64,000 nt of DNA from Candidatus Woesearchaeota archaeon (GCA_046704725.1 JBJKRI010000007.1:24291-88290); one strand, 5' to 3'; counted from the stretch's first letter, positions 1-64,000 are shown. Program-made: numbers and translations. The notes: generated by a model from the sequence alone, not told the origin.

Positions 1-92
1 CCGGGACTGCTCCCGTCATGGGAAACTCGGTGATAATGAGCTCCCTCGGCCCGTAGGCCTCATTGGTAGTGATGGCGAATCGTCAGAGACTT

Positions 93-1019
93 TTAAGCTT
101 GTCGGGCCCGCGCGTATGCGTCTTCCATCGTCTGGCTGAGCCTTGCCGTCGCTTCGGTCGTTCGGCAGGTAAGTTCGACGATGGGGATTTCGAGGCATTC
201 CTTGAGCAACGCAGCGTTCTCCTCGGGAGCGATATGGAGCATGCTGGTCACGATTCCGTCCGGCGTGACGTTGAACATATGAGCCATCGCTCGTTGTGCC
301 CGCAGTGCGTGCGCACCAATCTCGGCAAGGGAGTAGACGGTTGGAAGCTCGAATTGCGTCGCGCTCCCAGCGTCTTGCAGATTCATACCCGCATCGAGCC
401 TGGCGATCAGGTTGGTCGTGAAGTCAGGTATTGTCAGTCCACGGAGCGCTTCGATAGAGGTTTGGATGGTGCTTGAATCACCTTCTTGGGAGAATTCGCA
501 CAGCATCGCGTAGGTCTCGATTCCGACCCGTGCCGTCAGGTAGCGCGTGGCAGCGTCCTGTAGATCCCCTTCATGCGCTAGGCAGCTTGCGATATCATCG
601 GAGTGATCGCCGTTCGCTTTGTAGTCTGGATTATGGGCGTCGTGGTACGCGTGCCCGAGTTCGTGCGCGGCGGTGACGGCGGTCGGCTCACCGAAGAACG
701 TGATCCTTCCTCGTTCGGAGTTGTACACCCCAAGGATAGCGCCGACGCGCATAGGCACCGGTTCAGAGAAGCCAAGAATCTTTCCCGCGAGTGGAACCTT
801 GCTCGCGAACATCGCATTCTCGTACGTGTAAAACACTCTTTCAGCGCGGACACGCACGCCGACGCGCCGGGGCGGAACGTCAAGCTTCGCTGCGAGTTTC
901 GCGCTCTCTGCCTTTACTAACCGCATGGCGCGCGGATACTCGCGCAGCGACCAATAGTCGTCCAATAGTCTCCCGACGATGATCGATGATGTCGTGGAAA
1001 ACTGCTCAAGAGGCATCAT
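93..1019 (-). CDS. hypothetical protein with zincin-like HExxH motif
   Basis: 308-aa ORF containing TAAHELGHAYH; AT-rich promoter-like region upstream (1020-1055). Confidence 0.65.
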   Translation of the reverse strand: MMPLEQFSTTSSIIVGRLLDDYWSLREYPRAMRLVKAESAKLAAKLDVPPRRVGVRVRAERVFYTYENAMFASKVPLAGKILGFSEPVPMRVGAILGVYNSERGRITFFGEPTAVTAAHELGHAYHDAHNPDYKANGDHSDDIASCLAHEGDLQDAATRYLTARVGIETYAMLCEFSQEGDSSTIQTSIEALRGLTIPDFTTNLIARLDAGMNLQDAGSATQFELPTVYSLAEIGAHALRAQRAMAHMFNVTPDGIVTSMLHIAPEENAALLKECLEIPIVELTCRTTEATARLSQTMEDAYARARQA

Positions 1020-1122
1020 ATGATAAGAAATTCAGCATCATTTAACTACTTTTCAGTAGGATTTTCATCCGTTGGTTTGAATGACAGAAAAAGCATATAA
1101 CAAGCGATAGTCCTTCAATCCT

Positions 1123-1434
1123 ATGGCGCTCATCTCAGTGTATGTGACCTCCCCGAGCATGGAGGAGGCGCGGCGTATCGCCAAGCATCTCTTGGATAAG
1201 CGTCTGGTCGCATGCGCCAACCATTTCCCCATCTCGTCTGATTTCCTCTGGGACGGGAGGCTGCGCTCGGAGGAGGAGGTCGTCTCGCTCCTCAAGACCG
1301 TGCCGGAGAATTGGGAGCGCGTGCGCGACGAGATCGCGCACATCCATCCCGACAAGGTCCCGTGCATCCTGCGCTACGCTATAGAGGCAAGCGACGGCTA
1401 CGAGGATTGGGTGCGCGATTCCACCGACAGCTGA
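1123..1434 (+). CDS. cutA: divalent-cation tolerance protein CutA
   Basis: VYVTSPSMEEARRIAKHLLDKRLVACAN...HPDKVPCI...YEDWV, typical CutA1 motifs, 103 aa. Confidence 0.93.
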   Translation: MALISVYVTSPSMEEARRIAKHLLDKRLVACANHFPISSDFLWDGRLRSEEEVVSLLKTVPENWERVRDEIAHIHPDKVPCILRYAIEASDGYEDWVRDSTDS

Positions 1435-1443
1435 AATGTCGTT

Positions 1444-1884
1444 CTAGGCGAACCAGCCGAAGACGTGCGCGAGCACGCCCGCGAAGAACACCTTGATGCT
1501 CGACGAGAGGCTCAGCCCGTGCACGGTGATCTCGCCGTCGTTGTAGGCCTTGATGCCGGTGATGTTGCCGTCCTGCATCTGCGTGAGCGTGCAGGCCGTG
1601 GTCGTCGCAAGGTACTCTGGCGTGCGGTTCGTGCTGTTGTCGATGCTGATGTTGCCGTCCGTGACCTCGGCGTACAATATGGTGCCGCTCACGTTGAGCT
1701 TGACGACGGTGTTGGTCCCGACGATGCTGTCCGCCGGCGCGAGCTGGTGGATGTCCATGCCGTTGGCCTGGTCGAGATAGCTCTGCCAGCCCGAGCAATC
1801 AGCGGCGTGCGCGGCTCCCGCGAAGGCGAGGAGCAATACGCTCGTCGTGAGAAGGAATAGCGTGATTGATTTGGTGTTTCTCAT
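1444..1884 (-). CDS. secreted/membrane protein, possible SCP2-like lipid-binding fold
   Basis: Signal peptide from ATG 1884 (MRNTKSITLFLL...); C-terminal TLTQMQDGNITGIKAYNDGEITVHG resembles the SCP2 C-terminal pattern. Confidence 0.55.
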   Translation of the reverse strand: MRNTKSITLFLLTTSVLLLAFAGAAHAADCSGWQSYLDQANGMDIHQLAPADSIVGTNTVVKLNVSGTILYAEVTDGNISIDNSTNRTPEYLATTTACTLTQMQDGNITGIKAYNDGEITVHGLSLSSSIKVFFAGVLAHVFGWFA

Positions 1885-1950
1885 CCTGCGCTGATAGAGC
1901 ACCCCTTTATCCGTCTTATGGTAGAAGAGAAAAAGAAAGGAAAAAGAGGT

Positions 1951-2985
1951 TCAGCCGAGCGTTCCGGTCGCTGACACGTTCACGCCGTTCGTGTTCGCGC
2001 CGACAGTGGCCTGCGCGTCGCTGCCGGAGTTGCCTTCGGATCCGTTCGCGCTCGTGTTCGCGCGGATCATGAGCCCTTCAGAACGGTTCTCGAGCCGCTG
2101 CGTAGTCTGGTTCGCGACCTCCTGCAACTGCTCTTTCGCGCGCTCCGACGCGTTCGCGGTGTGGTTGAGCGCGACGTTGATGCCGAGCGTGGCCGAGCCG
2201 TTGAGGCGCGCTTGGATGTTCTCGAGCTGCGTCCTCAGGCTGTTCGTGAACTCCGCGTCCGTCTCCGCTCGCGCGTTCTTCGCGCGCTCGTTGATGCGTG
2301 CGGCGATGTCGCGTGCAGAGGATTCGAGCGTCGCTTTCAGGCCGGTGCCGTTCTCCAGGCGGTCCTGCAATTCTTGCGCTTGCGCGTCGCTCAGGTTGAG
2401 CAGCACCTTCGCTTTCGTTCTGGCGTGCTCGCTCTTGAGTATCGCGGTCCCGTCCGTCTGCTCGGCCTTCGCGGCGATGTCGGAGAAGACCTGTTCGATG
2501 TGCGCGTATTGCGTCGCGTTCATCGTCGCGTTGTCGCGAGAGAGTATCTCGTCGTGCACCGCGATGACGTGCTGGTAGTGCTGCAGCAGTTGCGTCTGGA
2601 TCTGCGCGCTCGTCGTGATGGCGGCCTGCGCTTTGGCGGCGCTGCCGTCGGTCTCAATCGAGTCGATCGCTTTTTGCACGCCGGTCATCGTCTTGTTGTA
2701 CTCTTTCGCCGCCACTTCGGCGTCCGCGGTCTTGTTCTCATTGACCATGGCCTGCAGCTCGGCGAGGTGCTCGTCGGCGATCTGCAATCCCACGCTCGCT
2801 TTCGCTTGCGGATTGGTCGCGAAGAACAACCGTATGTTGTTCCATGCGAGCTTGAGCGGGTACAATGCGCTGTCGGGCGTTATCCCCGCATGCACGCTCG
2901 CTTGTGCCTGCGTGCTCGCTGCGAGCGCTCCTGCGGGCACGAGCGCCAGCATGAGCGCGATCGCGAGTGTCTGTCCGATTCTCAT
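1951..2985 (-). CDS. secreted DUF5667-domain helical protein
   Basis: Signal peptide, then AGITPDSALYPLKLAWNNIRLFF (DUF5667-like signature) and Ala/Gln-rich helices. Confidence 0.75.
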   Translation of the reverse strand: MRIGQTLAIALMLALVPAGALAASTQAQASVHAGITPDSALYPLKLAWNNIRLFFATNPQAKASVGLQIADEHLAELQAMVNENKTADAEVAAKEYNKTMTGVQKAIDSIETDGSAAKAQAAITTSAQIQTQLLQHYQHVIAVHDEILSRDNATMNATQYAHIEQVFSDIAAKAEQTDGTAILKSEHARTKAKVLLNLSDAQAQELQDRLENGTGLKATLESSARDIAARINERAKNARAETDAEFTNSLRTQLENIQARLNGSATLGINVALNHTANASERAKEQLQEVANQTTQRLENRSEGLMIRANTSANGSEGNSGSDAQATVGANTNGVNVSATGTLG

Positions 2986-3095
2986 TGTCTTTCCTCCGGG
3001 CGCCAGATGCGCGGCGCCCAGCAGGCAATGGGCGGGCAGCTACTTAGTTTCTCTGCGATACGCGCTGAAACAAGGTGAAACAGCCCGAAACAGCC

Positions 3096-3881
3096 CTATT
3101 TCTTGAGCCGGATCTTGTTGGTGTTGCCGTAGGGAATCTTCTCGACGACTCCCTTGGCCTCGAGGCTGCGCAGCTTGCGGGAGACCTTCACCTTGCTCAT
3201 GCCACTCTGCTGCTGCAGTTCTTTCTGCCAGAGCCCGTCGTGGTGCGCGGTGAGTATCTCGACGAGCTGTTTCTCTTCCTCGAAGAGGTTCTTGGTCAGC
3301 TCCTCCGTCCGCTTCATGAGCCGTCTGGAGAGGATGACGACGAGCACGGCCACCAGCGCGAGCGCTAGTGCTATGGCGACATACCAGCCGGACGCGTTGT
3401 CGGGCAGCTGGTAGGCGATGAAGACCGCTCGCGACGGCTCCAGGTCCTGTTGCTGCCAGCTGAAGATGAGGTGCGTGCCGTCCGTCCTGCTCTGCGTCGG
3501 CAGTGGATGCACGCTCGGCGCGGGGTCGGTGAGATCCTTCACAAGCGTGGCGTGCGGCGGCAACTCGACCGTGAGCCGCGTGATATTCGCTCGTACCTCC
3601 CCGAAATCCACGACGAAGTACCGATCCGTCGTGTGCTCGAGCACGCTCGCTGTCGTGTAGCTGACGGTGTGCGGTCCTGCCTGCAGGACCACGGGGCGTG
3701 TGCTCGCGTTGCCGTCCACGAGCAGGCCCGTGGCGTCGTCGGGCACCGGCAACCGCAGCGCTTGCGTCGCGTGCACGCTGAGGTTGACCTGGGCGTGGCT
3801 GTCGCTGACGACGTAGGTGGCGGTGAGGGTGCTCGCGCTCGCCAATGGTACGAGTAGCAGAGCGATGATGAGCCAGCGCAT
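3096..3881 (-). CDS. membrane-anchored protein with C-terminal winged helix-turn-helix (COG2512-like)
   Basis: Signal peptide, extracellular domain, TM helix, then LFEEEKQLVEIL...QKELQQQSGMSKVKVSRKLRSLEAKGVVEKIPYGNTNKIRL. Confidence 0.85.
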   Translation of the reverse strand: MRWLIIALLLVPLASASTLTATYVVSDSHAQVNLSVHATQALRLPVPDDATGLLVDGNASTRPVVLQAGPHTVSYTTASVLEHTTDRYFVVDFGEVRANITRLTVELPPHATLVKDLTDPAPSVHPLPTQSRTDGTHLIFSWQQQDLEPSRAVFIAYQLPDNASGWYVAIALALALVAVLVVILSRRLMKRTEELTKNLFEEEKQLVEILTAHHDGLWQKELQQQSGMSKVKVSRKLRSLEAKGVVEKIPYGNTNKIRLKK

Positions 3882-3958
3882 GGTTTGCCAGTGCCATACA
3901 TCCATTTAAGCTTTCTCGGCACGCACGCTTTATATAGAACGGTGTTCGGCAACACGCC

Positions 3959-4822
3959 ATGCTCACTTACGCGGTCGCTTTTCTCGGTGTCCTCATCGGC
4001 ACGCTCACCGACCTCAAGAAGCGAGAGGTCCCTGATTGGGTGAACTATTCGCTCATCGCGGCCGGCCTGGGCTTCGCGGTGATCGCCGCTGCTTCCACGC
4101 AGCGTTGGTTGGGCCTCGCAGAATCCCTCGCGGGTCTTGTCGCGTGCTTCGTGCTCGGCGCGCTCATGTACTACACCGGACAGTGGGGTGGCGGTGATGC
4201 CAAGCTTATCATGGGCTTCGGCGCGCTCTTCGGCCTGCCCCTAACCACGGCTGGCTGGTCCGCGCCGCCTTTTCTCGTCGTCTTCCTCGTCGCGACGTTG
4301 TTCTCCGGGGCGGTGTACGGCCTGCTCTGGATGCTCTCGCTCATGGTTATCCGCAGGAAGGATTTCGTCCCCGCTTTCGCAAAGCGCATGCACGATCCTG
4401 CCCTGCTCCGCCTGCGCAAGCTCGTCATCGGTTTCGCCATCATCCTGCTCGTCGCCGGCTTCGTCTTCCCCGGCCCCGGCACGATCGTCCTGCTCGTCCT
4501 CGCGGCGATGATCTACCTGCTCTTCTACCTCTCCATTGCGGTCAAGGTCGTCGAGAGCGTGTGCTTTGTCAAGGAGGTCCCTATAGGGAAGCTCGTCGAG
4601 GGTGATTGGATCGTTGGCGAGGTGAGAAAGGATGGCAAGGTCTTGGTGCCCGAGAAGAATCCGGGCCTCACCAAGAAGCAATTGGCCGCTTTGGAGAAGC
4701 ACAAGGTGAAGAGCGTGACCGTCAAGGAGGGCATCCCTTTCGTTCCCTCGTTCCTCATCGCTTTTGTCGTCGCGTACGCGTTGATGCCGCTTCTCACATC
4801 GTGGCCACTCCTGCCGATTTGA
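3959..4822 (+). CDS. A24 prepilin/prearchaellin peptidase (FlaK/PibD-like)
   Basis: TDLKKREVPD, WGGGDAKL aspartyl motifs, C-terminal GIPFVPSFL; multiple TM helices. Confidence 0.92.
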   Translation: MLTYAVAFLGVLIGTLTDLKKREVPDWVNYSLIAAGLGFAVIAAASTQRWLGLAESLAGLVACFVLGALMYYTGQWGGGDAKLIMGFGALFGLPLTTAGWSAPPFLVVFLVATLFSGAVYGLLWMLSLMVIRRKDFVPAFAKRMHDPALLRLRKLVIGFAIILLVAGFVFPGPGTIVLLVLAAMIYLLFYLSIAVKVVESVCFVKEVPIGKLVEGDWIVGEVRKDGKVLVPEKNPGLTKKQLAALEKHKVKSVTVKEGIPFVPSFLIAFVVAYALMPLLTSWPLLPI

Positions 4823-4862
4823 AACCACCATACAGTGGGTAATCACACTACACATTTTTATA

Positions 4863-5474
4863 GTGGATTGGAATCGCGTAGACGTGGCGAGCAGATATAG
4901 CACTCCTGCAATTCCAGCAAACCCCACATCCAGGAACATGCTCCAGAGGGTGTATGAATCCTACAAACGCTTGCTCGATGACTGGTTCTATGCCAAAGCG
5001 ATCATCGGCAAAGACGGGAAAGAGATCGTCGTGTACAAGGTCCGCACAATGTTCAAGGATGCCGACGCGCGATGGGAAGAGGTAGTCGCTGCGAACGGCA
5101 TCGGCTCGTACGGCAAGATCAAGGACGACCCGCGCATCATACCTTCACGCAGGTGGATGCGCCGAAGGTCGGTGGACGAGCTCCCACAGATCCCATCCAT
5201 ATTCAAAGGAGATCTGTCTCTGGTGGGAATCCGTGGAAAAGGCTCTCAGGGGCGGTCGATAGTCTCTGAGCGCACGCGCCAGCGCGCGTTCAGGTTCAGG
5301 CCCGGATTCATTCCGGCGCAGTACGCGTACAAAGGGTTGGACACGCCAAGACGTATCGAAGCGTCGATGCGACTGTACTTGCGGCAGAAAGAGCACCATC
5401 CGCTGTGGACCGACACACGCCACCTTGCGGTCGCTGTGTACAACCATTTCACGGGAAAAGTGCGCAACGAGTGA
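4863..5474 (+). CDS. bacterial sugar transferase / phosphoglycosyl transferase-like protein (divergent)
   Basis: KRLLD, GKDGK..YKVRTM, KIKDDPRI, SVDELPQ, GDLSLVG motifs; start uncertain (GTG 4863 or ATG 4938). Confidence 0.75.
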   Translation: MDWNRVDVASRYSTPAIPANPTSRNMLQRVYESYKRLLDDWFYAKAIIGKDGKEIVVYKVRTMFKDADARWEEVVAANGIGSYGKIKDDPRIIPSRRWMRRRSVDELPQIPSIFKGDLSLVGIRGKGSQGRSIVSERTRQRAFRFRPGFIPAQYAYKGLDTPRRIEASMRLYLRQKEHHPLWTDTRHLAVAVYNHFTGKVRNE

Positions 5475-5509
5475 ACCCTTATAAGCGGAACCGCGTTCCG
5501 CCAGCACAC

Positions 5510-5621
5510 GCTCCTGTAGTCTAGCCTGGATATGATCGGGGCCTCCGGAGGCGCTGCAGAGCGCATCCACCAGCGGCGCTGGAGAGAGCCTTGGGCCGGG
5601 GTTCGAATCCCCGCGGGAGCA
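5510..5621 (+). tRNA. tRNA-Arg(CCG) with 38-nt intron (5549-5586) at position 37/38
   Basis: Acceptor GCTCCTG/CGGGAGC+A; anticodon arm GGGGC-CTCCGG|A-GCCTT; T arm CGGGG-TTCGAAT-CCCCG; full bulge-helix-bulge; CTTATAAG at 5478-5485. Confidence 0.92.
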
Positions 5622-5663
5622 TGCAGCATGCGACCAGTGGAGCCAACAACACGGTTGTTGGGT

Positions 5664-5675
5664 CCCGCGGGAGCA
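5664..5675 (+). repeat. 12-bp direct repeat of tRNA-Arg 3' end (att-like scar)
   Basis: CCCGCGGGAGCA at 5610-5621 and 5664-5675; preceded by hairpin CCAACAAC-ACG-GTTGTTGG (5643-5661). Confidence 0.75.
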
Positions 5676-5728
5676 GTCATCGTGCGACGGTCCACAGCGT
5701 TTATGAACGCTCGCGCCATATCGCCTCC

Positions 5729-5890
5729 ATGGCGAAATCCAAGGATAATACGGCGTGGGCCTTCACCGGTGCGTTTGTCTTGCTCGGCATGGGGTTCGGT
5801 TTCTTGTTCGGCCAACTCGTGGCGGGCATCTTCATCGGCGTCGGTCTCGGCATCCTCATTTCCGTCATCGCCCAGCTTCGGCGCGGCTAG
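5729..5890 (+). CDS. small two-TM membrane protein
   Basis: MAKSKDNTAWAFTGAFVLLGMGFGFLFGQLVAGIFIGVGLGILISVIAQLRRG; TTTATGAA ~25 bp upstream. Confidence 0.75.
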   Translation: MAKSKDNTAWAFTGAFVLLGMGFGFLFGQLVAGIFIGVGLGILISVIAQLRRG

Positions 5891-6252
5891 TCCCCGAAGA
5901 GCAGGTACAGGACGGCCGCGAACATGACCAGCCCGTAGATGCAGTTCGGCAGGCCGAGCAGCCAGCCAAACACGCTCTGCGACAGCTCGATCGCCCCGAA
6001 AACCAACGAGAAGAGCAGTCCCGCCAATGCGAAGGCCCGCGCCGCGCCGCGCGCCGCTTGCCACCGCCGCATCGCCAGGGCCGAGAGGAAGGTGCCTGTG
6101 AAGAGGAGAAAGCCGTACAGGCACGTCGGATACCCGAGCCATTGGATGCAACCGCCAGTGCACTTCCCCGCGAGGAGCGTGCTCAGGTACAGCCCACCAC
6201 TGAACAAGAGGCCCACTGCAGACAGCACGAGTGCCCAGTCGCTTTTTCGCAT
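5887..6252 (-). CDS. VKOR-like small membrane protein with internal Cys repeat
   Basis: Four TM segments; CTGGC loop; LGYPTCLYG and LGLPNCIYG repeats. Confidence 0.6.
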   Translation of the reverse strand: MRKSDWALVLSAVGLLFSGGLYLSTLLAGKCTGGCIQWLGYPTCLYGFLLFTGTFLSALAMRRWQAARGAARAFALAGLLFSLVFGAIELSQSVFGWLLGLPNCIYGLVMFAAVLYLLFGD

Positions 6253-6382
6253 GCCCGCCCCACCGCAAATCGTCTTTTAAAGGCACGGTACGGCGCAGTG
6301 TAGCGGCTTTTTCGTCCCTACCGAAAAGCTTTATAAGGGATGTCCACGCTTTCAGGCCGCAGCGACGCGTTGCGCAGGAAAA

Positions 6383-7645
6383 GTGGTGATCAAGGACCTT
6401 CTCAATAAAGTCAGCAAGCCTCAAGAGCCCACTCCTGAGGTCAAGGCCTTGCGCGACAAGCTCGCCAAGCTCCAGCAGCGCGGCGCAGCGCCGAAAAAGG
6501 AGCAGCCCAGACCACAACCCACCAAACCCGTCCAGCAGCCGGAGGACGAGGTATCCAAGCTCACCAAGGCCTCCGAGGAGGAGCAACGCCGTTTCGCGCA
6601 GGCACGGGACCCCGCGCTCAAGCTCAAGGAGGAGCGCACCCACAAGCTCGTGGCAAAGCAGGTCGCCGAGATGATCGAGCTGTCCACCGAGCTCAACAAG
6701 CGCCTCGCCAAGCTCGAGCAGGAGAAGCAGGCCTCCGAGCACAAGCTCGAGGAGATCGAGAAGCGCAACGAGGAGATGCAGGAGAAGATGGATGTCATCG
6801 ACCAGCGTCTCGAGAAGTTCATGGGGTTGTATGAGGTGGTCACCAACCAGTACAATCCCTTCGCCGACGTTAAGAAGGGCGACAAGCCGCCAGGCACGGT
6901 TCCCGAAGGTGGCAAGCCTGCGAACGTACAGGTCTCCGACAATCTCACGGGAAAGCGCGAGGCGGTTCCTATCAAGCAGGGCGAGATGAGCAGCGAGAAC
7001 GCCAAGAAGATCGAGCGGCTCTTGGCCGAGCTTGAGCACGACGAGCAGGAGAAGCGCGATCTCGGCGAGGACGCCGCGGCGAACATCGAGGGGCGCGAGC
7101 GCAAGACCCAGCAGGACGTCGTGGCCCAGATGCACCTGCTCCTCGGCGACTTCGAGGGTCGCCTCAAACAGTATCTGGACGATTCGGTCCAGAAGAAGCT
7201 CCATTCGGCCTTCTCCGAGCTCGAGACGGTGCTCAACAAGGAGATCGGCGAGGCCGTCAAGGAGGAGGTCACCAAGCTCAAGGGCACCGACGATATCATC
7301 GCCGGCGCTCTGCAGGAGATGGAGCAGCTCTCCAAGCAGGCCAACACCCCTGACGAGTATCAGAAGGAGGAGAAGCAGGTCGAGCAGCAGGTCCGCCACC
7401 TCGACGATTCCATCAAGGCCATCCCGCCGTCATTGTATTTCCGTCTAAACGACGGTTCTATCCTCAAGAGTCGCGAGGACCTCGTCAAGGCCCTCCAGAG
7501 CATGGACGACGCCGTTTTCCGCCATCATGTCTCGGGCGAGCGCAACGATTTCGCCGATTGGCTCGAGCTCGCCCTCAATGACACCTCGGGCAAGGACCTG
7601 CGCGGCAAGTCCAAAGACGAGATGGTGAAGGCGCTCCAACAGTAG
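6383..7645 (+). CDS. archaellum accessory ArlC/D/E-like coiled-coil protein fused to a C-terminal DUF5752-like domain
   Basis: LYEVVTNQYNPF motif after a coiled coil (FlaC-type); C-terminal FRLNDG.ILKS..DL...L..MDD.VF.HHV...RNDFADW; directly upstream of arlG-J. Confidence 0.75.
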   Translation: MVIKDLLNKVSKPQEPTPEVKALRDKLAKLQQRGAAPKKEQPRPQPTKPVQQPEDEVSKLTKASEEEQRRFAQARDPALKLKEERTHKLVAKQVAEMIELSTELNKRLAKLEQEKQASEHKLEEIEKRNEEMQEKMDVIDQRLEKFMGLYEVVTNQYNPFADVKKGDKPPGTVPEGGKPANVQVSDNLTGKREAVPIKQGEMSSENAKKIERLLAELEHDEQEKRDLGEDAAANIEGRERKTQQDVVAQMHLLLGDFEGRLKQYLDDSVQKKLHSAFSELETVLNKEIGEAVKEEVTKLKGTDDIIAGALQEMEQLSKQANTPDEYQKEEKQVEQQVRHLDDSIKAIPPSLYFRLNDGSILKSREDLVKALQSMDDAVFRHHVSGERNDFADWLELALNDTSGKDLRGKSKDEMVKALQQ

Positions 7646-7675
7646 CTTTTCGCTTCTCCCGAAAAAACAGAAATC

Positions 7676-7733
7676 TTTATAAATCGTTGCAGTACTTAAA
7701 TGGTCACTACCTTAGTATACGTTTCAGTATACG
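7676..7733 (+). promoter_or_regulatory. putative promoter of the arlG-J operon with tandem palindromic sites
   Basis: TTTATAAA at 7676-7683; AGTATACG direct repeat at 7714-7721 and 7726-7733. Confidence 0.45.
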
Positions 7734-7748
7734 GGGATAGGAGCGAAA

Positions 7749-8228
7749 ATGGTGTTGCAGGGACGCAGAGGAGCGGAGAATGTCATCGCCTCACTCATAC
7801 TCTTCATCGCAGTCATGGCGCTCGCCACCACCACCACGATCGTCTTCAAGAACTACCTCGACAAGAGCGCCAACGCGGTCAACACCCAGCAGACCAAGAG
7901 CGTGGACGTCATGCAGACGAGCTTCACCATCGACAGCGCGGCATACAACGGAGTCAACACCACGCGCATCTACGTGAAGAACACCGGCAGCACCCAGTTC
8001 GACCCCGGCAACATCGACGTCTACCTCAACGGCGTGCGCATCCCAAGGAGCAACGCCAACCGCACCATCAACGTCACACCCGATACAGACACCATCAACA
8101 CAGGCATCTGGGATCCGGGCGAGGAGCTCGAGATCGACATCAACCACAGCTTCACGAGCAGCTCCACGCAAACGATACTCGTCGCCGCCCCGAACGGCGT
8201 GACCGCGACGGGGGAGTTCAGTAGCTGA
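7749..8228 (+). CDS. flaG: archaellum protein ArlG (FlaG)
   Basis: N-terminal VIASLILFIAV helix, IYVKNTGS, WDPGEELEI; position in cluster. Confidence 0.82.
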   Translation: MVLQGRRGAENVIASLILFIAVMALATTTTIVFKNYLDKSANAVNTQQTKSVDVMQTSFTIDSAAYNGVNTTRIYVKNTGSTQFDPGNIDVYLNGVRIPRSNANRTINVTPDTDTINTGIWDPGEELEIDINHSFTSSSTQTILVAAPNGVTATGEFSS

Positions 8229-9082
8229 TGGGATTCGGCACGGTCTTCGCCACGCTCACCTTCCTCCTGATATTCGCGGGCATGGTCGTCGTGGTCACTG
8301 GCGTCCAGAAAGGCCTTGCCAACAGCGCAGTCCAGATGAACAAGGCACAGGCCATGGCCATCGTCGCGCAGCAAGAGGGCATCAGCATCCTCAGCTCGTC
8401 CTACGGCTACGGCGCGCTCAGCTACTGGCGCGTCACCTACGCCGACGGGTTCAACCTGGGCACTTTCAACAACACAACGGTCGTCGCCGACCAGGTCCAG
8501 CTCACTGCGAACGGCACGGGCACCTACACGAGCGAGGCCTACGACACGGGATTCACGAGCAACTACACCACCCTCTCATGGAGCGCGTTGCAGCCCGGCA
8601 CCAGCACAGTCACCTTCCAGGTGCGCAGCGCGAACAGCACCACCGCGCTCAACGCGACCCCATTCACCGGACCAGACGGTACCACGGCGACGAACTACAG
8701 CGTCTCGGGAAGCACGCTCAACGCCACGCTCAGCCAGAACCGTTACGTGCAGTACCGCGCGACCTTCACGAGCGCCGCCGGCTCGGACCCCATCTTGTAC
8801 GACGTCACGCTCGGCGTCAAGCGCGAGGCAGGGGACGTGAACCTCACCATCAAGAACACCGGACAGTCCATCCTCCACTTCGAGGACACCGACACATACG
8901 TGGACGGCGTGCGGGTGTTGCGCGACGACGCGCACCGCGTATTGCAAGAGCAGATCATCACCAACCCGCGTTTGTGGGACCCCGGCGAGGAGCTCAACGT
9001 GACGATCTTCACGACGATCAGCGCTCCGACGACAGTCATGGCCGTCAACGACTACGCCAAGGACCAGGTGATCGTCACATGA
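8228..9082 (+). CDS. flaF: archaellum protein ArlF (FlaF) with inserted domain
   Basis: MGFGTVFA N-terminus, LTIKNTG, YVDG, WDPGEELNVTI; longer than typical ArlF. Confidence 0.75.
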   Translation: MGFGTVFATLTFLLIFAGMVVVVTGVQKGLANSAVQMNKAQAMAIVAQQEGISILSSSYGYGALSYWRVTYADGFNLGTFNNTTVVADQVQLTANGTGTYTSEAYDTGFTSNYTTLSWSALQPGTSTVTFQVRSANSTTALNATPFTGPDGTTATNYSVSGSTLNATLSQNRYVQYRATFTSAAGSDPILYDVTLGVKREAGDVNLTIKNTGQSILHFEDTDTYVDGVRVLRDDAHRVLQEQIITNPRLWDPGEELNVTIFTTISAPTTVMAVNDYAKDQVIVT

Positions 9083-9783
9083 CCGAAAGCAAGCTCCTCA
9101 GCGTGAAGATCCGTCGCGACGAGCTCAACCGCACCCTCGGCGGCGGCCTGCCGGTCTCGAGCCTCATATTGCTCGAGGGCAGCGACGGCACGGGAAAGAG
9201 CCTGCTCGCCCAGCGCATGGCCTACGGCCTCGTTAAGAACGACGAGTCGGTCTCGTACCTCTCCACCGAGCTCAGCACGCAGGGCTTCGTCGAGCAGATG
9301 GCGAGCCTCGACTACGACATCAAGTACGACATGCTCGACGAGAAGCTGTTCTTCATCAGCCTGTTCCCCTACTACGGTGCCGGAAAGCTCCAGAAGAACT
9401 TCCTGGACATCCTCTTGTCGAGCAAGAAGCTGTTCTCGAGCGATATCATCGTCTTCGACACGCTCAGCTTCCTGCTCGTGGACGAGTCCCTCTCCTCGGA
9501 GGACGCGTTCGCGTTCCTCCAGTTCATCAAGCGCCTCAACGGCCTGGGAAAGACCATCATCTTGTGCGTGGACCCCGACCACCTCAACGCGCGGCTGCTC
9601 ACTCTTATCCGGTCGAGCTGCGACGTCATCTTCGACCTGGAATTGCGCACTTTCGCGGGGCAGATGGTGCGCGTCATCAACGTCAAGCGGTTCAAGCGTT
9701 CGGGAGGGGAAGTGCTCAGCGCCATCCCGTTCCGCGTCGAGCCGGGCAAGGGACTCATCATCGAGATCGTGACATTCAGCTAG
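9079..9783 (+). CDS. flaH: archaellum KaiC-like ATP-binding protein ArlH (FlaH)
   Basis: DELNRTLGGGLP, Walker A GSDGTGKS, FRVEPGKG; ATG overlaps the flaF stop. Confidence 0.95.
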   Translation: MTESKLLSVKIRRDELNRTLGGGLPVSSLILLEGSDGTGKSLLAQRMAYGLVKNDESVSYLSTELSTQGFVEQMASLDYDIKYDMLDEKLFFISLFPYYGAGKLQKNFLDILLSSKKLFSSDIIVFDTLSFLLVDESLSSEDAFAFLQFIKRLNGLGKTIILCVDPDHLNARLLTLIRSSCDVIFDLELRTFAGQMVRVINVKRFKRSGGEVLSAIPFRVEPGKGLIIEIVTFS

Positions 9784-9784
9784 G

Positions 9785-11431
9785 ATGGTAAAGAGAAGAC
9801 ACGCTTCGGAGAAGACGGAGGACATGGGGCAGGCCATGGCCAAGTATCCCCACCTCGCGCGCTATGTCGACCGTATCAGCGCCGACCTCGGAGAGCCTGA
9901 TTGGCGCGTCGAGCTCGACCGCTCCATGCGCAACGAGGAGAATCCGAATATCATCTATCCCGTTGGGGACCCGATATTCATCCATATCTACCGCGACCAC
10001 GAGAAGGGCGAGACCATGTACCACGTCATCGAGCCGCGTCTCTCCGACAAGGAGGAGAAGCTCTATGACCAGGTCATGGACAAGATGATCGAGCACGCCC
10101 ACAAGTACCCCGTCCCGAACAAGATCGAGGACGCCGGCGAGATCATCAAGAAGATCTACGACGAGGTCGTCAAGGTAAAGGACACGGAGGCCAACGTCCT
10201 CGAGCGCACGGTCGAGAGCAAGATCCATCTCACGCAGCAAGAGTATGACGAGCTGTGGTACTACATCTATCGCAACCGTGTCGGCTACGGCAAGCTCGAA
10301 CCCCTCTTCTACGACCCCTATCTAGAGGATATACACTGCACGGGCGTCGGCAACATCAAGACCATCCACAAGATCTTCGAGATGGTCTACACGAATATCG
10401 AGTTCCGCGACGACATCGAGCTCAATAAGTACATCCTCGACGCGTCCGAGCGTGTCGAGCGCCCCGTCAGCGACGCGAACAGCGTGGTGGACGCGATCAT
10501 GCCCGACGGTTCGCGTGTCAACTTCATCTACGGCCGGGAACTGTCGCTCGAAGGATCGAGCTTCACCGTGCGTAAGTTCAGCGAAGTCCCCGTAAGCATC
10601 GTGCAGATCTGCCAGTGGGGCACGATGAGCCCGGAGATCGCCGCCTACCTCTGGCTGTGCCTCGAGAACGGCATGAACATCTTCGTTTGCGGCGAGACCG
10701 CTTCGGGAAAGACCACAACGCTCAATGCCGCGAGCGTCTTCATCAAGCCCGACGCGAAAGTGTATTCGGTGGAGAACACCCCGGAAGTCACCATGCCTCA
10801 CCCCACCTGGCAGCACCTGGTCACCAGGGAGGCGGGAAAGGACACGGATGTCACCATGTTCGACCTCTTGATAGCCGCGTTGCGTAGCCGTCCCAACTAT
10901 ATCGTCGTGGGAGAGATCCGCGGCGAGGAGGGAAACGTCGCTTTCCAGGCCATGCAGACGGGCCACCCCGTCATCAGCACCTTCCACGCCGGTTCGCCGC
11001 ACAGCATGATCCAGCGCTTGACGGGTCATCCGATCAACGTTCCCATCGCCTCCATCGACAACCTGAACATCGTGCTCATCCAGCAGGCGGTCAGCCTGAA
11101 CGGGCGCATGGTGCGTCGCGTATTGTCCGTGACGGAGATCGAGCGCTACTATGATGTCGAGAACAAGGTCATCACACGGGAGGTCTTCAGCTGGGACGCG
11201 GTCAATGATGTGCACCGCTTCCGCGGCCTGTACAATTCCTACATCCTCGAGAAGAAGATCGCGAGCATGCTCGGTTACGCCGACACCCGCGAGATCTACG
11301 CGGAGCTCAACCGCCGCAAGAAGATCATCGAGCACCTCGTCGAGCAGAACATCGACAACTACTTCGACGTCTGGGACGTCATCTCACGATTCACCAAGGA
11401 GGGCGAGGCGGCGTTGCCGTTCGTGATCTAG
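9785..11431 (+). CDS. flaI: archaellum motor ATPase ArlI (FlaI)
   Basis: NPNIIYPVGDPIFIHI, GETASGKTT, LRSRPNYIVVGEIRG, AMQTGH. Confidence 0.96.
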   Translation: MVKRRHASEKTEDMGQAMAKYPHLARYVDRISADLGEPDWRVELDRSMRNEENPNIIYPVGDPIFIHIYRDHEKGETMYHVIEPRLSDKEEKLYDQVMDKMIEHAHKYPVPNKIEDAGEIIKKIYDEVVKVKDTEANVLERTVESKIHLTQQEYDELWYYIYRNRVGYGKLEPLFYDPYLEDIHCTGVGNIKTIHKIFEMVYTNIEFRDDIELNKYILDASERVERPVSDANSVVDAIMPDGSRVNFIYGRELSLEGSSFTVRKFSEVPVSIVQICQWGTMSPEIAAYLWLCLENGMNIFVCGETASGKTTTLNAASVFIKPDAKVYSVENTPEVTMPHPTWQHLVTREAGKDTDVTMFDLLIAALRSRPNYIVVGEIRGEEGNVAFQAMQTGHPVISTFHAGSPHSMIQRLTGHPINVPIASIDNLNIVLIQQAVSLNGRMVRRVLSVTEIERYYDVENKVITREVFSWDAVNDVHRFRGLYNSYILEKKIASMLGYADTREIYAELNRRKKIIEHLVEQNIDNYFDVWDVISRFTKEGEAALPFVI

Positions 11432-11432
11432 G

Positions 11433-13100
11433 ATGCGCGAGTGGATATACGCCATGGGCTTCGAGGACCTGCAGGAGTTCTTCATGAAATTCGGCCTGCC
11501 CATCATGGGGGGCACCATCGTCTCGTATTTCGTCCTCATGCTGTTCTCCGTTCCCTGGTGGCTGCCGTACGTCTTCCTCCTCGCCGGTTCGGGGTTCATC
11601 TTCGTGTACCCGTACATGCAGTTCGAGAAGAAGAAGGTGAACATCCACGAGAACATCCATTTGTTCATCACCTACGCCGGCACGATTAGCACGCTCGACG
11701 TGAACCGCTCGCAACTCTTCGAGCATGTCTCCAAGCAGCAGCAGTACGGATACATCACCGAGGTCACCCAGAAGATCCTGTATCTCGCGCGCGAATGGAA
11801 CCTCGGCTTCGCCCAGACCTGCAGGAAGATGGCGAAGTTCTCCCCCTCGCGCATCTTCTCGGACTTCCTCGACCGGTTGGCCGCCGTCCTCGACTTCGGA
11901 GAGGACCTCCAGACGTTCCTCACCGAGGAGCAGGAAGCCGTGCTCGCGGACTACGGCACCGAGTACAAGCAATCCCTGGAGAACATCAAGACATTGCAGG
12001 ACGTGTTCATCAGCATCACCGTCGCCATGGCCTTCGCGCTCGCAGCGGCGTTGATGCTGCCGCTCCTCATGGGCGTGAGCATGATGCTCGTCGTGCAGTA
12101 CGCCCTGCTCTCGCTCGTGTTCGTGGACGCGTTGCTCATCATGCTCATCAAGCTCTTCATCCCACAGGACCGCCTGCCCCATCGGCTCAAGATCAAGGAC
12201 CAGGGCTCCCTGCGCATCCGCAAGTGGCTGTACTTCATGGTCCCCGCCGCAGTCGCGGTCTTCGGCGTCCTGACGGTCGTCGGCGTCTTCGACTTCCTCA
12301 TCAACGCGACGATCTCGAGCTTCCCCCTCTTCGTGGTCGGCGTCATCGCCATCCAGGAGGAGAACGAGATATTCAGGCGCGACAAGGCGTACCCCGCTTT
12401 CGTGCGCGCAATCGGCGGCACGATCTACGTGCGCGGCGGCGGCGTGACCAGCGCTCTCGGAGCCTTGCAGGTCCACGACTTCGGCCCCTTGCAGCCCATG
12501 ATCACGAACCTTTATCGCCGCTTGCGCCTCGGCACGGACAAGGCGAAGAGCTGGCTGCACTTCTCGGGAGAGACGGGCAGCAACCTCATCTACTACTTCA
12601 CAGAGATCTTCCGCGAATCCATCTATCTCGGCGGCCACGGCGAAAAGATCGGCAAGATGATCAGCGACAACTTCTCCCGCCTCCTCGCGTTGCGCAAATT
12701 GCGCTTGCAGTTGGCGAGCGGTATGCGGGGCGCATTGTACGGCGGCCTCGTCGGTTTCGTCGCGACCGTCTACATGGCTACCGCCATCACGGACATGCTC
12801 TCCAAGCTCTTCGGCGGCGCCATCGGCACGGGCGACGCGGCGTCTAGCGCTTCGCAGTTGTTCGCGCAGATATTGCCGAAGATCCCTCCCATCAACATGC
12901 AGCTCGTCGCATTGTACATCGGCATCATGGTGCTCATCCACGCTATCAGCAGTTCGTATATCATCAAGCTTATCGACGGCGGCAAGTGGACGGCCATGTT
13001 CTTCGACCTGTCCGGAATGCTCGTCATCGGCTCGGTATTGTCTTGGGTGATCCCCAAGCTCTCGCAGTGGGCGTTCGGCAACATCGTGCTCGGCGGCTAA
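11433..13100 (+). CDS. flaJ: archaellum membrane platform ArlJ (FlaJ)
   Basis: 555-aa polytopic protein with two T2SSF-like domains (FSDFLDRLA; LYRRLRLG) after flaI. Confidence 0.93.
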   Translation: MREWIYAMGFEDLQEFFMKFGLPIMGGTIVSYFVLMLFSVPWWLPYVFLLAGSGFIFVYPYMQFEKKKVNIHENIHLFITYAGTISTLDVNRSQLFEHVSKQQQYGYITEVTQKILYLAREWNLGFAQTCRKMAKFSPSRIFSDFLDRLAAVLDFGEDLQTFLTEEQEAVLADYGTEYKQSLENIKTLQDVFISITVAMAFALAAALMLPLLMGVSMMLVVQYALLSLVFVDALLIMLIKLFIPQDRLPHRLKIKDQGSLRIRKWLYFMVPAAVAVFGVLTVVGVFDFLINATISSFPLFVVGVIAIQEENEIFRRDKAYPAFVRAIGGTIYVRGGGVTSALGALQVHDFGPLQPMITNLYRRLRLGTDKAKSWLHFSGETGSNLIYYFTEIFRESIYLGGHGEKIGKMISDNFSRLLALRKLRLQLASGMRGALYGGLVGFVATVYMATAITDMLSKLFGGAIGTGDAASSASQLFAQILPKIPPINMQLVALYIGIMVLIHAISSSYIIKLIDGGKWTAMFFDLSGMLVIGSVLSWVIPKLSQWAFGNIVLGG

Positions 13101-14386
13101 CGCCGCGTGTCGTTCGGCCGTTCCAGGACTGTGTTGTATCCTCGAGTCGGCTCAACATGGATATCCTGGCTGAAGGACTGGAACCCCCCTGAGTGGAGCA
13201 GTTCGTTCCGCAGGAGGGACTGCCCAGCATGGTCTATGATTCCAGCGATCCGTTTTCTGAACATGTGGTCATAACCAAGAATCGTGTATTTCACGTCACG
13301 GCGAGTCGGCGATATATGCCAATAACCTTTCGTGGTGAAATACGCGTCCCGCATCAGTCGCTTCGTGGCGCGCGCCCTTTCCGATACATGGTCCCGCACG
13401 TGTGCCGCGACCGATGCGCTCGCAGCCCCGAACCGGCGGCCAAGAGCGAGCCATTCCTGCTGGTCCTGCGGAAGCGTCGTGGCGATTGACTCGATCCGTT
13501 CTCCGAGCGGGGAGAGCCCTCTGTACCGGGTTCGCGGAAGGATGGCCGGTTTTCCTTGCGGCTCGAGCTGGTTGAAGCCATCGACCGTCGCCGAAGCGAG
13601 CGCTCCGGCGTATCGCTTTGCGGCACCACGAGTGGATTGAGCGGCCTGCCTCGCCGTTCGTCCCAGATAGCCTGCCGTGCGATGGGCATGGGATGCGACA
13701 GCCCTTCCATAGTCGCGAGACGCTTCCACGACCCCCCGTTCCAAACGTAGCGTTTGGATTGATGCTTCCATCGCGTTCAGATAAAGGCTGTGCATGAGCT
13801 CGTTCAAGCGGTGTGTTGCTGCCCCCGCGACCTTCCCTGTCGCGCGTGACCTTTCGGTCCGGGATGCCAGCTCCGAAGCATCCGGGATTGTTTCTTCCGG
13901 TCTGGAAAGCCTCCCGTGCCGTTCTCGTACGTCGGCGACGGGAACGTGAGCTGATGCCGATCCCTCAAGCGCTCCTCGCACACGCCTGCCTACAGCATCG
14001 TGCACCGCTTTGGATCTCCTGACTCCATAGGTCACGCCGGTGCGGAAGAATCCCGTGATCGTCTCCATGTCGTCCGCGAGACATTGCATGAGCAGCCTGC
14101 CCGCATTGTCGAACTCTTGCGCCAGGATGGCGCGGTTCTCCTTGTAGATCTCGACCATCAATCCCCCGCCTTTGGCCATGCCCCTCCCCAACGCGCGGAA
14201 GTTCACTGGGAAATGGCTCCACCAGGTATCCTTGGGATCGATGAGCGGTCCGGAATGCCTCGATCGGTTGGCACTGGGGTTCAGCGTTACACGTCCTCGT
14301 CCAGAAGTGTGATGATGCAGGTGTGGCGGCGGCGCATGCACTCGTATCTCAGTGTCTCCCCCACTTCCGCGCCGAGGCTCTTGCAT
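13097..14386 (-). CDS. hypothetical protein (ORFan)
   Basis: 429-aa ORF filling the gap between flaJ and thrS; TATA-like ATATATA ~27 bp upstream. Confidence 0.55.
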   Translation of the reverse strand: MQEPRRGSGGDTEIRVHAPPPHLHHHTSGRGRVTLNPSANRSRHSGPLIDPKDTWWSHFPVNFRALGRGMAKGGGLMVEIYKENRAILAQEFDNAGRLLMQCLADDMETITGFFRTGVTYGVRRSKAVHDAVGRRVRGALEGSASAHVPVADVRERHGRLSRPEETIPDASELASRTERSRATGKVAGAATHRLNELMHSLYLNAMEASIQTLRLERGVVEASRDYGRAVASHAHRTAGYLGRTARQAAQSTRGAAKRYAGALASATVDGFNQLEPQGKPAILPRTRYRGLSPLGERIESIATTLPQDQQEWLALGRRFGAASASVAAHVRDHVSERARATKRLMRDAYFTTKGYWHISPTRRDVKYTILGYDHMFRKRIAGIIDHAGQSLLRNELLHSGGFQSFSQDIHVEPTRGYNTVLERPNDTRR

Positions 14387-14422
14387 GCGTGCGGAAACCG
14401 AGCAATCACAGGTATATATTCC

Positions 14423-16321
14423 TTACTCGTGGTCGGCGATGGCTTCCGAGACCCTGGCGGCGAAGGCTCCGAGCGATTCGGCGCCGTGCACGGTCCCGTC
14501 GCGTGTGCGTACCGTGACAGAGGTGTCTTTTTCTTCCTTGTCGCCGACGACGAGGATATAGGGTATCTGGGCGAGCTGGGCGTCGCGCACCTTCTTGTTG
14601 AGCGTGTCCTGCTTGTCGTCCACCGCGGCACGTATGCCTTCCTCCTCGAGGGTCTCGACCACTTTCCCGGCGTAGTCGTTGTGCCTGTCCGCTATCGGCA
14701 ATACGCGCACCTGCTCCGGCGACAGCCACAAGGGCAGTTTGCCGGTGTAGTGCTCCATGAGCACGCCGATGAAGCGCTCCAGGCTTCCGAGCAGTGCGCG
14801 GTGGATCATGACGACGTGGTGCTTGGCGTTGTCCTCGCCGGTGTAGACGCAGTCGAATCGCTGTGGCAACTGGTAGTCGAGCTGTATGGTGACCGTCTGC
14901 CACTGCCGGCCCAACGCGTCCTTGATGGAGAAGTCGATCTTCGGTCCGTAGAAGGCTCCGTCACCGGCGTTGATCTCGAATTGCAATCCTGCTTCCTGCA
15001 ATACTTCTGTCAGCGCTTTCTCCGCGGCGTCCCACGTCTTGACCTCTCCGAGGAACTTCTCCGGTCGCGTCGAGAGCTGGATGCGGTCGAACTCCATGTG
15101 CATGACGTCGTGGTAGATGTATTTCGCAAAATCGATGAGTCCTGCCATCTCCTGCTTGATCTGGTCCTGCCTGCAGAAGATGTGCGCGTCGTCCTGGCTG
15201 AACTTGCGCACGCGTGTCAATCCTCCCAATACCCCGCGCAGCTCGTTGCGGTGCAATGGCGCGAAATCCGCGATCCGTACCGGCAGGTCGCGGTAGCTGT
15301 GCTGCGTCCGGTTGTAGATGAGGCAGTGGCTCGGGCAGTTCATGGGCTTGAGGCTCATGGTCTGTCCCTCGTCCTCGAGGATGAACATGTCCTCTCGGTA
15401 GTGCTCCCAGTGGCCGCTCTGCTCCCACAATGCCTTGTCGTACAATAACGGTGTGATGACCTCCTGGTAGCCGCGCTTCGGATACTCGGATCGCAGGAAA
15501 GCGAGCAGTTCGTTGTAGATGATCGCCCCTTTCGGGTAGAAGAACGGGCTTCCCGGGCTTACCTCCTCGAAGCCGTAGTAGTCGAGCTGTTTTCCGAGCA
15601 CCCGGTGGTCGCGTCGCTTGGCGTCCTCGAGCCGCTCGAGGTATTCCTTCAATTGCTTCTTATCGGGGAACGTGATGCCGTAGATGCGCGTGAGCTGCTC
15701 GTTCTTGGCGTCGGCGCGCCAGTAGGCTCCGGACAGTTTGGTGAGCTTGACGGCGTTGACAAGTCCCGTCCGTGGGATGTGCGGTCCTCGGCATAGGTCG
15801 AGATACTCGCCCTGCCTGTATGAGGACAATTCCTCGTCGCTCTCGGTGATGATCTCTTTCTTGAACGGGTTGTCGGCGAAATCCTTCTCCGCCTCCGCTT
15901 TGCTCTTGTACTCGTGCCGCTCGCTGGGGAAATCCTCTTTCGCCGCTTTCTTCATCTCATCCTCGATGCGTCCGAGGTCGTCCTCTTTTATGGGTAGGTT
16001 CGCGAAGTCGTAGTAGAACCCTCCTTCCTCCAGAGGCGGTCCGATGGTCGGCTTGGCCTCGGGGTACAATCGCTTGACCGCTTGCGCGAGCAGGTGCGCT
16101 GACGAGTGCCAGAACACGGTTTTGCCTCGCGGGTCGTCGAACGTGATGATCTCGATACTCGCGTCTTTCTCGATGGGCCGCGACAAGTCGACAAGCTCTC
16201 CGTCGATAGCGACGACCAGCGCCGCCTGCGCGAGCCGTTCGCCGATGGCTCTCGCCACGTCGAGTCCTGTCGTTCCCTTCTCGACGGTCTTCTTCGCGCC
16301 GTCCGGCAGCGTGAGCTCCAT
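14423..16321 (-). CDS. thrS: threonine--tRNA ligase, bacterial-type (TGS + SAD editing domain)
   Basis: MELTLPDG TGS start, HSSAHLLAQA, DLCRGPH, RDHR, LKPMNCP, GAFYGPKID. Confidence 0.97.
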   Translation of the reverse strand: MELTLPDGAKKTVEKGTTGLDVARAIGERLAQAALVVAIDGELVDLSRPIEKDASIEIITFDDPRGKTVFWHSSAHLLAQAVKRLYPEAKPTIGPPLEEGGFYYDFANLPIKEDDLGRIEDEMKKAAKEDFPSERHEYKSKAEAEKDFADNPFKKEIITESDEELSSYRQGEYLDLCRGPHIPRTGLVNAVKLTKLSGAYWRADAKNEQLTRIYGITFPDKKQLKEYLERLEDAKRRDHRVLGKQLDYYGFEEVSPGSPFFYPKGAIIYNELLAFLRSEYPKRGYQEVITPLLYDKALWEQSGHWEHYREDMFILEDEGQTMSLKPMNCPSHCLIYNRTQHSYRDLPVRIADFAPLHRNELRGVLGGLTRVRKFSQDDAHIFCRQDQIKQEMAGLIDFAKYIYHDVMHMEFDRIQLSTRPEKFLGEVKTWDAAEKALTEVLQEAGLQFEINAGDGAFYGPKIDFSIKDALGRQWQTVTIQLDYQLPQRFDCVYTGEDNAKHHVVMIHRALLGSLERFIGVLMEHYTGKLPLWLSPEQVRVLPIADRHNDYAGKVVETLEEEGIRAAVDDKQDTLNKKVRDAQLAQIPYILVVGDKEEKDTSVTVRTRDGTVHGAESLGAFAARVSEAIADHE

Positions 16322-16443
16322 GGTCCCCGGGCAGGGCACAGTGTTTAAAAAAGCTTGTCTCTGGAACGACGAACGAGGGGTGAACGGGCCTGCGCGGAAC
16401 CCGTTGCGCAATGCTTAAGTAGTTATTCACTCGTGCGTAGCGC

Positions 16444-16920
16444 ATGAATCTCCTGCAGCGTTGCCTCCTAACCATGAGCGCCGCGATCGCCGTGACCGGC
16501 ACGGGCGCGCTCGGAGGGCTCGGAATCTCATCCGCCGTCAGGTCGCCCCGAAAGAACGCCCGAGACAACACTGTGGCGCCGGCGATGCAGGTCTACGGTT
16601 TTCCCAGCGGACCGGATCCTTTTGGGACCCTCGATCCGCACCAGCTCCCGGATACCGTCGTCGTGGACGTTACATACAAGCAAGACGGATATCTCATCAT
16701 CCGCGCTGGCCCCAAGCGCAGGAAAGACCTCAATGATTGGGAGATACGCGTGGATGGCGAGCGCAAAGAACAGGATGCGCTCGAAGCGTTGCTCACGCGC
16801 GGCAGCGAGATACGTGTCCTCCCGGGAAAGCGACAGTACCGAGGACTGGTCGTCCAAGTGCCATGGACGCGGATCGAGCCGCTCTTCCCGAAGATGAAAC
16901 CGCAGTATCTCATTCTCTGA
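16444..16920 (+). CDS. hypothetical secreted/membrane protein
   Basis: 158-aa ORF with hydrophobic N-terminus; CTTAAGTA upstream. Confidence 0.55.
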   Translation: MNLLQRCLLTMSAAIAVTGTGALGGLGISSAVRSPRKNARDNTVAPAMQVYGFPSGPDPFGTLDPHQLPDTVVVDVTYKQDGYLIIRAGPKRRKDLNDWEIRVDGERKEQDALEALLTRGSEIRVLPGKRQYRGLVVQVPWTRIEPLFPKMKPQYLIL

Positions 16921-17472
16921 CTACGTGAAGAACCAGAGCAGCGCTGGCAGTATCAGCGAGACGAGCCCGACGCCGAGCAGGATGAGCATGCGCAGGTCGC
17001 GTTCCTCTTCTTTCCACGCGCGCGCGAGCGCGGTCGCGATGAGTATGAGCCCGAGCAGTCCGAGCACGCCGAGCCGCGCGGTGTTCGGGTCGTGGTTCAC
17101 GTACAGGTTGTATGTGTGCGTGTAGCTCGTGTTGCCCACGTCGAACCGCACATCTATCGTATAGTTTCCGCCGTGGGGGAACGCGTACGTGAATCCGCTG
17201 CCCCCGCCGGAAGCGGTCATCGTCGACGAGAAGCCGTTCTGGTCGTCCCCGACGATGCTCACCCACACGGCCTGCACAGGCAACGGTTGCTGGCTCGTGT
17301 TGTTGCCGAGCGTGACCAGGAACTGCGTGGGCGTTCCCGCGACGGGCTGCGCGGGGGACCACCCGAGGTCGTAGACGAGCCCGTCCTTGACGAAGTCCTT
17401 CCCCGCATCGAGGTGCGCAGCGGCGAGCGGTACGAGCAGCAAGAGAAGCGCAATCACTACCGCTGTACGCAT
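16921..17472 (-). CDS. membrane protein with Ig-like (YtkA/FixH-like) extracellular domain
   Basis: Signal peptide, SPAQPVAG, YAFPHGGNYTIDVRF, two C-terminal TM helices. Confidence 0.7.
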   Translation of the reverse strand: MRTAVVIALLLLLVPLAAAHLDAGKDFVKDGLVYDLGWSPAQPVAGTPTQFLVTLGNNTSQQPLPVQAVWVSIVGDDQNGFSSTMTASGGGSGFTYAFPHGGNYTIDVRFDVGNTSYTHTYNLYVNHDPNTARLGVLGLLGLILIATALARAWKEEERDLRMLILLGVGLVSLILPALLWFFT

Positions 17473-18047
17473 CAGTCCTCGTCCTCCTCGTACTCCCAGG
17501 CGTGTTTTTTCTCCTCGACCTTCTTCTCGATCTTGGGGAAGCGCTCGATCATGTTCTTCTCGTGCAGGTCGTACTTGTCCAAGGGCATGCGGAAGTACTC
17601 GCTGTAGCGTCCTTCCTGGTTCTTGTGCAGTCGTTCGATCTGCCGCGAGAAGTTCAGAGGCAATTCTGTCAGCACGGTCTCGACGAGCAGGTTGATCTTC
17701 GTCTCTCCCAGCGCTCCGCGGTCGGGCACGAGGTGGTGGCCGACAAGGTGCAGGAGCTCTCCGAACATGAACTTCTGGTCCTCGTCGTATTGGAGCGTGA
17801 CCGGCTCGTGGAAGCTCCCTCCCCGGTCGCGGTCGACGATGTAGATGCGTATCTCCTCGCGGGGGATGGTGTTGCCGCTGTATTGCTCCATCTTGTAGAT
17901 GCAGTCGAGTAAGAATCGGTCGGTGAGTTCTTTGAGTTCCGTGCAGCTGCCTTCGAGCTCCTGGAAGCGCTTCCAGACCTGTTCCCGGCTCTTGTGGTAG
18001 TTGAGCTGCCGGTTGTACATGTAGCTGTAGATGATCTTGATGTCCAT
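17472..18047 (-). CDS. hypothetical protein (possible degenerate zincin-like)
   Basis: 191 aa from ATG 18047 (MDIKIIYSY...); FHEPVTL...ELLHLVGHHL; host-like codon use. Confidence 0.7.
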   Translation of the reverse strand: MDIKIIYSYMYNRQLNYHKSREQVWKRFQELEGSCTELKELTDRFLLDCIYKMEQYSGNTIPREEIRIYIVDRDRGGSFHEPVTLQYDEDQKFMFGELLHLVGHHLVPDRGALGETKINLLVETVLTELPLNFSRQIERLHKNQEGRYSEYFRMPLDKYDLHEKNMIERFPKIEKKVEEKKHAWEYEEDED

Positions 18048-18114
18048 TGGCTTTCTGCCCAACGCACTGCCGCTTTTAATGCTTTCTACGCATGGCAGAA
18101 TGGAAAACGCGTGC

Positions 18115-18231
18115 TCACAGCGTGAGAAGCCCGACGATGACAAGAACGAATCCCAAGAGGATGAGCAACGCCCCGTACAGGACGTATCTCGGCTGTTCGC
18201 GGATGAAAGACAGGTCCAAGTCGAGGTCCAT
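18115..18231 (-). CDS. 38-aa single-TM small protein (not in ORF track)
   Basis: MDLDLDLSFIREQPRYVLYGALLILLGFVLVIVGLLTL*; TTTAAATA ~25 bp upstream on minus strand. Confidence 0.6.
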   Translation of the reverse strand: MDLDLDLSFIREQPRYVLYGALLILLGFVLVIVGLLTL

Positions 18232-18281
18232 GTGTCGTCCAGGAGATATACGTATTTAAAGAACGCGGTTTGCGTCAGGGT

Positions 18282-19694
18282 GTGAAACGAACGAAGATCC
18301 TCATCACGCTCGGTCCGGCGACGAGCACGGAAGAACGCATTGCCGGGCTCGTCGAGGCGGGCGCCGACGCGTTCCGAATCAACATGTCGCACGGCAGCCA
18401 TGAGCAATGGGAACAGCTCATCGCGACCGCGCGCTCCGTCGCCCCCGACCTTCCTGTAGTGATGGACACGAAAGGTCCCGAGTTGCGTCTGCTCGGCGTG
18501 CATGAGGAGTTCGTGCTCGAAATCGGCGAGGACCTTATCTTCTCCCTCGAGCGGAGCGAGAAGCTCCCGTACCTCTCGCATGATTTCGTTCCAGTGCTGG
18601 ACCAGCGCATCCTGCTCGATGACGGCGCGATCATCACCCGCGTCGTCGACATCAAGGACGGTGTGGTGAAGGTCCGCGCCGAGAGCAGCGGTCTCATCAC
18701 GAACGAGCGTAAGGTCACGATCCCCGGCGCGTCCACGACGTTTCCCGTCCTCGACGACAAGGATGTCGCCGACCTCTCCTTCGCCGATGGTCTCGGCATC
18801 GACGCGGTGGCCTTGTCCTTCACTCGTTCCGCGAAAGACGTCGCCGAATGCCGCAAGCACGTCTCCGAGAAGGTGCTCGTCCTCGCGAAGATCGAGAACG
18901 CCGAGGGGGTCCAGGATGTCGATGCGATCGTCGAGGCGGCCGACGGCGTGATGGTCGCGCGCGGCGACCTCGGCGTCGAGATGCCGTTCGAGGAGGTCCC
19001 TCTCGTCCAGAAGCGCATCGTTGGCTTGTGCAACACCGCTGGAAAGCCTGTCATCGTCGCGACGCAGATGCTCGAGACGATGATCCATAATCCCCGCCCC
19101 ACCAGGGCTGAGGCATCCGATGTGGCCAACGCGATCATCGACGGCGCTGATTGTTGCATGCTCTCCGGAGAGACCGCAATCGGGGAGTATCCTGTCGAGT
19201 CGTGCGCGACCATGGCGCGTATCGCCGAGACGACGGACCCTACATTGGTCACGAGCATCCCGCGCGTCTCCGACAAGCATGTCGGCGTCGCCGAGGCGAT
19301 GAGCAACGCGGTGTACGATATCTCCATGAACCTGGGTGTGGACGCGATCGTATCCGCGACGGCTTCGGGTTTCACCGCGCGCATGGTCGCGCGTTTCCGT
19401 CCCAAAGCGACATTGGTCGGCGTGGCGCACGACCAGCGCGTGATGCGTCAATTGCAGCTCTCATGGGGTGTGCGTCCGTGCGTCTTCTCCGAGAAGGCGA
19501 AGAGCGCGCACCACACCATCTTCTCCGCGGTCAGGAGCGCCTTGTCGCGCGGTCTCATCCAGGATTCCGACCGGGTGGTCGCGACCGCTGGCGTGGACAC
19601 GATGAAGCATGGCTCGACAAACCTCATCGAGGTGCATACCGTTTCGGAACTGCTCGCGTTCTATCAACGACACGGGGATGACGATCAGAAGTAG
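18282..19694 (+). CDS. pyk: pyruvate kinase
   Basis: RTKILITLGP, RINMSHG, DTKGPELR, AKIE, VMVARGDLGVE, ATQMLETM, MLSGETA. Confidence 0.97.
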   Translation: MKRTKILITLGPATSTEERIAGLVEAGADAFRINMSHGSHEQWEQLIATARSVAPDLPVVMDTKGPELRLLGVHEEFVLEIGEDLIFSLERSEKLPYLSHDFVPVLDQRILLDDGAIITRVVDIKDGVVKVRAESSGLITNERKVTIPGASTTFPVLDDKDVADLSFADGLGIDAVALSFTRSAKDVAECRKHVSEKVLVLAKIENAEGVQDVDAIVEAADGVMVARGDLGVEMPFEEVPLVQKRIVGLCNTAGKPVIVATQMLETMIHNPRPTRAEASDVANAIIDGADCCMLSGETAIGEYPVESCATMARIAETTDPTLVTSIPRVSDKHVGVAEAMSNAVYDISMNLGVDAIVSATASGFTARMVARFRPKATLVGVAHDQRVMRQLQLSWGVRPCVFSEKAKSAHHTIFSAVRSALSRGLIQDSDRVVATAGVDTMKHGSTNLIEVHTVSELLAFYQRHGDDDQK

Positions 19695-20509
19695 GTATCG
19701 TCTTTGAGTATCTCGAGCACTTCTTCGTGCAGCGCGCCGTTTGTCGCAGCGAGGCTTTGACTGCCGATATGCCATTCCTTCCCGTCGAATTGCGTGACGC
19801 GTCCTCCTGCTTCGCGCACGAGCACGCAGCCGGCGCAGATGTCGTGGTCGCTCGGACCTCCTGTGATGATGTCGATGTTCCCTTGGGCGAGCTGTCCGAA
19901 CGTGACGCTCCCCGCTCCGAAGATACGGACGTCCCCCACGTGCAACGTGAGCTTCCTGCGGAGCTTCAGACCGTCTTTCCGGACGCCTCCCTCGCCATAG
20001 ATCGCGCGTGCCAAGACCGTCGGCTCTACACGCAGCCTCTTCTCTCCCCGCCAGGCGCCGATGCCTTCCGCGCCGTGCAGCGTGTATCCCAGGCGCGGGT
20101 ATGCGATGACTCCCACGACAGGCCTGCCTTTGAACGACAGTCCGATGTTGATCCCCCATATTTCCGACCCGCGCGCGTAGTTCCCTGTCCCGTCAATGGG
20201 GTCGAGGTACCAGCACCAGTCGAACTCTCCGTGCCGTCCGGTCTCCTCGCCGACGATCGCGTGCTCCGGGACGCGGTCCGAGAGGAATTCGATGAGCGCG
20301 TGCTCGGTCTTGCGGTCCGCTTCTGTCACGATGCTCGACGCCAGGGTCTTCCCCGACTTCATCTCGCTTTTCACGTCGTCTTGCATGGAGAGGGCGATCT
20401 CTGCCGCGACGACCGCTGCTTCGCGGGCGATCCGTAGGTATTCTGTGAGCGTCCCCTCGGGAACCGCGATCGTTGAGGCCTTATCTCGTGTGGAGTTCGA
20501 TGATGTCAT
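19685..20509 (-). CDS. inositol monophosphatase family protein
   Basis: VTEAD, IVGEE, WYLDPIDGTGNY, DICAG..LVREAGG. Confidence 0.92.
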   Translation of the reverse strand: MTSSNSTRDKASTIAVPEGTLTEYLRIAREAAVVAAEIALSMQDDVKSEMKSGKTLASSIVTEADRKTEHALIEFLSDRVPEHAIVGEETGRHGEFDWCWYLDPIDGTGNYARGSEIWGINIGLSFKGRPVVGVIAYPRLGYTLHGAEGIGAWRGEKRLRVEPTVLARAIYGEGGVRKDGLKLRRKLTLHVGDVRIFGAGSVTFGQLAQGNIDIITGGPSDHDICAGCVLVREAGGRVTQFDGKEWHIGSQSLAATNGALHEEVLEILKDDTYF

Positions 20510-21575
20510 TGTCTTGGACGGTATGCGTCCCCCCTTTTCTTTGGTTCGGAAATTTGGCGCTCGGCCCGGAGACGCGCGCGTAGGTGAAGCGCGCCTCCAA
20601 GTCACGGTGGATCTTCCTCGCCACGTCCATGATCGTCAATCCTTTACGGATGATGAGCGGTTCGTCGAGGTCCGCTTCTTTTCCGGGCTCTTTCATCCAG
20701 ATGCGGATGAATCCGAGCGTGTCGAAGATGCGTTCCTTGAGATCCTCGATGCCTTCTTTCTTGGATGCGCTGATGAACAGGTCCGGATGGTATCTCCTGG
20801 TCAATCCTCCTTTCTGGGCTGGCGACAGCAGGTCGGTCTTGTTCACGATGAGCAACGCGGGCATGTATTTCTTGTTGCCTTGCACGACGTCGAGGAATTG
20901 GTCCGCGTCTATGGGCGTGCGGATGACGATGTCGGCGTTGAAGATACGGAACGTGCCGAGCATGTCAGATATCATCTCGTTGGTGAGTTCGGGCGTTCTC
21001 ACCGTGCGTCCGATGTCCAGTCCGTCCTTGGCCTTCTTGACGATCTTCACGTCCGGCGGCTCCTCGTTGAGCCGGATGCCTGAGTCGTGTATCTCTTTCT
21101 CCAGCACCGCGAGCTCTTCCGGGCGCGTGCCGTCCAAGAGCACGATGCACATGTCGGCGCTGCGCATCGTCGCGAGCACCTCTTTTCCCCTCCCTTTTCC
21201 TGAAGCCGCCCCGGCCACGATGCCCGGCACGTCCAACACCTGTATCTGCGCTCCTTTGTACTCGAGCAGCCCGGGGATCACGGTGAGCGTTGTGAAAGCG
21301 TACGAGCCGACTTCGCTGTCCTGGTTTGTGAGCGCGTTGAGCAAGGTGCTCTTTCCCGCGCTGGGAAAGCCGAGCAGTATGACCGTGGCGTCCCCCGAGC
21401 GGCGCACCTGGTAGCCGCTCGTCGAGGGTCCCTTGCTCGATTGGTGCTCTTGCGCCTCTCTCAACTGGGCAATCTTCGCCTTGAGCTTGCCGATGTGGTG
21501 CTGGGTCGCCTTGTTGTACTGCGTCTTGCGAATCTCTTTCTCCAGCTCCTCGATCTGCGCGCCATAGTCTGGCAT
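20481..21575 (-). CDS. DRG/Rbg family GTP-binding protein with TGS domain
   Basis: KTQYNKATQHHIGKLKAK, GFPSAGKS, YAFTT, DVPG, NKTD. Confidence 0.95.
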   Translation of the reverse strand: MPDYGAQIEELEKEIRKTQYNKATQHHIGKLKAKIAQLREAQEHQSSKGPSTSGYQVRRSGDATVILLGFPSAGKSTLLNALTNQDSEVGSYAFTTLTVIPGLLEYKGAQIQVLDVPGIVAGAASGKGRGKEVLATMRSADMCIVLLDGTRPEELAVLEKEIHDSGIRLNEEPPDVKIVKKAKDGLDIGRTVRTPELTNEMISDMLGTFRIFNADIVIRTPIDADQFLDVVQGNKKYMPALLIVNKTDLLSPAQKGGLTRRYHPDLFISASKKEGIEDLKERIFDTLGFIRIWMKEPGKEADLDEPLIIRKGLTIMDVARKIHRDLEARFTYARVSGPSAKFPNQRKGGTHTVQDNDIIELHTR

Positions 21576-21671
21576 GCTTTTCGGGAAGCGCAGGGATTCT
21601 TAAGCGGTGCGGTGTGCTGCCGTCGCGCGAAACGGACGATTTTATATACGTCCGCAGCCGCTAGAGGAAGA

Positions 21672-22448
21672 ATGGCGGTCGGCTGGTACATCCTCGGCGG
21701 GCTCTTGGCGGTCTACATCCTCGCGGGCGTCAAGACCATCAATGAGTACCAGCGCGGCATCAGGTTCACTCTCGGTCGTTTCTCAAGCGTCATGAAACCC
21801 GGACTGCGCATCGTCTTTCCCGTGGTGCAGACGTACAGCCGCGTGGACATGCGCGTCCGCGCGGTGGACGTGCCGGGGCAGGACTGTATCACGCGCGATA
21901 ACATCAGCGTGAACGTGAACGCGGTCATCTACTACAAGGTGTCCGACGCGAAGAAAGCGATCCTCGAAGTCGAGCAGTACGCCTACGCGGTCAGCCAGTT
22001 GGCGCAGACCACCATGCGCAATATCATCGGGGAGGTCGAGCTCGACGGATTGCTCGCTAGCCGCGACGAGATATCCGCTCGGATCCGCGAGATTATCGAC
22101 ACCTCATCAGATCCCTGGGGCATCCATGTCCAAGCAGTGGAACTCAAGGACGTCACACTCCCTGAAGAGATGAAACGAGTCATCAGCCGACAAGCGGAGG
22201 CCGAGCGTGAGAAACGCGCAGTCATCATCAAGGCTGAGGGAGAGGTGGTCGCTGCAAAGAACATGGCGGCCGCGGCGAAGATACTCTCAGGCAGTACCGG
22301 AGCCCTGCACCTGCGCACGTTGCAGACGCTCAATGATGTGTCTTCCGACGAGTCGAACACGATGATATTCGCGGTGCCGCTTGAGGTATTGCGAGCGTTC
22401 GAGGGCACCCCGATCGAGGCGATCAAGCGGGTGACGAAGAAGAAGTAG
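21672..22448 (+). CDS. SPFH/stomatin (slipin) family protein
   Basis: EYQRG.RFTLG, ITRDNISVNVNAV, LAQTTMRNIIG, QAEAEREKRA, LRTLQTL. Confidence 0.95.
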   Translation: MAVGWYILGGLLAVYILAGVKTINEYQRGIRFTLGRFSSVMKPGLRIVFPVVQTYSRVDMRVRAVDVPGQDCITRDNISVNVNAVIYYKVSDAKKAILEVEQYAYAVSQLAQTTMRNIIGEVELDGLLASRDEISARIREIIDTSSDPWGIHVQAVELKDVTLPEEMKRVISRQAEAEREKRAVIIKAEGEVVAAKNMAAAAKILSGSTGALHLRTLQTLNDVSSDESNTMIFAVPLEVLRAFEGTPIEAIKRVTKKK

Positions 22449-23196
22449 TCCACTGCGCGAGCATCTCTTCCTCGATGACGTGCAGCTTTCCGGGGATGAT
22501 GAGCGTGTGCGGCGGTTTCCCGAAATCCGCCTTCGAGAGCTCTTCCAGGGACGCGTAGACGATCCGCTGCGTCTTGCTCCCCAATCGTGCCACTCCCACC
22601 GCCATCGTCTTTCCGTCCACATCCAGTTTCTTGCCCTGTGAGCGTTCCAGCAGCATCTCTGCCGCTTCGGAAACCGTCATGAAGCGTCCCTGCTCTGCCT
22701 TGATGTCGAGCAGGCACAATGTGTGCAGTCCGCGCTTCTTGTTCTCTCCGATCACGTCGAGGAAGCTGTCCGGCGCCCAGTCGCCCTGGGGATACACGAA
22801 CGTCGTCGTGCGTCCGTACTTGTACAGGTCCAGCCCCACCTGCCCGACGGCGTTCATGACCGACGCGTTGTGCACGATTCTCACGTCCACGCCTCGTTCT
22901 TTCGCGCGCAAGAACAGGTCGGTGTGCGTCGTCGCGCTGAACACGTCGCCGATGACCAGGAACGCCGCATCCCCTTTCTCGGCCGCGTCGAGGATTCCAT
23001 CGGCCTGCTGTTCCACCCCTGCGCGTCCGAGCACCTCCACCTGCTTGCCGTAGAACCTCGCGAGATCCTCGCGCGAACACTGCAGCAGGCTCGTGTACGC
23101 TTCCAGGAAGACGCGGTCCGCCTTCTTGACAGCCTCGAGGCCGCGGACGGTGATGTCCTTCTCGTCCGACAATCCCAGGCCGATCATGGTGAGCAT
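22423..23196 (-). CDS. dph5: diphthine synthase
   Basis: IGLGLSDEKDITVRGL, LEAYTS, GDVFSATTH, HNAS, YKYG, HTLCLLDI, PPHTLIIPG. Confidence 0.96.
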   Translation of the reverse strand: MLTMIGLGLSDEKDITVRGLEAVKKADRVFLEAYTSLLQCSREDLARFYGKQVEVLGRAGVEQQADGILDAAEKGDAAFLVIGDVFSATTHTDLFLRAKERGVDVRIVHNASVMNAVGQVGLDLYKYGRTTTFVYPQGDWAPDSFLDVIGENKKRGLHTLCLLDIKAEQGRFMTVSEAAEMLLERSQGKKLDVDGKTMAVGVARLGSKTQRIVYASLEELSKADFGKPPHTLIIPGKLHVIEEEMLAQWTTSSSSPA

Positions 23197-23265
23197 GCTG
23201 TGGCGATGACGTATAGCCTATAAAAATGGATACTGTCGACATTGATTTCTCGACGGCACCCTTCT

Positions 23266-23667
23266 TCAGAAATGCGGGATGACAAGACGTGAATACTTGT
23301 CATGCGCTTTCTTGAACACAGCCAACTGTCCTGTGTCCCTGGCAGCGAGATACAGACCTTGTTGCTGACAATACCCAACGAAATACCCATTCTCGCTCCC
23401 GAGGATCATTTTCTTAGCGAATCTCGAATCCAACCGTCCAGCATGCTTCTCAATATGACTGCGCGCACGGCGATAGTGGTATGCAGTAGTGCGTCCAAAA
23501 TGGGTTCCTCCCAACATCCCGCCACCATATATGATGAGACCTTCTGCCACGCCCAAAGACAGATGGTGATAATCAAATGCGGCGGCGACGGCTCCAAGCG
23601 CACTTGCAGTGAAGCGATTGCCAATGGTGCTTGCAAGGATTCCGTCAAGTGCTCGTCGCCATTCCAT
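23266..23667 (-). CDS. hypothetical membrane protein (lower-GC ORFan)
   Basis: 133-aa ORF with two hydrophobic segments in a visibly AT-richer patch. Confidence 0.55.
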   Translation of the reverse strand: MEWRRALDGILASTIGNRFTASALGAVAAAFDYHHLSLGVAEGLIIYGGGMLGGTHFGRTTAYHYRRARSHIEKHAGRLDSRFAKKMILGSENGYFVGYCQQQGLYLAARDTGQLAVFKKAHDKYSRLVIPHF

Positions 23668-23725
23668 GCGAAGAGAAATATGCAGGAATTAATAAAGTAA
23701 TCACTCAATGATGGTGATTAGTTTT

Positions 23726-24610
23726 CTATTCGCCCGCCTGAAAGGCGAGCAGGTCCTCCGTGGTGAGCTTCTGGCCTTTCTTGACCTTCTCCTCGACCGC
23801 TTCGGCCTTCTTCTTGACCATCTCCTTAGTCTTCTTCTTCTCGACGCGGGCGACTTGATGCGAGTGCTCGCCGAGCTTCTCGCGCAGCGCGTCAGCCTGG
23901 TCTATCACGCCCTGGAGCTCCTCGCGCTTGCCGTTGTACTCCTCCTTGAGCTCGGAGAATTTCTTGTAGGCCTCGTCCTCGTCGGCCTTGAGCTCATCGA
24001 TGCTCTTCGACTTCTCGATGACCTTCTCGTGGAATTCCTGGCTCTCCTCTGCCTTCTCCTGGAGGTGCTCGTGCACGCTGTCGCTCTCGGCCTTGAGCTT
24101 GTCGATGCGCTCCGACAGCTCCTTTATCTGGGCGTTCATGCCCGTCATGCCCTGGAACTCCTTGGCCGTGGCCTTGAGGTCCTTGAGCTTCTTGGTAGCT
24201 GCGCGCTCCTCCTTGTAGGGCATGGGCTCTGTCTCGAGCTTGTACTCAAGCTTCTCGATGTCCCTTTTGAGGGCTGCCGGGCTCACGTGCTTTCCCGTCT
24301 TGCTCTCGAGCTGCGAGCGTCGCTTCTCGCGGAGCTCCTTGACCTGCGAGATGAGCTCGCGTATCTCCTTGCTGTAGTTGCGTCGCTCTTTCTTCTCTTC
24401 TTGCACGGCTTGCGTGAGCTCGTCACGCTTCTGCCGCTTGGCTTTCACGTCGCGGATCTGCTCCGCGATACGGCTGCCTATCTCCGCGCGCTTCTGGAAC
24501 CACTCCTCTTTTTTCTGGTTGAGCGAGGAGAGCTCTCGCTTGCGTGCGATGATGTCTTCCTGCAGGGTCTTGAGCTCCTTGCGGGCTTTCTCGATCTCGT
24601 TGTCCTTCAT
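23726..24610 (-). CDS. archaeal coiled-coil protein (COG1340-like)
   Basis: All-helical K/E-rich; IEKLEYKLET; C-terminal KKGQKLTTEDLLAFQ. Confidence 0.85.
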   Translation of the reverse strand: MKDNEIEKARKELKTLQEDIIARKRELSSLNQKKEEWFQKRAEIGSRIAEQIRDVKAKRQKRDELTQAVQEEKKERRNYSKEIRELISQVKELREKRRSQLESKTGKHVSPAALKRDIEKLEYKLETEPMPYKEERAATKKLKDLKATAKEFQGMTGMNAQIKELSERIDKLKAESDSVHEHLQEKAEESQEFHEKVIEKSKSIDELKADEDEAYKKFSELKEEYNGKREELQGVIDQADALREKLGEHSHQVARVEKKKTKEMVKKKAEAVEEKVKKGQKLTTEDLLAFQAGE

Positions 24611-24653
24611 CTGTCTTGTATCCACGAAGGGAAAAAAGGAAAATCGGAAGGCT

Positions 24654-24962
24654 TTATCCGAAGAGCGCGCCAAGGCCTGCTGCGGCCTCTTCCTCGTTCT
24701 TCTCTTCCTTCTTCGGCTCCTCTGCCTTCTGCTCCTGTGCAGGAGCTGCGGCAGCGGGCGCGGCGGCAGTCGCGATGGCCGGTGCGGCCGCGGCCTTGCT
24801 GACCGCGTCCTCGATGTCCACGCCGTCAAGCGCCGCTACAAGGGCCTTGATGCGTGAATCGTCCGGTTTCGCTCCCGCAGCCTCGAGGACCTTCTTCACG
24901 GTTGCCTCGTCGATCTTCCCTCCAGCCTTGTGGATGGTCAGTGCTGCGTAGATGTATTCCAT
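24654..24962 (-). CDS. rpl12: 50S ribosomal protein L12/P1 (archaeal)
   Basis: MEYIYAAL...[13 protein letters not shown]. Confidence 0.97.
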
Positions 24963-24974
24963 TGGTGTTCCTCC

Positions 24975-25967
24975 TTAGCCGAAGAGCGCTCCCATCCCCG
25001 CCGCCGTGTCGCCTTCAGGGTCCTCTTTCGGTTTCTCTTCGGGCTTGGCTTCGGGTTGTTCTTGCTGCGGGGGCTCCTCGGGCGCCGGTGCGGCTCCCTT
25101 GAGCTCCTCTGGAACGATGTCTTCGGGTAAGTGTGATGCGAGCGCTGCGGCCTGGCGTTGCGCCTTGCCCAGCACCAGGTCTGCCGTGTCCGGCGAGACG
25201 TAGTCCGTCTCCTGCGCCAGGCTGCGTGCTTCGCCGCTCGCTTTGGCGAGCATGATCGCGACGGTCTCTGTCGTGTGGATGCCCGCTTCGACGCCCAGGT
25301 TGATGGCGCCTTGCGCCGCCGCCGTCAGGTCGGCGAGGTATTGATCCTCGTCGATGTCGAGCACGCTCTTGGGGATGATGTCCCCGTCCTCGTACACGGC
25401 GGTGAGGTCGAGTCCGACCTCCATGGGCATGATCTGCAGGCGTGTCAGCAATCCTGCGAGCGAGGCGTTGATGGTGTCGCCCTCCTTGGCGACGACCTTG
25501 GCCTCCTTGACGGCGACCTTGCCGTTCTCCACGCCCGTCTTGAGCCCGAATTTGCCGAGCTCTCCGATGATCGGTCCTGGCGCGAACGGTGTCGGCCCCG
25601 CCGGGATCGTGATGTCCTTGGGAGCGGTCTGCCCTGCTTTCGCGGGCGCCGGGCTCTTGTTCTTCTTGAGGATCTTGTAGAGCGTGAAGGGGTTCTCCTT
25701 AGTGAATAAGAGCGCGGGCATGCCCTTGAGGTGCCCTTCGAGCGCTTCGAGCCCTTTCTTCTTTTTCTTGGCGTCCTCCACGGCGACCTTGAGCAGGCGT
25801 CGCTTGGTCATGCGGATGACGCACGTGCCGCGCAGTTGCTCTCGCATCACCTGGAGCTGCCGTGCCGGCAGGCCCTCCATGTTAAGCGCGCCGATGATCG
25901 GGTATTCGCCCATCAGCTGTTCGAACTCCGCCACCACCTGTTTCTTCTTGTCGCTCACGTGTGCCAT
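24975..25967 (-). CDS. rplP0: 50S ribosomal protein L10/P0
   Basis: NPFTLYK, PAKAG..AP.DI.IPAGPT...PGP, C-terminal AAGMGALFG. Confidence 0.97.
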   Translation of the reverse strand: MAHVSDKKKQVVAEFEQLMGEYPIIGALNMEGLPARQLQVMREQLRGTCVIRMTKRRLLKVAVEDAKKKKKGLEALEGHLKGMPALLFTKENPFTLYKILKKNKSPAPAKAGQTAPKDITIPAGPTPFAPGPIIGELGKFGLKTGVENGKVAVKEAKVVAKEGDTINASLAGLLTRLQIMPMEVGLDLTAVYEDGDIIPKSVLDIDEDQYLADLTAAAQGAINLGVEAGIHTTETVAIMLAKASGEARSLAQETDYVSPDTADLVLGKAQRQAAALASHLPEDIVPEELKGAAPAPEEPPQQEQPEAKPEEKPKEDPEGDTAAGMGALFG

Positions 25968-26611
25968 CAGAACACCGCCGGCTTGCCCATCGTCAGCTTG
26001 ACAAGCCCGTTCTTGATATTGTTCTCCTCCAATGGGAGGTTGTGGACGACCTGGTTGTAGAGGTAGCTGATGTTGTCGGCGACCTCGTCCTCGCTCTGGT
26101 CCTGGCGTCCGACCTTGAGGTGGATGACCGGGTCCTTCTTGGCCTGGACCCTGATGGTGCGCTGCAATCGCTGGTAGATGGGCGCGAGCGTGGCCTTGGG
26201 TGGCACGACACAGCCTGCCTTGGGGTTGGGCATCTTGCCGCGCGGTCCGAGCACGCGTCCAAAAGTCGTCGCCACCTGCGGCATGACATTCGCCTGCGCG
26301 ATGAAGTAGTCGTATTCTTTCGCGAGGTGCTTGATGTCTTTTTTGCTGAGCTTCGCAAAGTCGTCGGCCACGATGGCTCTGTCGAGCACCTTCTTGGCTT
26401 CCTCGAGCAGTTCGGGGCCGACCAGTCCGCAGACCTTGACTTTCTTGCCGTAGTCGTTGTGCAGCGTGACGTACACGTCGAGCTGCTGTTCGGTCTTCTT
26501 CAGGTCGATATCCTTGAGATTAATGACCAGGTCGACGGATTGCACGAACTTGCGGTCGTTGCCGTTCTCCTTGGCCTGTTTCAGAAGCGCGAGCGCCTTG
26601 TCTTTTTCCAT
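25967..26611 (-). CDS. rpl1: 50S ribosomal protein L1
   Basis: RKFVQSVDLVINLKDID, GRVLGPRGKMP, KLTMG. Confidence 0.97.
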   Translation of the reverse strand: MEKDKALALLKQAKENGNDRKFVQSVDLVINLKDIDLKKTEQQLDVYVTLHNDYGKKVKVCGLVGPELLEEAKKVLDRAIVADDFAKLSKKDIKHLAKEYDYFIAQANVMPQVATTFGRVLGPRGKMPNPKAGCVVPPKATLAPIYQRLQRTIRVQAKKDPVIHLKVGRQDQSEDEVADNISYLYNQVVHNLPLEENNIKNGLVKLTMGKPAVF

Positions 26612-26679
26612 GGTCGTCCCTCCTGCCGAAGCAGTACGATTGGGTCGTGAGTACCGCGAATCGAGGTGCGTTTATAAGG

Positions 26680-27345
26680 CTATGGGTGCCCGGGATGCAG
26701 CTCGTTGCCCGGCCGCAGGGGATCCGCGATAATCGAGTCCCTGCTCAGGCACACGTGCGGCAAGGGGTCTGTCTGGCAGCCGAGGCTGATGGTGGGGAAG
26801 CTGTAGAAGGTCGGTCCGATCCGCATGAGGAAGACGTTCTCCGGGAGGTCCGGCCGTTCCTGGCCGATATAGACCGTGTCCTCGATGGTCCGGTATTCGA
26901 CGCGCGGCTTTCGCGCCAGCTCCGAACGCAGGAAGGCATTCTCGGCCTTGTACGCAGCGCTCGCGTCCGACGCGTGCTCCAGCGCGTCCCGGAGGTTGCT
27001 CGCGTCCTTGTCTTTCAGATACACCGTGCGTGTCCGCACTTGCGGTACGACCACCCTTTCTGGCTTGAGCGTCAGCGCATAGATACCTGCGAACAAAGCC
27101 GCCCCGGCCGCCACGCTGATTGCCGTGCCGTCCGGTAGGTTGGCGGCACGATTAGTGAGCAGTCCGTATCCGTAGAATCCGACCCAACCCCCGGCCGCCC
27201 CGAGCAGTACCGCGTTACCTGCTCTCTGCAGCCGGGTCTCTGTCGGGTGTGGTTGAGAGTCGTAATCCGTGCTCGCGCTCGCACAGCCGGTGAGGGTGGC
27301 GCCCAAGAGCGCCACGCCCACGGCTCGCCGTATCAGGGGGTGCAT
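26680..27345 (-). CDS. hypothetical lipoprotein-like membrane protein (ORFan)
   Basis: LTGC lipobox-like N-terminus, two further TM segments. Confidence 0.55.
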   Translation of the reverse strand: MHPLIRRAVGVALLGATLTGCASASTDYDSQPHPTETRLQRAGNAVLLGAAGGWVGFYGYGLLTNRAANLPDGTAISVAAGAALFAGIYALTLKPERVVVPQVRTRTVYLKDKDASNLRDALEHASDASAAYKAENAFLRSELARKPRVEYRTIEDTVYIGQERPDLPENVFLMRIGPTFYSFPTISLGCQTDPLPHVCLSRDSIIADPLRPGNELHPGHP

Positions 27346-27398
27346 ATCGCTTCAAGGCGACGCGTTTTTATGTGGCTTTGCGCCGACAAGTCGCAGAG

Positions 27399-28247
27399 AT
27401 GACAGAACGACCCGGAAAGCTTACGAGGTTCCGTGATGCAATCCTCTCGCGCGAGCGCGCCGACCTGCCCTGGAGACGGACGACAGAGCCGTACGCCATC
27501 CTCGTCTCGGAGATGATGCTGCAGCAGACCCAGGTCGATCGCGTCGTGCCGAAGTACCTGTCGTTCCTCGATCGCTTCCCGACCGCCGCTTCCTTGGCGC
27601 AAGCGCCCTTCCCTGAGGTCTTGCGGCTCTGGCAGGGCCTCGGCTATAATCGCCGAGCGCGCTACCTGCAGGATGCGGCGCAGTTCCTCGTTGAGCATCC
27701 GCGCCCCTCGTACGAGGAGTTACTCGCGCTCAGAGGCGTCGGGCCGTACGTGGCCGCCGCGGTGTGCGTCTTTGCCTACAACGAGCGGCGGGCGGCGCTC
27801 GACGTGAATGTGCGCCGCATCTTCTCACGCTATTTCGGAGCGGTCGATGACGGTTTCATCGCACAAGCCGTTCCCGAGGATAGCAGGGATTGGCACAACG
27901 CGCTCATGGACTTCGGACAGGCGGTGTGCACCAAGCGCTCTCCCTCGTGCGATTCCTGCCCGCTACGAGCGTCGTGCCATGCGGTCAGGAACGACACGTT
28001 CTCTTCCGAGCCGTCGCATGCCCAGCCGCGTTTCGAGGGCTCCGTGCGTTGGCATCGCGGCCGCATCCTCAAGGTGTTGCTGCGCGGGAGGATGAGGGAG
28101 AATCTGTTGTGGAACGCGCTTCCGAGCGCTTACCGGAACCGCGAGCGGTTCAGCACCGCATTGGACGGTTTGCGCAGGGAAGGTTTCATCGACGATGAAA
28201 AGGGCGTGCTCGCCTTGTCGGATGGGAAGAGCCATCGTCTTGAGTGA
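27399..28247 (+). CDS. mutY: A/G-specific adenine glycosylase (short form)
   Basis: LPWR, ILVSEMMLQQTQV, WQGLGYNRRA, HhH LRGVGPY, ALMDFG..VC...PSC..CPL...C. Confidence 0.93.
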   Translation: MTERPGKLTRFRDAILSRERADLPWRRTTEPYAILVSEMMLQQTQVDRVVPKYLSFLDRFPTAASLAQAPFPEVLRLWQGLGYNRRARYLQDAAQFLVEHPRPSYEELLALRGVGPYVAAAVCVFAYNERRAALDVNVRRIFSRYFGAVDDGFIAQAVPEDSRDWHNALMDFGQAVCTKRSPSCDSCPLRASCHAVRNDTFSSEPSHAQPRFEGSVRWHRGRILKVLLRGRMRENLLWNALPSAYRNRERFSTALDGLRREGFIDDEKGVLALSDGKSHRLE

Positions 28248-28257
28248 GCGCTGGTAA

Positions 28258-29118
28258 TCAGACTCTGCGCAATTCGAGGTACGCGGTCTGCATGTAGCGC
28301 TCGCCTGGAGCGAGAGCGACGAACTTTGCTGGATAGACATCGTTCGCGTCTTTCACCATTCCTCCGGTGAACATCTCCAAACAGACCTGGTTTCCGTTTC
28401 TCCAGACGGCCGATGACGGGAACCGATGCTCCACCCGGACCGACTTCATCCCTCTTCGGTACATCATGCGTCCCGCGCCGACCCATGTCTTGTCGTCTCC
28501 CAACTCGTCGAACGCATGCCACCGATCACCGTACAGTAGCTCTTCTTTGTCTTCTCCCATCCTTGTGAAGCTCGGGTCCCAGCCGTGCTGGAATCGTTGC
28601 GTGCGCGCGTCCAGGTTCTCGACTGTGAGGTCCACTTTCACGATGCCGTCCTGCAGGAGTTCTATCGTCTTGCGCAGGATCGTCTTGTGCGGCCATCGCA
28701 GCGGATAAGGTGATTTCTCGCCCACGACTTCGATGCTCGGGTCGTACAGGTATTCAACGGCGGCCTTGGCCGTTCCAGCGTATATCTGGTGGGGCTTCAG
28801 CCACCGCGCTATACCGTGTTGGGTGAGATGATACGGGACCTTCCCCCGCAGTGGTTCGCGGCCGGTCCGCTTCTGATATTCAGCCACGAGCGCGGCTCGA
28901 TCAGAGCTCCCGTCGTCATCCAACCAGAGCGTGTCGTCCGCTGCCGGACCGACGATCGGCCACATTATGATCTCGGAGTTGCTCCAACCGTTGGGCGGGA
29001 CGCCCTTCCTGCCGCCCGGATGCATGAACTCCGTCCCGTCGAGCGCGAGGCTGATGATCTGGCCGGTTCCCCTGCGGATCTCCGCGCTGAGCGGGCCGTT
29101 GACGGTGCAGATGGTCAT
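28258..29118 (-). CDS. aldose 1-epimerase/galactose mutarotase-like protein (divergent)
   Basis: MWPIVG, QHGIARW, LTVEN, HGWDPSF, VCLE. Confidence 0.7.
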   Translation of the reverse strand: MTICTVNGPLSAEIRRGTGQIISLALDGTEFMHPGGRKGVPPNGWSNSEIIMWPIVGPAADDTLWLDDDGSSDRAALVAEYQKRTGREPLRGKVPYHLTQHGIARWLKPHQIYAGTAKAAVEYLYDPSIEVVGEKSPYPLRWPHKTILRKTIELLQDGIVKVDLTVENLDARTQRFQHGWDPSFTRMGEDKEELLYGDRWHAFDELGDDKTWVGAGRMMYRRGMKSVRVEHRFPSSAVWRNGNQVCLEMFTGGMVKDANDVYPAKFVALAPGERYMQTAYLELRRV

Positions 29119-29151
29119 TGCGTTGGGAACATAATAGAGCTACTTAATACT

Positions 29152-29496
29152 TCAGCTGAAGTAGAGCGGGTCGTCCGAGCGCACGACCGTCTCCGTGCGT
29201 CCGTCCACATTGCGCTTCTCGGCGTACTTGTCGTGCTTGCTCTTGGACTCGTCCTTGACCTCGTTCACGCTGAGTATCTTGTTCATGTTGACGGGCCCGC
29301 AGTTCGGGCACACGAAGAACACGCCCCACTTGCCCTCTTTTTGCTCGACGTACTCGCCGCACACGCATTTCATCTCGCCCATGGAGGCGTTCTTGTGCTT
29401 GGCGCAGACCGGCACCCCCTGCTTGTTCTTGCTGTACGCCGCGGCCCCGCAGAACGGGCATGCCGCGGTCCGGTACGATCCGTACGTCTTGCGCAT
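29152..29496 (-). CDS. zinc-ribbon protein
   Basis: CPFC, C..H, CVCG, GKWG.FFVCPNCG. Confidence 0.8.
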   Translation of the reverse strand: MRKTYGSYRTAACPFCGAAAYSKNKQGVPVCAKHKNASMGEMKCVCGEYVEQKEGKWGVFFVCPNCGPVNMNKILSVNEVKDESKSKHDKYAEKRNVDGRTETVVRSDDPLYFS

Positions 29497-29626
29497 GCCT
29501 CAAGGTCTTTGTGGCGCTTTTTAGGGATTACGCTCGTGCGATACTTATACCAGAAAGCACACCAGGAACATAATCCACTCAAAAGGAGTGAAAACCATTA
29601 AATACTGGTGTGGATGCATGCCGCAT

Positions 29627-30268
29627 ATGAAACTCCTTTATCGATCGGTCACAGCTCAAGACGCGAACAGCGAAGATCCCCAGGAGATAACCTTCGGGAT
29701 CGGAGAAGCGAATCTCGAAGGACTCAATGCGATCGTCAAGCAGGCCAAAGATATCATCGTGGGGCACAGCGATGATCCTGATGAAGCGACCAATATCGTG
29801 CAGGGAGTCAGACCCCCAGGGGGCTACATCACTGTTGATCAAATCGTCGAGAGGACGGTGACAGAGGGTGATCGGACGCTGCGGGTCCTCGCCAACGGCA
29901 CTGATCCGTGGCAGGCTTTCGGCGTTGTGCTCGACACGCGCTACGCCACGCGGGGTATCCCGGACTCCGAGCGTAGCGCAGGATCGGTCGTCATCAACTA
30001 CGCGACCGCCGCGCGTATGGCCAATGGAAACCTGGTCAGTCTAGATTGGATCCGTAGTGCGTCGCACCTCTTGAACGGGCTGACTGGCGGTATCATACAA
30101 GTCAGAGGACCATTCACAGTGGGTAGCGAGATCTATGATGCATTGCGCGTGAGCACCAGAACCGATGCGGTTCTCGACGTGACTCTCCAAGAGAACCTGA
30201 AACGCATACGAGAGCCGTGGGCCATGGATTCTTCAGTCATGCATACGGCACGTCCTGGTCGGTCTTGA
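29627..30268 (+). CDS. hypothetical protein (ORFan)
   Basis: ~213-aa ORF; ATTAAATA at 29597-29604; converges on the permease gene. Confidence 0.55.
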   Translation: MKLLYRSVTAQDANSEDPQEITFGIGEANLEGLNAIVKQAKDIIVGHSDDPDEATNIVQGVRPPGGYITVDQIVERTVTEGDRTLRVLANGTDPWQAFGVVLDTRYATRGIPDSERSAGSVVINYATAARMANGNLVSLDWIRSASHLLNGLTGGIIQVRGPFTVGSEIYDALRVSTRTDAVLDVTLQENLKRIREPWAMDSSVMHTARPGRS

Positions 30269-32132
30269 CACCGTACACGAGCAGGTAGTTCCAGAATAAG
30301 CCCTTCACTTTCTCTATGCGCACCGAGAATCCTGCGCGCTTGAACTCCCTTCGCAACAGCTTGAGGTCCGTCAGCCAGATGGGGTTCGGCAAGAGCCCGA
30401 AGTAGTCCACCCATTCCATGAAGCAGATCTTCCCTCCTTCGGGCATGACGCGCGCGATCTCCTTGAGGACCTTCTGCTTGTCCTGGATGTAGCCGAGCAT
30501 GCCCGTGCTGAACACGACGTCGACTTTCTGCACGTCTGGGTGCAATCGGTTGGTGATGTGTTCGTCGCGGATGCCGATGACGTGCGTGTGCTTGCGTTTC
30601 TCGATGCGTTTCAAGAGCAGGTCGACGTTGCGCGCCCCGCTCTCCACGGCATACACCTTCCCTTTCTTGGTCACGCGCTCGGCGAGGTGGAGCGTGAGGC
30701 TTCCCACGCCGGCGCCGAACTCGAGCACCGTCTTCCCCGTGAGGTCTCCGAACAGGTTGAGCATCTTCTCTCGCACGCCCTTGGGCAGGATGACGTTCTC
30801 CAGGAACAATGCGGGGTACGCCAATGCGTCCATGAAGAATAGCTGCGTCGAAGGATTGTAGTAGATGGAGAGCAGCAGGTAGATTGGGATGCCGAACAGT
30901 ATGAGTGATGCGATGAACTTGAGCGTGCCGAAGGCCGTCGGCGTCAGCACGATCCATCCCACGAGTGCTGCGATGAATATCCCGCTGCTGATGTAGGGCC
31001 CGAAGCTCCCCAACGGCGCGTTGAAGGCCCGTCTTCCGGGTCGCGTGCGCCGCAATAACGGGACGGATAACACAGTGGGGATGTACATGCACAGCGCGAG
31101 TGGCACCATGATGCTCAAGAGCAGTGTGTAGTTGCCGAACGCCGCGAGCAAGACGAGTGCGGAGACGATCCCTTGGAAGAGGATGGCTTTTGCTGGCGTT
31201 CCCGTGCGCGGGCTCCTGTCAGCGAGTTGCTCGATGAAGAGCTTGTCGCGCGCCATGGCCAAGAGCAGACGCGGTCCAGACACGATGTTGCCCGCCGCCG
31301 ATCCGATGAGCGCCAAGAAGATCCCGATCTTGAGGATGAGCGCTCCTGTCGCGCCGAAGATGATGGCGAACGCGTCCGTCAACGGCGCGGGGCTCTTCGC
31401 GAGTGTCGCCGCGGGGATGATGCCGTACAATACGGCGGTCAGTCCGATGCCGAGGATGGCCCCGATGATCGTGCTGATGACGATCGCTCTCGGGATGTTC
31501 TTCTGCGGCTCTTTCGTCTCTTCCGCCAAAAAGCACGCGGCTTCCCAGCCGAAGTAGGTCTCGAGGATGAAGAACAGCGCCACGAGCAGCATGATGGGCT
31601 TTCCGATGACGAAGGGCTGGTAGTTCGCGGGGTTGATGTGGAAGACGCCTCCTACGATCGTGAGGATGACGAAGACGAGCAGGCTCGCCGCGAAGAAGTC
31701 CAGGATGGCTTCCGAAGCCCCGAGTCCCCTATAGGCGATGAAGTGGAGGATGACCACGAGCACGAGGCTGGCGGCCAGCTTCTGCACGAATGGCAGGAAG
31801 GGAAAGGCGTACTCCAAGGCGCCGACGATGAGGATGCTCGTGTTGATGGTGGCGACCAGCCACATGATCCATCCGATGAGGAAGCTCGGGAATCGCCCGT
31901 AGGCGTTCTTGGCGAACTCGTAGATGCCGCCCGCGCGCGGGAACATGCTCGCGAGCTCCGCGAACAAGAAGCCGACGTAGATGCTCTGCAGCCCGAGCAC
32001 GATCCACGCGATGATGGCGGCGACGCCCGCGTAGGACGCGCTGATGGCCGGCCCGAAGAACAGTCCGGTCCCGATGAGCGCGACGAGCGTCAGGCTGGTG
32101 ACGCCGAACAAGCCCATCTTGCGCTCTGCCAT
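30237..32132 (-). CDS. APC-family amino acid permease fused to class I SAM-dependent methyltransferase domain
   Basis: IGTGLF, FAELASMFPRAGGIYEFA, GWEAA...AEETKEP; C-terminal GKTVLEFGAGVG...VYAVE...VLKEIARVMPEGG. Confidence 0.9.
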   Translation of the reverse strand: MAERKMGLFGVTSLTLVALIGTGLFFGPAISASYAGVAAIIAWIVLGLQSIYVGFLFAELASMFPRAGGIYEFAKNAYGRFPSFLIGWIMWLVATINTSILIVGALEYAFPFLPFVQKLAASLVLVVILHFIAYRGLGASEAILDFFAASLLVFVILTIVGGVFHINPANYQPFVIGKPIMLLVALFFILETYFGWEAACFLAEETKEPQKNIPRAIVISTIIGAILGIGLTAVLYGIIPAATLAKSPAPLTDAFAIIFGATGALILKIGIFLALIGSAAGNIVSGPRLLLAMARDKLFIEQLADRSPRTGTPAKAILFQGIVSALVLLAAFGNYTLLLSIMVPLALCMYIPTVLSVPLLRRTRPGRRAFNAPLGSFGPYISSGIFIAALVGWIVLTPTAFGTLKFIASLILFGIPIYLLLSIYYNPSTQLFFMDALAYPALFLENVILPKGVREKMLNLFGDLTGKTVLEFGAGVGSLTLHLAERVTKKGKVYAVESGARNVDLLLKRIEKRKHTHVIGIRDEHITNRLHPDVQKVDVVFSTGMLGYIQDKQKVLKEIARVMPEGGKICFMEWVDYFGLLPNPIWLTDLKLLRREFKRAGFSVRIEKVKGLFWNYLLVYGVKTDQDVPYA

Positions 32133-32194
32133 GCTTTTCTTGCCGGGAATTTCCGCTTATAAATGGCGCGTGTGCACTCGGAAGGCGTGGCGGC

Positions 32195-32212
32195 ACGCCG
32201 CGGCTCGGATTC
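32195..32212 (-). repeat. 18-bp direct repeat of tRNA-Ser 3' end
   Basis: ACGCCGCGGCTCGGATTC at 32195-32212 and 32279-32296. Confidence 0.9.
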
Positions 32213-32279
32213 CTCAGAGCGCAGCGATGAGGCGCAAGAAGCGGAGCTTCGCCAGCGCGTCCGAAAACGAGCAAGGCAA

Positions 32280-32362
32280 CGCCGCGGCTCGGATTCGAAC
32301 CGAGAATGGGTTTCCCCTCCGGCTCTCAAGGCCGGTGCACTACCAGGTTATGCGACCGCGGC
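32280..32362 (-). tRNA. tRNA-Ser(TGA)
   Basis: GCCGCGG acceptor, CCGGC-CTTGAGA-GCCGG anticodon arm, long variable arm, CTCGG-TTCGAAT-CCGAG, G discriminator; CTTATAAG 25 bp upstream. Confidence 0.95.
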
Positions 32363-32399
32363 AACAAGTACAGGGCGGCGCGGCCGCTTATAAGATTGC

Positions 32400-33031
32400 T
32401 GGGCCCGCCCGGACGTGCGCTCCGGCGGGGACCCACTCGACGGCGCACCAAGCAGTGGAAATGCATAAATACCATTGAACCCTCTTCATAGTGATGACAG
32501 GAAGTTTCGCATATCCGGTCGTGAATCATGCAGTGGAAGACATCGGCGAGCTGTTCGAATTCCGCGCGGAAGACGCTTCTGCGTTCGCCGCTGAAGTGAA
32601 CAAGGCGTTCAGCGAAAGGAGCTTCCGGCTTCTCACGCCCGGAAGAACGGTTGCCGATGCCTACTGCTGGTCTTGCACCCTTGTTGAGGTGACGGTCGAC
32701 CACGACGGCGTGGACATTGTGATAGAGAAGGAGATATCCATGCGTGGAACGCTACCTGTCCGTACTGCCATGAAACCCCGTTTCGCTTTCGACCCGCAAC
32801 ACGGTCTGTACCTATTGACAGGAGAGCCTAGCAGGCCATACGTCAATCGACAGGAACACTTCTTGTGGTACAACAACCAGCCGCTCAAGCCCCCTCAAGA
32901 GAGACTCCAGGCAGGCGAACTCCAACACTCGTAGCGTTTCTCGAAACCAGACCTTTGCGGCAGAGACTGTTCCGAATCCGTATCGGAGTGCGAACCGAAA
33001 AACCTCTCCGGATGGATGGGCCCGCCCGGAC
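32400..33031 (-). mobile_element. tRNA-Val-anchored mini-island bounded by 15-bp direct repeats
   Basis: TGGGCCCGCCCGGAC at 32400-32414 and 33017-33031 (tRNA-Val 3' end); encloses one ORF; no integrase. Confidence 0.75.
32494..32934 (+). CDS. hypothetical protein (cargo of the mini-island)
   Basis: 146-aa ORF with CATAAATA ~25 bp upstream. Confidence 0.6.
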   Translation: MTGSFAYPVVNHAVEDIGELFEFRAEDASAFAAEVNKAFSERSFRLLTPGRTVADAYCWSCTLVEVTVDHDGVDIVIEKEISMRGTLPVRTAMKPRFAFDPQHGLYLLTGEPSRPYVNRQEHFLWYNNQPLKPPQERLQAGELQHS

Positions 33032-33089
33032 TCGAACCGGGGATCAACGCCGTGTAAAGGCGCTGTCATAGCCGCTAGACCACGGGCCC
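33017..33089 (-). tRNA. tRNA-Val(TAC)
   Basis: GGGCCCG acceptor, GCGCC-TTTACAC-GGCGT, CCCGG-TTCGAGT-CCGGG, A discriminator. Confidence 0.96.
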
Positions 33090-33127
33090 GTGGGGGAAGT
33101 ACCGCGCAGCCCTTTAAGAGCGCATCG

Positions 33128-34096
33128 CTAGAGCAGCTCCATCAGGTGCCTGGTGAAGGCGAACAGGACGTGGTCGTACACGCGTTGGATCCAGTTGTAG
33201 CGCACGCTGTGGTGCGCCACTTCCGACAAGTGCTTGCGCAGCGTCGTCAGGTGCCTTCCGGTCATGATGACCGACACCTCGATGTTGTGCTTGAACGATC
33301 GGTTGTCGAAGTTCGCGCTTCCCACCAAGGCCACGTCGTCGAAGAGCATGACTTTGCTGTGGAACATCTTCGCGCTCTGCTTCACAGTCAATCGCTTGTG
33401 GTGGATGCGCTGGAGGTTGATCCTGTTGAACGTTCCCGCCAGATGGTGCTCCGGCTTTCTCGGGACGACGATCTGCACCTCCACCCCGCGGTCCATCGCC
33501 GCTAAGAGCAGGTTCTCGATGGCGTCGTCGATGACGAAGTACGGGCTCGCGATCACGATGCGTTCGGTGCTCGTCACGATGTGCTCGAGCACGAAGTTAT
33601 AGACGTCGCGCCGCTCAACGAGCGGGTCTGTCGTGCGCACCCACGTCGTGTAGGGATCATCCTTTCTCGTTCCCAGGTGCTTGGCGAAAGCGTGGAGTTC
33701 CTCCAGCAACTGCGGTTCTTTGATGATGATCGAGGCATCCACCCAGTCGTGATAGTACTTCCTCGTGAGGTTGCGTCCCGAGACGACGGCGACATCGTCG
33801 TCGATGAGGAAGACCTTGGCGTGGTTGCGCACGCCCAGCAGAGAGGGCCGCGGGATGAATGCACGGCAGAACGGTTCCGCGGCGAGACGCGGCACGCTGC
33901 GCGCACTCCCGAACAGGTCGTAGACCACCTCGACCTTCACCCCCTCCTTGCGCTTCTCCTTGAGGACGCGCCACAATCGCTTCGTCGTCTCGTCGAAGCG
34001 GATCATGTACATGCACATCCAGATGCGTTTCTTCGCGCTCCGCAAGAGCCGTTCGTACTCGTCCAGGCATTCCTTCCCGTCGAAGATGACGCGCAT
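33128..34096 (-). CDS. phospholipase D / cardiolipin synthase-like protein
   Basis: Two HKD motifs (NHAKVFLIDD; FHSKVMLFDD), SPYF, GSANFDNRSF..N.E. Confidence 0.9.
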   Translation of the reverse strand: MRVIFDGKECLDEYERLLRSAKKRIWMCMYMIRFDETTKRLWRVLKEKRKEGVKVEVVYDLFGSARSVPRLAAEPFCRAFIPRPSLLGVRNHAKVFLIDDDVAVVSGRNLTRKYYHDWVDASIIIKEPQLLEELHAFAKHLGTRKDDPYTTWVRTTDPLVERRDVYNFVLEHIVTSTERIVIASPYFVIDDAIENLLLAAMDRGVEVQIVVPRKPEHHLAGTFNRINLQRIHHKRLTVKQSAKMFHSKVMLFDDVALVGSANFDNRSFKHNIEVSVIMTGRHLTTLRKHLSEVAHHSVRYNWIQRVYDHVLFAFTRHLMELL

Positions 34097-34166
34097 GCCC
34101 CCTTCCCCGCGAGTGAGTATAAAAAGCTGGTGCAGGGATTATATAGGAGCGCTTCTCGAAACCAGC

Positions 34167-34766
34167 ATGGTGTGGTTGTGGGTGCTGTTGGGCATCATCG
34201 TCCTAGCCGTTCTCTTCTGGTGGCTGTTCCATCGCGATCCGAACCGCGTGGTCGCCGTCACGAACGGCTTTCTCAGCCCTGCCGACGGGAAGGTGGCGGC
34301 CATCTACGATATCGCCGCCGAGCGCCAGCGCATCCCCAAGGGCCGCCATGGCATCACCGCCTTGTTCGATGACGTGCCTGACGCTCGCTTCGCCGTGGTC
34401 ATCATGATGCGCTTGTGGGACGTCCACGTCCAGCGCGCCCCGGTGACTGGTCGCATCAAGGGGCTGCGTCATCGTCACGGCACCTTCCGCAACGCCGTCC
34501 TCGGCGACTGGGAGGGCGCGACCGTCGAGAACGAGAACGTGTCATTCACGTTCTCCGGCGAACGTCCCTGCAAGGTCTATCTCGTGGCCGGTCTGGTCGC
34601 GCGACGCATCGAGCCGCTCGTCAAGCGGGGACAGCACGTCGTGCAGGGCCAGCGCATCGGGCGCATCCGCCTGGGCAGCCAGGTCGTCCTCATCATCCCC
34701 GACGGCGAGTTGCAGGTGTCCGTCGGCGGTCGCGTGACCGCTGGCCGCACGGAGATCGCTCGATGA
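34167..34766 (+). CDS. psd: phosphatidylserine/archaetidylserine decarboxylase proenzyme
   Basis: FHRDPNR, SPADGKV, DVHVQRAP, ENE, AGLVARRI, G.IRLGSQV self-cleavage site. Confidence 0.92.
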   Translation: MVWLWVLLGIIVLAVLFWWLFHRDPNRVVAVTNGFLSPADGKVAAIYDIAAERQRIPKGRHGITALFDDVPDARFAVVIMMRLWDVHVQRAPVTGRIKGLRHRHGTFRNAVLGDWEGATVENENVSFTFSGERPCKVYLVAGLVARRIEPLVKRGQHVVQGQRIGRIRLGSQVVLIIPDGELQVSVGGRVTAGRTEIAR

Positions 34767-35323
34767 CCGTCACCGAGCGGGCACGCTCTGTCGGACGCGC
34801 GACCCGCGAGCGGGTCCAGGGCGCGAAGCGTCTTTTCCGCATCAATCTCGCCAACACATTGACCCTGCTCAACGGCGTTTCGGGCTTCGTCTCCATCATC
34901 GCTTCCGTGCATGATATGTTCCGCGTCGCTTCATTGGCCATCCTGGTTGGGGTCTTCCTCGATTGGCTCGACGGCAAGGCCGCTCGTTTCTTCTCCGAGG
35001 AGAGCGCGCTCGGCCGAGAGCTCGACAGCCTTTCCGACATCATCTCCTTCGGCGTGGCTCCTGCGGTCCTCGTCTCGTCGATCGCCCCCTCGCTCGTCTC
35101 CTACGCCGCCGGCGCCTTGTTCGTGCTCTCCGCTGCGCTGCGCCTTGGCCGTTTCAACGTCCAGCGCACCAAGGGGGTGTTCTTCGGGCTGCCCACGACC
35201 GTGAACGGCCTGCTCTTGCCCGCTCTCGTGCTCGGCCACGCCCCGTTGGCAGTCTATCCATGGTACCTGTTGGTCATGGCGTTGCTCATGAATACGCCGC
35301 TGCGCATCCCCAAAGTGGTCTGA
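34763..35323 (+). CDS. pssA: CDP-alcohol:serine phosphatidyltransferase (PssA/archaetidylserine synthase)
   Basis: ANTLTLLN, DWLDGKAAR...GRELDSLSDIISFGVAP, LRLGRFN, FFGLP; ATGA overlap with psd. Confidence 0.92.
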   Translation: MTVTERARSVGRATRERVQGAKRLFRINLANTLTLLNGVSGFVSIIASVHDMFRVASLAILVGVFLDWLDGKAARFFSEESALGRELDSLSDIISFGVAPAVLVSSIAPSLVSYAAGALFVLSAALRLGRFNVQRTKGVFFGLPTTVNGLLLPALVLGHAPLAVYPWYLLVMALLMNTPLRIPKVV

Positions 35324-35373
35324 ATAGAGGGTATAGACCCGCAGCTTTTTTATTCCCCTCCCCCGGGACGTGC

Positions 35374-35805
35374 ATGGTCATGGATTTCGGAAAAGAGCAC
35401 GTCGTGGATTTCACCGGGCCGCTCTACATCGACGACGAGAATCTCCCCCAGGACGGCGGGCTCTACGCGGTGCTCGTCGGCGACAGCGACAAGAAGCAGT
35501 TCAAGCCCTTGTTCTTCGGCCAGACGGACAACCTCAATTCCTTCCGCCTGCGGGACCATCCGTTGTTCAAGCGTTTCATCCACTTCGCCGAGAACGAGCG
35601 TTTCCTCTTCCTGGGGATGCACGAGATGCCCAACACGAACGAAGAGCAACGCGCGAAGGTGCTCGACGGGCTCGTCGAGGAGGTCAGGCCCCCGCTCTCC
35701 GAAGGGGATATCCCAGAGGAGAGTCCCGACAGTCCTGAGGGCTATCGCTTCTTCAAGACCGCGCCCGACGATGATATCGAGCCCTTGCCCGAGAAGGATT
35801 ACTGA
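35374..35805 (+). CDS. hypothetical protein, degenerate GIY-YIG-like
   Basis: GGLYAVL...PLFFGQTDNL..FRL..H pattern; acidic tail. Confidence 0.6.
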   Translation: MVMDFGKEHVVDFTGPLYIDDENLPQDGGLYAVLVGDSDKKQFKPLFFGQTDNLNSFRLRDHPLFKRFIHFAENERFLFLGMHEMPNTNEEQRAKVLDGLVEEVRPPLSEGDIPEESPDSPEGYRFFKTAPDDDIEPLPEKDY

Positions 35806-36317
35806 AGGTGCTCGGCAAGCTTCGCCAATGCGCGCGCACGGTGGCTGATACGTTGTTTCTGCTCGACCCCCATCTCCGCGAACGTCTTTTCGCGTCCTTC
35901 CGGGGCGAAGATCGTGTCCCAGCCGAAGCCGGTAACGCCGCGGGGCGCCACGATGCGTCCTTTCGTCTCGCCGAAGAACACGTGCTCGTTCTCGCCGTCG
36001 TAGTAGGCGATTCCGCACACCGCGAGCGCGTCGCTGCCGTCCGAGAGCTTCGCGATGCCCTCCGGCCCCATCGCCTTCAAGAACCATTTGACAAAAGGCC
36101 CTGGCAAGCCTCCGAGCGCGTCGATGTTCAATGAGGTGTCCTCCACGAAGCACGGCCCGTCGATCTCGCGCATGGCCTGCGAGAGCTTGTGCTTGAGGAT
36201 ATCCGCGAGGTCGGTGCTCTGCAGCTCCTTGAGGTCGAGCGCCCTCCGCTCCAGTCCAGGGATGTGCTGCTTGGCTTCCCCGTACTTGTTGTCGTTTCCC
36301 GTGATGAACACGACCAT
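35799..36317 (-). CDS. rdgB: Ham1/RdgB non-canonical purine NTP pyrophosphatase
   Basis: FITGN..K..E, VEDTSL, LGGLPGPFVK, FGWDTIF, KTFAEM, ISHRARA. Confidence 0.95.
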   Translation of the reverse strand: MVVFITGNDNKYGEAKQHIPGLERRALDLKELQSTDLADILKHKLSQAMREIDGPCFVEDTSLNIDALGGLPGPFVKWFLKAMGPEGIAKLSDGSDALAVCGIAYYDGENEHVFFGETKGRIVAPRGVTGFGWDTIFAPEGREKTFAEMGVEQKQRISHRARALAKLAEHLQ

Positions 36318-36367
36318 GGTCCGCTTATCGGGTCGCTGGTTAAGAGCGTTGCGGTGCCTTCGAAGAA

Positions 36368-36934
36368 TCAAGCGCTCCGCCGCTTCTCGTACAGCGAAGG
36401 GATGCTCAGCCGGATGACTCTTGCAGCGTGTTCCAAAGAATAATCGCCGCTGAACACATGCGCGGATGGCTGATGTCTTCGGAGTTGCAACTCGTATTCG
36501 GCGATCGCTTCTGTCAGGAATGATTCAGTGCGGGAGAAATGCTGCTTCTTGGATCTCGCGTTGCGCAAGGACAGTTCTGGCGACAGGAGGAACACGAAAC
36601 CGAACTGGACCAGTGGGAATAGCGACAGGGCGTGCGTGTTGTATTGTTCGCGTTGCGCGTCGCTCCAGGACGCTCTTCGTGCCAGGACGTTGCCCATGAC
36701 GAGGCGGTCGAACCCGGCGCGTTCGAAGACGTGCAGTTGCTCGTCGTCCGGGATATCCTGTAATCGTCGATCGACATCATCAAGATACCATTGATTGTAA
36801 TCGTAGCTGACAGGGTCCGGTACTGGTACGCTCGAGAAGCGTTCCGCATAATGCACGATCGGATAGTCGGCGCGTAGCGCATTCACGCAACTCGTCTTTC
36901 CTGAACGCGGCACCCTGGCGAATTCGATGATCAC
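36368..36934 (-). CDS. P-loop nucleotide kinase-like protein (thymidylate-kinase-like)
   Basis: IIEFARVPRSGKTS, VFERAGFD, FVFLLSPELSL.R; GTG start overlaps the Fic stop (GTGA). Confidence 0.7.
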   Translation of the reverse strand: MIIEFARVPRSGKTSCVNALRADYPIVHYAERFSSVPVPDPVSYDYNQWYLDDVDRRLQDIPDDEQLHVFERAGFDRLVMGNVLARRASWSDAQREQYNTHALSLFPLVQFGFVFLLSPELSLRNARSKKQHFSRTESFLTEAIAEYELQLRRHQPSAHVFSGDYSLEHAARVIRLSIPSLYEKRRSA

Positions 36935-37587
36935 GGTGCGCCCCCGATCATCGGCAGTGCGCGATAGTAGGTGAGAAAACGACGGTGGCTCTCTGGCGAG
37001 TAGAGCTTTTCTGGGGCTATCCACTCCATAGAGCCATAATAGGCTTGTCGGTCGTCGACCTTCTTGAGAGGTGCTTCATGCCGCATGCTTAAGAACGCGC
37101 TGAGCGCGCGTCCGGTCCGTCCCGTAGCGTCGGCGAACGGATGGATGGTCTCGAACGCGTGCTCGAGGATGCCGCATCTCGTGTGCACGTCGCTGTCGCT
37201 GTCGAGCACGCCGGCCAACCACTCGCTGAATCTTTGGAGCTCTGCCGGCAGCGTCCGCACAGGATATCCATATGTCCGTCCGTCAGGGATCTCGTGCGAC
37301 CGCAGTGCATCCTTGTCTTCGAGGATGGCCGCAGTGATCGTCTTCTGCACGGCATAGGTCAGTGCGAGAACAGCTCTTGGTGAAAAGCTGTCGTTCCGGC
37401 GCGCATACAACAAGTCTATGGTGGTTTGGAGGTTCTGTCCGGTAGCGGTCGCCAGCGCCGCCCCGTGAAGAGAGGAGCGTGGCTTCTTGCTGCTGACGCT
37501 CGTGTCGTAGGTTCCCGAGAGGGTCCTGCTCAGCGTCCGGGAGTTCTCCATGAACGCCTCGACGTAATAGCGCTCGCTCGCTTTCAT
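36931..37587 (-). CDS. Fic-domain protein
   Basis: HAFETIHPFADATGRTGRALS; downstream DRQAYY; ATGA overlap with the HD gene. Confidence 0.85.
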   Translation of the reverse strand: MKASERYYVEAFMENSRTLSRTLSGTYDTSVSSKKPRSSLHGAALATATGQNLQTTIDLLYARRNDSFSPRAVLALTYAVQKTITAAILEDKDALRSHEIPDGRTYGYPVRTLPAELQRFSEWLAGVLDSDSDVHTRCGILEHAFETIHPFADATGRTGRALSAFLSMRHEAPLKKVDDRQAYYGSMEWIAPEKLYSPESHRRFLTYYRALPMIGGAP

Positions 37588-38129
37588 GATTCGATGCGCT
37601 CCAGGAACTCCTTGGCCCGTCTGCGTTGGAACTGGAGTTCGGATTTCAGTCGTTCGCCGACCGACCCCCACTTCTCGAGACGCGTGTTGAGCATGGCTTT
37701 CGCCATGGGTTCCATGATCGGGATGACGACCGTGCGGAAATAGCCGGCCTTGCTTTCCGGATAGCGGAACACGAGGCTCGTGTAGTTGTCGATGAGGTCG
37801 GCGAGCTTGATTATCCGTGCTTTCTCGCTCGCGGCTTGCATCCGATGGACGTATGGGAGCACGTCGTCGTCGCCCATCGTGTTCGTGAGCTCCACGATGA
37901 TGTCTGTGGCTTCATCCCCTAATGATTCTCGGATCTCGCTCTCGCCTATATCAGTGTCTTCGAGCAGGTCGTGCCCCAGGGCGGCGCTGATCATCGCCTC
38001 GTCGTCGGTGAGCGAGCGGACGTGCATCCCCACGCGCAGCAGGTGATACCAGTACGCAGAACCGTCCGGGTAGCGCTGATTGCGGTGCGCTGTGCGTACG
38101 ACCTCGAAAGCATGCCAAAAATCCCCCAT
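37584..38129 (-). CDS. HD-domain hydrolase, SpoT/Mesh1 (small alarmone hydrolase)-like
   Basis: AHRNQRY.DG..Y..H...V, AALGHDLLEDT, IIVELT, IIKLADLIDN. Confidence 0.88.
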   Translation of the reverse strand: MGDFWHAFEVVRTAHRNQRYPDGSAYWYHLLRVGMHVRSLTDDEAMISAALGHDLLEDTDIGESEIRESLGDEATDIIVELTNTMGDDDVLPYVHRMQAASEKARIIKLADLIDNYTSLVFRYPESKAGYFRTVVIPIMEPMAKAMLNTRLEKWGSVGERLKSELQFQRRRAKEFLERIES

Positions 38130-38295
38130 GCCGCGTATCCGCTCAGCGCGGAATATATGCTTTGCTGTGCTGAACACGCCGATTGTGCGCTTCTCGCGAA
38201 CGAATTCCGTGGCGCAAGACTGACGATCGATCGGGAGAGAACGCCCGTTGGGACGAGAGAATCCCGAGGATGAGAGTCCAATAAAGAAGAGAAGC

Positions 38296-39156
38296 CTACT
38301 TGCTCGAGAGCCAGTCCACAGAGAACGCGTCTCCGTTGCCGTTGAGGGAGCCGAGATTGATGAGCGGGGTCCCGCCGTTGTTGACCATCACGATGCCGTC
38401 CGCGCCGGTGAAGGTCATGTTGTAGTTGGTCGTCATGTCCGAGAAACCGATGCTCCCGAAGTCAGCGAGGTTCGTGATGCTGCAATGATGCGGGGTGCAC
38501 AGCGAGGGCCGCTCGACGATCATCTCCGCGGAAGCCACATCAGGCGTGAAGTTGGGCTTCTGTACTGTCGTGAAGGATTCCCCTGAAGTCTCGTCGGTTA
38601 TCGTCAATGTCCAAGCGCCGTTCGCTCCTTCGCTCACCGCAGCCGTGACCGTGTCGCCGGGAGCGATCGTCATGTTGGTGATCGGCTGTTCAGCGTTCTG
38701 CGGGTAGAGCTCCCACCAGGAGTAGTATGTCGGCGTGCACGAGGACGATTTCGTCTTCCCCCCGCCGTTGCCTCCGTGATTGCTCTTACCGGGATTCGAT
38801 TGCGAGCTCGCGATCGCCGCGTTCATATCAAGTCCGTGGAACCGCATCTCGCCCGCGGTGGTGCCGCCGGAAAGGCAGTCCTGCTCCGTACCGATCTGGA
38901 TGACGCTGTTCCCGGAGAATCCGCCGATGCCCACCCATGCCGAGGAATAGCCGGACACCGAAGAGTTCAGTTTGGGAACAACCCATGTCCCGCTGGCGGA
39001 GCCGTACGTCCCCGTGGTCTTTGCGTAGCCTCCCCAGTTCAACGAGCCGTACGTCGTCCCTTGAACGCTAAAAGGGATGTTCGGTGCGGCAGACACCGAG
39101 AACGCCAGTGAAACGAGCAACACCAGAGCCGGAACGAAGACCATCAGTTTACGCAT
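38296..39156 (-). CDS. secreted glutamic peptidase, family G1 (eqolisin-like)
   Basis: SLNWGGY, SAWVGIGG, IQIGTEQD, WWELYP, SAEMIVERP, LADFG. Confidence 0.88.
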   Translation of the reverse strand: MRKLMVFVPALVLLVSLAFSVSAAPNIPFSVQGTTYGSLNWGGYAKTTGTYGSASGTWVVPKLNSSVSGYSSAWVGIGGFSGNSVIQIGTEQDCLSGGTTAGEMRFHGLDMNAAIASSQSNPGKSNHGGNGGGKTKSSSCTPTYYSWWELYPQNAEQPITNMTIAPGDTVTAAVSEGANGAWTLTITDETSGESFTTVQKPNFTPDVASAEMIVERPSLCTPHHCSITNLADFGSIGFSDMTTNYNMTFTGADGIVMVNNGGTPLINLGSLNGNGDAFSVDWLSSK

Positions 39157-39260
39157 CTGGTCGCGTAGGAGAACGATTGATATAAGCCTTTCTGCGGCTG
39201 AATGAGCAGAGAGATTCAAGAGCATTAATCTCTCGGATGAGGTCGAGAAACAGCCTGACA

Positions 39261-39974
39261 TCAGAAAAAGCCTCTACCGCGATTTGAACGCGGGACCTCC
39301 ACATTACCAATGTGGCGCTCTACCGGCTGAGCTATAGAGGCTTCTTTTAAGCGTCGGAGATGTCGAGGGTTTGAAAAACCTATCGTCTTCATCCATTTTT
39401 CGAGTTGCCTATGACCGTATATTTCAAGGCATGAAGCCTCCTTCCCCGGCCTATACCAACGGTATAACGAGAATTCGCTCAGAGCCGAAGCGAGTTGATC
39501 CACAAGTCCTTTGTTCTTCAGGCTATTGGATATGCGAGGATATGGGCGTTTGTATCTCTTCCGTCGATCGAAGAATGCACAACCGTCGGTGTCGAATATG
39601 CCTCGGACAACGAAGTTCAACATCGAAGAATGGACGATCCATTCAGGAATTCTCACTGTCTCCGTCTTCCTGCCTGGCAGAAAGCCGAACCAGCGTTCGA
39701 AAGAATCAACAATCTGCTGCGAGCGGAAGCGGACCTCGAAACTTGTATGATCCGGTCTTTTCGCCACCGTCGGATTCACATCGGGGAAGACCAATAACAT
39801 CGCGGGAATAATCACAGCACAATAGTAAGGTAATTCCTCATCAAGATTGCCAGAAAATCCCAGAAGGGGCCCCTGCCCGGCGGTGCTAAGAAAACCGTCC
39901 CCGATGTATGCGCCGATTGTCTCAAAGAACTTCGCAGGCCAGAGGGCTGCTTCCTTCGGACGCGCTGGATTCAT
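39261..39974 (-). CDS. free-standing two-motif LAGLIDADG endonuclease-like protein
   Basis: ETIGAYIGDG and VVRGIFDTDGC motifs, YPRI, IGFSNPRH; ORF continues through tRNA-Thr to TGA at 39261-39263. Confidence 0.85.
   Translation of the reverse strand: MNPARPKEAALWPAKFFETIGAYIGDGFLSTAGQGPLLGFSGNLDEELPYYCAVIIPAMLLVFPDVNPTVAKRPDHTSFEVRFRSQQIVDSFERWFGFLPGRKTETVRIPEWIVHSSMLNFVVRGIFDTDGCAFFDRRKRYKRPYPRISNSLKNKGLVDQLASALSEFSLYRWYRPGKEASCLEIYGHRQLEKWMKTIGFSNPRHLRRLKEASIAQPVERHIGNVEVPRSNRGRGFF
39269..39341 (-). tRNA. tRNA-Thr(GGT)
   Basis: GCCTCTA/TAGAGGC acceptor, CCACA-TTGGTAA-TGTGG, CCGCG-TTCAAAT-CGCGG. Confidence 0.95.
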
Positions 39975-40030
39975 GAATTTGTGATGGTAGCAATCCCCTA
40001 ATGCATTGCGTCTCCAGCTGTCCAGTGCGC

Positions 40031-40468
40031 TCAGTTCAGGTAGGCGCGCTCGGGCCGCTCCAGCGTCTCCACGCACGCTTCGGCGATGCGTCCGAGGCTC
40101 CGCAAGCGGGTCTCCACAGGCCTTCCGGCATAACCGGCGAGCTCTGTCAGCGTGTCGTCGGCGAGTTCCGCGGAAAGCCCCACGACCCGTCCGTCGTACA
40201 ACGAGCGGAGGATCGTGTGCAGCGCGATCGTCGCGCGCGGCCCGTACAGGATAGGCACTCTCCTCCCGTCCGCGAGCGCTGGCAATGCGTCGTCCGCGTC
40301 AACGCTCACCGCGGGCACGTTCTGGCGTCGCAATCGCTCGGCGACAAGGCTTGCGAGCCGTGCTCCACGCATCCCGGTGCTTCCCACGAGGATGGCGTAG
40401 GAGGGCACGTTCGTGCCCGTGAAGAGTCGTCTGGTCGGGGTCGTCGTGGGAAGCGTTCCGGTCTGCAT
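40031..40468 (-). CDS. hypothetical protein
   Basis: 145-aa ORF from ATG 40468, alpha/beta pattern. Confidence 0.45.
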   Translation of the reverse strand: MQTGTLPTTTPTRRLFTGTNVPSYAILVGSTGMRGARLASLVAERLRRQNVPAVSVDADDALPALADGRRVPILYGPRATIALHTILRSLYDGRVVGLSAELADDTLTELAGYAGRPVETRLRSLGRIAEACVETLERPERAYLN

Positions 40469-40523
40469 GGGACCGATGCGCTCACCATACTTTTCATGCG
40501 CTTTGCACCGCTCTCCGGATTCC

Positions 40524-40979
40524 TTACATGGTGTCCGGACGCATTTCCGTGACGACGGAGGATTCCTCCGATGGCTCGCGCACATACCAAGGCAATAGGA
40601 GGTCAGCATGGGCTCGGAAGTGCTCCTCGTAGTCGCGCAGGTCGATGCGCGACGGCACGGGAAGCCCGAAGCCGAAGGTGAGGTAGCCCACGATGCCGTG
40701 CCAACAGGTATCCGCCTCCCGGAAGCTGTGGGAGTGGTGGTTCTCCGTGAGCCGCTTCCCATAGGCGATGAAGAACGGGATGAGGATGGACCTTCCGCGG
40801 GAGTACTCCATGAACGGCTTGAGCGCACGCCGGTCCGCGTCGAGCTGCAGGTACGCGAGATCCTGCTCGAAACGCAGCTCCGCGTCCCCGTGGACACCGT
40901 CGTCGGCGAGGCGGTCCTCGTAGTCCAATCTCGACATGCCGCTCGTTCGAATCCACTTCTCCACGATCGCATCCAGCAC
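40524..40979 (-). CDS. hypothetical protein
   Basis: GTG start ~25 bp after TTTATAT; host-like codon use. Confidence 0.55.
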   Translation of the reverse strand: MLDAIVEKWIRTSGMSRLDYEDRLADDGVHGDAELRFEQDLAYLQLDADRRALKPFMEYSRGRSILIPFFIAYGKRLTENHHSHSFREADTCWHGIVGYLTFGFGLPVPSRIDLRDYEEHFRAHADLLLPWYVREPSEESSVVTEMRPDTM

Positions 40980-41015
40980 GAAAGAGCTCCGGGAAAGCAG
41001 CGATATAAACGTATC

Positions 41016-41099
41016 TGCGGGGGGAGGGGTTCGAACCCTCGAAGGCGCTTGGCCAGGGGATTTTAAGTCCCCCCTCTTTGACCGCTCGAGCACCCCCGC
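41016..41099 (-). tRNA. tRNA-Leu(TAA)
   Basis: GCGGGGG acceptor, GGGGA-CTTAAAA-TCCCC, variable arm, GAGGG-TTCGAAC-CCCTC, A discriminator. Confidence 0.95.
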
Positions 41100-41248
41100 G
41101 GCCATACGCGCGACGCAGTCACTAATAAAGATGTGCAGCAGTGTCAGCAGCTACATTTTTTTGTACCTTACTTTCGGTATTAGCGAAAATATATACGGAA
41201 TCCATATAAGCGAGATTTTAATCCCCCCATTGTATGGGGGTCTGCTGA

Positions 41249-44200
41249 ATGGACACAAAAAACACGTATATCGCAATTATAGGTCTTCTTCTCATCGCAA
41301 CGCTCGCCGTCGGCTCGGCCACGGCGACGACCTGGACCGTCGACGCCAGCGGCGGCAACACCTGTACGACGGCCACACCGTCGTGCACGACGATACAAGC
41401 GGCGGTCAACGCTGCCACGATCGGTGACACAATCAGCATCGCCGCAGGCGACTATCCTGAGAACATCGTTCTCAACAACTTCAATGGCTTGACGATCACG
41501 GGCGCAGGAAACACGACCATCGTGGACCCCGCGAGCGGAATCGGATTCGCCATCACCGACAGCGCGGACATCACCATCGAGAACCTCAAGATCCACACGA
41601 CCGGCGAGAACGCGCACGGCATCTGGGTCGCCGGCACCCCCGACAGCGGCACGGGAATGGACGGGCTCACCGTCCAAGACACCGCGATCATCGTCGATGG
41701 GTACTCCTCAGGCATCTATGCGGAGCAGACGAGCACCCCCCATACGAACTGGCTCATCGACTCGAACGCGATAACCATCAATGACGGCACTGGCGGCACA
41801 GGAGACGGCATGGACCTCTACGACGTCTCCGGATCGACGGTCAGCCACAACACCATCACGCTCAACAACCCGACGAGCAGCACCAACGTGCTCTGGACGG
41901 CGGAGCTCTCCGACATCTCGGGCCTCACGTTCACGGACAACGTCATCAGCGGCTCCAGCGGCAGCATGGTCGCGTTCCTCACCAACTTCGTGGACACGAC
42001 CGCAGACCACAACATCGACACGGTCACCGTGAGCGGCAACACCTTCAGTGACTGGGGAGCGCGCGCCCTCAAGTTCGCGCCGGCGAGCGGCGCAGGAAGC
42101 GTGAGCGGGATCACGGTCTCGGACAACACCTTCCAGATGACCACAGACACGCAGGTCATCGGCGGTTCAGACGCTGCAAGCGCGACAGGGAGCGGGAACA
42201 CGTTCAAGGTCACGGCTCCAGCGACAATCCAGGACGCGATCGACAGCGCCCACGCAGGCGACACCATCGACGTGGCGAGCGGGACGTACACGGAGAACGT
42301 GAACGTGAACAACGCGATCACGCTCGACGGTCCGAACGCGAACGTCGACCCGAACACGCAGACCCGGAGCGCGGAGGCGACGATTGACGGACAAATCACA
42401 GTCTCCAGCGACGGCGTCGCCATCAACGGCTTCACCATCACGAACCCAAGCGGGAAAGAAGGCGTATACGCCGCAGACCACAGCGATATCGCAATCACCG
42501 ACAACATCGTCAGCGACATCGGAACCGCAGACACATCCACATCCGGAACGAACTTCGGCATCGGAATCGTCTCGTCAACGGCAGCGGTGGACAACGTGAA
42601 AATCGCCGACAACAAGATAGACACCATCGCCGGAGGAACAGACAAGAGCGGCGACGCGATTGCCATTGGCTGGTCGAGCGGCACTCAGGACGTCACGAAC
42701 CTCGTGATTACCGGAAACGCGATCTCTAACGTGACCAGCGACGGAACGCACGATTACAGCAATGGCGGCCGTGGAGCTTATGGTATCATGATTAACCACG
42801 GCCTGTACGGCGGGCAAACCATCGGTGCGCAAATCACCGACAACACGATCAGCAACCTTGATGGATTGTGGGCGCACGCGATAGGTCTCGAAGGAGACAC
42901 GCCGAACGCGGTCGTCACAGGGAATATCATTTCGGCGCTCACAGACCAGAAGACCCCGAGCGACGCGGCCGGCATCCGGTTCGAGGACAACCCGAGCACG
43001 GACACCGTGACCGTCAAGCACAACGACATCGACACCACCACCGTCTCGCTCGGCATCAGCAACGACGCAAGCGGCACCGCGGACGCGGCGAACAACTACT
43101 GGGGGACCAGCACACCGGACAGCACCTCGTTCCTCGGAGACGTCACATACAGCCCGTGGTGCACGGACAGCGACTGCACGACATACGGGCCGGTCATGCT
43201 CACGCACGGAAGCGCAACGTCTGGCTATACGAGCCTGCACGGCGCGCTCACCGCGGCCTCGGCGAATGATCGCATCGACATCATGGCAGGCACCTATTCT
43301 GAGCCATGTCTGGTCGTGTCGAAGTCTGGTCTCACCATCGTAGGCGCGGGCGCCGCTTCCACAACGATTGACGGGTCTGCATGCACAAGCAGCTCGAGCG
43401 GAGACTTCTTCGAAGTCGATGCGGACGGCCTCACGCTAAAGGACCTAACTATCGACGGAAAGGTTCCGCAGTACACTGCCTGGCCGCCCGCAAAACCGTA
43501 CTATGGTCTATATCTCTCTGGAGCGCACCCCGCTAAATTGCAGGACCTCATTGTGAAGCGGTTCGGCAAGAGCGGCGTCAACATGAACGGCGCGCAGGGT
43601 GTGACCGTCGACAACGTCACGAGCAACGATAATGGCGGCGCAGGATTCTTCGTGCAGGACTCGCACGATATCTCCTTCAACGGCGTGACCACCGACAATA
43701 ACCAGTGGGGCGGCATCGGCATCGGCACCTGGGGCCGTTACCATACCCTCGGCACCGACGGCATCACGTTCACCGGGACCAACAGTTTCGGCGAGAACGC
43801 TGGATACCAGGGAGGCATCTACCTGGAGATGGGCAATTACAACGATAAGAGCAATCCCAAGCCCATCACATACAGCACCGACGGCTCCAGCGCAGACGTC
43901 CAGCTGGAGTCGGGGGACTTCCACTACATCCTGACCGGACCGCAGGATGACGGGAACGCCTCAGCAGGACAGGACGGTTACGAGCGGATCCGCTTCTACG
44001 ATACTGCCTTGCACGCGCTGGCAGCAGAGGCACATCCAGACGACGCCTTGCACATCATCGGTCCGGGGCACTTCCTCGCGCCGGACACGCGGAACGTGAC
44101 GAGCCTGGACGCGCACGCGGACTTCGGTACGTCTGGCCTCTCCGGGATGATCCACGCGGACAAGGAGTTCAACTTCGCCGTCACGGTCGGCAACGTCTCG

Positions 44201-45478
44201 GGCATCCCGGACCTCATCCGCTACAAGGCCGTGCTAACGTACGCGAACGGCACGCCCGTGGCCGACCAGGTCGTCTATTACCCGGATGCCGGCGACAATC
44301 CGGCGAACCGTTCGACGTGGGCGAACTTCATCACCGACGGTAACGGCGTCGCGTACTTCGGCCCCAGCACCGGTTTCCACGTGAGTTCTGTCCCGAACCT
44401 GACTTCGAGCGCGGGAGTCACCACGCCCTTCGCGGCCACGATGTCGTCGGGCACGTACGACCTCTCGGTCGGCATCGTCGTTGCTGGCACGGACTTCGAG
44501 CTGGCGAGCATGCCTGCCGTGCAGTTCACGGTCTTCGGCGCGCACCAGGTGCCGCCGGGCCACGCGTTGAACAGCACCAATGACGAGGTCGTCATCGCTC
44601 CGGGTATCAACAACACGGACATCAAGATACCTGATGGTGTTGATCACGCCCGCATGGACGTCCGCGCACTCTTGACGAACGGCTCTGCCACGTTGCCGAG
44701 CGCTCTGACCGTCCATGGCAACCATCACACTGACGTGACCGTGCAGCTCGCCAGCAATACGGTCATCACCGGTGCTCGTGGCTGGGACGGCACGATCAAC
44801 TTGCCGAGCGTCTCGACGAAGTACACGCTCCCATCCGTTCCGGGCAAACAGGAGGTTGGACGGCGGGAGATCGAGATCGGAGCTGGCGACACGCCCATCA
44901 ACCTGAGCCATGCCGCACGGTTGTCCTTCGGTAAGAGCGCGACATTCGTCGGTTGGTCCCAGAACGGGCAGTTCCACGAGATTACGACGACCTGCGTACA
45001 GGACTCGCAGTCTTGGGCGGACGCGAACCTGCCTGCGGGCGGTGATTGCCGTTACGTCTCGTCCTCCGGCGACCTGTTCGTGTGGACCAAGCACTTCACG
45101 ACCTTCGTGACGTACGACGAGCAGAACATCCCGTCGCCTGCGGGTGGCGGTGGCGGCGGTAGCGGCTCTGCGTTCACGCAGTCGGCACCGACGCAGCCGA
45201 GCACGAACGCCCAGCCAGCACCGGCACAACAGCCGACGCAACCCACACAACCATCGAAGCCGACGACCACCAAGACCACGGCGCAGCAGCCCACGCAGAA
45301 GGCGCCCAGTGCCCCGCAGAAGACGCAGAAGGCTCCTGCCCAGCAGAGCAGCGCTACGGGTCTTGTCGCGGCTCAGGGCTCCACGAGCGTCCCCGCATGG
45401 ATAGGCTACGCGGCCGCGATCCTGTTGGCACTCGGGCTCGTCATGGGCTTCGTGTCGTATAGGCGACGACGGCGCTAG
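41249..45478 (+). CDS. large surface protein with three parallel beta-helix modules and C-terminal membrane anchor
   Basis: Signal peptide; three TIQ.A(V/I)..A..GD.I....G.Y.E-type module starts; N/I/T-rich repeats; WTKHFT; P/Q/T linker; TM + RRRRR. Confidence 0.9.
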   Translation: MDTKNTYIAIIGLLLIATLAVGSATATTWTVDASGGNTCTTATPSCTTIQAAVNAATIGDTISIAAGDYPENIVLNNFNGLTITGAGNTTIVDPASGIGFAITDSADITIENLKIHTTGENAHGIWVAGTPDSGTGMDGLTVQDTAIIVDGYSSGIYAEQTSTPHTNWLIDSNAITINDGTGGTGDGMDLYDVSGSTVSHNTITLNNPTSSTNVLWTAELSDISGLTFTDNVISGSSGSMVAFLTNFVDTTADHNIDTVTVSGNTFSDWGARALKFAPASGAGSVSGITVSDNTFQMTTDTQVIGGSDAASATGSGNTFKVTAPATIQDAIDSAHAGDTIDVASGTYTENVNVNNAITLDGPNANVDPNTQTRSAEATIDGQITVSSDGVAINGFTITNPSGKEGVYAADHSDIAITDNIVSDIGTADTSTSGTNFGIGIVSSTAAVDNVKIADNKIDTIAGGTDKSGDAIAIGWSSGTQDVTNLVITGNAISNVTSDGTHDYSNGGRGAYGIMINHGLYGGQTIGAQITDNTISNLDGLWAHAIGLEGDTPNAVVTGNIISALTDQKTPSDAAGIRFEDNPSTDTVTVKHNDIDTTTVSLGISNDASGTADAANNYWGTSTPDSTSFLGDVTYSPWCTDSDCTTYGPVMLTHGSATSGYTSLHGALTAASANDRIDIMAGTYSEPCLVVSKSGLTIVGAGAASTTIDGSACTSSSSGDFFEVDADGLTLKDLTIDGKVPQYTAWPPAKPYYGLYLSGAHPAKLQDLIVKRFGKSGVNMNGAQGVTVDNVTSNDNGGAGFFVQDSHDISFNGVTTDNNQWGGIGIGTWGRYHTLGTDGITFTGTNSFGENAGYQGGIYLEMGNYNDKSNPKPITYSTDGSSADVQLESGDFHYILTGPQDDGNASAGQDGYERIRFYDTALHALAAEAHPDDALHIIGPGHFLAPDTRNVTSLDAHADFGTSGLSGMIHADKEFNFAVTVGNVSGIPDLIRYKAVLTYANGTPVADQVVYYPDAGDNPANRSTWANFITDGNGVAYFGPSTGFHVSSVPNLTSSAGVTTPFAATMSSGTYDLSVGIVVAGTDFELASMPAVQFTVFGAHQVPPGHALNSTNDEVVIAPGINNTDIKIPDGVDHARMDVRALLTNGSATLPSALTVHGNHHTDVTVQLASNTVITGARGWDGTINLPSVSTKYTLPSVPGKQEVGRREIEIGAGDTPINLSHAARLSFGKSATFVGWSQNGQFHEITTTCVQDSQSWADANLPAGGDCRYVSSSGDLFVWTKHFTTFVTYDEQNIPSPAGGGGGGSGSAFTQSAPTQPSTNAQPAPAQQPTQPTQPSKPTTTKTTAQQPTQKAPSAPQKTQKAPAQQSSATGLVAAQGSTSVPAWIGYAAAILLALGLVMGFVSYRRRRR

Positions 45479-45975
45479 TATGTGAACAGGTTCAGGTAGG
45501 CCTTCACTTCCTTTATGAGGGCCTCCAAATCGTCGTTCGCGATACGCTCGAATTTCTTTATCTGTCTATTGAATATGAACTTCTCGAGGACCGTGCGTAT
45601 GAAAAAGCGCGATCCCTTGCCCGCGAAGCGTCCTTCGAAGTCGGTGATGACGTACGCCTCGAACTCGAACGAGACATTCCCCTCGTTGAGCGAGAGGTGC
45701 TTGCCGTCGTGCTGTATCTCCACGTCGGTCAGGTGCGAGACGGTACATTTCGTGACGATGCGCGTGCGCACGTACGTGGACAGTTCACGTTCCACGTCGA
45801 CGTGGATGAAGATATCCTTCCCCTTCTCCTTGACCATCTCGTTGTGCTCTTTCTCCATGTATCCATAGCCTCGGTCCCCCATGAAGGTGCGCACGAGCCG
45901 CCAGAGCTTGGCGAAGTCGAAGTATCCCTCGTAGCTGAGGTGCTTTCCGAGCTTGACGGTGTAGTATTCAGACAT
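45475..45975 (-). CDS. conserved hypothetical protein (paralog B)
   Basis: LSYEGYFDFAKLW...GY...EK...IKEVKAYL. Confidence 0.8.
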   Translation of the reverse strand: MSEYYTVKLGKHLSYEGYFDFAKLWRLVRTFMGDRGYGYMEKEHNEMVKEKGKDIFIHVDVERELSTYVRTRIVTKCTVSHLTDVEIQHDGKHLSLNEGNVSFEFEAYVITDFEGRFAGKGSRFFIRTVLEKFIFNRQIKKFERIANDDLEALIKEVKAYLNLFTY

Positions 45976-46480
45976 GGACCTTCTCCGTGCGCGTGGCTTC
46001 CATGTGGAGGAACTCCTTGATCTCGTCGAGCAGCGATTGCATCTCCCTCTGCAGGTTTCGGCGGTATTGCTTGAGCTCCTTGTCGATGACGCGCTTGTTC
46101 ACGAAGTTCGACAATCCCGGCTTGGTCTTCCCGAATCCCTGCCAATCGACCTCCGCCTGCGCATTCACGCTGACGTACATGCGCGCGTGGGTCAGCCGCA
46201 CGGGCTTGCCTTCCCTGACGACCTCCACCTCGTGCTTGTCGATGCTCTTCCACTGTATCGTGTACTCGTACTTGATGTACTCGTTGACCTTCCTGAAGGG
46301 CGTCATGTCCACGGTGATCTCCCTGCCCACGGGCGAGGCGTCCTTCTCCTTCCATTTCTTCTCGACATAGTCGTAGTTCCGCCGCACGAAGAAGCCCACG
46401 ATGAGGTCGTACAGCCCTTGGAAGTCGAAGAGCCCTTCGTAGCGCAGGATGAGCGTCCGGGTCTTCAGGGCGTCTGCCAC
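45968..46480 (-). CDS. conserved hypothetical protein (paralog A)
   Basis: LRYEGLFDFQGLY...NY...EK...LDEIKEFL. Confidence 0.8.
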   Translation of the reverse strand: MADALKTRTLILRYEGLFDFQGLYDLIVGFFVRRNYDYVEKKWKEKDASPVGREITVDMTPFRKVNEYIKYEYTIQWKSIDKHEVEVVREGKPVRLTHARMYVSVNAQAEVDWQGFGKTKPGLSNFVNKRVIDKELKQYRRNLQREMQSLLDEIKEFLHMEATRTEKVHV

Positions 46481-46513
46481 GTCCTTTCCCCGGGAGCCCT
46501 CCTTATAAATGTT

Positions 46514-47065
46514 TTACTGGGCGCGGCAGTCCGGGCACGCGAGCCGATGGTCCGCCATGGGAGCGAGGTGCTCGGTGAAGTTGCCGCAGACCTCGCAGAA
46601 GCCTTCCTGACGCATCTCCGGACGCAGGGCGAGCTTGCGCTCCTCCTCGCGCAGGTCGATGGTGTCGAGCATCGTCTCGAAGAGCTGCGGCTCGACCTTG
46701 AGCACGTCCTTCATGGTGAGAAAGCCGATGAGCCGTCCGTCGTGGATGACCGGCAGGTGGCGCACGTCGTTGTCGCGCATGATGGTCAGGGCGTCGTACA
46801 CGTCCCTCTCGGGCCCGATCGTGAGCAGCTCGGTGGCCATCACGTCCCCCACGGACAACGAGTCGGGGTTGCGCTTGTCCGCCACCATGGCGAGGATGTC
46901 GTATTCGGTGATGATGCCGAGCAGCGCGGTCTCGCCCTCGGTGACCAGGAGCGAGCCGATGTTCTTGTCGCGCATGATGCGGCACGCGTCGCGCACGGCC
47001 AGGTTCTTGGGCACACGCACAGGGCGCTGCGTCATCACATCCCCAACGGATAAGCCCGTCTCCAT
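46514..47065 (-). CDS. CBS-domain pair protein with C-terminal zinc ribbon
   Basis: VGDVMT, IGSLLV, GIITEYDI, VRHLPV; GFCEVCG...CPDC. Confidence 0.92.
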   Translation of the reverse strand: METGLSVGDVMTQRPVRVPKNLAVRDACRIMRDKNIGSLLVTEGETALLGIITEYDILAMVADKRNPDSLSVGDVMATELLTIGPERDVYDALTIMRDNDVRHLPVIHDGRLIGFLTMKDVLKVEPQLFETMLDTIDLREEERKLALRPEMRQEGFCEVCGNFTEHLAPMADHRLACPDCRAQ

Positions 47066-47114
47066 CGGTATGGGGAAGAATGCGGCTCCTTATAAAACGG
47101 TCGCCCCTTTATAA

Positions 47115-48896
47115 CTACGGCAGCAGGATCTCCACGTCCTTACCGAAGATGCGCTTGAGGCTCTCGAAGATATGGTCCTTCACGCGCACGCCGTCGTGCG
47201 GCTTTGATGTCGCGATTGCATCGTCGAACTCCTCGACGGTCGTGTCCTCGACCACGCCCAGGCTGCCGTCCTTGTCGATGGCGGCCTTGCCGTATCTCCT
47301 CGTAGGCTCTCCCACGTCGTAGATGATGAACGCTGTCTTGCCCAAGAGCACGACCTCTCCGAGGGACTCCCCATGCTTGACGCGGATCTTCGCGCGCTCC
47401 AGCTCGGCCGCGCGCTTTCGCTGCAGGTACTCGAGGACCTGCTTGAAGAACTCGTCGCCCTTGCGCGTGATGTCGTGCACGTCCGCCTTGGTGAGCTTTC
47501 CCTTGTCGTAGTCGGCCTTGGCCTTCTGGATGTCGGTGAGGATGCGTCCGAACTTCTCGGGCAGGCGACCGCCCTTGACCAATTCCTTCTGGAAGGTCTT
47601 GAACAGGTCGGCCTCCTTGACATCGTGACCTTCCGCCCGTAGTACGTCGCGCACGAGCGTGACCGCGCTCTCGTAGGTGTGCAGGACGCGCTCCTCGTCC
47701 TTGATGGTCTGGATCTTCTCGAAGAGCGTGTTCATCTCGTTGAGGAACTTCTCGGTCTTGTCGTAGAGCTCGTCGATCTCGGCTCCGGTGATGTCGACCT
47801 TGTCGCCGTGCTCCATGTCCTTGCGGACCTTGAAGACGTCCTCCCAGAGCTTGACCACGTCGTTGCCGATCATCTTCTCCTTCTTGACGAACACGTCCTT
47901 GAGCACGCCGGCGAGCTCTTTGGGCGTGGGCGGCGGATAGCCGTAGAGCATAATGGCCGCTTGCGCGGGCGTCGAGGTGGCCCAGAAGAAGTCCTCGATA
48001 CCCATCTCGCGCAACTTGACCTTCACGCGCTTGAGGTACTGCTCTCCCGAGCTCATGAACACGTCGATCGCCTCTTGCGATGGCTTGACTCGCCCCATCT
48101 CGAGCAATTGCTTCCACGGCATGAAGATGCCCCTGTCGAAAAACGGCACGCCGTCGCGCAGGAACGTGAAGATGATGGGGTTCGCTTCTTTCACGTAATC
48201 CCAGAAGTCCGTGAGAAGATAGGTCTGGATATTGATCTTGTTCTGCACGCCCGTCATGTCGCCGGCCTGGAACCCCAGGTCGATGATGATGGCGCGCAAT
48301 TTGTCTCGAAGCTCGGCGCGCGTCATCTTCTTGACGTCGGTGTCGTCGATGACGATGAACACGTCCACGTCGCTCTTGGTAGTCGCCGTGCCCTGCACCA
48401 AAGAGCCGCCGAGCACGTAGCACACGATGTACTTCTCGAACTTCTTGAGGACCATCTGCTTGTGGATCTCCACGAGCTTGATGGCGCTGAGCATGCCCAC
48501 ATCGTAGGTCGGCGCGCTCGCGGCGATGTCCGCCAACACCTCGTACTTGGCGTCGTAGCAGTACTGCCACAGCTCCGTCAACAAGAGCGGTTCGGGCAGG
48601 AGCTTCTTGTCCACGGCGGCGGCGATCTCGTCGAAGACCTTGAGAAGCTTCTCGCGCAGCTCCGCCTTGGGCGTCTTGGTGCTGTTGACGTCGTCGATGA
48701 GCAGCAGGACGGGGATGCGGTCCTTCTCCTCCTCTCTGGGCGGTAGCAAGGACACGCCCAGCACGTAGTCCTTGAAACGCTCGAAGACGCGTTCCTGGAA
48801 CTTCTCGACGGTCTTGCGGATCTTGTCGAGCTGTGCCTTCTGCGTGTCCGACAGCTCCACGGGCGCGTTCGCTTCGGGCTGGGACGCTTTGGCCAT
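47115..48896 (-). CDS. Pol-beta superfamily nucleotidyltransferase with tandem NTase domains and helical (HEPN-like) C-terminal part
   Basis: GGSLVQG.....SDVDVFIVIDD in the second domain; degenerate first copy (LGVSLLPP...VLLLIDD); AQAAIM..G.PPP.PKE. Confidence 0.85.
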   Translation of the reverse strand: MAKASQPEANAPVELSDTQKAQLDKIRKTVEKFQERVFERFKDYVLGVSLLPPREEEKDRIPVLLLIDDVNSTKTPKAELREKLLKVFDEIAAAVDKKLLPEPLLLTELWQYCYDAKYEVLADIAASAPTYDVGMLSAIKLVEIHKQMVLKKFEKYIVCYVLGGSLVQGTATTKSDVDVFIVIDDTDVKKMTRAELRDKLRAIIIDLGFQAGDMTGVQNKINIQTYLLTDFWDYVKEANPIIFTFLRDGVPFFDRGIFMPWKQLLEMGRVKPSQEAIDVFMSSGEQYLKRVKVKLREMGIEDFFWATSTPAQAAIMLYGYPPPTPKELAGVLKDVFVKKEKMIGNDVVKLWEDVFKVRKDMEHGDKVDITGAEIDELYDKTEKFLNEMNTLFEKIQTIKDEERVLHTYESAVTLVRDVLRAEGHDVKEADLFKTFQKELVKGGRLPEKFGRILTDIQKAKADYDKGKLTKADVHDITRKGDEFFKQVLEYLQRKRAAELERAKIRVKHGESLGEVVLLGKTAFIIYDVGEPTRRYGKAAIDKDGSLGVVEDTTVEEFDDAIATSKPHDGVRVKDHIFESLKRIFGKDVEILLP

Positions 48897-49009
48897 ATCC
48901 GGTCAGACCGGCCCGTGCTTAAAAAAGGTTGCTGTTGGCATGCTGTGAAGCGTCCGTCCCCACACTGCAGGAGCGAAACCGTTATAAGCCCTGGCAGCAC
49001 AGCCCCCCT

Positions 49010-49894
49010 ATGGCGGAGAAGAAGCGCGACCTCCTCACCGACCCGCACGGTCCTGGCGAGTTGGAGACCTATCTGCGCGGCCTCAACATCTCGGATGTCA
49101 AGAAGGCGCATTCAGAGTTCGATCGCATCCAGCACAACCTCAGCAAGTTCCACGACCAGCTCGAGCTAGCGCATACGGGCACATACGAACGCATGGTGCG
49201 CGATACGGAGAAGCTCTTCGCGGAGAAGGGCAAGCCCGCGCCGTCGAACTACCGTGATTTCCGCCTCAGCGACCTCAAGAAGGACAAGCGCGAGGGCCTC
49301 GAGGGACTGCTCTTCGAGCAGATAGAGGGCTTTGCGAAGCGGCTCGGCTACGCGTACGACCCCATCATCTTCGAGGGCCGCTCGGACGCCGAGCGCGTCG
49401 ACTGGCTCGCGAACTTCGTGGACACCCAGACGGGTGCGCACGCGGTGAACAAGAGCAATTATGATGAGAATAGCGGAACGTACAGGGAGGGTTTCAAGCC
49501 TTTGGGCATGACTGCCCTTCTCCGGGCGTTCCGGACGGGATACCGCACGGGCGAGCAGCAGCCTAATTCACTCACTGGCGAGCGGCCGCCCAAGGATGTG
49601 GAGACCATCAATGACCTGTATCGAATCATGCAGGAATCCACCCTCGGCCTCATCGACACACACAAGCAGGTGCTTGGAAGCCGCGTGTTCGGGCACACGC
49701 TCGACCGGTTCAATCCCCACGAGCATGCCGCGTACGTCCTCCACCTCGCGCAGGGCAAGGGCTTGAAGCATCACAACAATATTGAGCTTACCGCCATGGA
49801 CGCCCAGAATCTCTATCTCGCGGGCAAGGCCATCCAGTCAGGCAACGAACAGGCGCTCGGCCGGTACGGCTTCTCGAAGGCCCAGACAAAGTAG
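49010..49894 (+). CDS. hypothetical protein
   Basis: 294-aa ORF from ATG 49010 with TTATAAG at 48982-48988. Confidence 0.7.
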   Translation: MAEKKRDLLTDPHGPGELETYLRGLNISDVKKAHSEFDRIQHNLSKFHDQLELAHTGTYERMVRDTEKLFAEKGKPAPSNYRDFRLSDLKKDKREGLEGLLFEQIEGFAKRLGYAYDPIIFEGRSDAERVDWLANFVDTQTGAHAVNKSNYDENSGTYREGFKPLGMTALLRAFRTGYRTGEQQPNSLTGERPPKDVETINDLYRIMQESTLGLIDTHKQVLGSRVFGHTLDRFNPHEHAAYVLHLAQGKGLKHHNNIELTAMDAQNLYLAGKAIQSGNEQALGRYGFSKAQTK

Positions 49895-49898
49895 CGCC

Positions 49899-51887
49899 TT
49901 AGGATATCGTCTTGAACACGCTCTTGACCGCGTCCTGCGGCGATATCGTGCTCGACAGGTTGAACAGCGCACCCATGTAGCCCAGGTCGTCCACCGTCTG
50001 CAGCTTCGCGGGGTCCATGCCCGCCGCGATGACGTCGAGCGTGTCCGGCACGCTCGTGATGGTGACCGCGCGCTGTCCGCTGTAGTCCGCGTACAGGACC
50101 GGGATCGCCGTCATGTTCACTTCGGGGATGTCGTAGCATTTGATCGTGATGACGCCCGCCACTTTCACGCACTTGTGCTGCGCAGGTATCTGGAAGGGCG
50201 TCTCGTTGCTGTAGTTGTCGATGCCTACCACGTACACATCATACGTCCCCGGCACCAGCGATATCGTGTCGCCGCTGTTCGCTTGCACGGTGTAGGGCGT
50301 TCCGTGCCGCGAGAGGATGACATGTCCGTCAACGCTGGGTATCGCATTCGTCGCCAGGGTGTACGTGCCGTTCGGCAATTGCTGGACCGCGCGCGTCTCG
50401 ACCTGGATCGTCACTGGTCTCGGCTGCTGCAGCTGCATCTCGATCTTCGCCGCGGGCAGTGTGGGGTCGCTCGCCACGACCGCCTCGTCGCCGAACAATC
50501 CGTTCGCGCTCGCCTCGATCGTCCCCGAGGCGCACGACGGCAGCGTCGTGAGCAATAGTCCGTGGTCGGTCGTCCCGAGCGGGCACGTCTCGCTGCCGCA
50601 CGTGTACGACACGGTCGCTTCTGTGCTCTCGGGCGTGACGTGTATGCGCACGTCCCGGCCGCCGGCTCCCGTGCAGTAGTCCTGCTGGTTGCTCCTGACG
50701 AGCTGTCCCGCCTCGAGGGCGTGGTTGTCCTTGATGTTCACCTGATAGCCGAGGGTGAGCGTGTAGCCGTCCTTCTGCAGCCTGATGATGAGCGGGAACT
50801 GCAGGTCGTAGCGGAAGCTCTCGTCCACGATGGGCGGCACGAGCCAGCTGATGGCCGATGGTGGTTGCGAGACCTTCGGCACGGCCACGACGGGATTGCC
50901 GTTCACGGCCCAGTACTGCGGCACCGCCGGGTCCGCGGAAAAGCGCACCGTGGTGTTCGGCGCTTGGTCGGGGATGGCGAGCAGGCTGTTCAGGTAGAGC
51001 TGGTTGACGGTCTCGCTGTTCGTGGTCTGCACGAACTGCCAGTCCTTGCTCCCGATGACCTGGAGGCTCTGCGCCATGCGCTGCTCGACGTCCTCGAGCG
51101 CGGGCCTGCCCTTGCTGAGCGTGTAGGGCGCGAAGTCCCACGTCGTCTGCAGGCCGCCGTCCATGGGCGGCAATGTGGTCCCTGGCGTCGCGTAGATCGC
51201 CAGCCACGCGAGCATGCGTCCCTCGGGCACCTTGATGTCGCGCAGCCCCTGCACGGTCTCGTCGGCCGTATTGAACAAGGACTGCACGGGGGCTTGTATC
51301 GTCGCTTGGAAGGCGTCTCGGTGCGCGACCGCGCTGGTCAGGTTGATGGTGAGCGGCCAGGTCGTGGTGACCGTCGTGGCGTCCGCCGTGAAGGTGACTT
51401 GGCTGGTGTGGTTGCCCGCGACGATGTCATAGCCGGACAATGTCTTGAAGTCCACGCACGAGTCGAGGTGCGCGTCCACGTACGCCGCGAGCTGGTTCGC
51501 CACGGCGTCCGGCCCGATGTCGTAGAGCAATGGCTCTTTCGTGGCTTCTTGTCCGCCCTGGATGAAGCGCCAGTACGCGACGGTGTCCGTGCTGGTCAGT
51601 GCGAAGCCGTTCCCCGCCGGTGGCGGCAGGGCGATGATGCCGTGCGTCGCAGGGTCGATGTAGCCGCCGTGCGCGAGCAGTTCTCGCACCCCTTGCGAGA
51701 GGATGTGCTCTTGGCATTGCTCGATCATGCTGAGCACGGGCTTGATCTGGGTGTCCGGATTGCTGCTGGTCTGCTGTGAGGGTGGCCGGAAGACGAGCCA
51801 GTTCTGGTAGACCGCGACGGTGATGAACGTCCCGATGACGAGCACGAGCCCGATGATGATGAACAAGGTGACCTGTCCTTTCCTCAT
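49899..51887 (-). CDS. large protein with class III (type IV pilin-like) signal peptide
   Basis: MRKG|QVTLFIIIGLVLVI; ATGA-coupled to the upstream gene; the ORF-track extension upstream of 51887 is a shadow frame. Confidence 0.85.
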   Translation of the reverse strand: MRKGQVTLFIIIGLVLVIGTFITVAVYQNWLVFRPPSQQTSSNPDTQIKPVLSMIEQCQEHILSQGVRELLAHGGYIDPATHGIIALPPPAGNGFALTSTDTVAYWRFIQGGQEATKEPLLYDIGPDAVANQLAAYVDAHLDSCVDFKTLSGYDIVAGNHTSQVTFTADATTVTTTWPLTINLTSAVAHRDAFQATIQAPVQSLFNTADETVQGLRDIKVPEGRMLAWLAIYATPGTTLPPMDGGLQTTWDFAPYTLSKGRPALEDVEQRMAQSLQVIGSKDWQFVQTTNSETVNQLYLNSLLAIPDQAPNTTVRFSADPAVPQYWAVNGNPVVAVPKVSQPPSAISWLVPPIVDESFRYDLQFPLIIRLQKDGYTLTLGYQVNIKDNHALEAGQLVRSNQQDYCTGAGGRDVRIHVTPESTEATVSYTCGSETCPLGTTDHGLLLTTLPSCASGTIEASANGLFGDEAVVASDPTLPAAKIEMQLQQPRPVTIQVETRAVQQLPNGTYTLATNAIPSVDGHVILSRHGTPYTVQANSGDTISLVPGTYDVYVVGIDNYSNETPFQIPAQHKCVKVAGVITIKCYDIPEVNMTAIPVLYADYSGQRAVTITSVPDTLDVIAAGMDPAKLQTVDDLGYMGALFNLSSTISPQDAVKSVFKTIS

Positions 51888-54800
51888 GGGTGCGCCTCCA
51901 TGACGCGCGTGCATAGCGCGTCCTTCTGCTTGAGCCCGTTGTCGCTGGTGAGCTTGAAATACGTGCTGAGGGGGTGCTTGAACACGATGCATGCCGTGTC
52001 GTACCTCGTGGCGCTCGTCACGGTGATCGCGCTCTGTCCCACGTCGTTGAGTCCTGCTTGCAGGCTCGCGTTCGCCACGTTCGTGCTGGTCCCACCGCGG
52101 AGCACGACCGTCGCGTTCTCGTCGGGCGGGTTGTCCACGGACAGGTACGCTTGGATGACGTAGCGGTAGACGGTCTTGCCGCTTTCTGTGGCGGTGTCGC
52201 CGGTCGCGCTGATGCGTGCCGCGGGAGAGCCTGGTACTGCGTTCTGGTATGCCGTCGGTGTGGGCGATTGGTCGAGCGAGCACGTCTTGGTGATGGGGTC
52301 GCTGCGCAGGTTGGCGATGGATTTCGCCACGCCCGTCGGCGCTGGCGGTCGCGTGCCGAGCGCGGATTGGACGGCGTAGCCGAGCCGCGCCCCGTTGACG
52401 GCCGACTGGATGGCCATGTCCACGCTGCCCTGCAGGGTGTTCATGTACTTGCTCATCGCCGCCGTGTACGCCTTGTCGCGCTCCTCGTCGCGCTTCTTCT
52501 TCGCCGCGTCGAGGTCGGATTTCGCCTTCGTGAGATCGCTCTTGAATGTTTCCACATTGGCCAGGTTCGAAGCTTTGCCGTCCTTGGCGATCGCTTCTGC
52601 GAGCGCGCTGTTCAGGTAGGTTCCTTGCGTGACGTGGTACTTCGTCGATATCTCTGCCTTGAGCGTGTTCATGTCGCAGGTCCCTGTATCGCATCCGGCG
52701 TCTTGGAAGAGCGTGGCGCTGTTCGCGATGACCGCCTGCGCTTGTTCGTTGGTGATCGAGTTGTCCGGGTGCGCCTTCATCGTGTCTTTCGCGACGGTAT
52801 TGAGCGTGTTGTAGTATTGCTGCGTGCTCTTGCCCAGGTCCTCGACGTTCTTCAACGCTTGTTGGTAGTTGCTCTCCGCAGTGGTCAGGTCCTTCTCCGC
52901 TTTCTTGAGCGGCGCGGTCTGCGCGGCGTACTGCTGGTCGTTCTCGTTCACGACCTTCTTGTAGTCTGCCTCGCACTTCTGCGCGACGTCCACGGCCTGC
53001 TGGTAGCCCTTCACCTTGGAGTCGAGGATGGTGTATTGCCCTGACACGTGGGCCATATCCTTAGCGACCTTAGCGTTCGTGTTCGGTTGTTGCGTCGGGC
53101 CGTTCGTCTCCTGGTAGACCTGTCCGTTGATGCCGAGCGTGACGATGCCGTTGGGCAAGGTGTATTCGCTGTACGGCCCGTGGCAAGGCCCTTGCGATTG
53201 CACGGTGAAAAACGCGCGTTGCTGCAGGTTCTGCTGGGTCTGTTGCGCGTTCGAGCAGTAATCGCTGCCGCTCGACGCTGTCAGCCGGCTATAGGTCGTC
53301 CCCGCGGCGACGACCTGGTGCCCGTAGGCGAGCACGTTCGGCAGTTGTTGGGCGAGCTGCACTTCCTTGCAGCCGAGTTGTTGGACGTAGGTCCCGAAGA
53401 CCGATGTCTTGCAGATCTGGCCGATTCCCGTGCTGATGAGCGCTGGCACGGCGTCCTGAGCGACGAGCTGTATCTGCGCGCCGATATTGTCGAGCAGGCT
53501 CGTGTACGGTATGGCGAAGTACAGGTCTCCGCGCTGCTGCACGCAGTTCGCGTAGCGTTGGTTGTTCGCGCACTCCTGCACGGTCATCCCCGTCTGGTCC
53601 ATGGTCTGCAGGCAGCTCTGGTAGTCGCATTGCGTCGTGAGGCTCGCCATCTCGTGGTCGACGATAGCAGGGATGCACGCGGTGATCGCCGCCGCGTACA
53701 GGCTCTTGTACGGGTCCCACACGTCGCTGCTGTTGACGTTGAATCCCTTGCCCACCCCTTGGAGGATGTTGCCGATGGCGCTCGAGGTCTTGCTGTCGCT
53801 GCCGGCGAGGTCGCCGACCAGTCCGCTCGCGGGGTTCTTGATCGGGAGCAGCGCTCCGGTGTGGCACGACAATGCGTCGCACACCTTGCCGAGCGATTTG
53901 CGCAGGCCGCTCGCGCTGCCGAGCAGGCCGCTCGACAACCGGTTCATGTTCTGCGGAACCTGCTGGGACGGGTCGAAGGCGATCCCTGACGAGCCGATGG
54001 AGTTCACGATGGCCGCGACCGATACGAGGCCTTGGGGGGTGCCGCACACGGCCTGCAGTCCGGTGAGCGCCCTGCTCGCGCTCGTCCAGAGCTTCCCGTT
54101 CTTCTGGATGCTGTCCGCGACGCGCGTCGTCTCGTCCTTGATGCGTTGCGCCGGCGGCGGCGTGGTCACGAACTGGGGTGTGATGGTGACGGTGTCCTCT
54201 TCGGGGTTGAAGGCGGTGTTGCCGACCATGCTCGTCGTGTCCACGGTGCAGGTGATGTGGCCGGTGTACACTCCGCTGCTGCCGTCGTCGAGCTGGCTCG
54301 CAGGGTTCGGGGGTGCGAGCGTGAGGGGGAGGTAGGCGTTGCGCGACGGCACGACGTCGCCCGCCGTGACGCTGACCTTCACGGGATTCCCTTTCTTGTC
54401 AACGTAGGAGCAGTCCTTGACGGTCACGCTGAGCGGTTGGGCGTTGCCCGCTCCCGTGTTGGGCGTGAAGGAGAGCGTGACGGGGAATTGCTTGCTCAAT
54501 ACGCTCCAGGTTCCCGGGTCGAGCCGTTGGCGCGGCTTTGCCGTGACCGTCCAGAAGTCTGGTTGCGCCTTGCCGTTGAACTGCAATACGTGCAGCGTGA
54601 TCGTCTTGACCTGCTTGTTGCCCGCCCCGTCGGTCACCGTGAAGTTCCCTTGTTCGGTGTAGGCTTGGTTGGGAGGGGTGATCGGGACGGTGCATACATA
54701 GTCGGTCTTGCCGTTATCGTTGCGTCTCGTGCAGGTCCCTGTCGCGTTCACGTGCGGGCTGGTGAAGCTCACGCTCGCCGACAACGGCTCGTCCACGACT

Positions 54801-55534
54801 GCTTGCAGCATGCTTTGCTGTCCGCCGCTGATCGTGGTCCCCGCGTAGTCCTTGAATCCTGGTCCTTGCGTGATCTGTGGCTTGACGTCATCGTAGGTCA
54901 GGTCGATGGTTCCCTCGCCGATGTTGCCCGCCCGGTCGCGCGCCTTGATGGTGACCTGCTGGTCGCCCGGCCCTTGGATGGTCGCGTTGCACAAGATGTG
55001 CTGCAGTCCTTGCGCGCATTCGACGGGCATGGGCTTGGCGTTCGCGAGCACGACGATGTCTCTTTGCGTCACGCCGCTCTGCGCGTCCGCCACGCTGAAG
55101 TTGATGGTGTCCTGGTTGGGTCCGTACGAGCAGCCGCTCGTGCAGCCGTCCATGCTGATGCCGCTGATCGTCGGCGCGGTGTTGTCGATCTTGAAGATGA
55201 GCGGCACGCTCGTGGTGATGACCTTGCCCTGGATGTACTCCTGGAAGCTGAGCGTGACCGTCGGTCCCGGTTGGAGGGTGACGGGGATCTCGCATTGGGT
55301 GCAGCCGTTCGTGAAGGTGGTGACCGTGCCCGATGGGATGATGCTCTTGCTGCTCACGTGCACGCTGCTCGTCGTGCTCGAGGTGTTGAATATCAGTGTG
55401 CCTGATACTGGATTGTTCATGCTCACGTAGCTCAGTGGCTGGTTGTCCACGAGGAACTGCACCTGGCTCGCGTTCAGCGCTGATGCTGCCGGAATCGCCA
55501 AGAGCACCAGAAAGAACAGTACTGCGCCTCTCAC
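51884..55534 (-). CDS. large secreted protein: Ig-like repeats, Cys-rich helical region and coiled coil
   Basis: Signal peptide; IDNTAPTI, ARDRAGN, TDGAGN Ig-like motifs; paired Cys; Gly/Ser-rich helices. Confidence 0.85.
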   Translation of the reverse strand: MRGAVLFFLVLLAIPAASALNASQVQFLVDNQPLSYVSMNNPVSGTLIFNTSSTTSSVHVSSKSIIPSGTVTTFTNGCTQCEIPVTLQPGPTVTLSFQEYIQGKVITTSVPLIFKIDNTAPTISGISMDGCTSGCSYGPNQDTINFSVADAQSGVTQRDIVVLANAKPMPVECAQGLQHILCNATIQGPGDQQVTIKARDRAGNIGEGTIDLTYDDVKPQITQGPGFKDYAGTTISGGQQSMLQAVVDEPLSASVSFTSPHVNATGTCTRRNDNGKTDYVCTVPITPPNQAYTEQGNFTVTDGAGNKQVKTITLHVLQFNGKAQPDFWTVTAKPRQRLDPGTWSVLSKQFPVTLSFTPNTGAGNAQPLSVTVKDCSYVDKKGNPVKVSVTAGDVVPSRNAYLPLTLAPPNPASQLDDGSSGVYTGHITCTVDTTSMVGNTAFNPEEDTVTITPQFVTTPPPAQRIKDETTRVADSIQKNGKLWTSASRALTGLQAVCGTPQGLVSVAAIVNSIGSSGIAFDPSQQVPQNMNRLSSGLLGSASGLRKSLGKVCDALSCHTGALLPIKNPASGLVGDLAGSDSKTSSAIGNILQGVGKGFNVNSSDVWDPYKSLYAAAITACIPAIVDHEMASLTTQCDYQSCLQTMDQTGMTVQECANNQRYANCVQQRGDLYFAIPYTSLLDNIGAQIQLVAQDAVPALISTGIGQICKTSVFGTYVQQLGCKEVQLAQQLPNVLAYGHQVVAAGTTYSRLTASSGSDYCSNAQQTQQNLQQRAFFTVQSQGPCHGPYSEYTLPNGIVTLGINGQVYQETNGPTQQPNTNAKVAKDMAHVSGQYTILDSKVKGYQQAVDVAQKCEADYKKVVNENDQQYAAQTAPLKKAEKDLTTAESNYQQALKNVEDLGKSTQQYYNTLNTVAKDTMKAHPDNSITNEQAQAVIANSATLFQDAGCDTGTCDMNTLKAEISTKYHVTQGTYLNSALAEAIAKDGKASNLANVETFKSDLTKAKSDLDAAKKKRDEERDKAYTAAMSKYMNTLQGSVDMAIQSAVNGARLGYAVQSALGTRPPAPTGVAKSIANLRSDPITKTCSLDQSPTPTAYQNAVPGSPAARISATGDTATESGKTVYRYVIQAYLSVDNPPDENATVVLRGGTSTNVANASLQAGLNDVGQSAITVTSATRYDTACIVFKHPLSTYFKLTSDNGLKQKDALCTRVMEAHP

Positions 55535-55567
55535 GCGGTGTTTCCCGCGGAAAGGTCTTTATAAATA

Positions 55568-57658
55568 TTAGTGGACGGGCCCGTGCGCCTGCCGGTCCAC
55601 GCTGATGGGCGCTCCTTCCACGGGCTCGTCGTCCACGGTGAAGCCATCTTTCGTGGCGGAAAGTGTGTGCGTGGTAAAGTCGTTGAACGAGAGCTTCTCG
55701 GGGCTTCCGGGCCGTCCGCCGATGGTCAATCTTGTTCCCGGCTTCGCGTCGGGCCGGAGCAGTCCGACCACACCGTCCTTCTCCGCGGCGAGCAGCATGC
55801 CCTCGCTTTTTTCCCCGCGCAGATTGGCGTGTTCGAGGTTCGCCACCACGATGATGCTCGTCCCGACGAGCTCTTCGGGCTTGTAGTGCTTCTTGAGCCC
55901 GGCGACGAGCTGTCTCCTCTCTTTTCCCAAATCGATGTCCAATACGAGGAGCTTGTCCGCGTTCGGATGCGCTTTCACCGCGAGTATTTTCGCGACGCGC
56001 AGGTCGAGTGCGGCTTCCTTGGGTCCGTAGGCCTTCTCGAGCGCGCCGATTGTGTCGTCCTCGATCTTCTGGAAGAGGATGCCGGGTTTGACGTGGCCGA
56101 ACACGTTCTTATGCAATGGCTTTCCGATGTCGGCGTAGGTCTGTTGTCGCAGCCCGAGTTGGTCGAGCGCCATTGCAGCGGCTGCGGGGATGTACGGCAA
56201 GAGCAGGATACTCAGGTCTCTTACGGCGTGCAGCAGTGCGAACACGTCCGCCGCTGCTGTCTCCTTGTCTTCCGTGATCGTCTTCCATGGTGCGCTGTGC
56301 TGGAAGTACGCGTTGGCTTCCTTGCTCGCGAGCATGGTCTCTTGCAACGCTTCTCGCAGTTCCCGCGCATCAAGATGCGCTCGTGCGCGTTCCGCGTGCT
56401 GTTTGATGGTATCGAGGAAATCCGCTTGCGGTTTCTTCAGCGTCGCTGGCTCTTCGGCGAGCTTCGTGCTCGCGAAGTGCGTGGCGCGGTTCACGAGGTT
56501 CGCGTAGTTCGCGATGAGCTCGTTGTTCACGCGCGCCTGGAAGTCCTTCCAGATGAAGTTCGTGTCCGCCGTCTCTGGTCTGATGGAGAGCAGGTAGTAT
56601 CGCCACGCGTCGGCCGTGATGCCGTATTCCTTGTGGATGGCGATCGCGTCGTCCCCGAAGACGCCGATCTTGCGGCTCTTGCTGAACTTGCCTCCTTCCA
56701 TGTTCAGAAATTCCGTGCTCGACAAGGCGTGCATCATCGTCCACTTGTCCTTGGTGCCCAATAGCGTGGCCGGGAAGATGACGGTGTGGAAGACGATGTT
56801 GTCTTTTCCCATGAATTGCACGAGTGTTGCGTCGCCGTGCCACCAGTCCCGCCAGTCCGTGCGGCTGTGCGCGGTGATGCTGATATAGCCGATGGGAGCG
56901 TCGAACCAGACGTAGAAGACCTTGTCCTCCCAGCCCTTCTTTGGCACCGGCACGCCCCAGCTGAGGTCTCGCGTGATGGCTCGCTCCTTGAGCACGGACA
57001 GCCATTGGTCTGTCGTCTTTTTCGCGTTCTCGGTGAGCTCCGTGCTCTTGAGGTACTCTTCCACATCCCCTTTGAGGGCTGGCAGGTCCAAGAACAGGTG
57101 TTTCGTGCGCTTGATGACGGGCCGTGTCCCTGTGAGCTTGCTGACCGGGTCCTTGAGCTCGACGGCGTTGATGAGCCGTCCGCAATTGTCGCACTGGTCG
57201 CCTCTGGCTCCGGGGCTGCCGCAGTACGGGCAGGTCCCTTCGACGAAGCGGTCGGCCAGGAAGCTCTTGGCCTTCTCGTCGTAGAGCTGCTCGACCTCCT
57301 GCTCGTTGATGTAGCCGTTCTCATCCAGTCGCGTGAAGATCTCCTGCACGATCGTGTCTTGCGTCTCGGTGTGGGTGCGTCCCCACACGTCGAAGGATAT
57401 CTCGAACCAGTCGTAGATCTCCTCGTGGATGATGCCGTACTTGTCGCACAATTGCTTTGGTGTGAGGCCTTCTTCCCGCGCCTTGGTCTCTGTCGCCGTC
57501 CCGTGGTCGTCCGCTCCGCACACGTACAATACCTCGTTCCCCGCGAGGCGTTGGTGGCGTGCGTACACGTCCGCGGACAATACGGCGCCGATGAGGTTTC
57601 CCAGGTGCGGAATGTTGTTCACATACGGTAGCGCGCTGGTGACGAGGATCCGAGCCAT
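55568..57658 (-). CDS. metG: methionine--tRNA ligase with C-terminal tRNA-binding domain
   Basis: TSALPYVN..PHLGN, CPYC/CDNC knuckle, YVWFDA, KFSKS, HPNADKLL. Confidence 0.97.
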   Translation of the reverse strand: MARILVTSALPYVNNIPHLGNLIGAVLSADVYARHQRLAGNEVLYVCGADDHGTATETKAREEGLTPKQLCDKYGIIHEEIYDWFEISFDVWGRTHTETQDTIVQEIFTRLDENGYINEQEVEQLYDEKAKSFLADRFVEGTCPYCGSPGARGDQCDNCGRLINAVELKDPVSKLTGTRPVIKRTKHLFLDLPALKGDVEEYLKSTELTENAKKTTDQWLSVLKERAITRDLSWGVPVPKKGWEDKVFYVWFDAPIGYISITAHSRTDWRDWWHGDATLVQFMGKDNIVFHTVIFPATLLGTKDKWTMMHALSSTEFLNMEGGKFSKSRKIGVFGDDAIAIHKEYGITADAWRYYLLSIRPETADTNFIWKDFQARVNNELIANYANLVNRATHFASTKLAEEPATLKKPQADFLDTIKQHAERARAHLDARELREALQETMLASKEANAYFQHSAPWKTITEDKETAAADVFALLHAVRDLSILLLPYIPAAAAMALDQLGLRQQTYADIGKPLHKNVFGHVKPGILFQKIEDDTIGALEKAYGPKEAALDLRVAKILAVKAHPNADKLLVLDIDLGKERRQLVAGLKKHYKPEELVGTSIIVVANLEHANLRGEKSEGMLLAAEKDGVVGLLRPDAKPGTRLTIGGRPGSPEKLSFNDFTTHTLSATKDGFTVDDEPVEGAPISVDRQAHGPVH

Positions 57659-57680
57659 GGTGCGTGGACAGGTCCGTATC

Positions 57681-58400
57681 TTATATAGGTGTGGCTTCGA
57701 AGGCCCAGCCAGGGTGGTTCTTCAACGCTCGCAGGAGTTTCCGGCCTGCGCGCGCGTATGCCCCGGGACGGGCGAGTATCTCTTCTGCCGAGCGCCAGGG
57801 GTTCTCGTCCTCCCAGAGGTTCAGGGGCTCTTTCCCGCTCACGCGTGTCGTGAACACGAGATGGAGCCTGCGCATGTGCTCTCCCGGGACGCGGTCGTAG
57901 ATGCCGCCCACGAACTCCACGGGCGTGAGCGGTTCGAGTCCGTAGGTGTCCTGCATGGACCGCCCAACCACGCGCTGCGCGGCGTCCAAGAACTCCCTGA
58001 GGTCCTCGGGAGGCTTCACGCCTTTGAGCGACGGATCTTTCCTGATTATCTTCTGGTAATCACGGAGTTCTTCGGGCGATTTCCTGTAGAGATGAATGAG
58101 CTTTCCCGAAGGGTGTTTCGGCACTATCAGGCTGCCGCAGAGGATGTCGCGTCGGTCTCCGTTCCCCACGCCGTACTGGTGCGTATAGATGCCTTTCTCA
58201 GTATTGAACGCCACACCGTGCGCGAATACGGCGACGTGCTCTCGCGGATCCCAGCCCTCCGCGTCGTATTCGCCGACCGTGAGGATGCCGTCGCGGAGAA
58301 AGACGTTGTGGATGCCGCGTGAGGGATAATGCCTCTGGACAGGTCCCTTGTCGGCGGAGACGTCTCTGGCGAGCTCAGCGAGCAGATAGGCTAATGCCAC
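57681..58400 (-). CDS. hypothetical protein, possibly degenerate Nudix fold
   Basis: HVAVFAHGVAFNTEKGIY, AAQR......DTYGL, HLVF, WRSAEEIL resemble a Nudix scaffold without an intact Nudix box. Confidence 0.55.
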   Translation of the reverse strand: MALAYLLAELARDVSADKGPVQRHYPSRGIHNVFLRDGILTVGEYDAEGWDPREHVAVFAHGVAFNTEKGIYTHQYGVGNGDRRDILCGSLIVPKHPSGKLIHLYRKSPEELRDYQKIIRKDPSLKGVKPPEDLREFLDAAQRVVGRSMQDTYGLEPLTPVEFVGGIYDRVPGEHMRRLHLVFTTRVSGKEPLNLWEDENPWRSAEEILARPGAYARAGRKLLRALKNHPGWAFEATPI

Positions 58401-58421
58401 TATCGAGTGGATGCAACCGCA

Positions 58422-58820
58422 CTATTTAGATTTGCTCTTCTTGAGCTTCTTGGTGATGCCCACGTCCGTGTCCGTGAACTCGTCGTGGAACACGAAGCTC
58501 GGCACCCCCTTCCAGGTGCGTCGCTTGTAGGGCACGCTCGTCTGTTTTCGCTGTTTGCCTTCGGGGTCGGTGTATTCGATCTCGAGCATGCAGCTCTCCT
58601 CGTGCGCTTTCTTCTCCTCTTCGTGGCCGCACGCTGGGCAGACATAGACCTGGGAGCGCGTCTTGGGGCGTCCGGTCTTCTCGTTCACGGGCTTTCCCAT
58701 CTGTCCCTTGTGGCAGGCGGGGCATTCTTTTCTCCTGACGAAAGCGATGATGCACGTGCCGTCCTCGAGCTTGCGGTTGGTGAAGTACAGGCATTCGTCC
58801 ATGGATTGCGGCAGTTCCAT
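58422..58820 (-). CDS. zinc-ribbon protein
   Basis: ECLYFTNR, CPACHKGQMGKP, YVCPACG. Confidence 0.85.
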   Translation of the reverse strand: MELPQSMDECLYFTNRKLEDGTCIIAFVRRKECPACHKGQMGKPVNEKTGRPKTRSQVYVCPACGHEEEKKAHEESCMLEIEYTDPEGKQRKQTSVPYKRRTWKGVPSFVFHDEFTDTDVGITKKLKKSKSK

Positions 58821-58860
58821 GGTTTCGGTGACGGATGCGCGTGTTAAAAGGGTTGCGGTG

Positions 58861-59268
58861 CTAGATGACCAGGAGCGTCCCGTTGATAGATACTCCGTTG
58901 GTGATATCGTTGTAGAACACGAACCGTCCGCGTGTGCTCGCGTTGAACTGGATGGTCACTCCCGGTCCTGGCGTGATGCGCTTCTCGATGTGGTATGCTG
59001 GCAGGCTGAATCCGTAGGTCTGCCCGTCTGTGCTCTGGATGTGGATGACGACCTCGTCGAAGCGGTGCGTCGTGATAAAGTCCGGCGTGAACCCTGCTCC
59101 GTTCACGCGCATCTGGATCGTGTTTGTCACCGGTGGTGACGTGGAGGTTGGTGCTGGCGTCGTGTAGTTCGTTTGCGGCGTCGGCTGGTTGTGCGCGAGG
59201 ATGATGACGACTCCGGTGATGATTACTGCGACGACGAATATCCCTACCCATTTGCTTGCGGTGTTCAT
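58861..59268 (-). CDS. membrane-anchored cupredoxin-like protein lacking copper ligands
   Basis: TM, P/T linker, GFTPD.I....D.V.I, GFSL, F.A...G.F.FY, GTLLV; no Cys. Confidence 0.7.
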   Translation of the reverse strand: MNTASKWVGIFVVAVIITGVVIILAHNQPTPQTNYTTPAPTSTSPPVTNTIQMRVNGAGFTPDFITTHRFDEVVIHIQSTDGQTYGFSLPAYHIEKRITPGPGVTIQFNASTRGRFVFYNDITNGVSINGTLLVI

Positions 59269-59269
59269 T

Positions 59270-62080
59270 TCAGTCCCATGTGGCGATCACCAGCCGGACG
59301 GGCAGTCCGTTCAGGGTGACCAGTCTCGTGTATTTGATGAGGTTGCTCATGTTGCCCGACAAGGAGGCTTTCGGTGCTGGCTCCCATCCGAGGTATTGCG
59401 TGCAGCACAGTCCGGTCTCTCTCGCGGTGGCGTTCTGGTCGAGATAGACGATCTGGCCGTACTTGAAGGACGTGCTGCTGCCTTGCGGGGCGCACGCGTT
59501 GAACACGCGCTCCTGGTTGGTCGTCAGCGCCGATGGAGCGGGACAACCGTTCAGTCCTTGGCAGGCAGGGTCGCAGTAGCCGAGGTTGTTCGTGCAGTCG
59601 CTGTTGCAGATGCGCTCGTAGAGCCTGACGGGCACGTCCGCGCCTGCCTGCGAGATGGTGACCGTCGTGGAATTGGTGATGGCAGTCTGCCATTCTCCCG
59701 TGACCTTGTAGGTGCCTGGCGGCACGTTCTGGAAGTCGTAGTTGCCGGTCGCGTCGGCCGTTGCGGTGCTGTAGTAGCCGAGGAGCGGACCCTCGCCCTT
59801 CACGGTGATGGTCGCTCCGGAGGCAGCGCTGAAAGTCTGGTCTGCTGCGCGCTTAACCTTCACGGTGACGTTGAGGCCGAACGCACTGCTGCATGCAGCG
59901 TCAAGACCGTCCACGACGCCGTCGCAGTTGTTATCGTCGTTGGGCTTGCTACAGTCCAGCGCACCCGAGTAATGGTGGAAGTTGCCGTTGCTGTCCATGC
60001 CGAAGCATCCCGTCGCGCTGTTCAGGCATGCCCTGTAGGAAACACCATTGGTCTTCGTGTTCCAGTCGGTGTAGTTCTTGTAGTAGACATAGTTGTAGGG
60101 GACGCCGCTGCTGTTCTTCTGGTATTCGTACGGCGCATTCTGCACTGGGTCGTCGCCGCACGCGAACTGCGTCGACACGTTGTTGTAGGTGTTGCAGCGG
60201 CTGTTGTTCGTGCTGTCCGTGACCGCTCCCTCGCACCAGTTCGGCTGGCTGTTGCTCAGCCAGGGGATCGGGTTGCAGGACGCGGTGTTAAGGTTCGCGT
60301 ATAGCTGCGCCTCGTCGCGGTCGTGGAGTTGGTATGTCCCGCCAGTATTGGCGCAGACCAGGTCGGAGTTGTTGATACAGACTGGACTGGGCGTCCCGCC
60401 CGACATGTCTCCATAGCACCTGCCGTTGTAGAAGCACGCGGTGGCGCAGCACGAGCTCGCGTCCGTCGCGGGGATGCCTTGGATGCTTCCTTTGCTGCAG
60501 GCGATGGTGACCTGCGCGCTCGTCTGGTTAGTCTGTCCCAGGCTGTCGTTCGCCCACAGGACGCCGGTCTTCGTTCCTATCGAGGTGTACGTCGCGGTCT
60601 CCACGTAGTCCGTGATCTGTCCGGACTGGAAGGGCCCGCGCGTCGTGCCGTCGCCGGGCTTGAAGGTGTAGTTCACGCCTTGTTCGTCCGTGATCTGGAT
60701 GTGCCAGCCTACGGGCTCGCCGATGAGCGCTGTCGTTACGTTGGGCGTGAGCGTGACCTGTGGCGGCTGGTTCGCAAGGTTGCAGTCCGGATCGCTCCAG
60801 TTGTACAGTCCGTCCCGGTCCGCGTCCGTCGTGTCCGGGCACAGAAGTGTGTGGCAGGCGTGGTCGCTCGTGTTGTAGTAGGTGTTCGGCGGGCACGCGC
60901 CGCAGTAGCAGGCCTCTCCTGCGCCTGCGCAGAAGTCGCCGTTCGTCGTCCAGTCGAAGCGCGAGCTGCCGCCGGTCACGCCGCACTGGAATAGCACGGA
61001 CGATGGTGCGGTCGCTTGGCAGCCCGCCAAGGAGCATTGCGCGATGCACACTCCGGTCTCATTGCTGTCGTTGAGCCCGTTGTGGTTGTTGTCCTGCCCG
61101 ATGTTCGGGTCGGAGGTGTTGAGCTGGACCCAGCAGGCGTTCTGGCACGTGCCGTCCCAGCACGTGTCGTTCTCCGCTCCGGGGCAGCGCAGGCCCACGG
61201 GCACGGCGATGCCGCTGTTGACGGTGCACGCGCCGCTGCCGTCCGCGCCGAGGGCGTAGCCGATCGGCTGTTGTCCGCTGCATGCGGTCGCTGGGCTCAC
61301 GCCGCAGTTCACCGTGCTCGTCACTGGCGTCGTGGCGTTGTTGTAGCAGACGTTCCCTGCTGTGACGTTCTGCACGACGACTTGCACGCTTCCCGTGCAG
61401 TTGGCGCTGCTGCCTGTGCAGTATTGCGTCGTCGTCGTGGTCTGCGTGGTGCCGGGGTTGCCGGGTCCGGTGCAGGCGGTGGTTGAAGAGCACGTCGAGG
61501 TTGATGTCCGGTAGGTGCACTGTCCGGGCTGTCCGGGCGGGATGCAGCACGATCCACCGTCGCACTGCTCGTTGATGCCTTGCGTGTCGGGGTTCTGTAT
61601 GATGCCGTCGCCGCACGTCCCTGACGGCGTGACTTCGCACGTCGTGCCGTTCTGCGAGTAGCCGCTGCCGCAGGTCCAGTAGCAGGTTCCCGGTGAGGGG
61701 CTGTTGGTGAACGTCCACGATGACGGCGTGTTCGTTCCCGTGTAGGTCGCGTTTCCGCGGACGACGCCAGTCCCTGTTGGAGCCGTGCCTGTGCAGGTGC
61801 TCACGGAGTTGATGCAGTAGTGCGTGGTCAGGTCACAGACTTGCGTCGAACTACAGTCGGCGTTGGTGGAGCAGCAGGTCGTCGCGCAGTCCCCATCGCA
61901 GATCCTGCAGGTGCTTCCTGTGGCGTAGTTCGATGGGCAGACAGAGTCCGGCGTGGGATTGCAGTTGTAGTTGATGCCGCAGATGCTCACGCCGTTGATG
62001 GTGTACGCGCCTGCTGGCGCGCTGCTGCTCACGAACCAGAGGAAGCTCAACACCAGTATTCCCACCAATACCCAACGCAT
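59270..62080 (-). CDS. Cys-rich secreted surface protein with PKD-like and carboxypeptidase-regulatory-like domains
   Basis: Signal peptide; CGDGI...EQCDGG; DADRDG...DPDC; NQPP..FKPGDG..Y...G; DNNCDGVVD; TADATGNY.F.NVPPGTY. Confidence 0.85.
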   Translation of the reverse strand: MRWVLVGILVLSFLWFVSSSAPAGAYTINGVSICGINYNCNPTPDSVCPSNYATGSTCRICDGDCATTCCSTNADCSSTQVCDLTTHYCINSVSTCTGTAPTGTGVVRGNATYTGTNTPSSWTFTNSPSPGTCYWTCGSGYSQNGTTCEVTPSGTCGDGIIQNPDTQGINEQCDGGSCCIPPGQPGQCTYRTSTSTCSSTTACTGPGNPGTTQTTTTTQYCTGSSANCTGSVQVVVQNVTAGNVCYNNATTPVTSTVNCGVSPATACSGQQPIGYALGADGSGACTVNSGIAVPVGLRCPGAENDTCWDGTCQNACWVQLNTSDPNIGQDNNHNGLNDSNETGVCIAQCSLAGCQATAPSSVLFQCGVTGGSSRFDWTTNGDFCAGAGEACYCGACPPNTYYNTSDHACHTLLCPDTTDADRDGLYNWSDPDCNLANQPPQVTLTPNVTTALIGEPVGWHIQITDEQGVNYTFKPGDGTTRGPFQSGQITDYVETATYTSIGTKTGVLWANDSLGQTNQTSAQVTIACSKGSIQGIPATDASSCCATACFYNGRCYGDMSGGTPSPVCINNSDLVCANTGGTYQLHDRDEAQLYANLNTASCNPIPWLSNSQPNWCEGAVTDSTNNSRCNTYNNVSTQFACGDDPVQNAPYEYQKNSSGVPYNYVYYKNYTDWNTKTNGVSYRACLNSATGCFGMDSNGNFHHYSGALDCSKPNDDNNCDGVVDGLDAACSSAFGLNVTVKVKRAADQTFSAASGATITVKGEGPLLGYYSTATADATGNYDFQNVPPGTYKVTGEWQTAITNSTTVTISQAGADVPVRLYERICNSDCTNNLGYCDPACQGLNGCPAPSALTTNQERVFNACAPQGSSTSFKYGQIVYLDQNATARETGLCCTQYLGWEPAPKASLSGNMSNLIKYTRLVTLNGLPVRLVIATWD

Positions 62081-62218
62081 GGGTTTTCCACCCTTGATGC
62101 TTGCTTTTAAAGATAATGCTTCTTTGCGGAGTAGGGACGGAATAGGGAAATGTATGCGTTACTTTATAGTGGTAAATTACGGTAGGTTTATATAGGCGAA
62201 AGACACTATAAAACGCAT

Positions 62219-63559
62219 ATGAGCCTCGGCGACACCGTCAACAAAGCGTTCTCCCACATCAAAGCACCCGCACGCCACACAATAGATATCGCGACGGCAG
62301 CAGCACTGATCGGACTTGTCGCGGCATGCAGCGGCGGAAAAAGCCCGACCGGAGGCGGGGGAAACGGTGGAGGCAACGTCACACCAGTCCTCACGATCAA
62401 TTCCGCGAACGTCACGCCACAGATACCTTTTGTCGGAGACTCTGCCGCGCTCTACGTGAGCGCGACCGCGAGCAACGGCGCGACAGGACCAGACAGCATC
62501 AGAGCCCTGGGAAAGACCGAGAACGGCGGAACATTCAAAGGACGCTTTATCGCGAAAGACGGGAACCAATCAATACCGATCACTGTGTACGGGACCAGAC
62601 CGGACGGCACCGTGCTCCAAAAGACGACGAACGCGACATACACCGGAGTGCAAGCGTCCGAAGTGCACATCACGACAGAAACGCTCTGGAAATCACCAGC
62701 CGGAAGAGCGACAGTCGAAATCGACGGGAAAGGATACAACGTCCCGGCGGACACAACAGTCCGAGTAGCGCAAGGAACACACGAATTCAGCATCACACCA
62801 TCAAGCAGCGACTGGAAATTCGGAAGCATGACCGTCAACAACAAATGGACGCCGATCGCGACGAACATACCAGCACAAACAGCAACGCTCGGAAACAACG
62901 CGACAATAGACATCAAACTCCTCAGCAAAAACGACATGCAAGGAGACTCACTCACACAACTAAAAAACGTCTGGGAAGACCAAAAAGGATACCTACACCC
63001 CACACAAAAGAAGATCGTAGTGGCCGAACTCTACCAGCACCCACAAGGAGTCTATGCACAAAATTGTCAAGACGCCACACAAACAGACATCGACGGATTC
63101 AAAGCATGGGTACAAGAAGCCGCGAAAGAAGACAGCGCAGGGACATTTGGGCCACGAAGGAAATTCATCACCAGAATCGGAGACCCAGAGAAAGATGGCG
63201 CGCTCGTTCAAAAAGGAACCGCGTGGGTGCCGAACCAGAGCAGCAGAGATACAACATACGTAGTCGCATGCAGACAAGTACCTGAAGCTCAGTCAAACGG
63301 CACATACTATGACTCGAATGGCTTTCTGGACGGGTACGTATTTCAATCCGGTGGAGATAAAGCCAGTTGGATGTCTGAAGGCATGGGATATGTTGATATG
63401 GTTTTCGATGGACAAGAAGCGACCACGCCAATAACACGAGACGCACGCACGCCATTAACAGTCTACAGAACTACCTATGGCGATGATGTTTGGGAAGTAA
63501 TGGGAGTAGCCTGGAAGGCAGGCCAAAAAGGATACGGCCTCATCAAAGGCCCTCAATAA
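62219..63559 (+). CDS. hypothetical lipoprotein-like protein with atypical A-rich codon usage
   Basis: LIGLVAACSGG lipobox-like motif; 446-aa ORF; TTTATATA ~25 bp upstream. Confidence 0.7.
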   Translation: MSLGDTVNKAFSHIKAPARHTIDIATAAALIGLVAACSGGKSPTGGGGNGGGNVTPVLTINSANVTPQIPFVGDSAALYVSATASNGATGPDSIRALGKTENGGTFKGRFIAKDGNQSIPITVYGTRPDGTVLQKTTNATYTGVQASEVHITTETLWKSPAGRATVEIDGKGYNVPADTTVRVAQGTHEFSITPSSSDWKFGSMTVNNKWTPIATNIPAQTATLGNNATIDIKLLSKNDMQGDSLTQLKNVWEDQKGYLHPTQKKIVVAELYQHPQGVYAQNCQDATQTDIDGFKAWVQEAAKEDSAGTFGPRRKFITRIGDPEKDGALVQKGTAWVPNQSSRDTTYVVACRQVPEAQSNGTYYDSNGFLDGYVFQSGGDKASWMSEGMGYVDMVFDGQEATTPITRDARTPLTVYRTTYGDDVWEVMGVAWKAGQKGYGLIKGPQ

Positions 63560-64000
63560 ACAGTGACGCCAGACGGGTTCCCATTCACATCAGTCCAATC
63601 ATAATAATTCGCCTGACCATACTTGGTCCCGACATTGCAGCATGCACTCAACCCTGCGGGTTTCTGAGTTGTAGATCCTGAACCTATGCATTGCGGGTTA
63701 CGGGAAACGAACGTCGCAATCGAAGCAGGCAGATTATCTGCTGAAGAACCACAGTAGTTCACAGCATTAACAGTGGTATCGCACTCGTTCGTCGAGCGGC
63801 AAAGAGCATTCACGGAGTCCCAGTAGTCTCCCGCAGGACAGCAGTATCCTGGAGCCGGTAGCGTGTTATTTATGCCCTGGCTGCAGTAGTATCCGTTTCC
63901 TGTTCCGCTCTCGAAATTGCAGTTCGTTCCTACTGCTCCTGCGTTGTCGCATTTCGCGATGACGGTCACGTTTGCCATCATGATTGTGTAGTCTGCTTCT
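63553..64000 (-). CDS. Cys-rich protein, C-terminal part (5' end outside the window)
   Basis: Frame stays open to the window edge; GYCCPAGDYWD, ACC. Confidence 0.7.
   Translation of the reverse strand, partial: EADYTIMMANVTVIAKCDNAGAVGTNCNFESGTGNGYYCSQGINNTLPAPGYCCPAGDYWDSVNALCRSTNECDTTVNAVNYCGSSADNLPASIATFVSRNPQCIGSGSTTQKPAGLSACCNVGTKYGQANYYDWTDVNGNPSGVTVY

Follow-up and report, generated by a model that had tools for sequence, protein, structure and literature searches.

Terminal tRNA repeats in the window

What leaves an exact copy of a tRNA gene's own 3' end behind that gene when no integrase is encoded nearby? The question is raised by a 64,000-nt stretch of DNA (the window) from the genome (G000) of a tiny-genome Woesearchaeota archaeon, where tRNA-Arg, tRNA-Ser and tRNA-Val are each followed by such a copy (12, 18 and 15 nt, at downstream offsets of 54, 84 and 617 nt, respectively; Table 1), just as claimed in the initial annotation, and where the remaining two of the five tRNA genes have none. 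The outer limit of all three copies is exactly the discriminator base, and their start falls within the T-loop (tRNA-Ser and tRNA-Val) or the 3' strand of the T-stem (tRNA-Arg), which agrees with the earlier placement "at or just after the T-loop"; the TATA boxes reported beyond the copies could likewise be read from the sequence, as TATA-like boxes, in all three cases. Neither an integrase nor any other recombinase gene was found within the three inserts or the window as a whole, with all four PF00589 matches of this genome residing on other contigs.

Table 1. Features of the tRNA loci in the window
Feature	Position	Strand	Basis or remark
tRNA-Arg(CCG) gene, 38-nt intron	5510..5621	+	ARAGORN with introns
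Inner repeat, last 12 nt of tRNA-Arg	5610-5621	+	sequence
Gene-less 42-nt insert behind tRNA-Arg	5622..5663	+	sequence
Perfect hairpin CCAACAAC-acg-GTTGTTGG in tRNA-Arg insert	5643-5661	+	DNA fold z -3.04
Outer exact copy of tRNA-Arg 3' end, 12 nt	5664..5675	+	tRNA positions 101-112 of 112; at +43
TATA-like box beyond tRNA-Arg copy	5700-5707		read from sequence
53-aa ORF beyond tRNA-Arg copy	5729-5890		no Pfam match
Permease-methyltransferase gene	30237-32132	-	Pfam AA_permease_2 and methyltransferase domains
TATA box of permease-methyltransferase gene, beyond tRNA-Ser copy	32156-32163		by reading
Outer exact copy of tRNA-Ser 3' end, 18 nt	32195..32212	-	at +67
Hairpin, core TCAGAGC..GCGATGA (+ strand reading)	32212-32232		conserved; adjoins outer tRNA-Ser copy
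Gene-less 66-nt insert behind tRNA-Ser	32213..32278	-	homologous to tRNA-Ser inserts of G003 and G004
Inner repeat, last 18 nt of tRNA-Ser	32279-32296	-	sequence
tRNA-Ser(TGA) gene	32279..32363	-	ARAGORN, Rfam
TATA box of tRNA-Ser, directly beyond tRNA-Val copy	32387-32394		by reading
Outer exact copy of tRNA-Val 3' end, 15 nt	32400..32414	-	at +603
602-nt insert behind tRNA-Val	32415..33016	-	one orphan ORF, opposite strand
Orphan ORF in tRNA-Val insert, 147 aa	32491-32934		opposite strand to tRNA-Val
Inner repeat, last 15 nt of tRNA-Val	33017-33031	-	sequence
tRNA-Val(TAC) gene	33017..33089	-	ARAGORN, Rfam
tRNA-Thr(GGT)	39268..39342	-	ARAGORN/Rfam; no terminal copy, internal control
tRNA-Leu(TAA)	41016..41099	-	ARAGORN/Rfam; no terminal copy, internal control

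The insert behind tRNA-Val has a GC content of 55.7%, as opposed to 60-62% in the contigs of the genome (the tRNA-Arg and tRNA-Ser units being too short for their composition to be judged), and its orphan ORF showed no Pfam, NCBIfam or PHROG match, no paralog in the same genome and no relative in viral contigs. In one relative (G001) the insert is absent, and tRNA-Val and tRNA-Ser are 5 nt apart.

Recurrence of the units in related genomes

A survey of 238 tRNAs in seven related Woesearchaeota genomes, in which the 3'-terminal 15-mer was searched for within 300 nt downstream with up to 3 mismatches, recovered a copy for 27 of the tRNAs, as compared with 0 for the same 15-mer upstream and 1 for the reversed 15-mer downstream, so that the recurrence of tRNA-end copies in relatives, suggested as a check in the initial annotation, is not due to chance. 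Across the genomes, these copies start in the T-loop or T-stem and end at the last base of the tRNA plus 0-4 nt (once 8). The bracketed inserts are mostly 34-110 nt long and gene-less, with larger ones of 148, about 200, 602 and 715 nt and one of 18.2 kb; the 34-110-nt units were found within the genus (to which G000-G004 belong), elsewhere in the same family and in a second family of the order. Copies of the 5' end upstream of the gene were seen for six tRNAs in the same survey (controls, 1 and 1); such copies are present at tRNA-Gly (G000, G003, G004), tRNA-Glu (G003) and tRNA-Val and tRNA-Ser (G089), with repeats of 12-20 nt (once 50), inserts of 27-130 nt and no integrase between the repeats, and with a TATA box of its own in each of the G089 units. 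The genome of the window itself has a fourth 3' case, at tRNA-Phe, and one mirrored case, upstream of tRNA-Gly, where the promoter precedes the outermost copy of the tRNA 5' end (91-nt leader, no inner promoter), so that transcription has to run through this unit as a leader.

Orthologous loci, the comparison of which had also been proposed earlier, do provide filled and empty sites. In addition to the insert-free tRNA-Val/tRNA-Ser pair of G001, there is a precise 57-nt difference between the sister species G004 and G003 at tRNA-Val, corresponding to a 44-nt spacer plus a 13-nt repeat, with the flanks aligning; behind tRNA-Gly, G003 and G004 have an insert where G000 and G001 have none, the downstream gene being the same in G000, G001 and G004 (the G003 contig stops inside the array). 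No units were seen in G002, and G001 has just the 715-nt insert, at tRNA-Lys. Tandem arrays with a period of about 49-52 nt occur at tRNA-Gly in G004 and G003 and at tRNA-Arg-tct in G006. Unit ends are shared as well: the stem of the tRNA-Arg insert in the window also precedes the copies at tRNA-Val, tRNA-Gly and tRNA-Phe of G004, with the motif ggcaCCAACAACnnnGTTGTTGaga directly ahead of the copy at all four, and further common ends link tRNA-Trp and tRNA-Gln of G006, tRNA-Arg-cct and tRNA-Met of G089, and the 5' units of tRNA-Val and tRNA-Ser of G089.

Template switching can yield short direct repeats together with hairpins, and it might be argued that these duplications are merely local repair or replication errors (template switching, slippage or snap-back synthesis) at highly transcribed tRNA genes, with no mobile element involved; the identity of units 2 and 3 in the G004 tRNA-Gly array does point to local amplification. 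The spacers of G000, however, are single-copy, with no template elsewhere in that genome, the same end motifs occur at different tRNAs of different genomes, more than 25 repeats have their edge right at the tRNA end, and an ordinary integrase island with a like repeat resides in the same genome (see below), which makes this account highly improbable.

Integrase island at tRNA-Glu and the proposed origin of the units

Behind tRNA-Glu(CTC), the same genome contains an ordinary 18.2-kb integrase island that is closed off by a 15-nt repeat of the tRNA's terminus, has a 390-aa integrase next to the tRNA, a GC content of 47-55% and a cargo of helicase-nucleases, an Eco57I-type methylase and a PLD-domain (nuclease-type) protein, and is clearly foreign. 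When 150 other genomes of the order were searched, 15 proved to have homologues of its integrase, and a tRNA lies alongside in 5 of the 11 loci fetched. The connection that the initial annotation drew with integration at the 3' ends of tRNAs therefore holds, given this island, its repeat and the homologues beside tRNAs, whereas its notion of "three collapsed islands" is too simple for units that recur across families, at both tRNA ends, in tandem, with common ends and as a filled/empty pair. As a side observation, the flank GCGCAC preceding the tRNA-Val copy resembles the attR flank of the tRNA-Glu island, GCGCACT, which likewise abuts the copy.

The explanation we favour, and which in our estimate stands about an even chance of being correct, is that the duplicated ends are att-type repeats of integrative elements that target tRNAs, and that these elements have shrunk to miniature forms that lack an integrase, persist and spread. 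Mobile DNA would integrate within the terminal 12-21 bp of a tRNA gene, resulting in attL/attR-type direct repeats; the incoming element would bring its own copy of the tRNA end, which after recombination completes the tRNA (the inner repeat), and the original end (the outer repeat) would be displaced downstream together with its original flank and the promoter of the next gene. The tRNA-Val insert could then be seen as a 602-bp remnant whose integrase is gone, and the 42-bp and 66-bp segments at tRNA-Arg and tRNA-Ser as gene-less units of a lineage-wide integrase-less class with conserved, often palindromic ends beside the outer repeat, and probably not as random debris. Such units would be gained and lost precisely, amplified in tandem and, apparently, moved between tRNAs with the same end, presumably by tyrosine recombinases acting in trans (island integrases or a XerA paralog) or by recombination between repeats. 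Several points speak against this explanation. With lengths of 34-110 bp, the units are not long enough to circularise and integrate on their own by means of a tyrosine recombinase; the clustering of sizes and the similar size at orthologous loci are unlike random island decay; and species-representative genomes, metagenome contigs and viral contigs yielded no full-length parent sharing the end motifs. The absence of recombinase genes from the window, the single-copy spacers of G000, the copies that keep pace with a species-specific tRNA end (see below) and the abundance of units in G003 and G004, where only Xer-like recombinases were found in fragmented assemblies, count against it as well. 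If the explanation is right, these mini-inserts would be a signature of tRNA-targeting mobile DNA whose gain and loss between sister species continues.

As with the att repeats of archaeal tyrosine integrases, the segments have an exact terminal tRNA repeat, the tRNA itself being intact on one side, and relatives show empty sites, the insert being bounded precisely by the repeat. They differ from such elements in being mostly 34-110 nt long, gene-less, often tandem and conserved or exchanged between species, and in that an integrase inside the bracketed segment is seen at the tRNA-Glu island only and is absent inside or near the tRNA-Arg, tRNA-Ser and tRNA-Val cases.

Conservation of the tRNA-Ser unit and RNA-level comparisons

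Quite another reading would have the units act as trailers or leaders of tRNA transcripts (in processing, termination or stability), with selection keeping the extra end copy. The tRNA-Ser unit agrees with it: its size is nearly the same in three species (66, 70 and 71 nt at orthologous loci), G003 and G004 resemble each other, by reading, more closely in this unit than in the intergenic DNA on the promoter side, and the hairpin of the unit has 28 of 28 cells paired, with compensatory changes in 2 of 7 pairs. The copies, too, follow the tRNA of their own species, at three positions where tRNA-Ser of G000 differs from that of G003/G004 and at one position where tRNA-Cys differs between G003 and G004; as the spacers diverge meanwhile, continued recombination, gene conversion or selection would be required. 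The tRNA-Gly unit lying within a transcribed leader and a mean fold z of -2.0 for 17 units also fit such a role. The same TCAGAGC..GCGATGA hairpin, however, adjoins the outer copy behind tRNA-Ser in antisense and ahead of tRNA-Gly in sense orientation with respect to the tRNA and thus tracks the element, not the tRNA transcript. Moreover, the start of a unit shows no specific complementarity to its own copy (-8.6 kcal/mol versus -7.7 for swapped copies, p = 0.22), in-register bulge-helix-bulge motifs are not outstanding (4/418 versus 20/4180 out-of-register, by a simple, ad hoc motif definition), the Rfam search of the window gave no family match apart from the tRNAs, some units start with a T-run that should stop transcription, and decayed copies are present at tRNA-Ser and tRNA-Phe of G004. 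Since G002 has no units and G001 just the one long insert, these genomes manage without the short ones, and a trailer or leader function appears improbable overall.

Non-canonical archaeal tRNA introns were rejected on the same bulge-helix-bulge counts, and no convincing motif of this kind is present in the three window units.

Hairpins, recombinases and a possible separate mobile class

The initial annotation had a hairpin immediately before each copy. When the three window units were folded as DNA against 200 shuffles each, only that of tRNA-Arg beat the shuffled sequences (z -3.04, 1 of 200 shuffles; tRNA-Ser, -0.14; tRNA-Val, +0.35). Among the relatives, 11 of 29 units have a perfect stem of 6 bp or more within 35 nt ahead of the copy, as against 39 of 630 windows from copy-free trailers and 3.3% of windows after shuffling; hairpins are thus enriched before the copies, yet about six in ten units go without one.

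The search for recombinases, also proposed earlier, returned tyrosine recombinases only, including two XerA paralogs in G000, which score below the integron-integrase cut-offs, and two full-length Xer-type matches each in G001 and G002. The units are frequent in G003 and G004, whose fragmented assemblies yielded Xer-like recombinases only. No Cas1 (PF01867) was found in any of the five genus genomes, while the control genomes were detected, and nothing above cut-off was obtained for the HUH Y1 transposase (PF01797) or TnpB (PF07282) in G000-G004.

These data also bear on the possibility that the units are a mobile class of their own, hairpin cassettes of 35-110 nt placed or captured at tRNA ends by a trans-acting enzyme, with the duplication made at insertion or with the folded unit serving as a recombination partner, as in attC and CTX phage; recombination of folded single strands is, for these units, pure conjecture. 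The same unit end beside different cognate repeats at different tRNAs, the precise 57-nt filled/empty difference, the tandem periods and clustering sizes, the enriched stems, the Xer-type recombinases listed above and the mirrored orientation of units at the two tRNA ends would all agree with such a class. Against it stand the failure to find Cas1, HUH Y1 or TnpB genes in G000-G004, the lack of terminal inverted repeats in most units and of hairpins in the majority, and the single-copy state of the units in G000, which gives no hint of a multi-copy family active in recent times; nor was a free, circular or junction form of a unit seen. Furthermore, a repeat length varying between 10 and 21 nt, with an outer edge that is always the tRNA end, fits a tRNA-restoring element better than a staggered cut. 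We therefore hold a separate class to be unlikely.

Named element classes were considered too. Casposons were rejected, a Cas1-family casposase not being found in the five genus genomes, as were IS200/IS605-type hairpin elements or their miniature derivatives (no HUH Y1 or TnpB; repeats of 10-21 nt) and MITEs (variable repeat length, single-copy G000 spacers, and terminal inverted repeats, by reading, in the tRNA-Met insert of G089 only).

Comparison with known systems

In integron attC cassettes and Xer-dependent elements such as CTX phage, the integrase lies outside the unit, a folded palindrome sits beside the recombination point and units accumulate in tandem. The units described here resemble them in the missing integrase, the palindrome beside the junction and the stacking at one site, and differ in that no attC-type boxes, integron integrase with attI or dif-type site were identified and an ORF occurs in only one unit. 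The integron-like, hairpin-guided capture proposed initially is accordingly not demonstrated, the cargo amounting to one orphan ORF, hairpins occurring in about four in ten units and the recombinases being of the tyrosine type only.

Cis-mobilizable elements (CIMEs) and other integrase-less attL-attR derivatives originate from full elements and accumulate next to them at one and the same tRNA; CIMEs have lengths of kilobases and are able to circularise. They share with the units the att-type boundaries, the missing integrase and the presumed reliance on a recombinase in trans, and differ in size, the units measuring tens of bases. Casposons generate 14-15-bp target-site duplications and some of them insert at tRNA 3' ends; the duplication length is similar here, and the tandem arrays look like repeat-spacer-repeat, whereas most units lack terminal inverted repeats and no Cas1 homologue was found in the five genus genomes.

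pTN3-like integrases target the 5' half of tRNA genes, with the restored tRNA being expressed from an element promoter (PMC8371274), which is reminiscent of the upstream 5'-end copies and the TATA boxes of the G089 units; the inserts here are short (27-130 nt) and integrase-less, and tRNA-Gly of G000 has no inner promoter, unlike in that group. The segment from the T-loop/T-stem to the tRNA end is a reported site of archaeal integrase action (PMC8371274, where the sublocations of Williams 2002, T-loop and 3' end, are cited). Repeat lengths reported for other archaeal elements are 44 bp for the PYG1 island (PMC9897764) and 14 bp, from the 3'-distal region of tRNA-Met, for the SNJ2 pleolipovirus (PMC5861418), the latter being close to the 12-21 nt seen here.

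Terminal copies of tRNA genes in the G000 genome

The genome to which the window (contig C7:24291-88290) belongs (G000; 1.18 Mb, 8 contigs, contig GC 60-62%) is archaeal, with introns in its tRNA genes and TATA boxes ahead of its genes. When each of its 46 tRNAs was compared with the 5 kb flanking it in both directions, after removal of three ARAGORN calls whose "introns" exceeded 100 nt, four gave exact downstream matches of 12 nt or more, all terminating at the last base of the respective tRNA. Three of these are the copies at tRNA-Arg, tRNA-Ser and tRNA-Val that the initial annotation had described, with coordinates and offsets that proved correct, and beyond them the genome holds one further 3' case (tRNA-Phe) and a mirrored 5' case (tRNA-Gly). 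An internal 12-mer of tRNA-Thr(CGT) recurring 2.1 kb away was taken as a chance match, and a larger island at tRNA-Met was rejected, its supporting 12-mer, 25 kb off, sitting in coding sequence and looking like chance as well. At tRNA-Gly(TCC), the TATA box stands ahead of the outermost 5' copy, and the 91-nt leader must therefore be part of the tRNA-Gly transcript; this leader is structured, and degenerate forms of its 5' copy are seen in two relatives from the same genus (G003 and G004).

Locations of the tRNA genes, terminal copies and other features discussed, with the terminal copies found in related genomes
Feature	Location	Details
tRNA-Ser(TGA), Val(TAC), Thr(GGT), Leu(TAA)	window	ARAGORN and Rfam
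tRNA-Arg(CCG)	window 5510-5621	ARAGORN with intron option
tRNA-Arg copy	+43, downstream	12 nt
tRNA-Ser copy	+67, downstream	18 nt
tRNA-Val copy	+603, downstream	15 nt
tRNA-Phe copy	+67, downstream	16 nt
tRNA-Gly(TCC), first 12 nt copied twice	G000 C6:201289-201450 (locus L211)	copies at -39 and -91, upstream
Permuted "tmRNA*" call	window 32435-33108 (-)	ARAGORN
PLD-family gene	window 33128-34096 (-)	
Permease/methyltransferase gene	window 30237-32132 (-)	
tRNA-Met intron	G000 C4:78236-78358	
XerA-type paralogs	G000 C6:180674-181138 (L013); C4:46173-46616 (L014)	38% identical, both at the XerA model's cut-off
Low-GC island at tRNA-Glu(CTC)	G000 C5:239791-258063 (locus L214)	18.2 kb
tRNA-Val(TAC), G003	L002 (C24), about 1310-1411	29-nt insertion
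tRNA-Val(TAC), G004	L089, 5398-5470	orthologue
Terminal copies, G001		tRNA-Lys only (21 nt, 715-nt insert)
Terminal copies, G002		none
Terminal copies, G003		Gly, Ser, Thr, Cys (two units); Glu at 5' end
Terminal copies, G004		Gly (three units, spaced 49-51 nt), Thr-tgt, Thr-ggt (two units), Val, Cys; Ser and Phe copies decayed
Terminal copies, G006		Arg-tct (two units, copies 49 nt apart), Trp, Gln, Ala
Terminal copies, G089		Gly, Met, Cys, Arg-cct; Val and Ser 5' copies, each with its own TATA box

Distribution among relatives

When 1 kb on each side of Rfam-found tRNA genes was fetched from four genus genomes, a sister genus (G006) and another family (G089), 27 of the 238 tRNAs of these six genomes and G000 together had their own 3' 15-mer (up to three mismatches) within 300 nt downstream, the controls giving none upstream and a single reversed 15-mer downstream, and the 5' 15-mer was found upstream in six cases (controls, one and one); although these counts are inflated by the kinship of the genomes, the contrast is still large. 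The share of tRNA genes with units, i.e., the segments between the repeat inside the tRNA and the outer copy, ranges from none to about a third per genome.

Recombinases and the tRNA-Glu island

There is indeed no integrase in the window, as had been claimed from its sequence, since all four PF00589 tyrosine recombinases of G000 (two XerA-type paralogs, a fragment-like protein of 167 aa and an integrase of 390 aa) are encoded off the window's contig. XerA-type recombinases usually number one per archaeon; full-length Xer-type matches number two each in G001 and G002, both of the same genus, and one each in the fragmented G003 and G004 assemblies. Among the five genomes searched, no Cas1 was found, TnpB gave nothing above the cut-off, and the HUH transposases that the initial annotation had proposed looking for (HUH Y1) likewise gave nothing above it.

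The gene of the 390-aa integrase begins ~50 nt past tRNA-Glu(CTC), whose last 15 nt are found again 18.26 kb downstream. Two UvrD-type helicases, of which one has a PD-(D/E)XK nuclease domain, are encoded in the DNA between these repeats (47-55% GC), as are an Eco57I-type methylase, a PLD-domain (nuclease-type) protein and a DUF5655 protein; the whole looks like a defence-type genomic island. Integration at a tRNA 3' end with repeats of ~15 nt thus does occur in this organism. Of 150 further genomes sampled within the order, 15 encode homologues of the island integrase at ~30% identity, and a tRNA gene adjoins 5 of the 11 such loci that were fetched.

Nature of the inserts

Most inserts measure 34-110 nt and hold no gene, the longer ones being 148, ~200, 602 and 715 nt and the 18.2-kb island. 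In 11 of 29 units, the 35 nt ahead of the copy include a perfect stem of 6 bp or more, as compared with 39 of 630 windows in copy-less trailers and 3.3% of shuffles. The stem-loop proposed to precede every copy in the window, however, stands out from shuffles at tRNA-Arg (z -3.04) and fails to do so at tRNA-Ser (-0.14) and tRNA-Val (+0.35). In G004, the Arg stem (CCAACAAC/GTTGTTGG) reappears directly ahead of the tRNA-Val, Gly and Phe copies, and end sequences are likewise common to Trp and Gln in the sister genus, and, in G089, to Arg-cct and Met and to the 5' units of Val and Ser.

The tRNA-Ser unit is homologous across G000, G003 and G004 (66, 70 and 71 nt), and its hairpin, with the invariant core TCAGAGC..GCGATGA, was compared together with a fourth sequence, the tRNA-Gly leader of G000: 28/28 cells are paired, compensatory changes fall at 2/7 pairs, and the resulting score, calculated from only four sequences, was matched by only 2/500 shuffles. 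The TATA box beside the Ser copy is palindromic. As this hairpin is sense to the tRNA in the Gly leader and antisense behind tRNA-Ser, adjoining the outer copy at both, the motif is to be regarded as part of the insert end and not of the tRNA transcript.

That the units serve an RNA function seems improbable, even with such structured ends and a tRNA-Gly leader that should be transcribed. A minihelix in which the unit start complements its own copy, mimicking an acceptor stem, reached p <= ~0.05 in only 3 of 17 units by local alignment, and in an RNA duplex test of 21 units own pairs averaged -8.6 vs. -7.7 kcal/mol for swapped ones (p = 0.22), i.e., it is not a general feature. In-register bulge-helix-bulge motifs, as for a T-arm intron with a duplicated exon, were not in excess; a C/D-box sRNA reading of the GA-rich hairpin was dropped because boxes and spacings do not fit (by eye only), and Rfam at gathering thresholds returned only tRNAs. 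The hairpin CAACAACnnnGTTGTTG was also tried as an order-wide marker, and matched 5 of 151 genomes; as its reversed control matched 4, it shows no excess overall. Both of its matches in G089 adjoin tRNAs. In that genome, a ~43-nt double-hairpin module (ATTTGAGCwwwGCTCAAAT plus CAACAACnnnGTTGTTG) sits inside one insert linked to a tRNA and is missing from the homologous insert at another tRNA (L106 and L108; contigs C43 and C90), and is also found behind tRNA-Leu in reverse orientation, adjoining an ORF like an IS5-type transposase (by eye); it resembles a small mobile palindrome.

Turnover between species

In G004, a unit of 44 nt and a repeat of 13 nt follow tRNA-Val at a site that is empty in the close relative G003, the flanks of the two matching base for base on both sides of the 57-nt gap, and G001 has no insert at all, its tRNA-Val and tRNA-Ser lying 5 nt apart. 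Two tRNA-Thr genes with a common 3' end have their units swapped between G003 and G004. Copies follow their own species' tRNA at differing positions (three in Ser, one in Cys), the spacers diverging across the same span, and two copies in G004 have decayed despite tracking elsewhere. Local repair errors as the source of the duplications are very hard to credit beside end sequences common to different tRNAs; templated insertion was rejected too, the G000 spacers being without a donor or second copy elsewhere in the genome. That the units constitute an independent mobile class is a rather unlikely reading, turnover and common ends notwithstanding. Searches for parent elements returned only two known relatives and chance bacterial matches (genome contigs, Ser-unit end motif) or coding sequences only (metagenomes, hairpin end), and viral contigs held no relatives of the island integrase or of the 147-aa orphan ORF in the tRNA-Val insert.

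Interpretation and significance

A duplicated tRNA end is usually regarded as the inert trace of a prophage or island that has been lost. What such ends mostly enclose in this lineage are tiny units with structure but no gene, which turn over precisely from one sister species to the other and have ends common to different tRNAs. The repeat geometry, the island in the same genome, the order-wide integrase family beside tRNAs, the 5' units with promoters of their own and the orientation rule seen in the end motif are consistent with integration by elements that target tRNA genes. Archaeal elements carrying their own tRNA-end copy are documented to integrate with cores down to 14 bp, to use related integrases for many different tRNA targets and occasionally to target 5' halves of tRNA genes (PMC5861418, PMC8371274, PMC9897764). 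We give an even chance to the terminal copies being att-type repeats of such elements and the short units their miniature, integrase-less derivatives, the elements having integrated by means of the tRNA-end copy that they carried. Units of this size are too short to cycle alone as circles; either recombination between repeats and with visiting elements would keep them, or another trans-acting mechanism would exist. The miniature state itself (units only tens of bases long, with structured ends and in tandem arrays, that are gained or lost precisely between sister species and whose repeats stay identical to a drifting tRNA) is not described in the open-access literature searched, and no description of miniature units at DPANN tRNA ends was found there.

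A bolder and only tentative proposal is that Woesearchaeota harbour an undescribed class of gene-less, hairpin-ended elements of 35-110 nt, which might insert at either end of a tRNA gene with duplication of 12-21 nt of the terminus, form repeat-spacer-repeat arrays and be moved by an enzyme not encoded by themselves, e.g., the second XerA-type recombinase or visiting integrases. If mobilised in trans, these would be smaller than any other site-specific integrative unit we are aware of, and would help to learn how the ends of tRNA genes are recognised by recombinases in DPANN archaea. The units also shift the promoters of tRNAs and neighbouring genes, give long tRNA leaders, and can mislead tRNA finders, tmRNA finders and island-prediction tools.

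Additional observations on tRNA genes and their neighbours

The permuted "tmRNA*" called by ARAGORN in the window covers tRNA-Val, its 602-nt insert and the outer copy, and is most likely a false positive set off by the duplicated tRNA end; Rfam gave no tmRNA at this site, and archaea are not known to possess one. Of the two genes that flank tRNA-Val and tRNA-Ser, one encodes a cardiolipin-synthase-like protein of the PLD family and the other a fusion of an amino-acid permease with a SAM methyltransferase domain. Within the tRNA-Met intron of G000, GCGATGAGG and CCGATGACC resemble the C and C' boxes of a box C/D guide RNA (by eye only). The tRNA-Val(TAC) gene of G003, mislabelled tRNA-Glu by ARAGORN, differs from its G004 orthologue by an extra 29 nt in the D-arm region, perhaps a non-canonical intron whose gain or loss separates the sister species.
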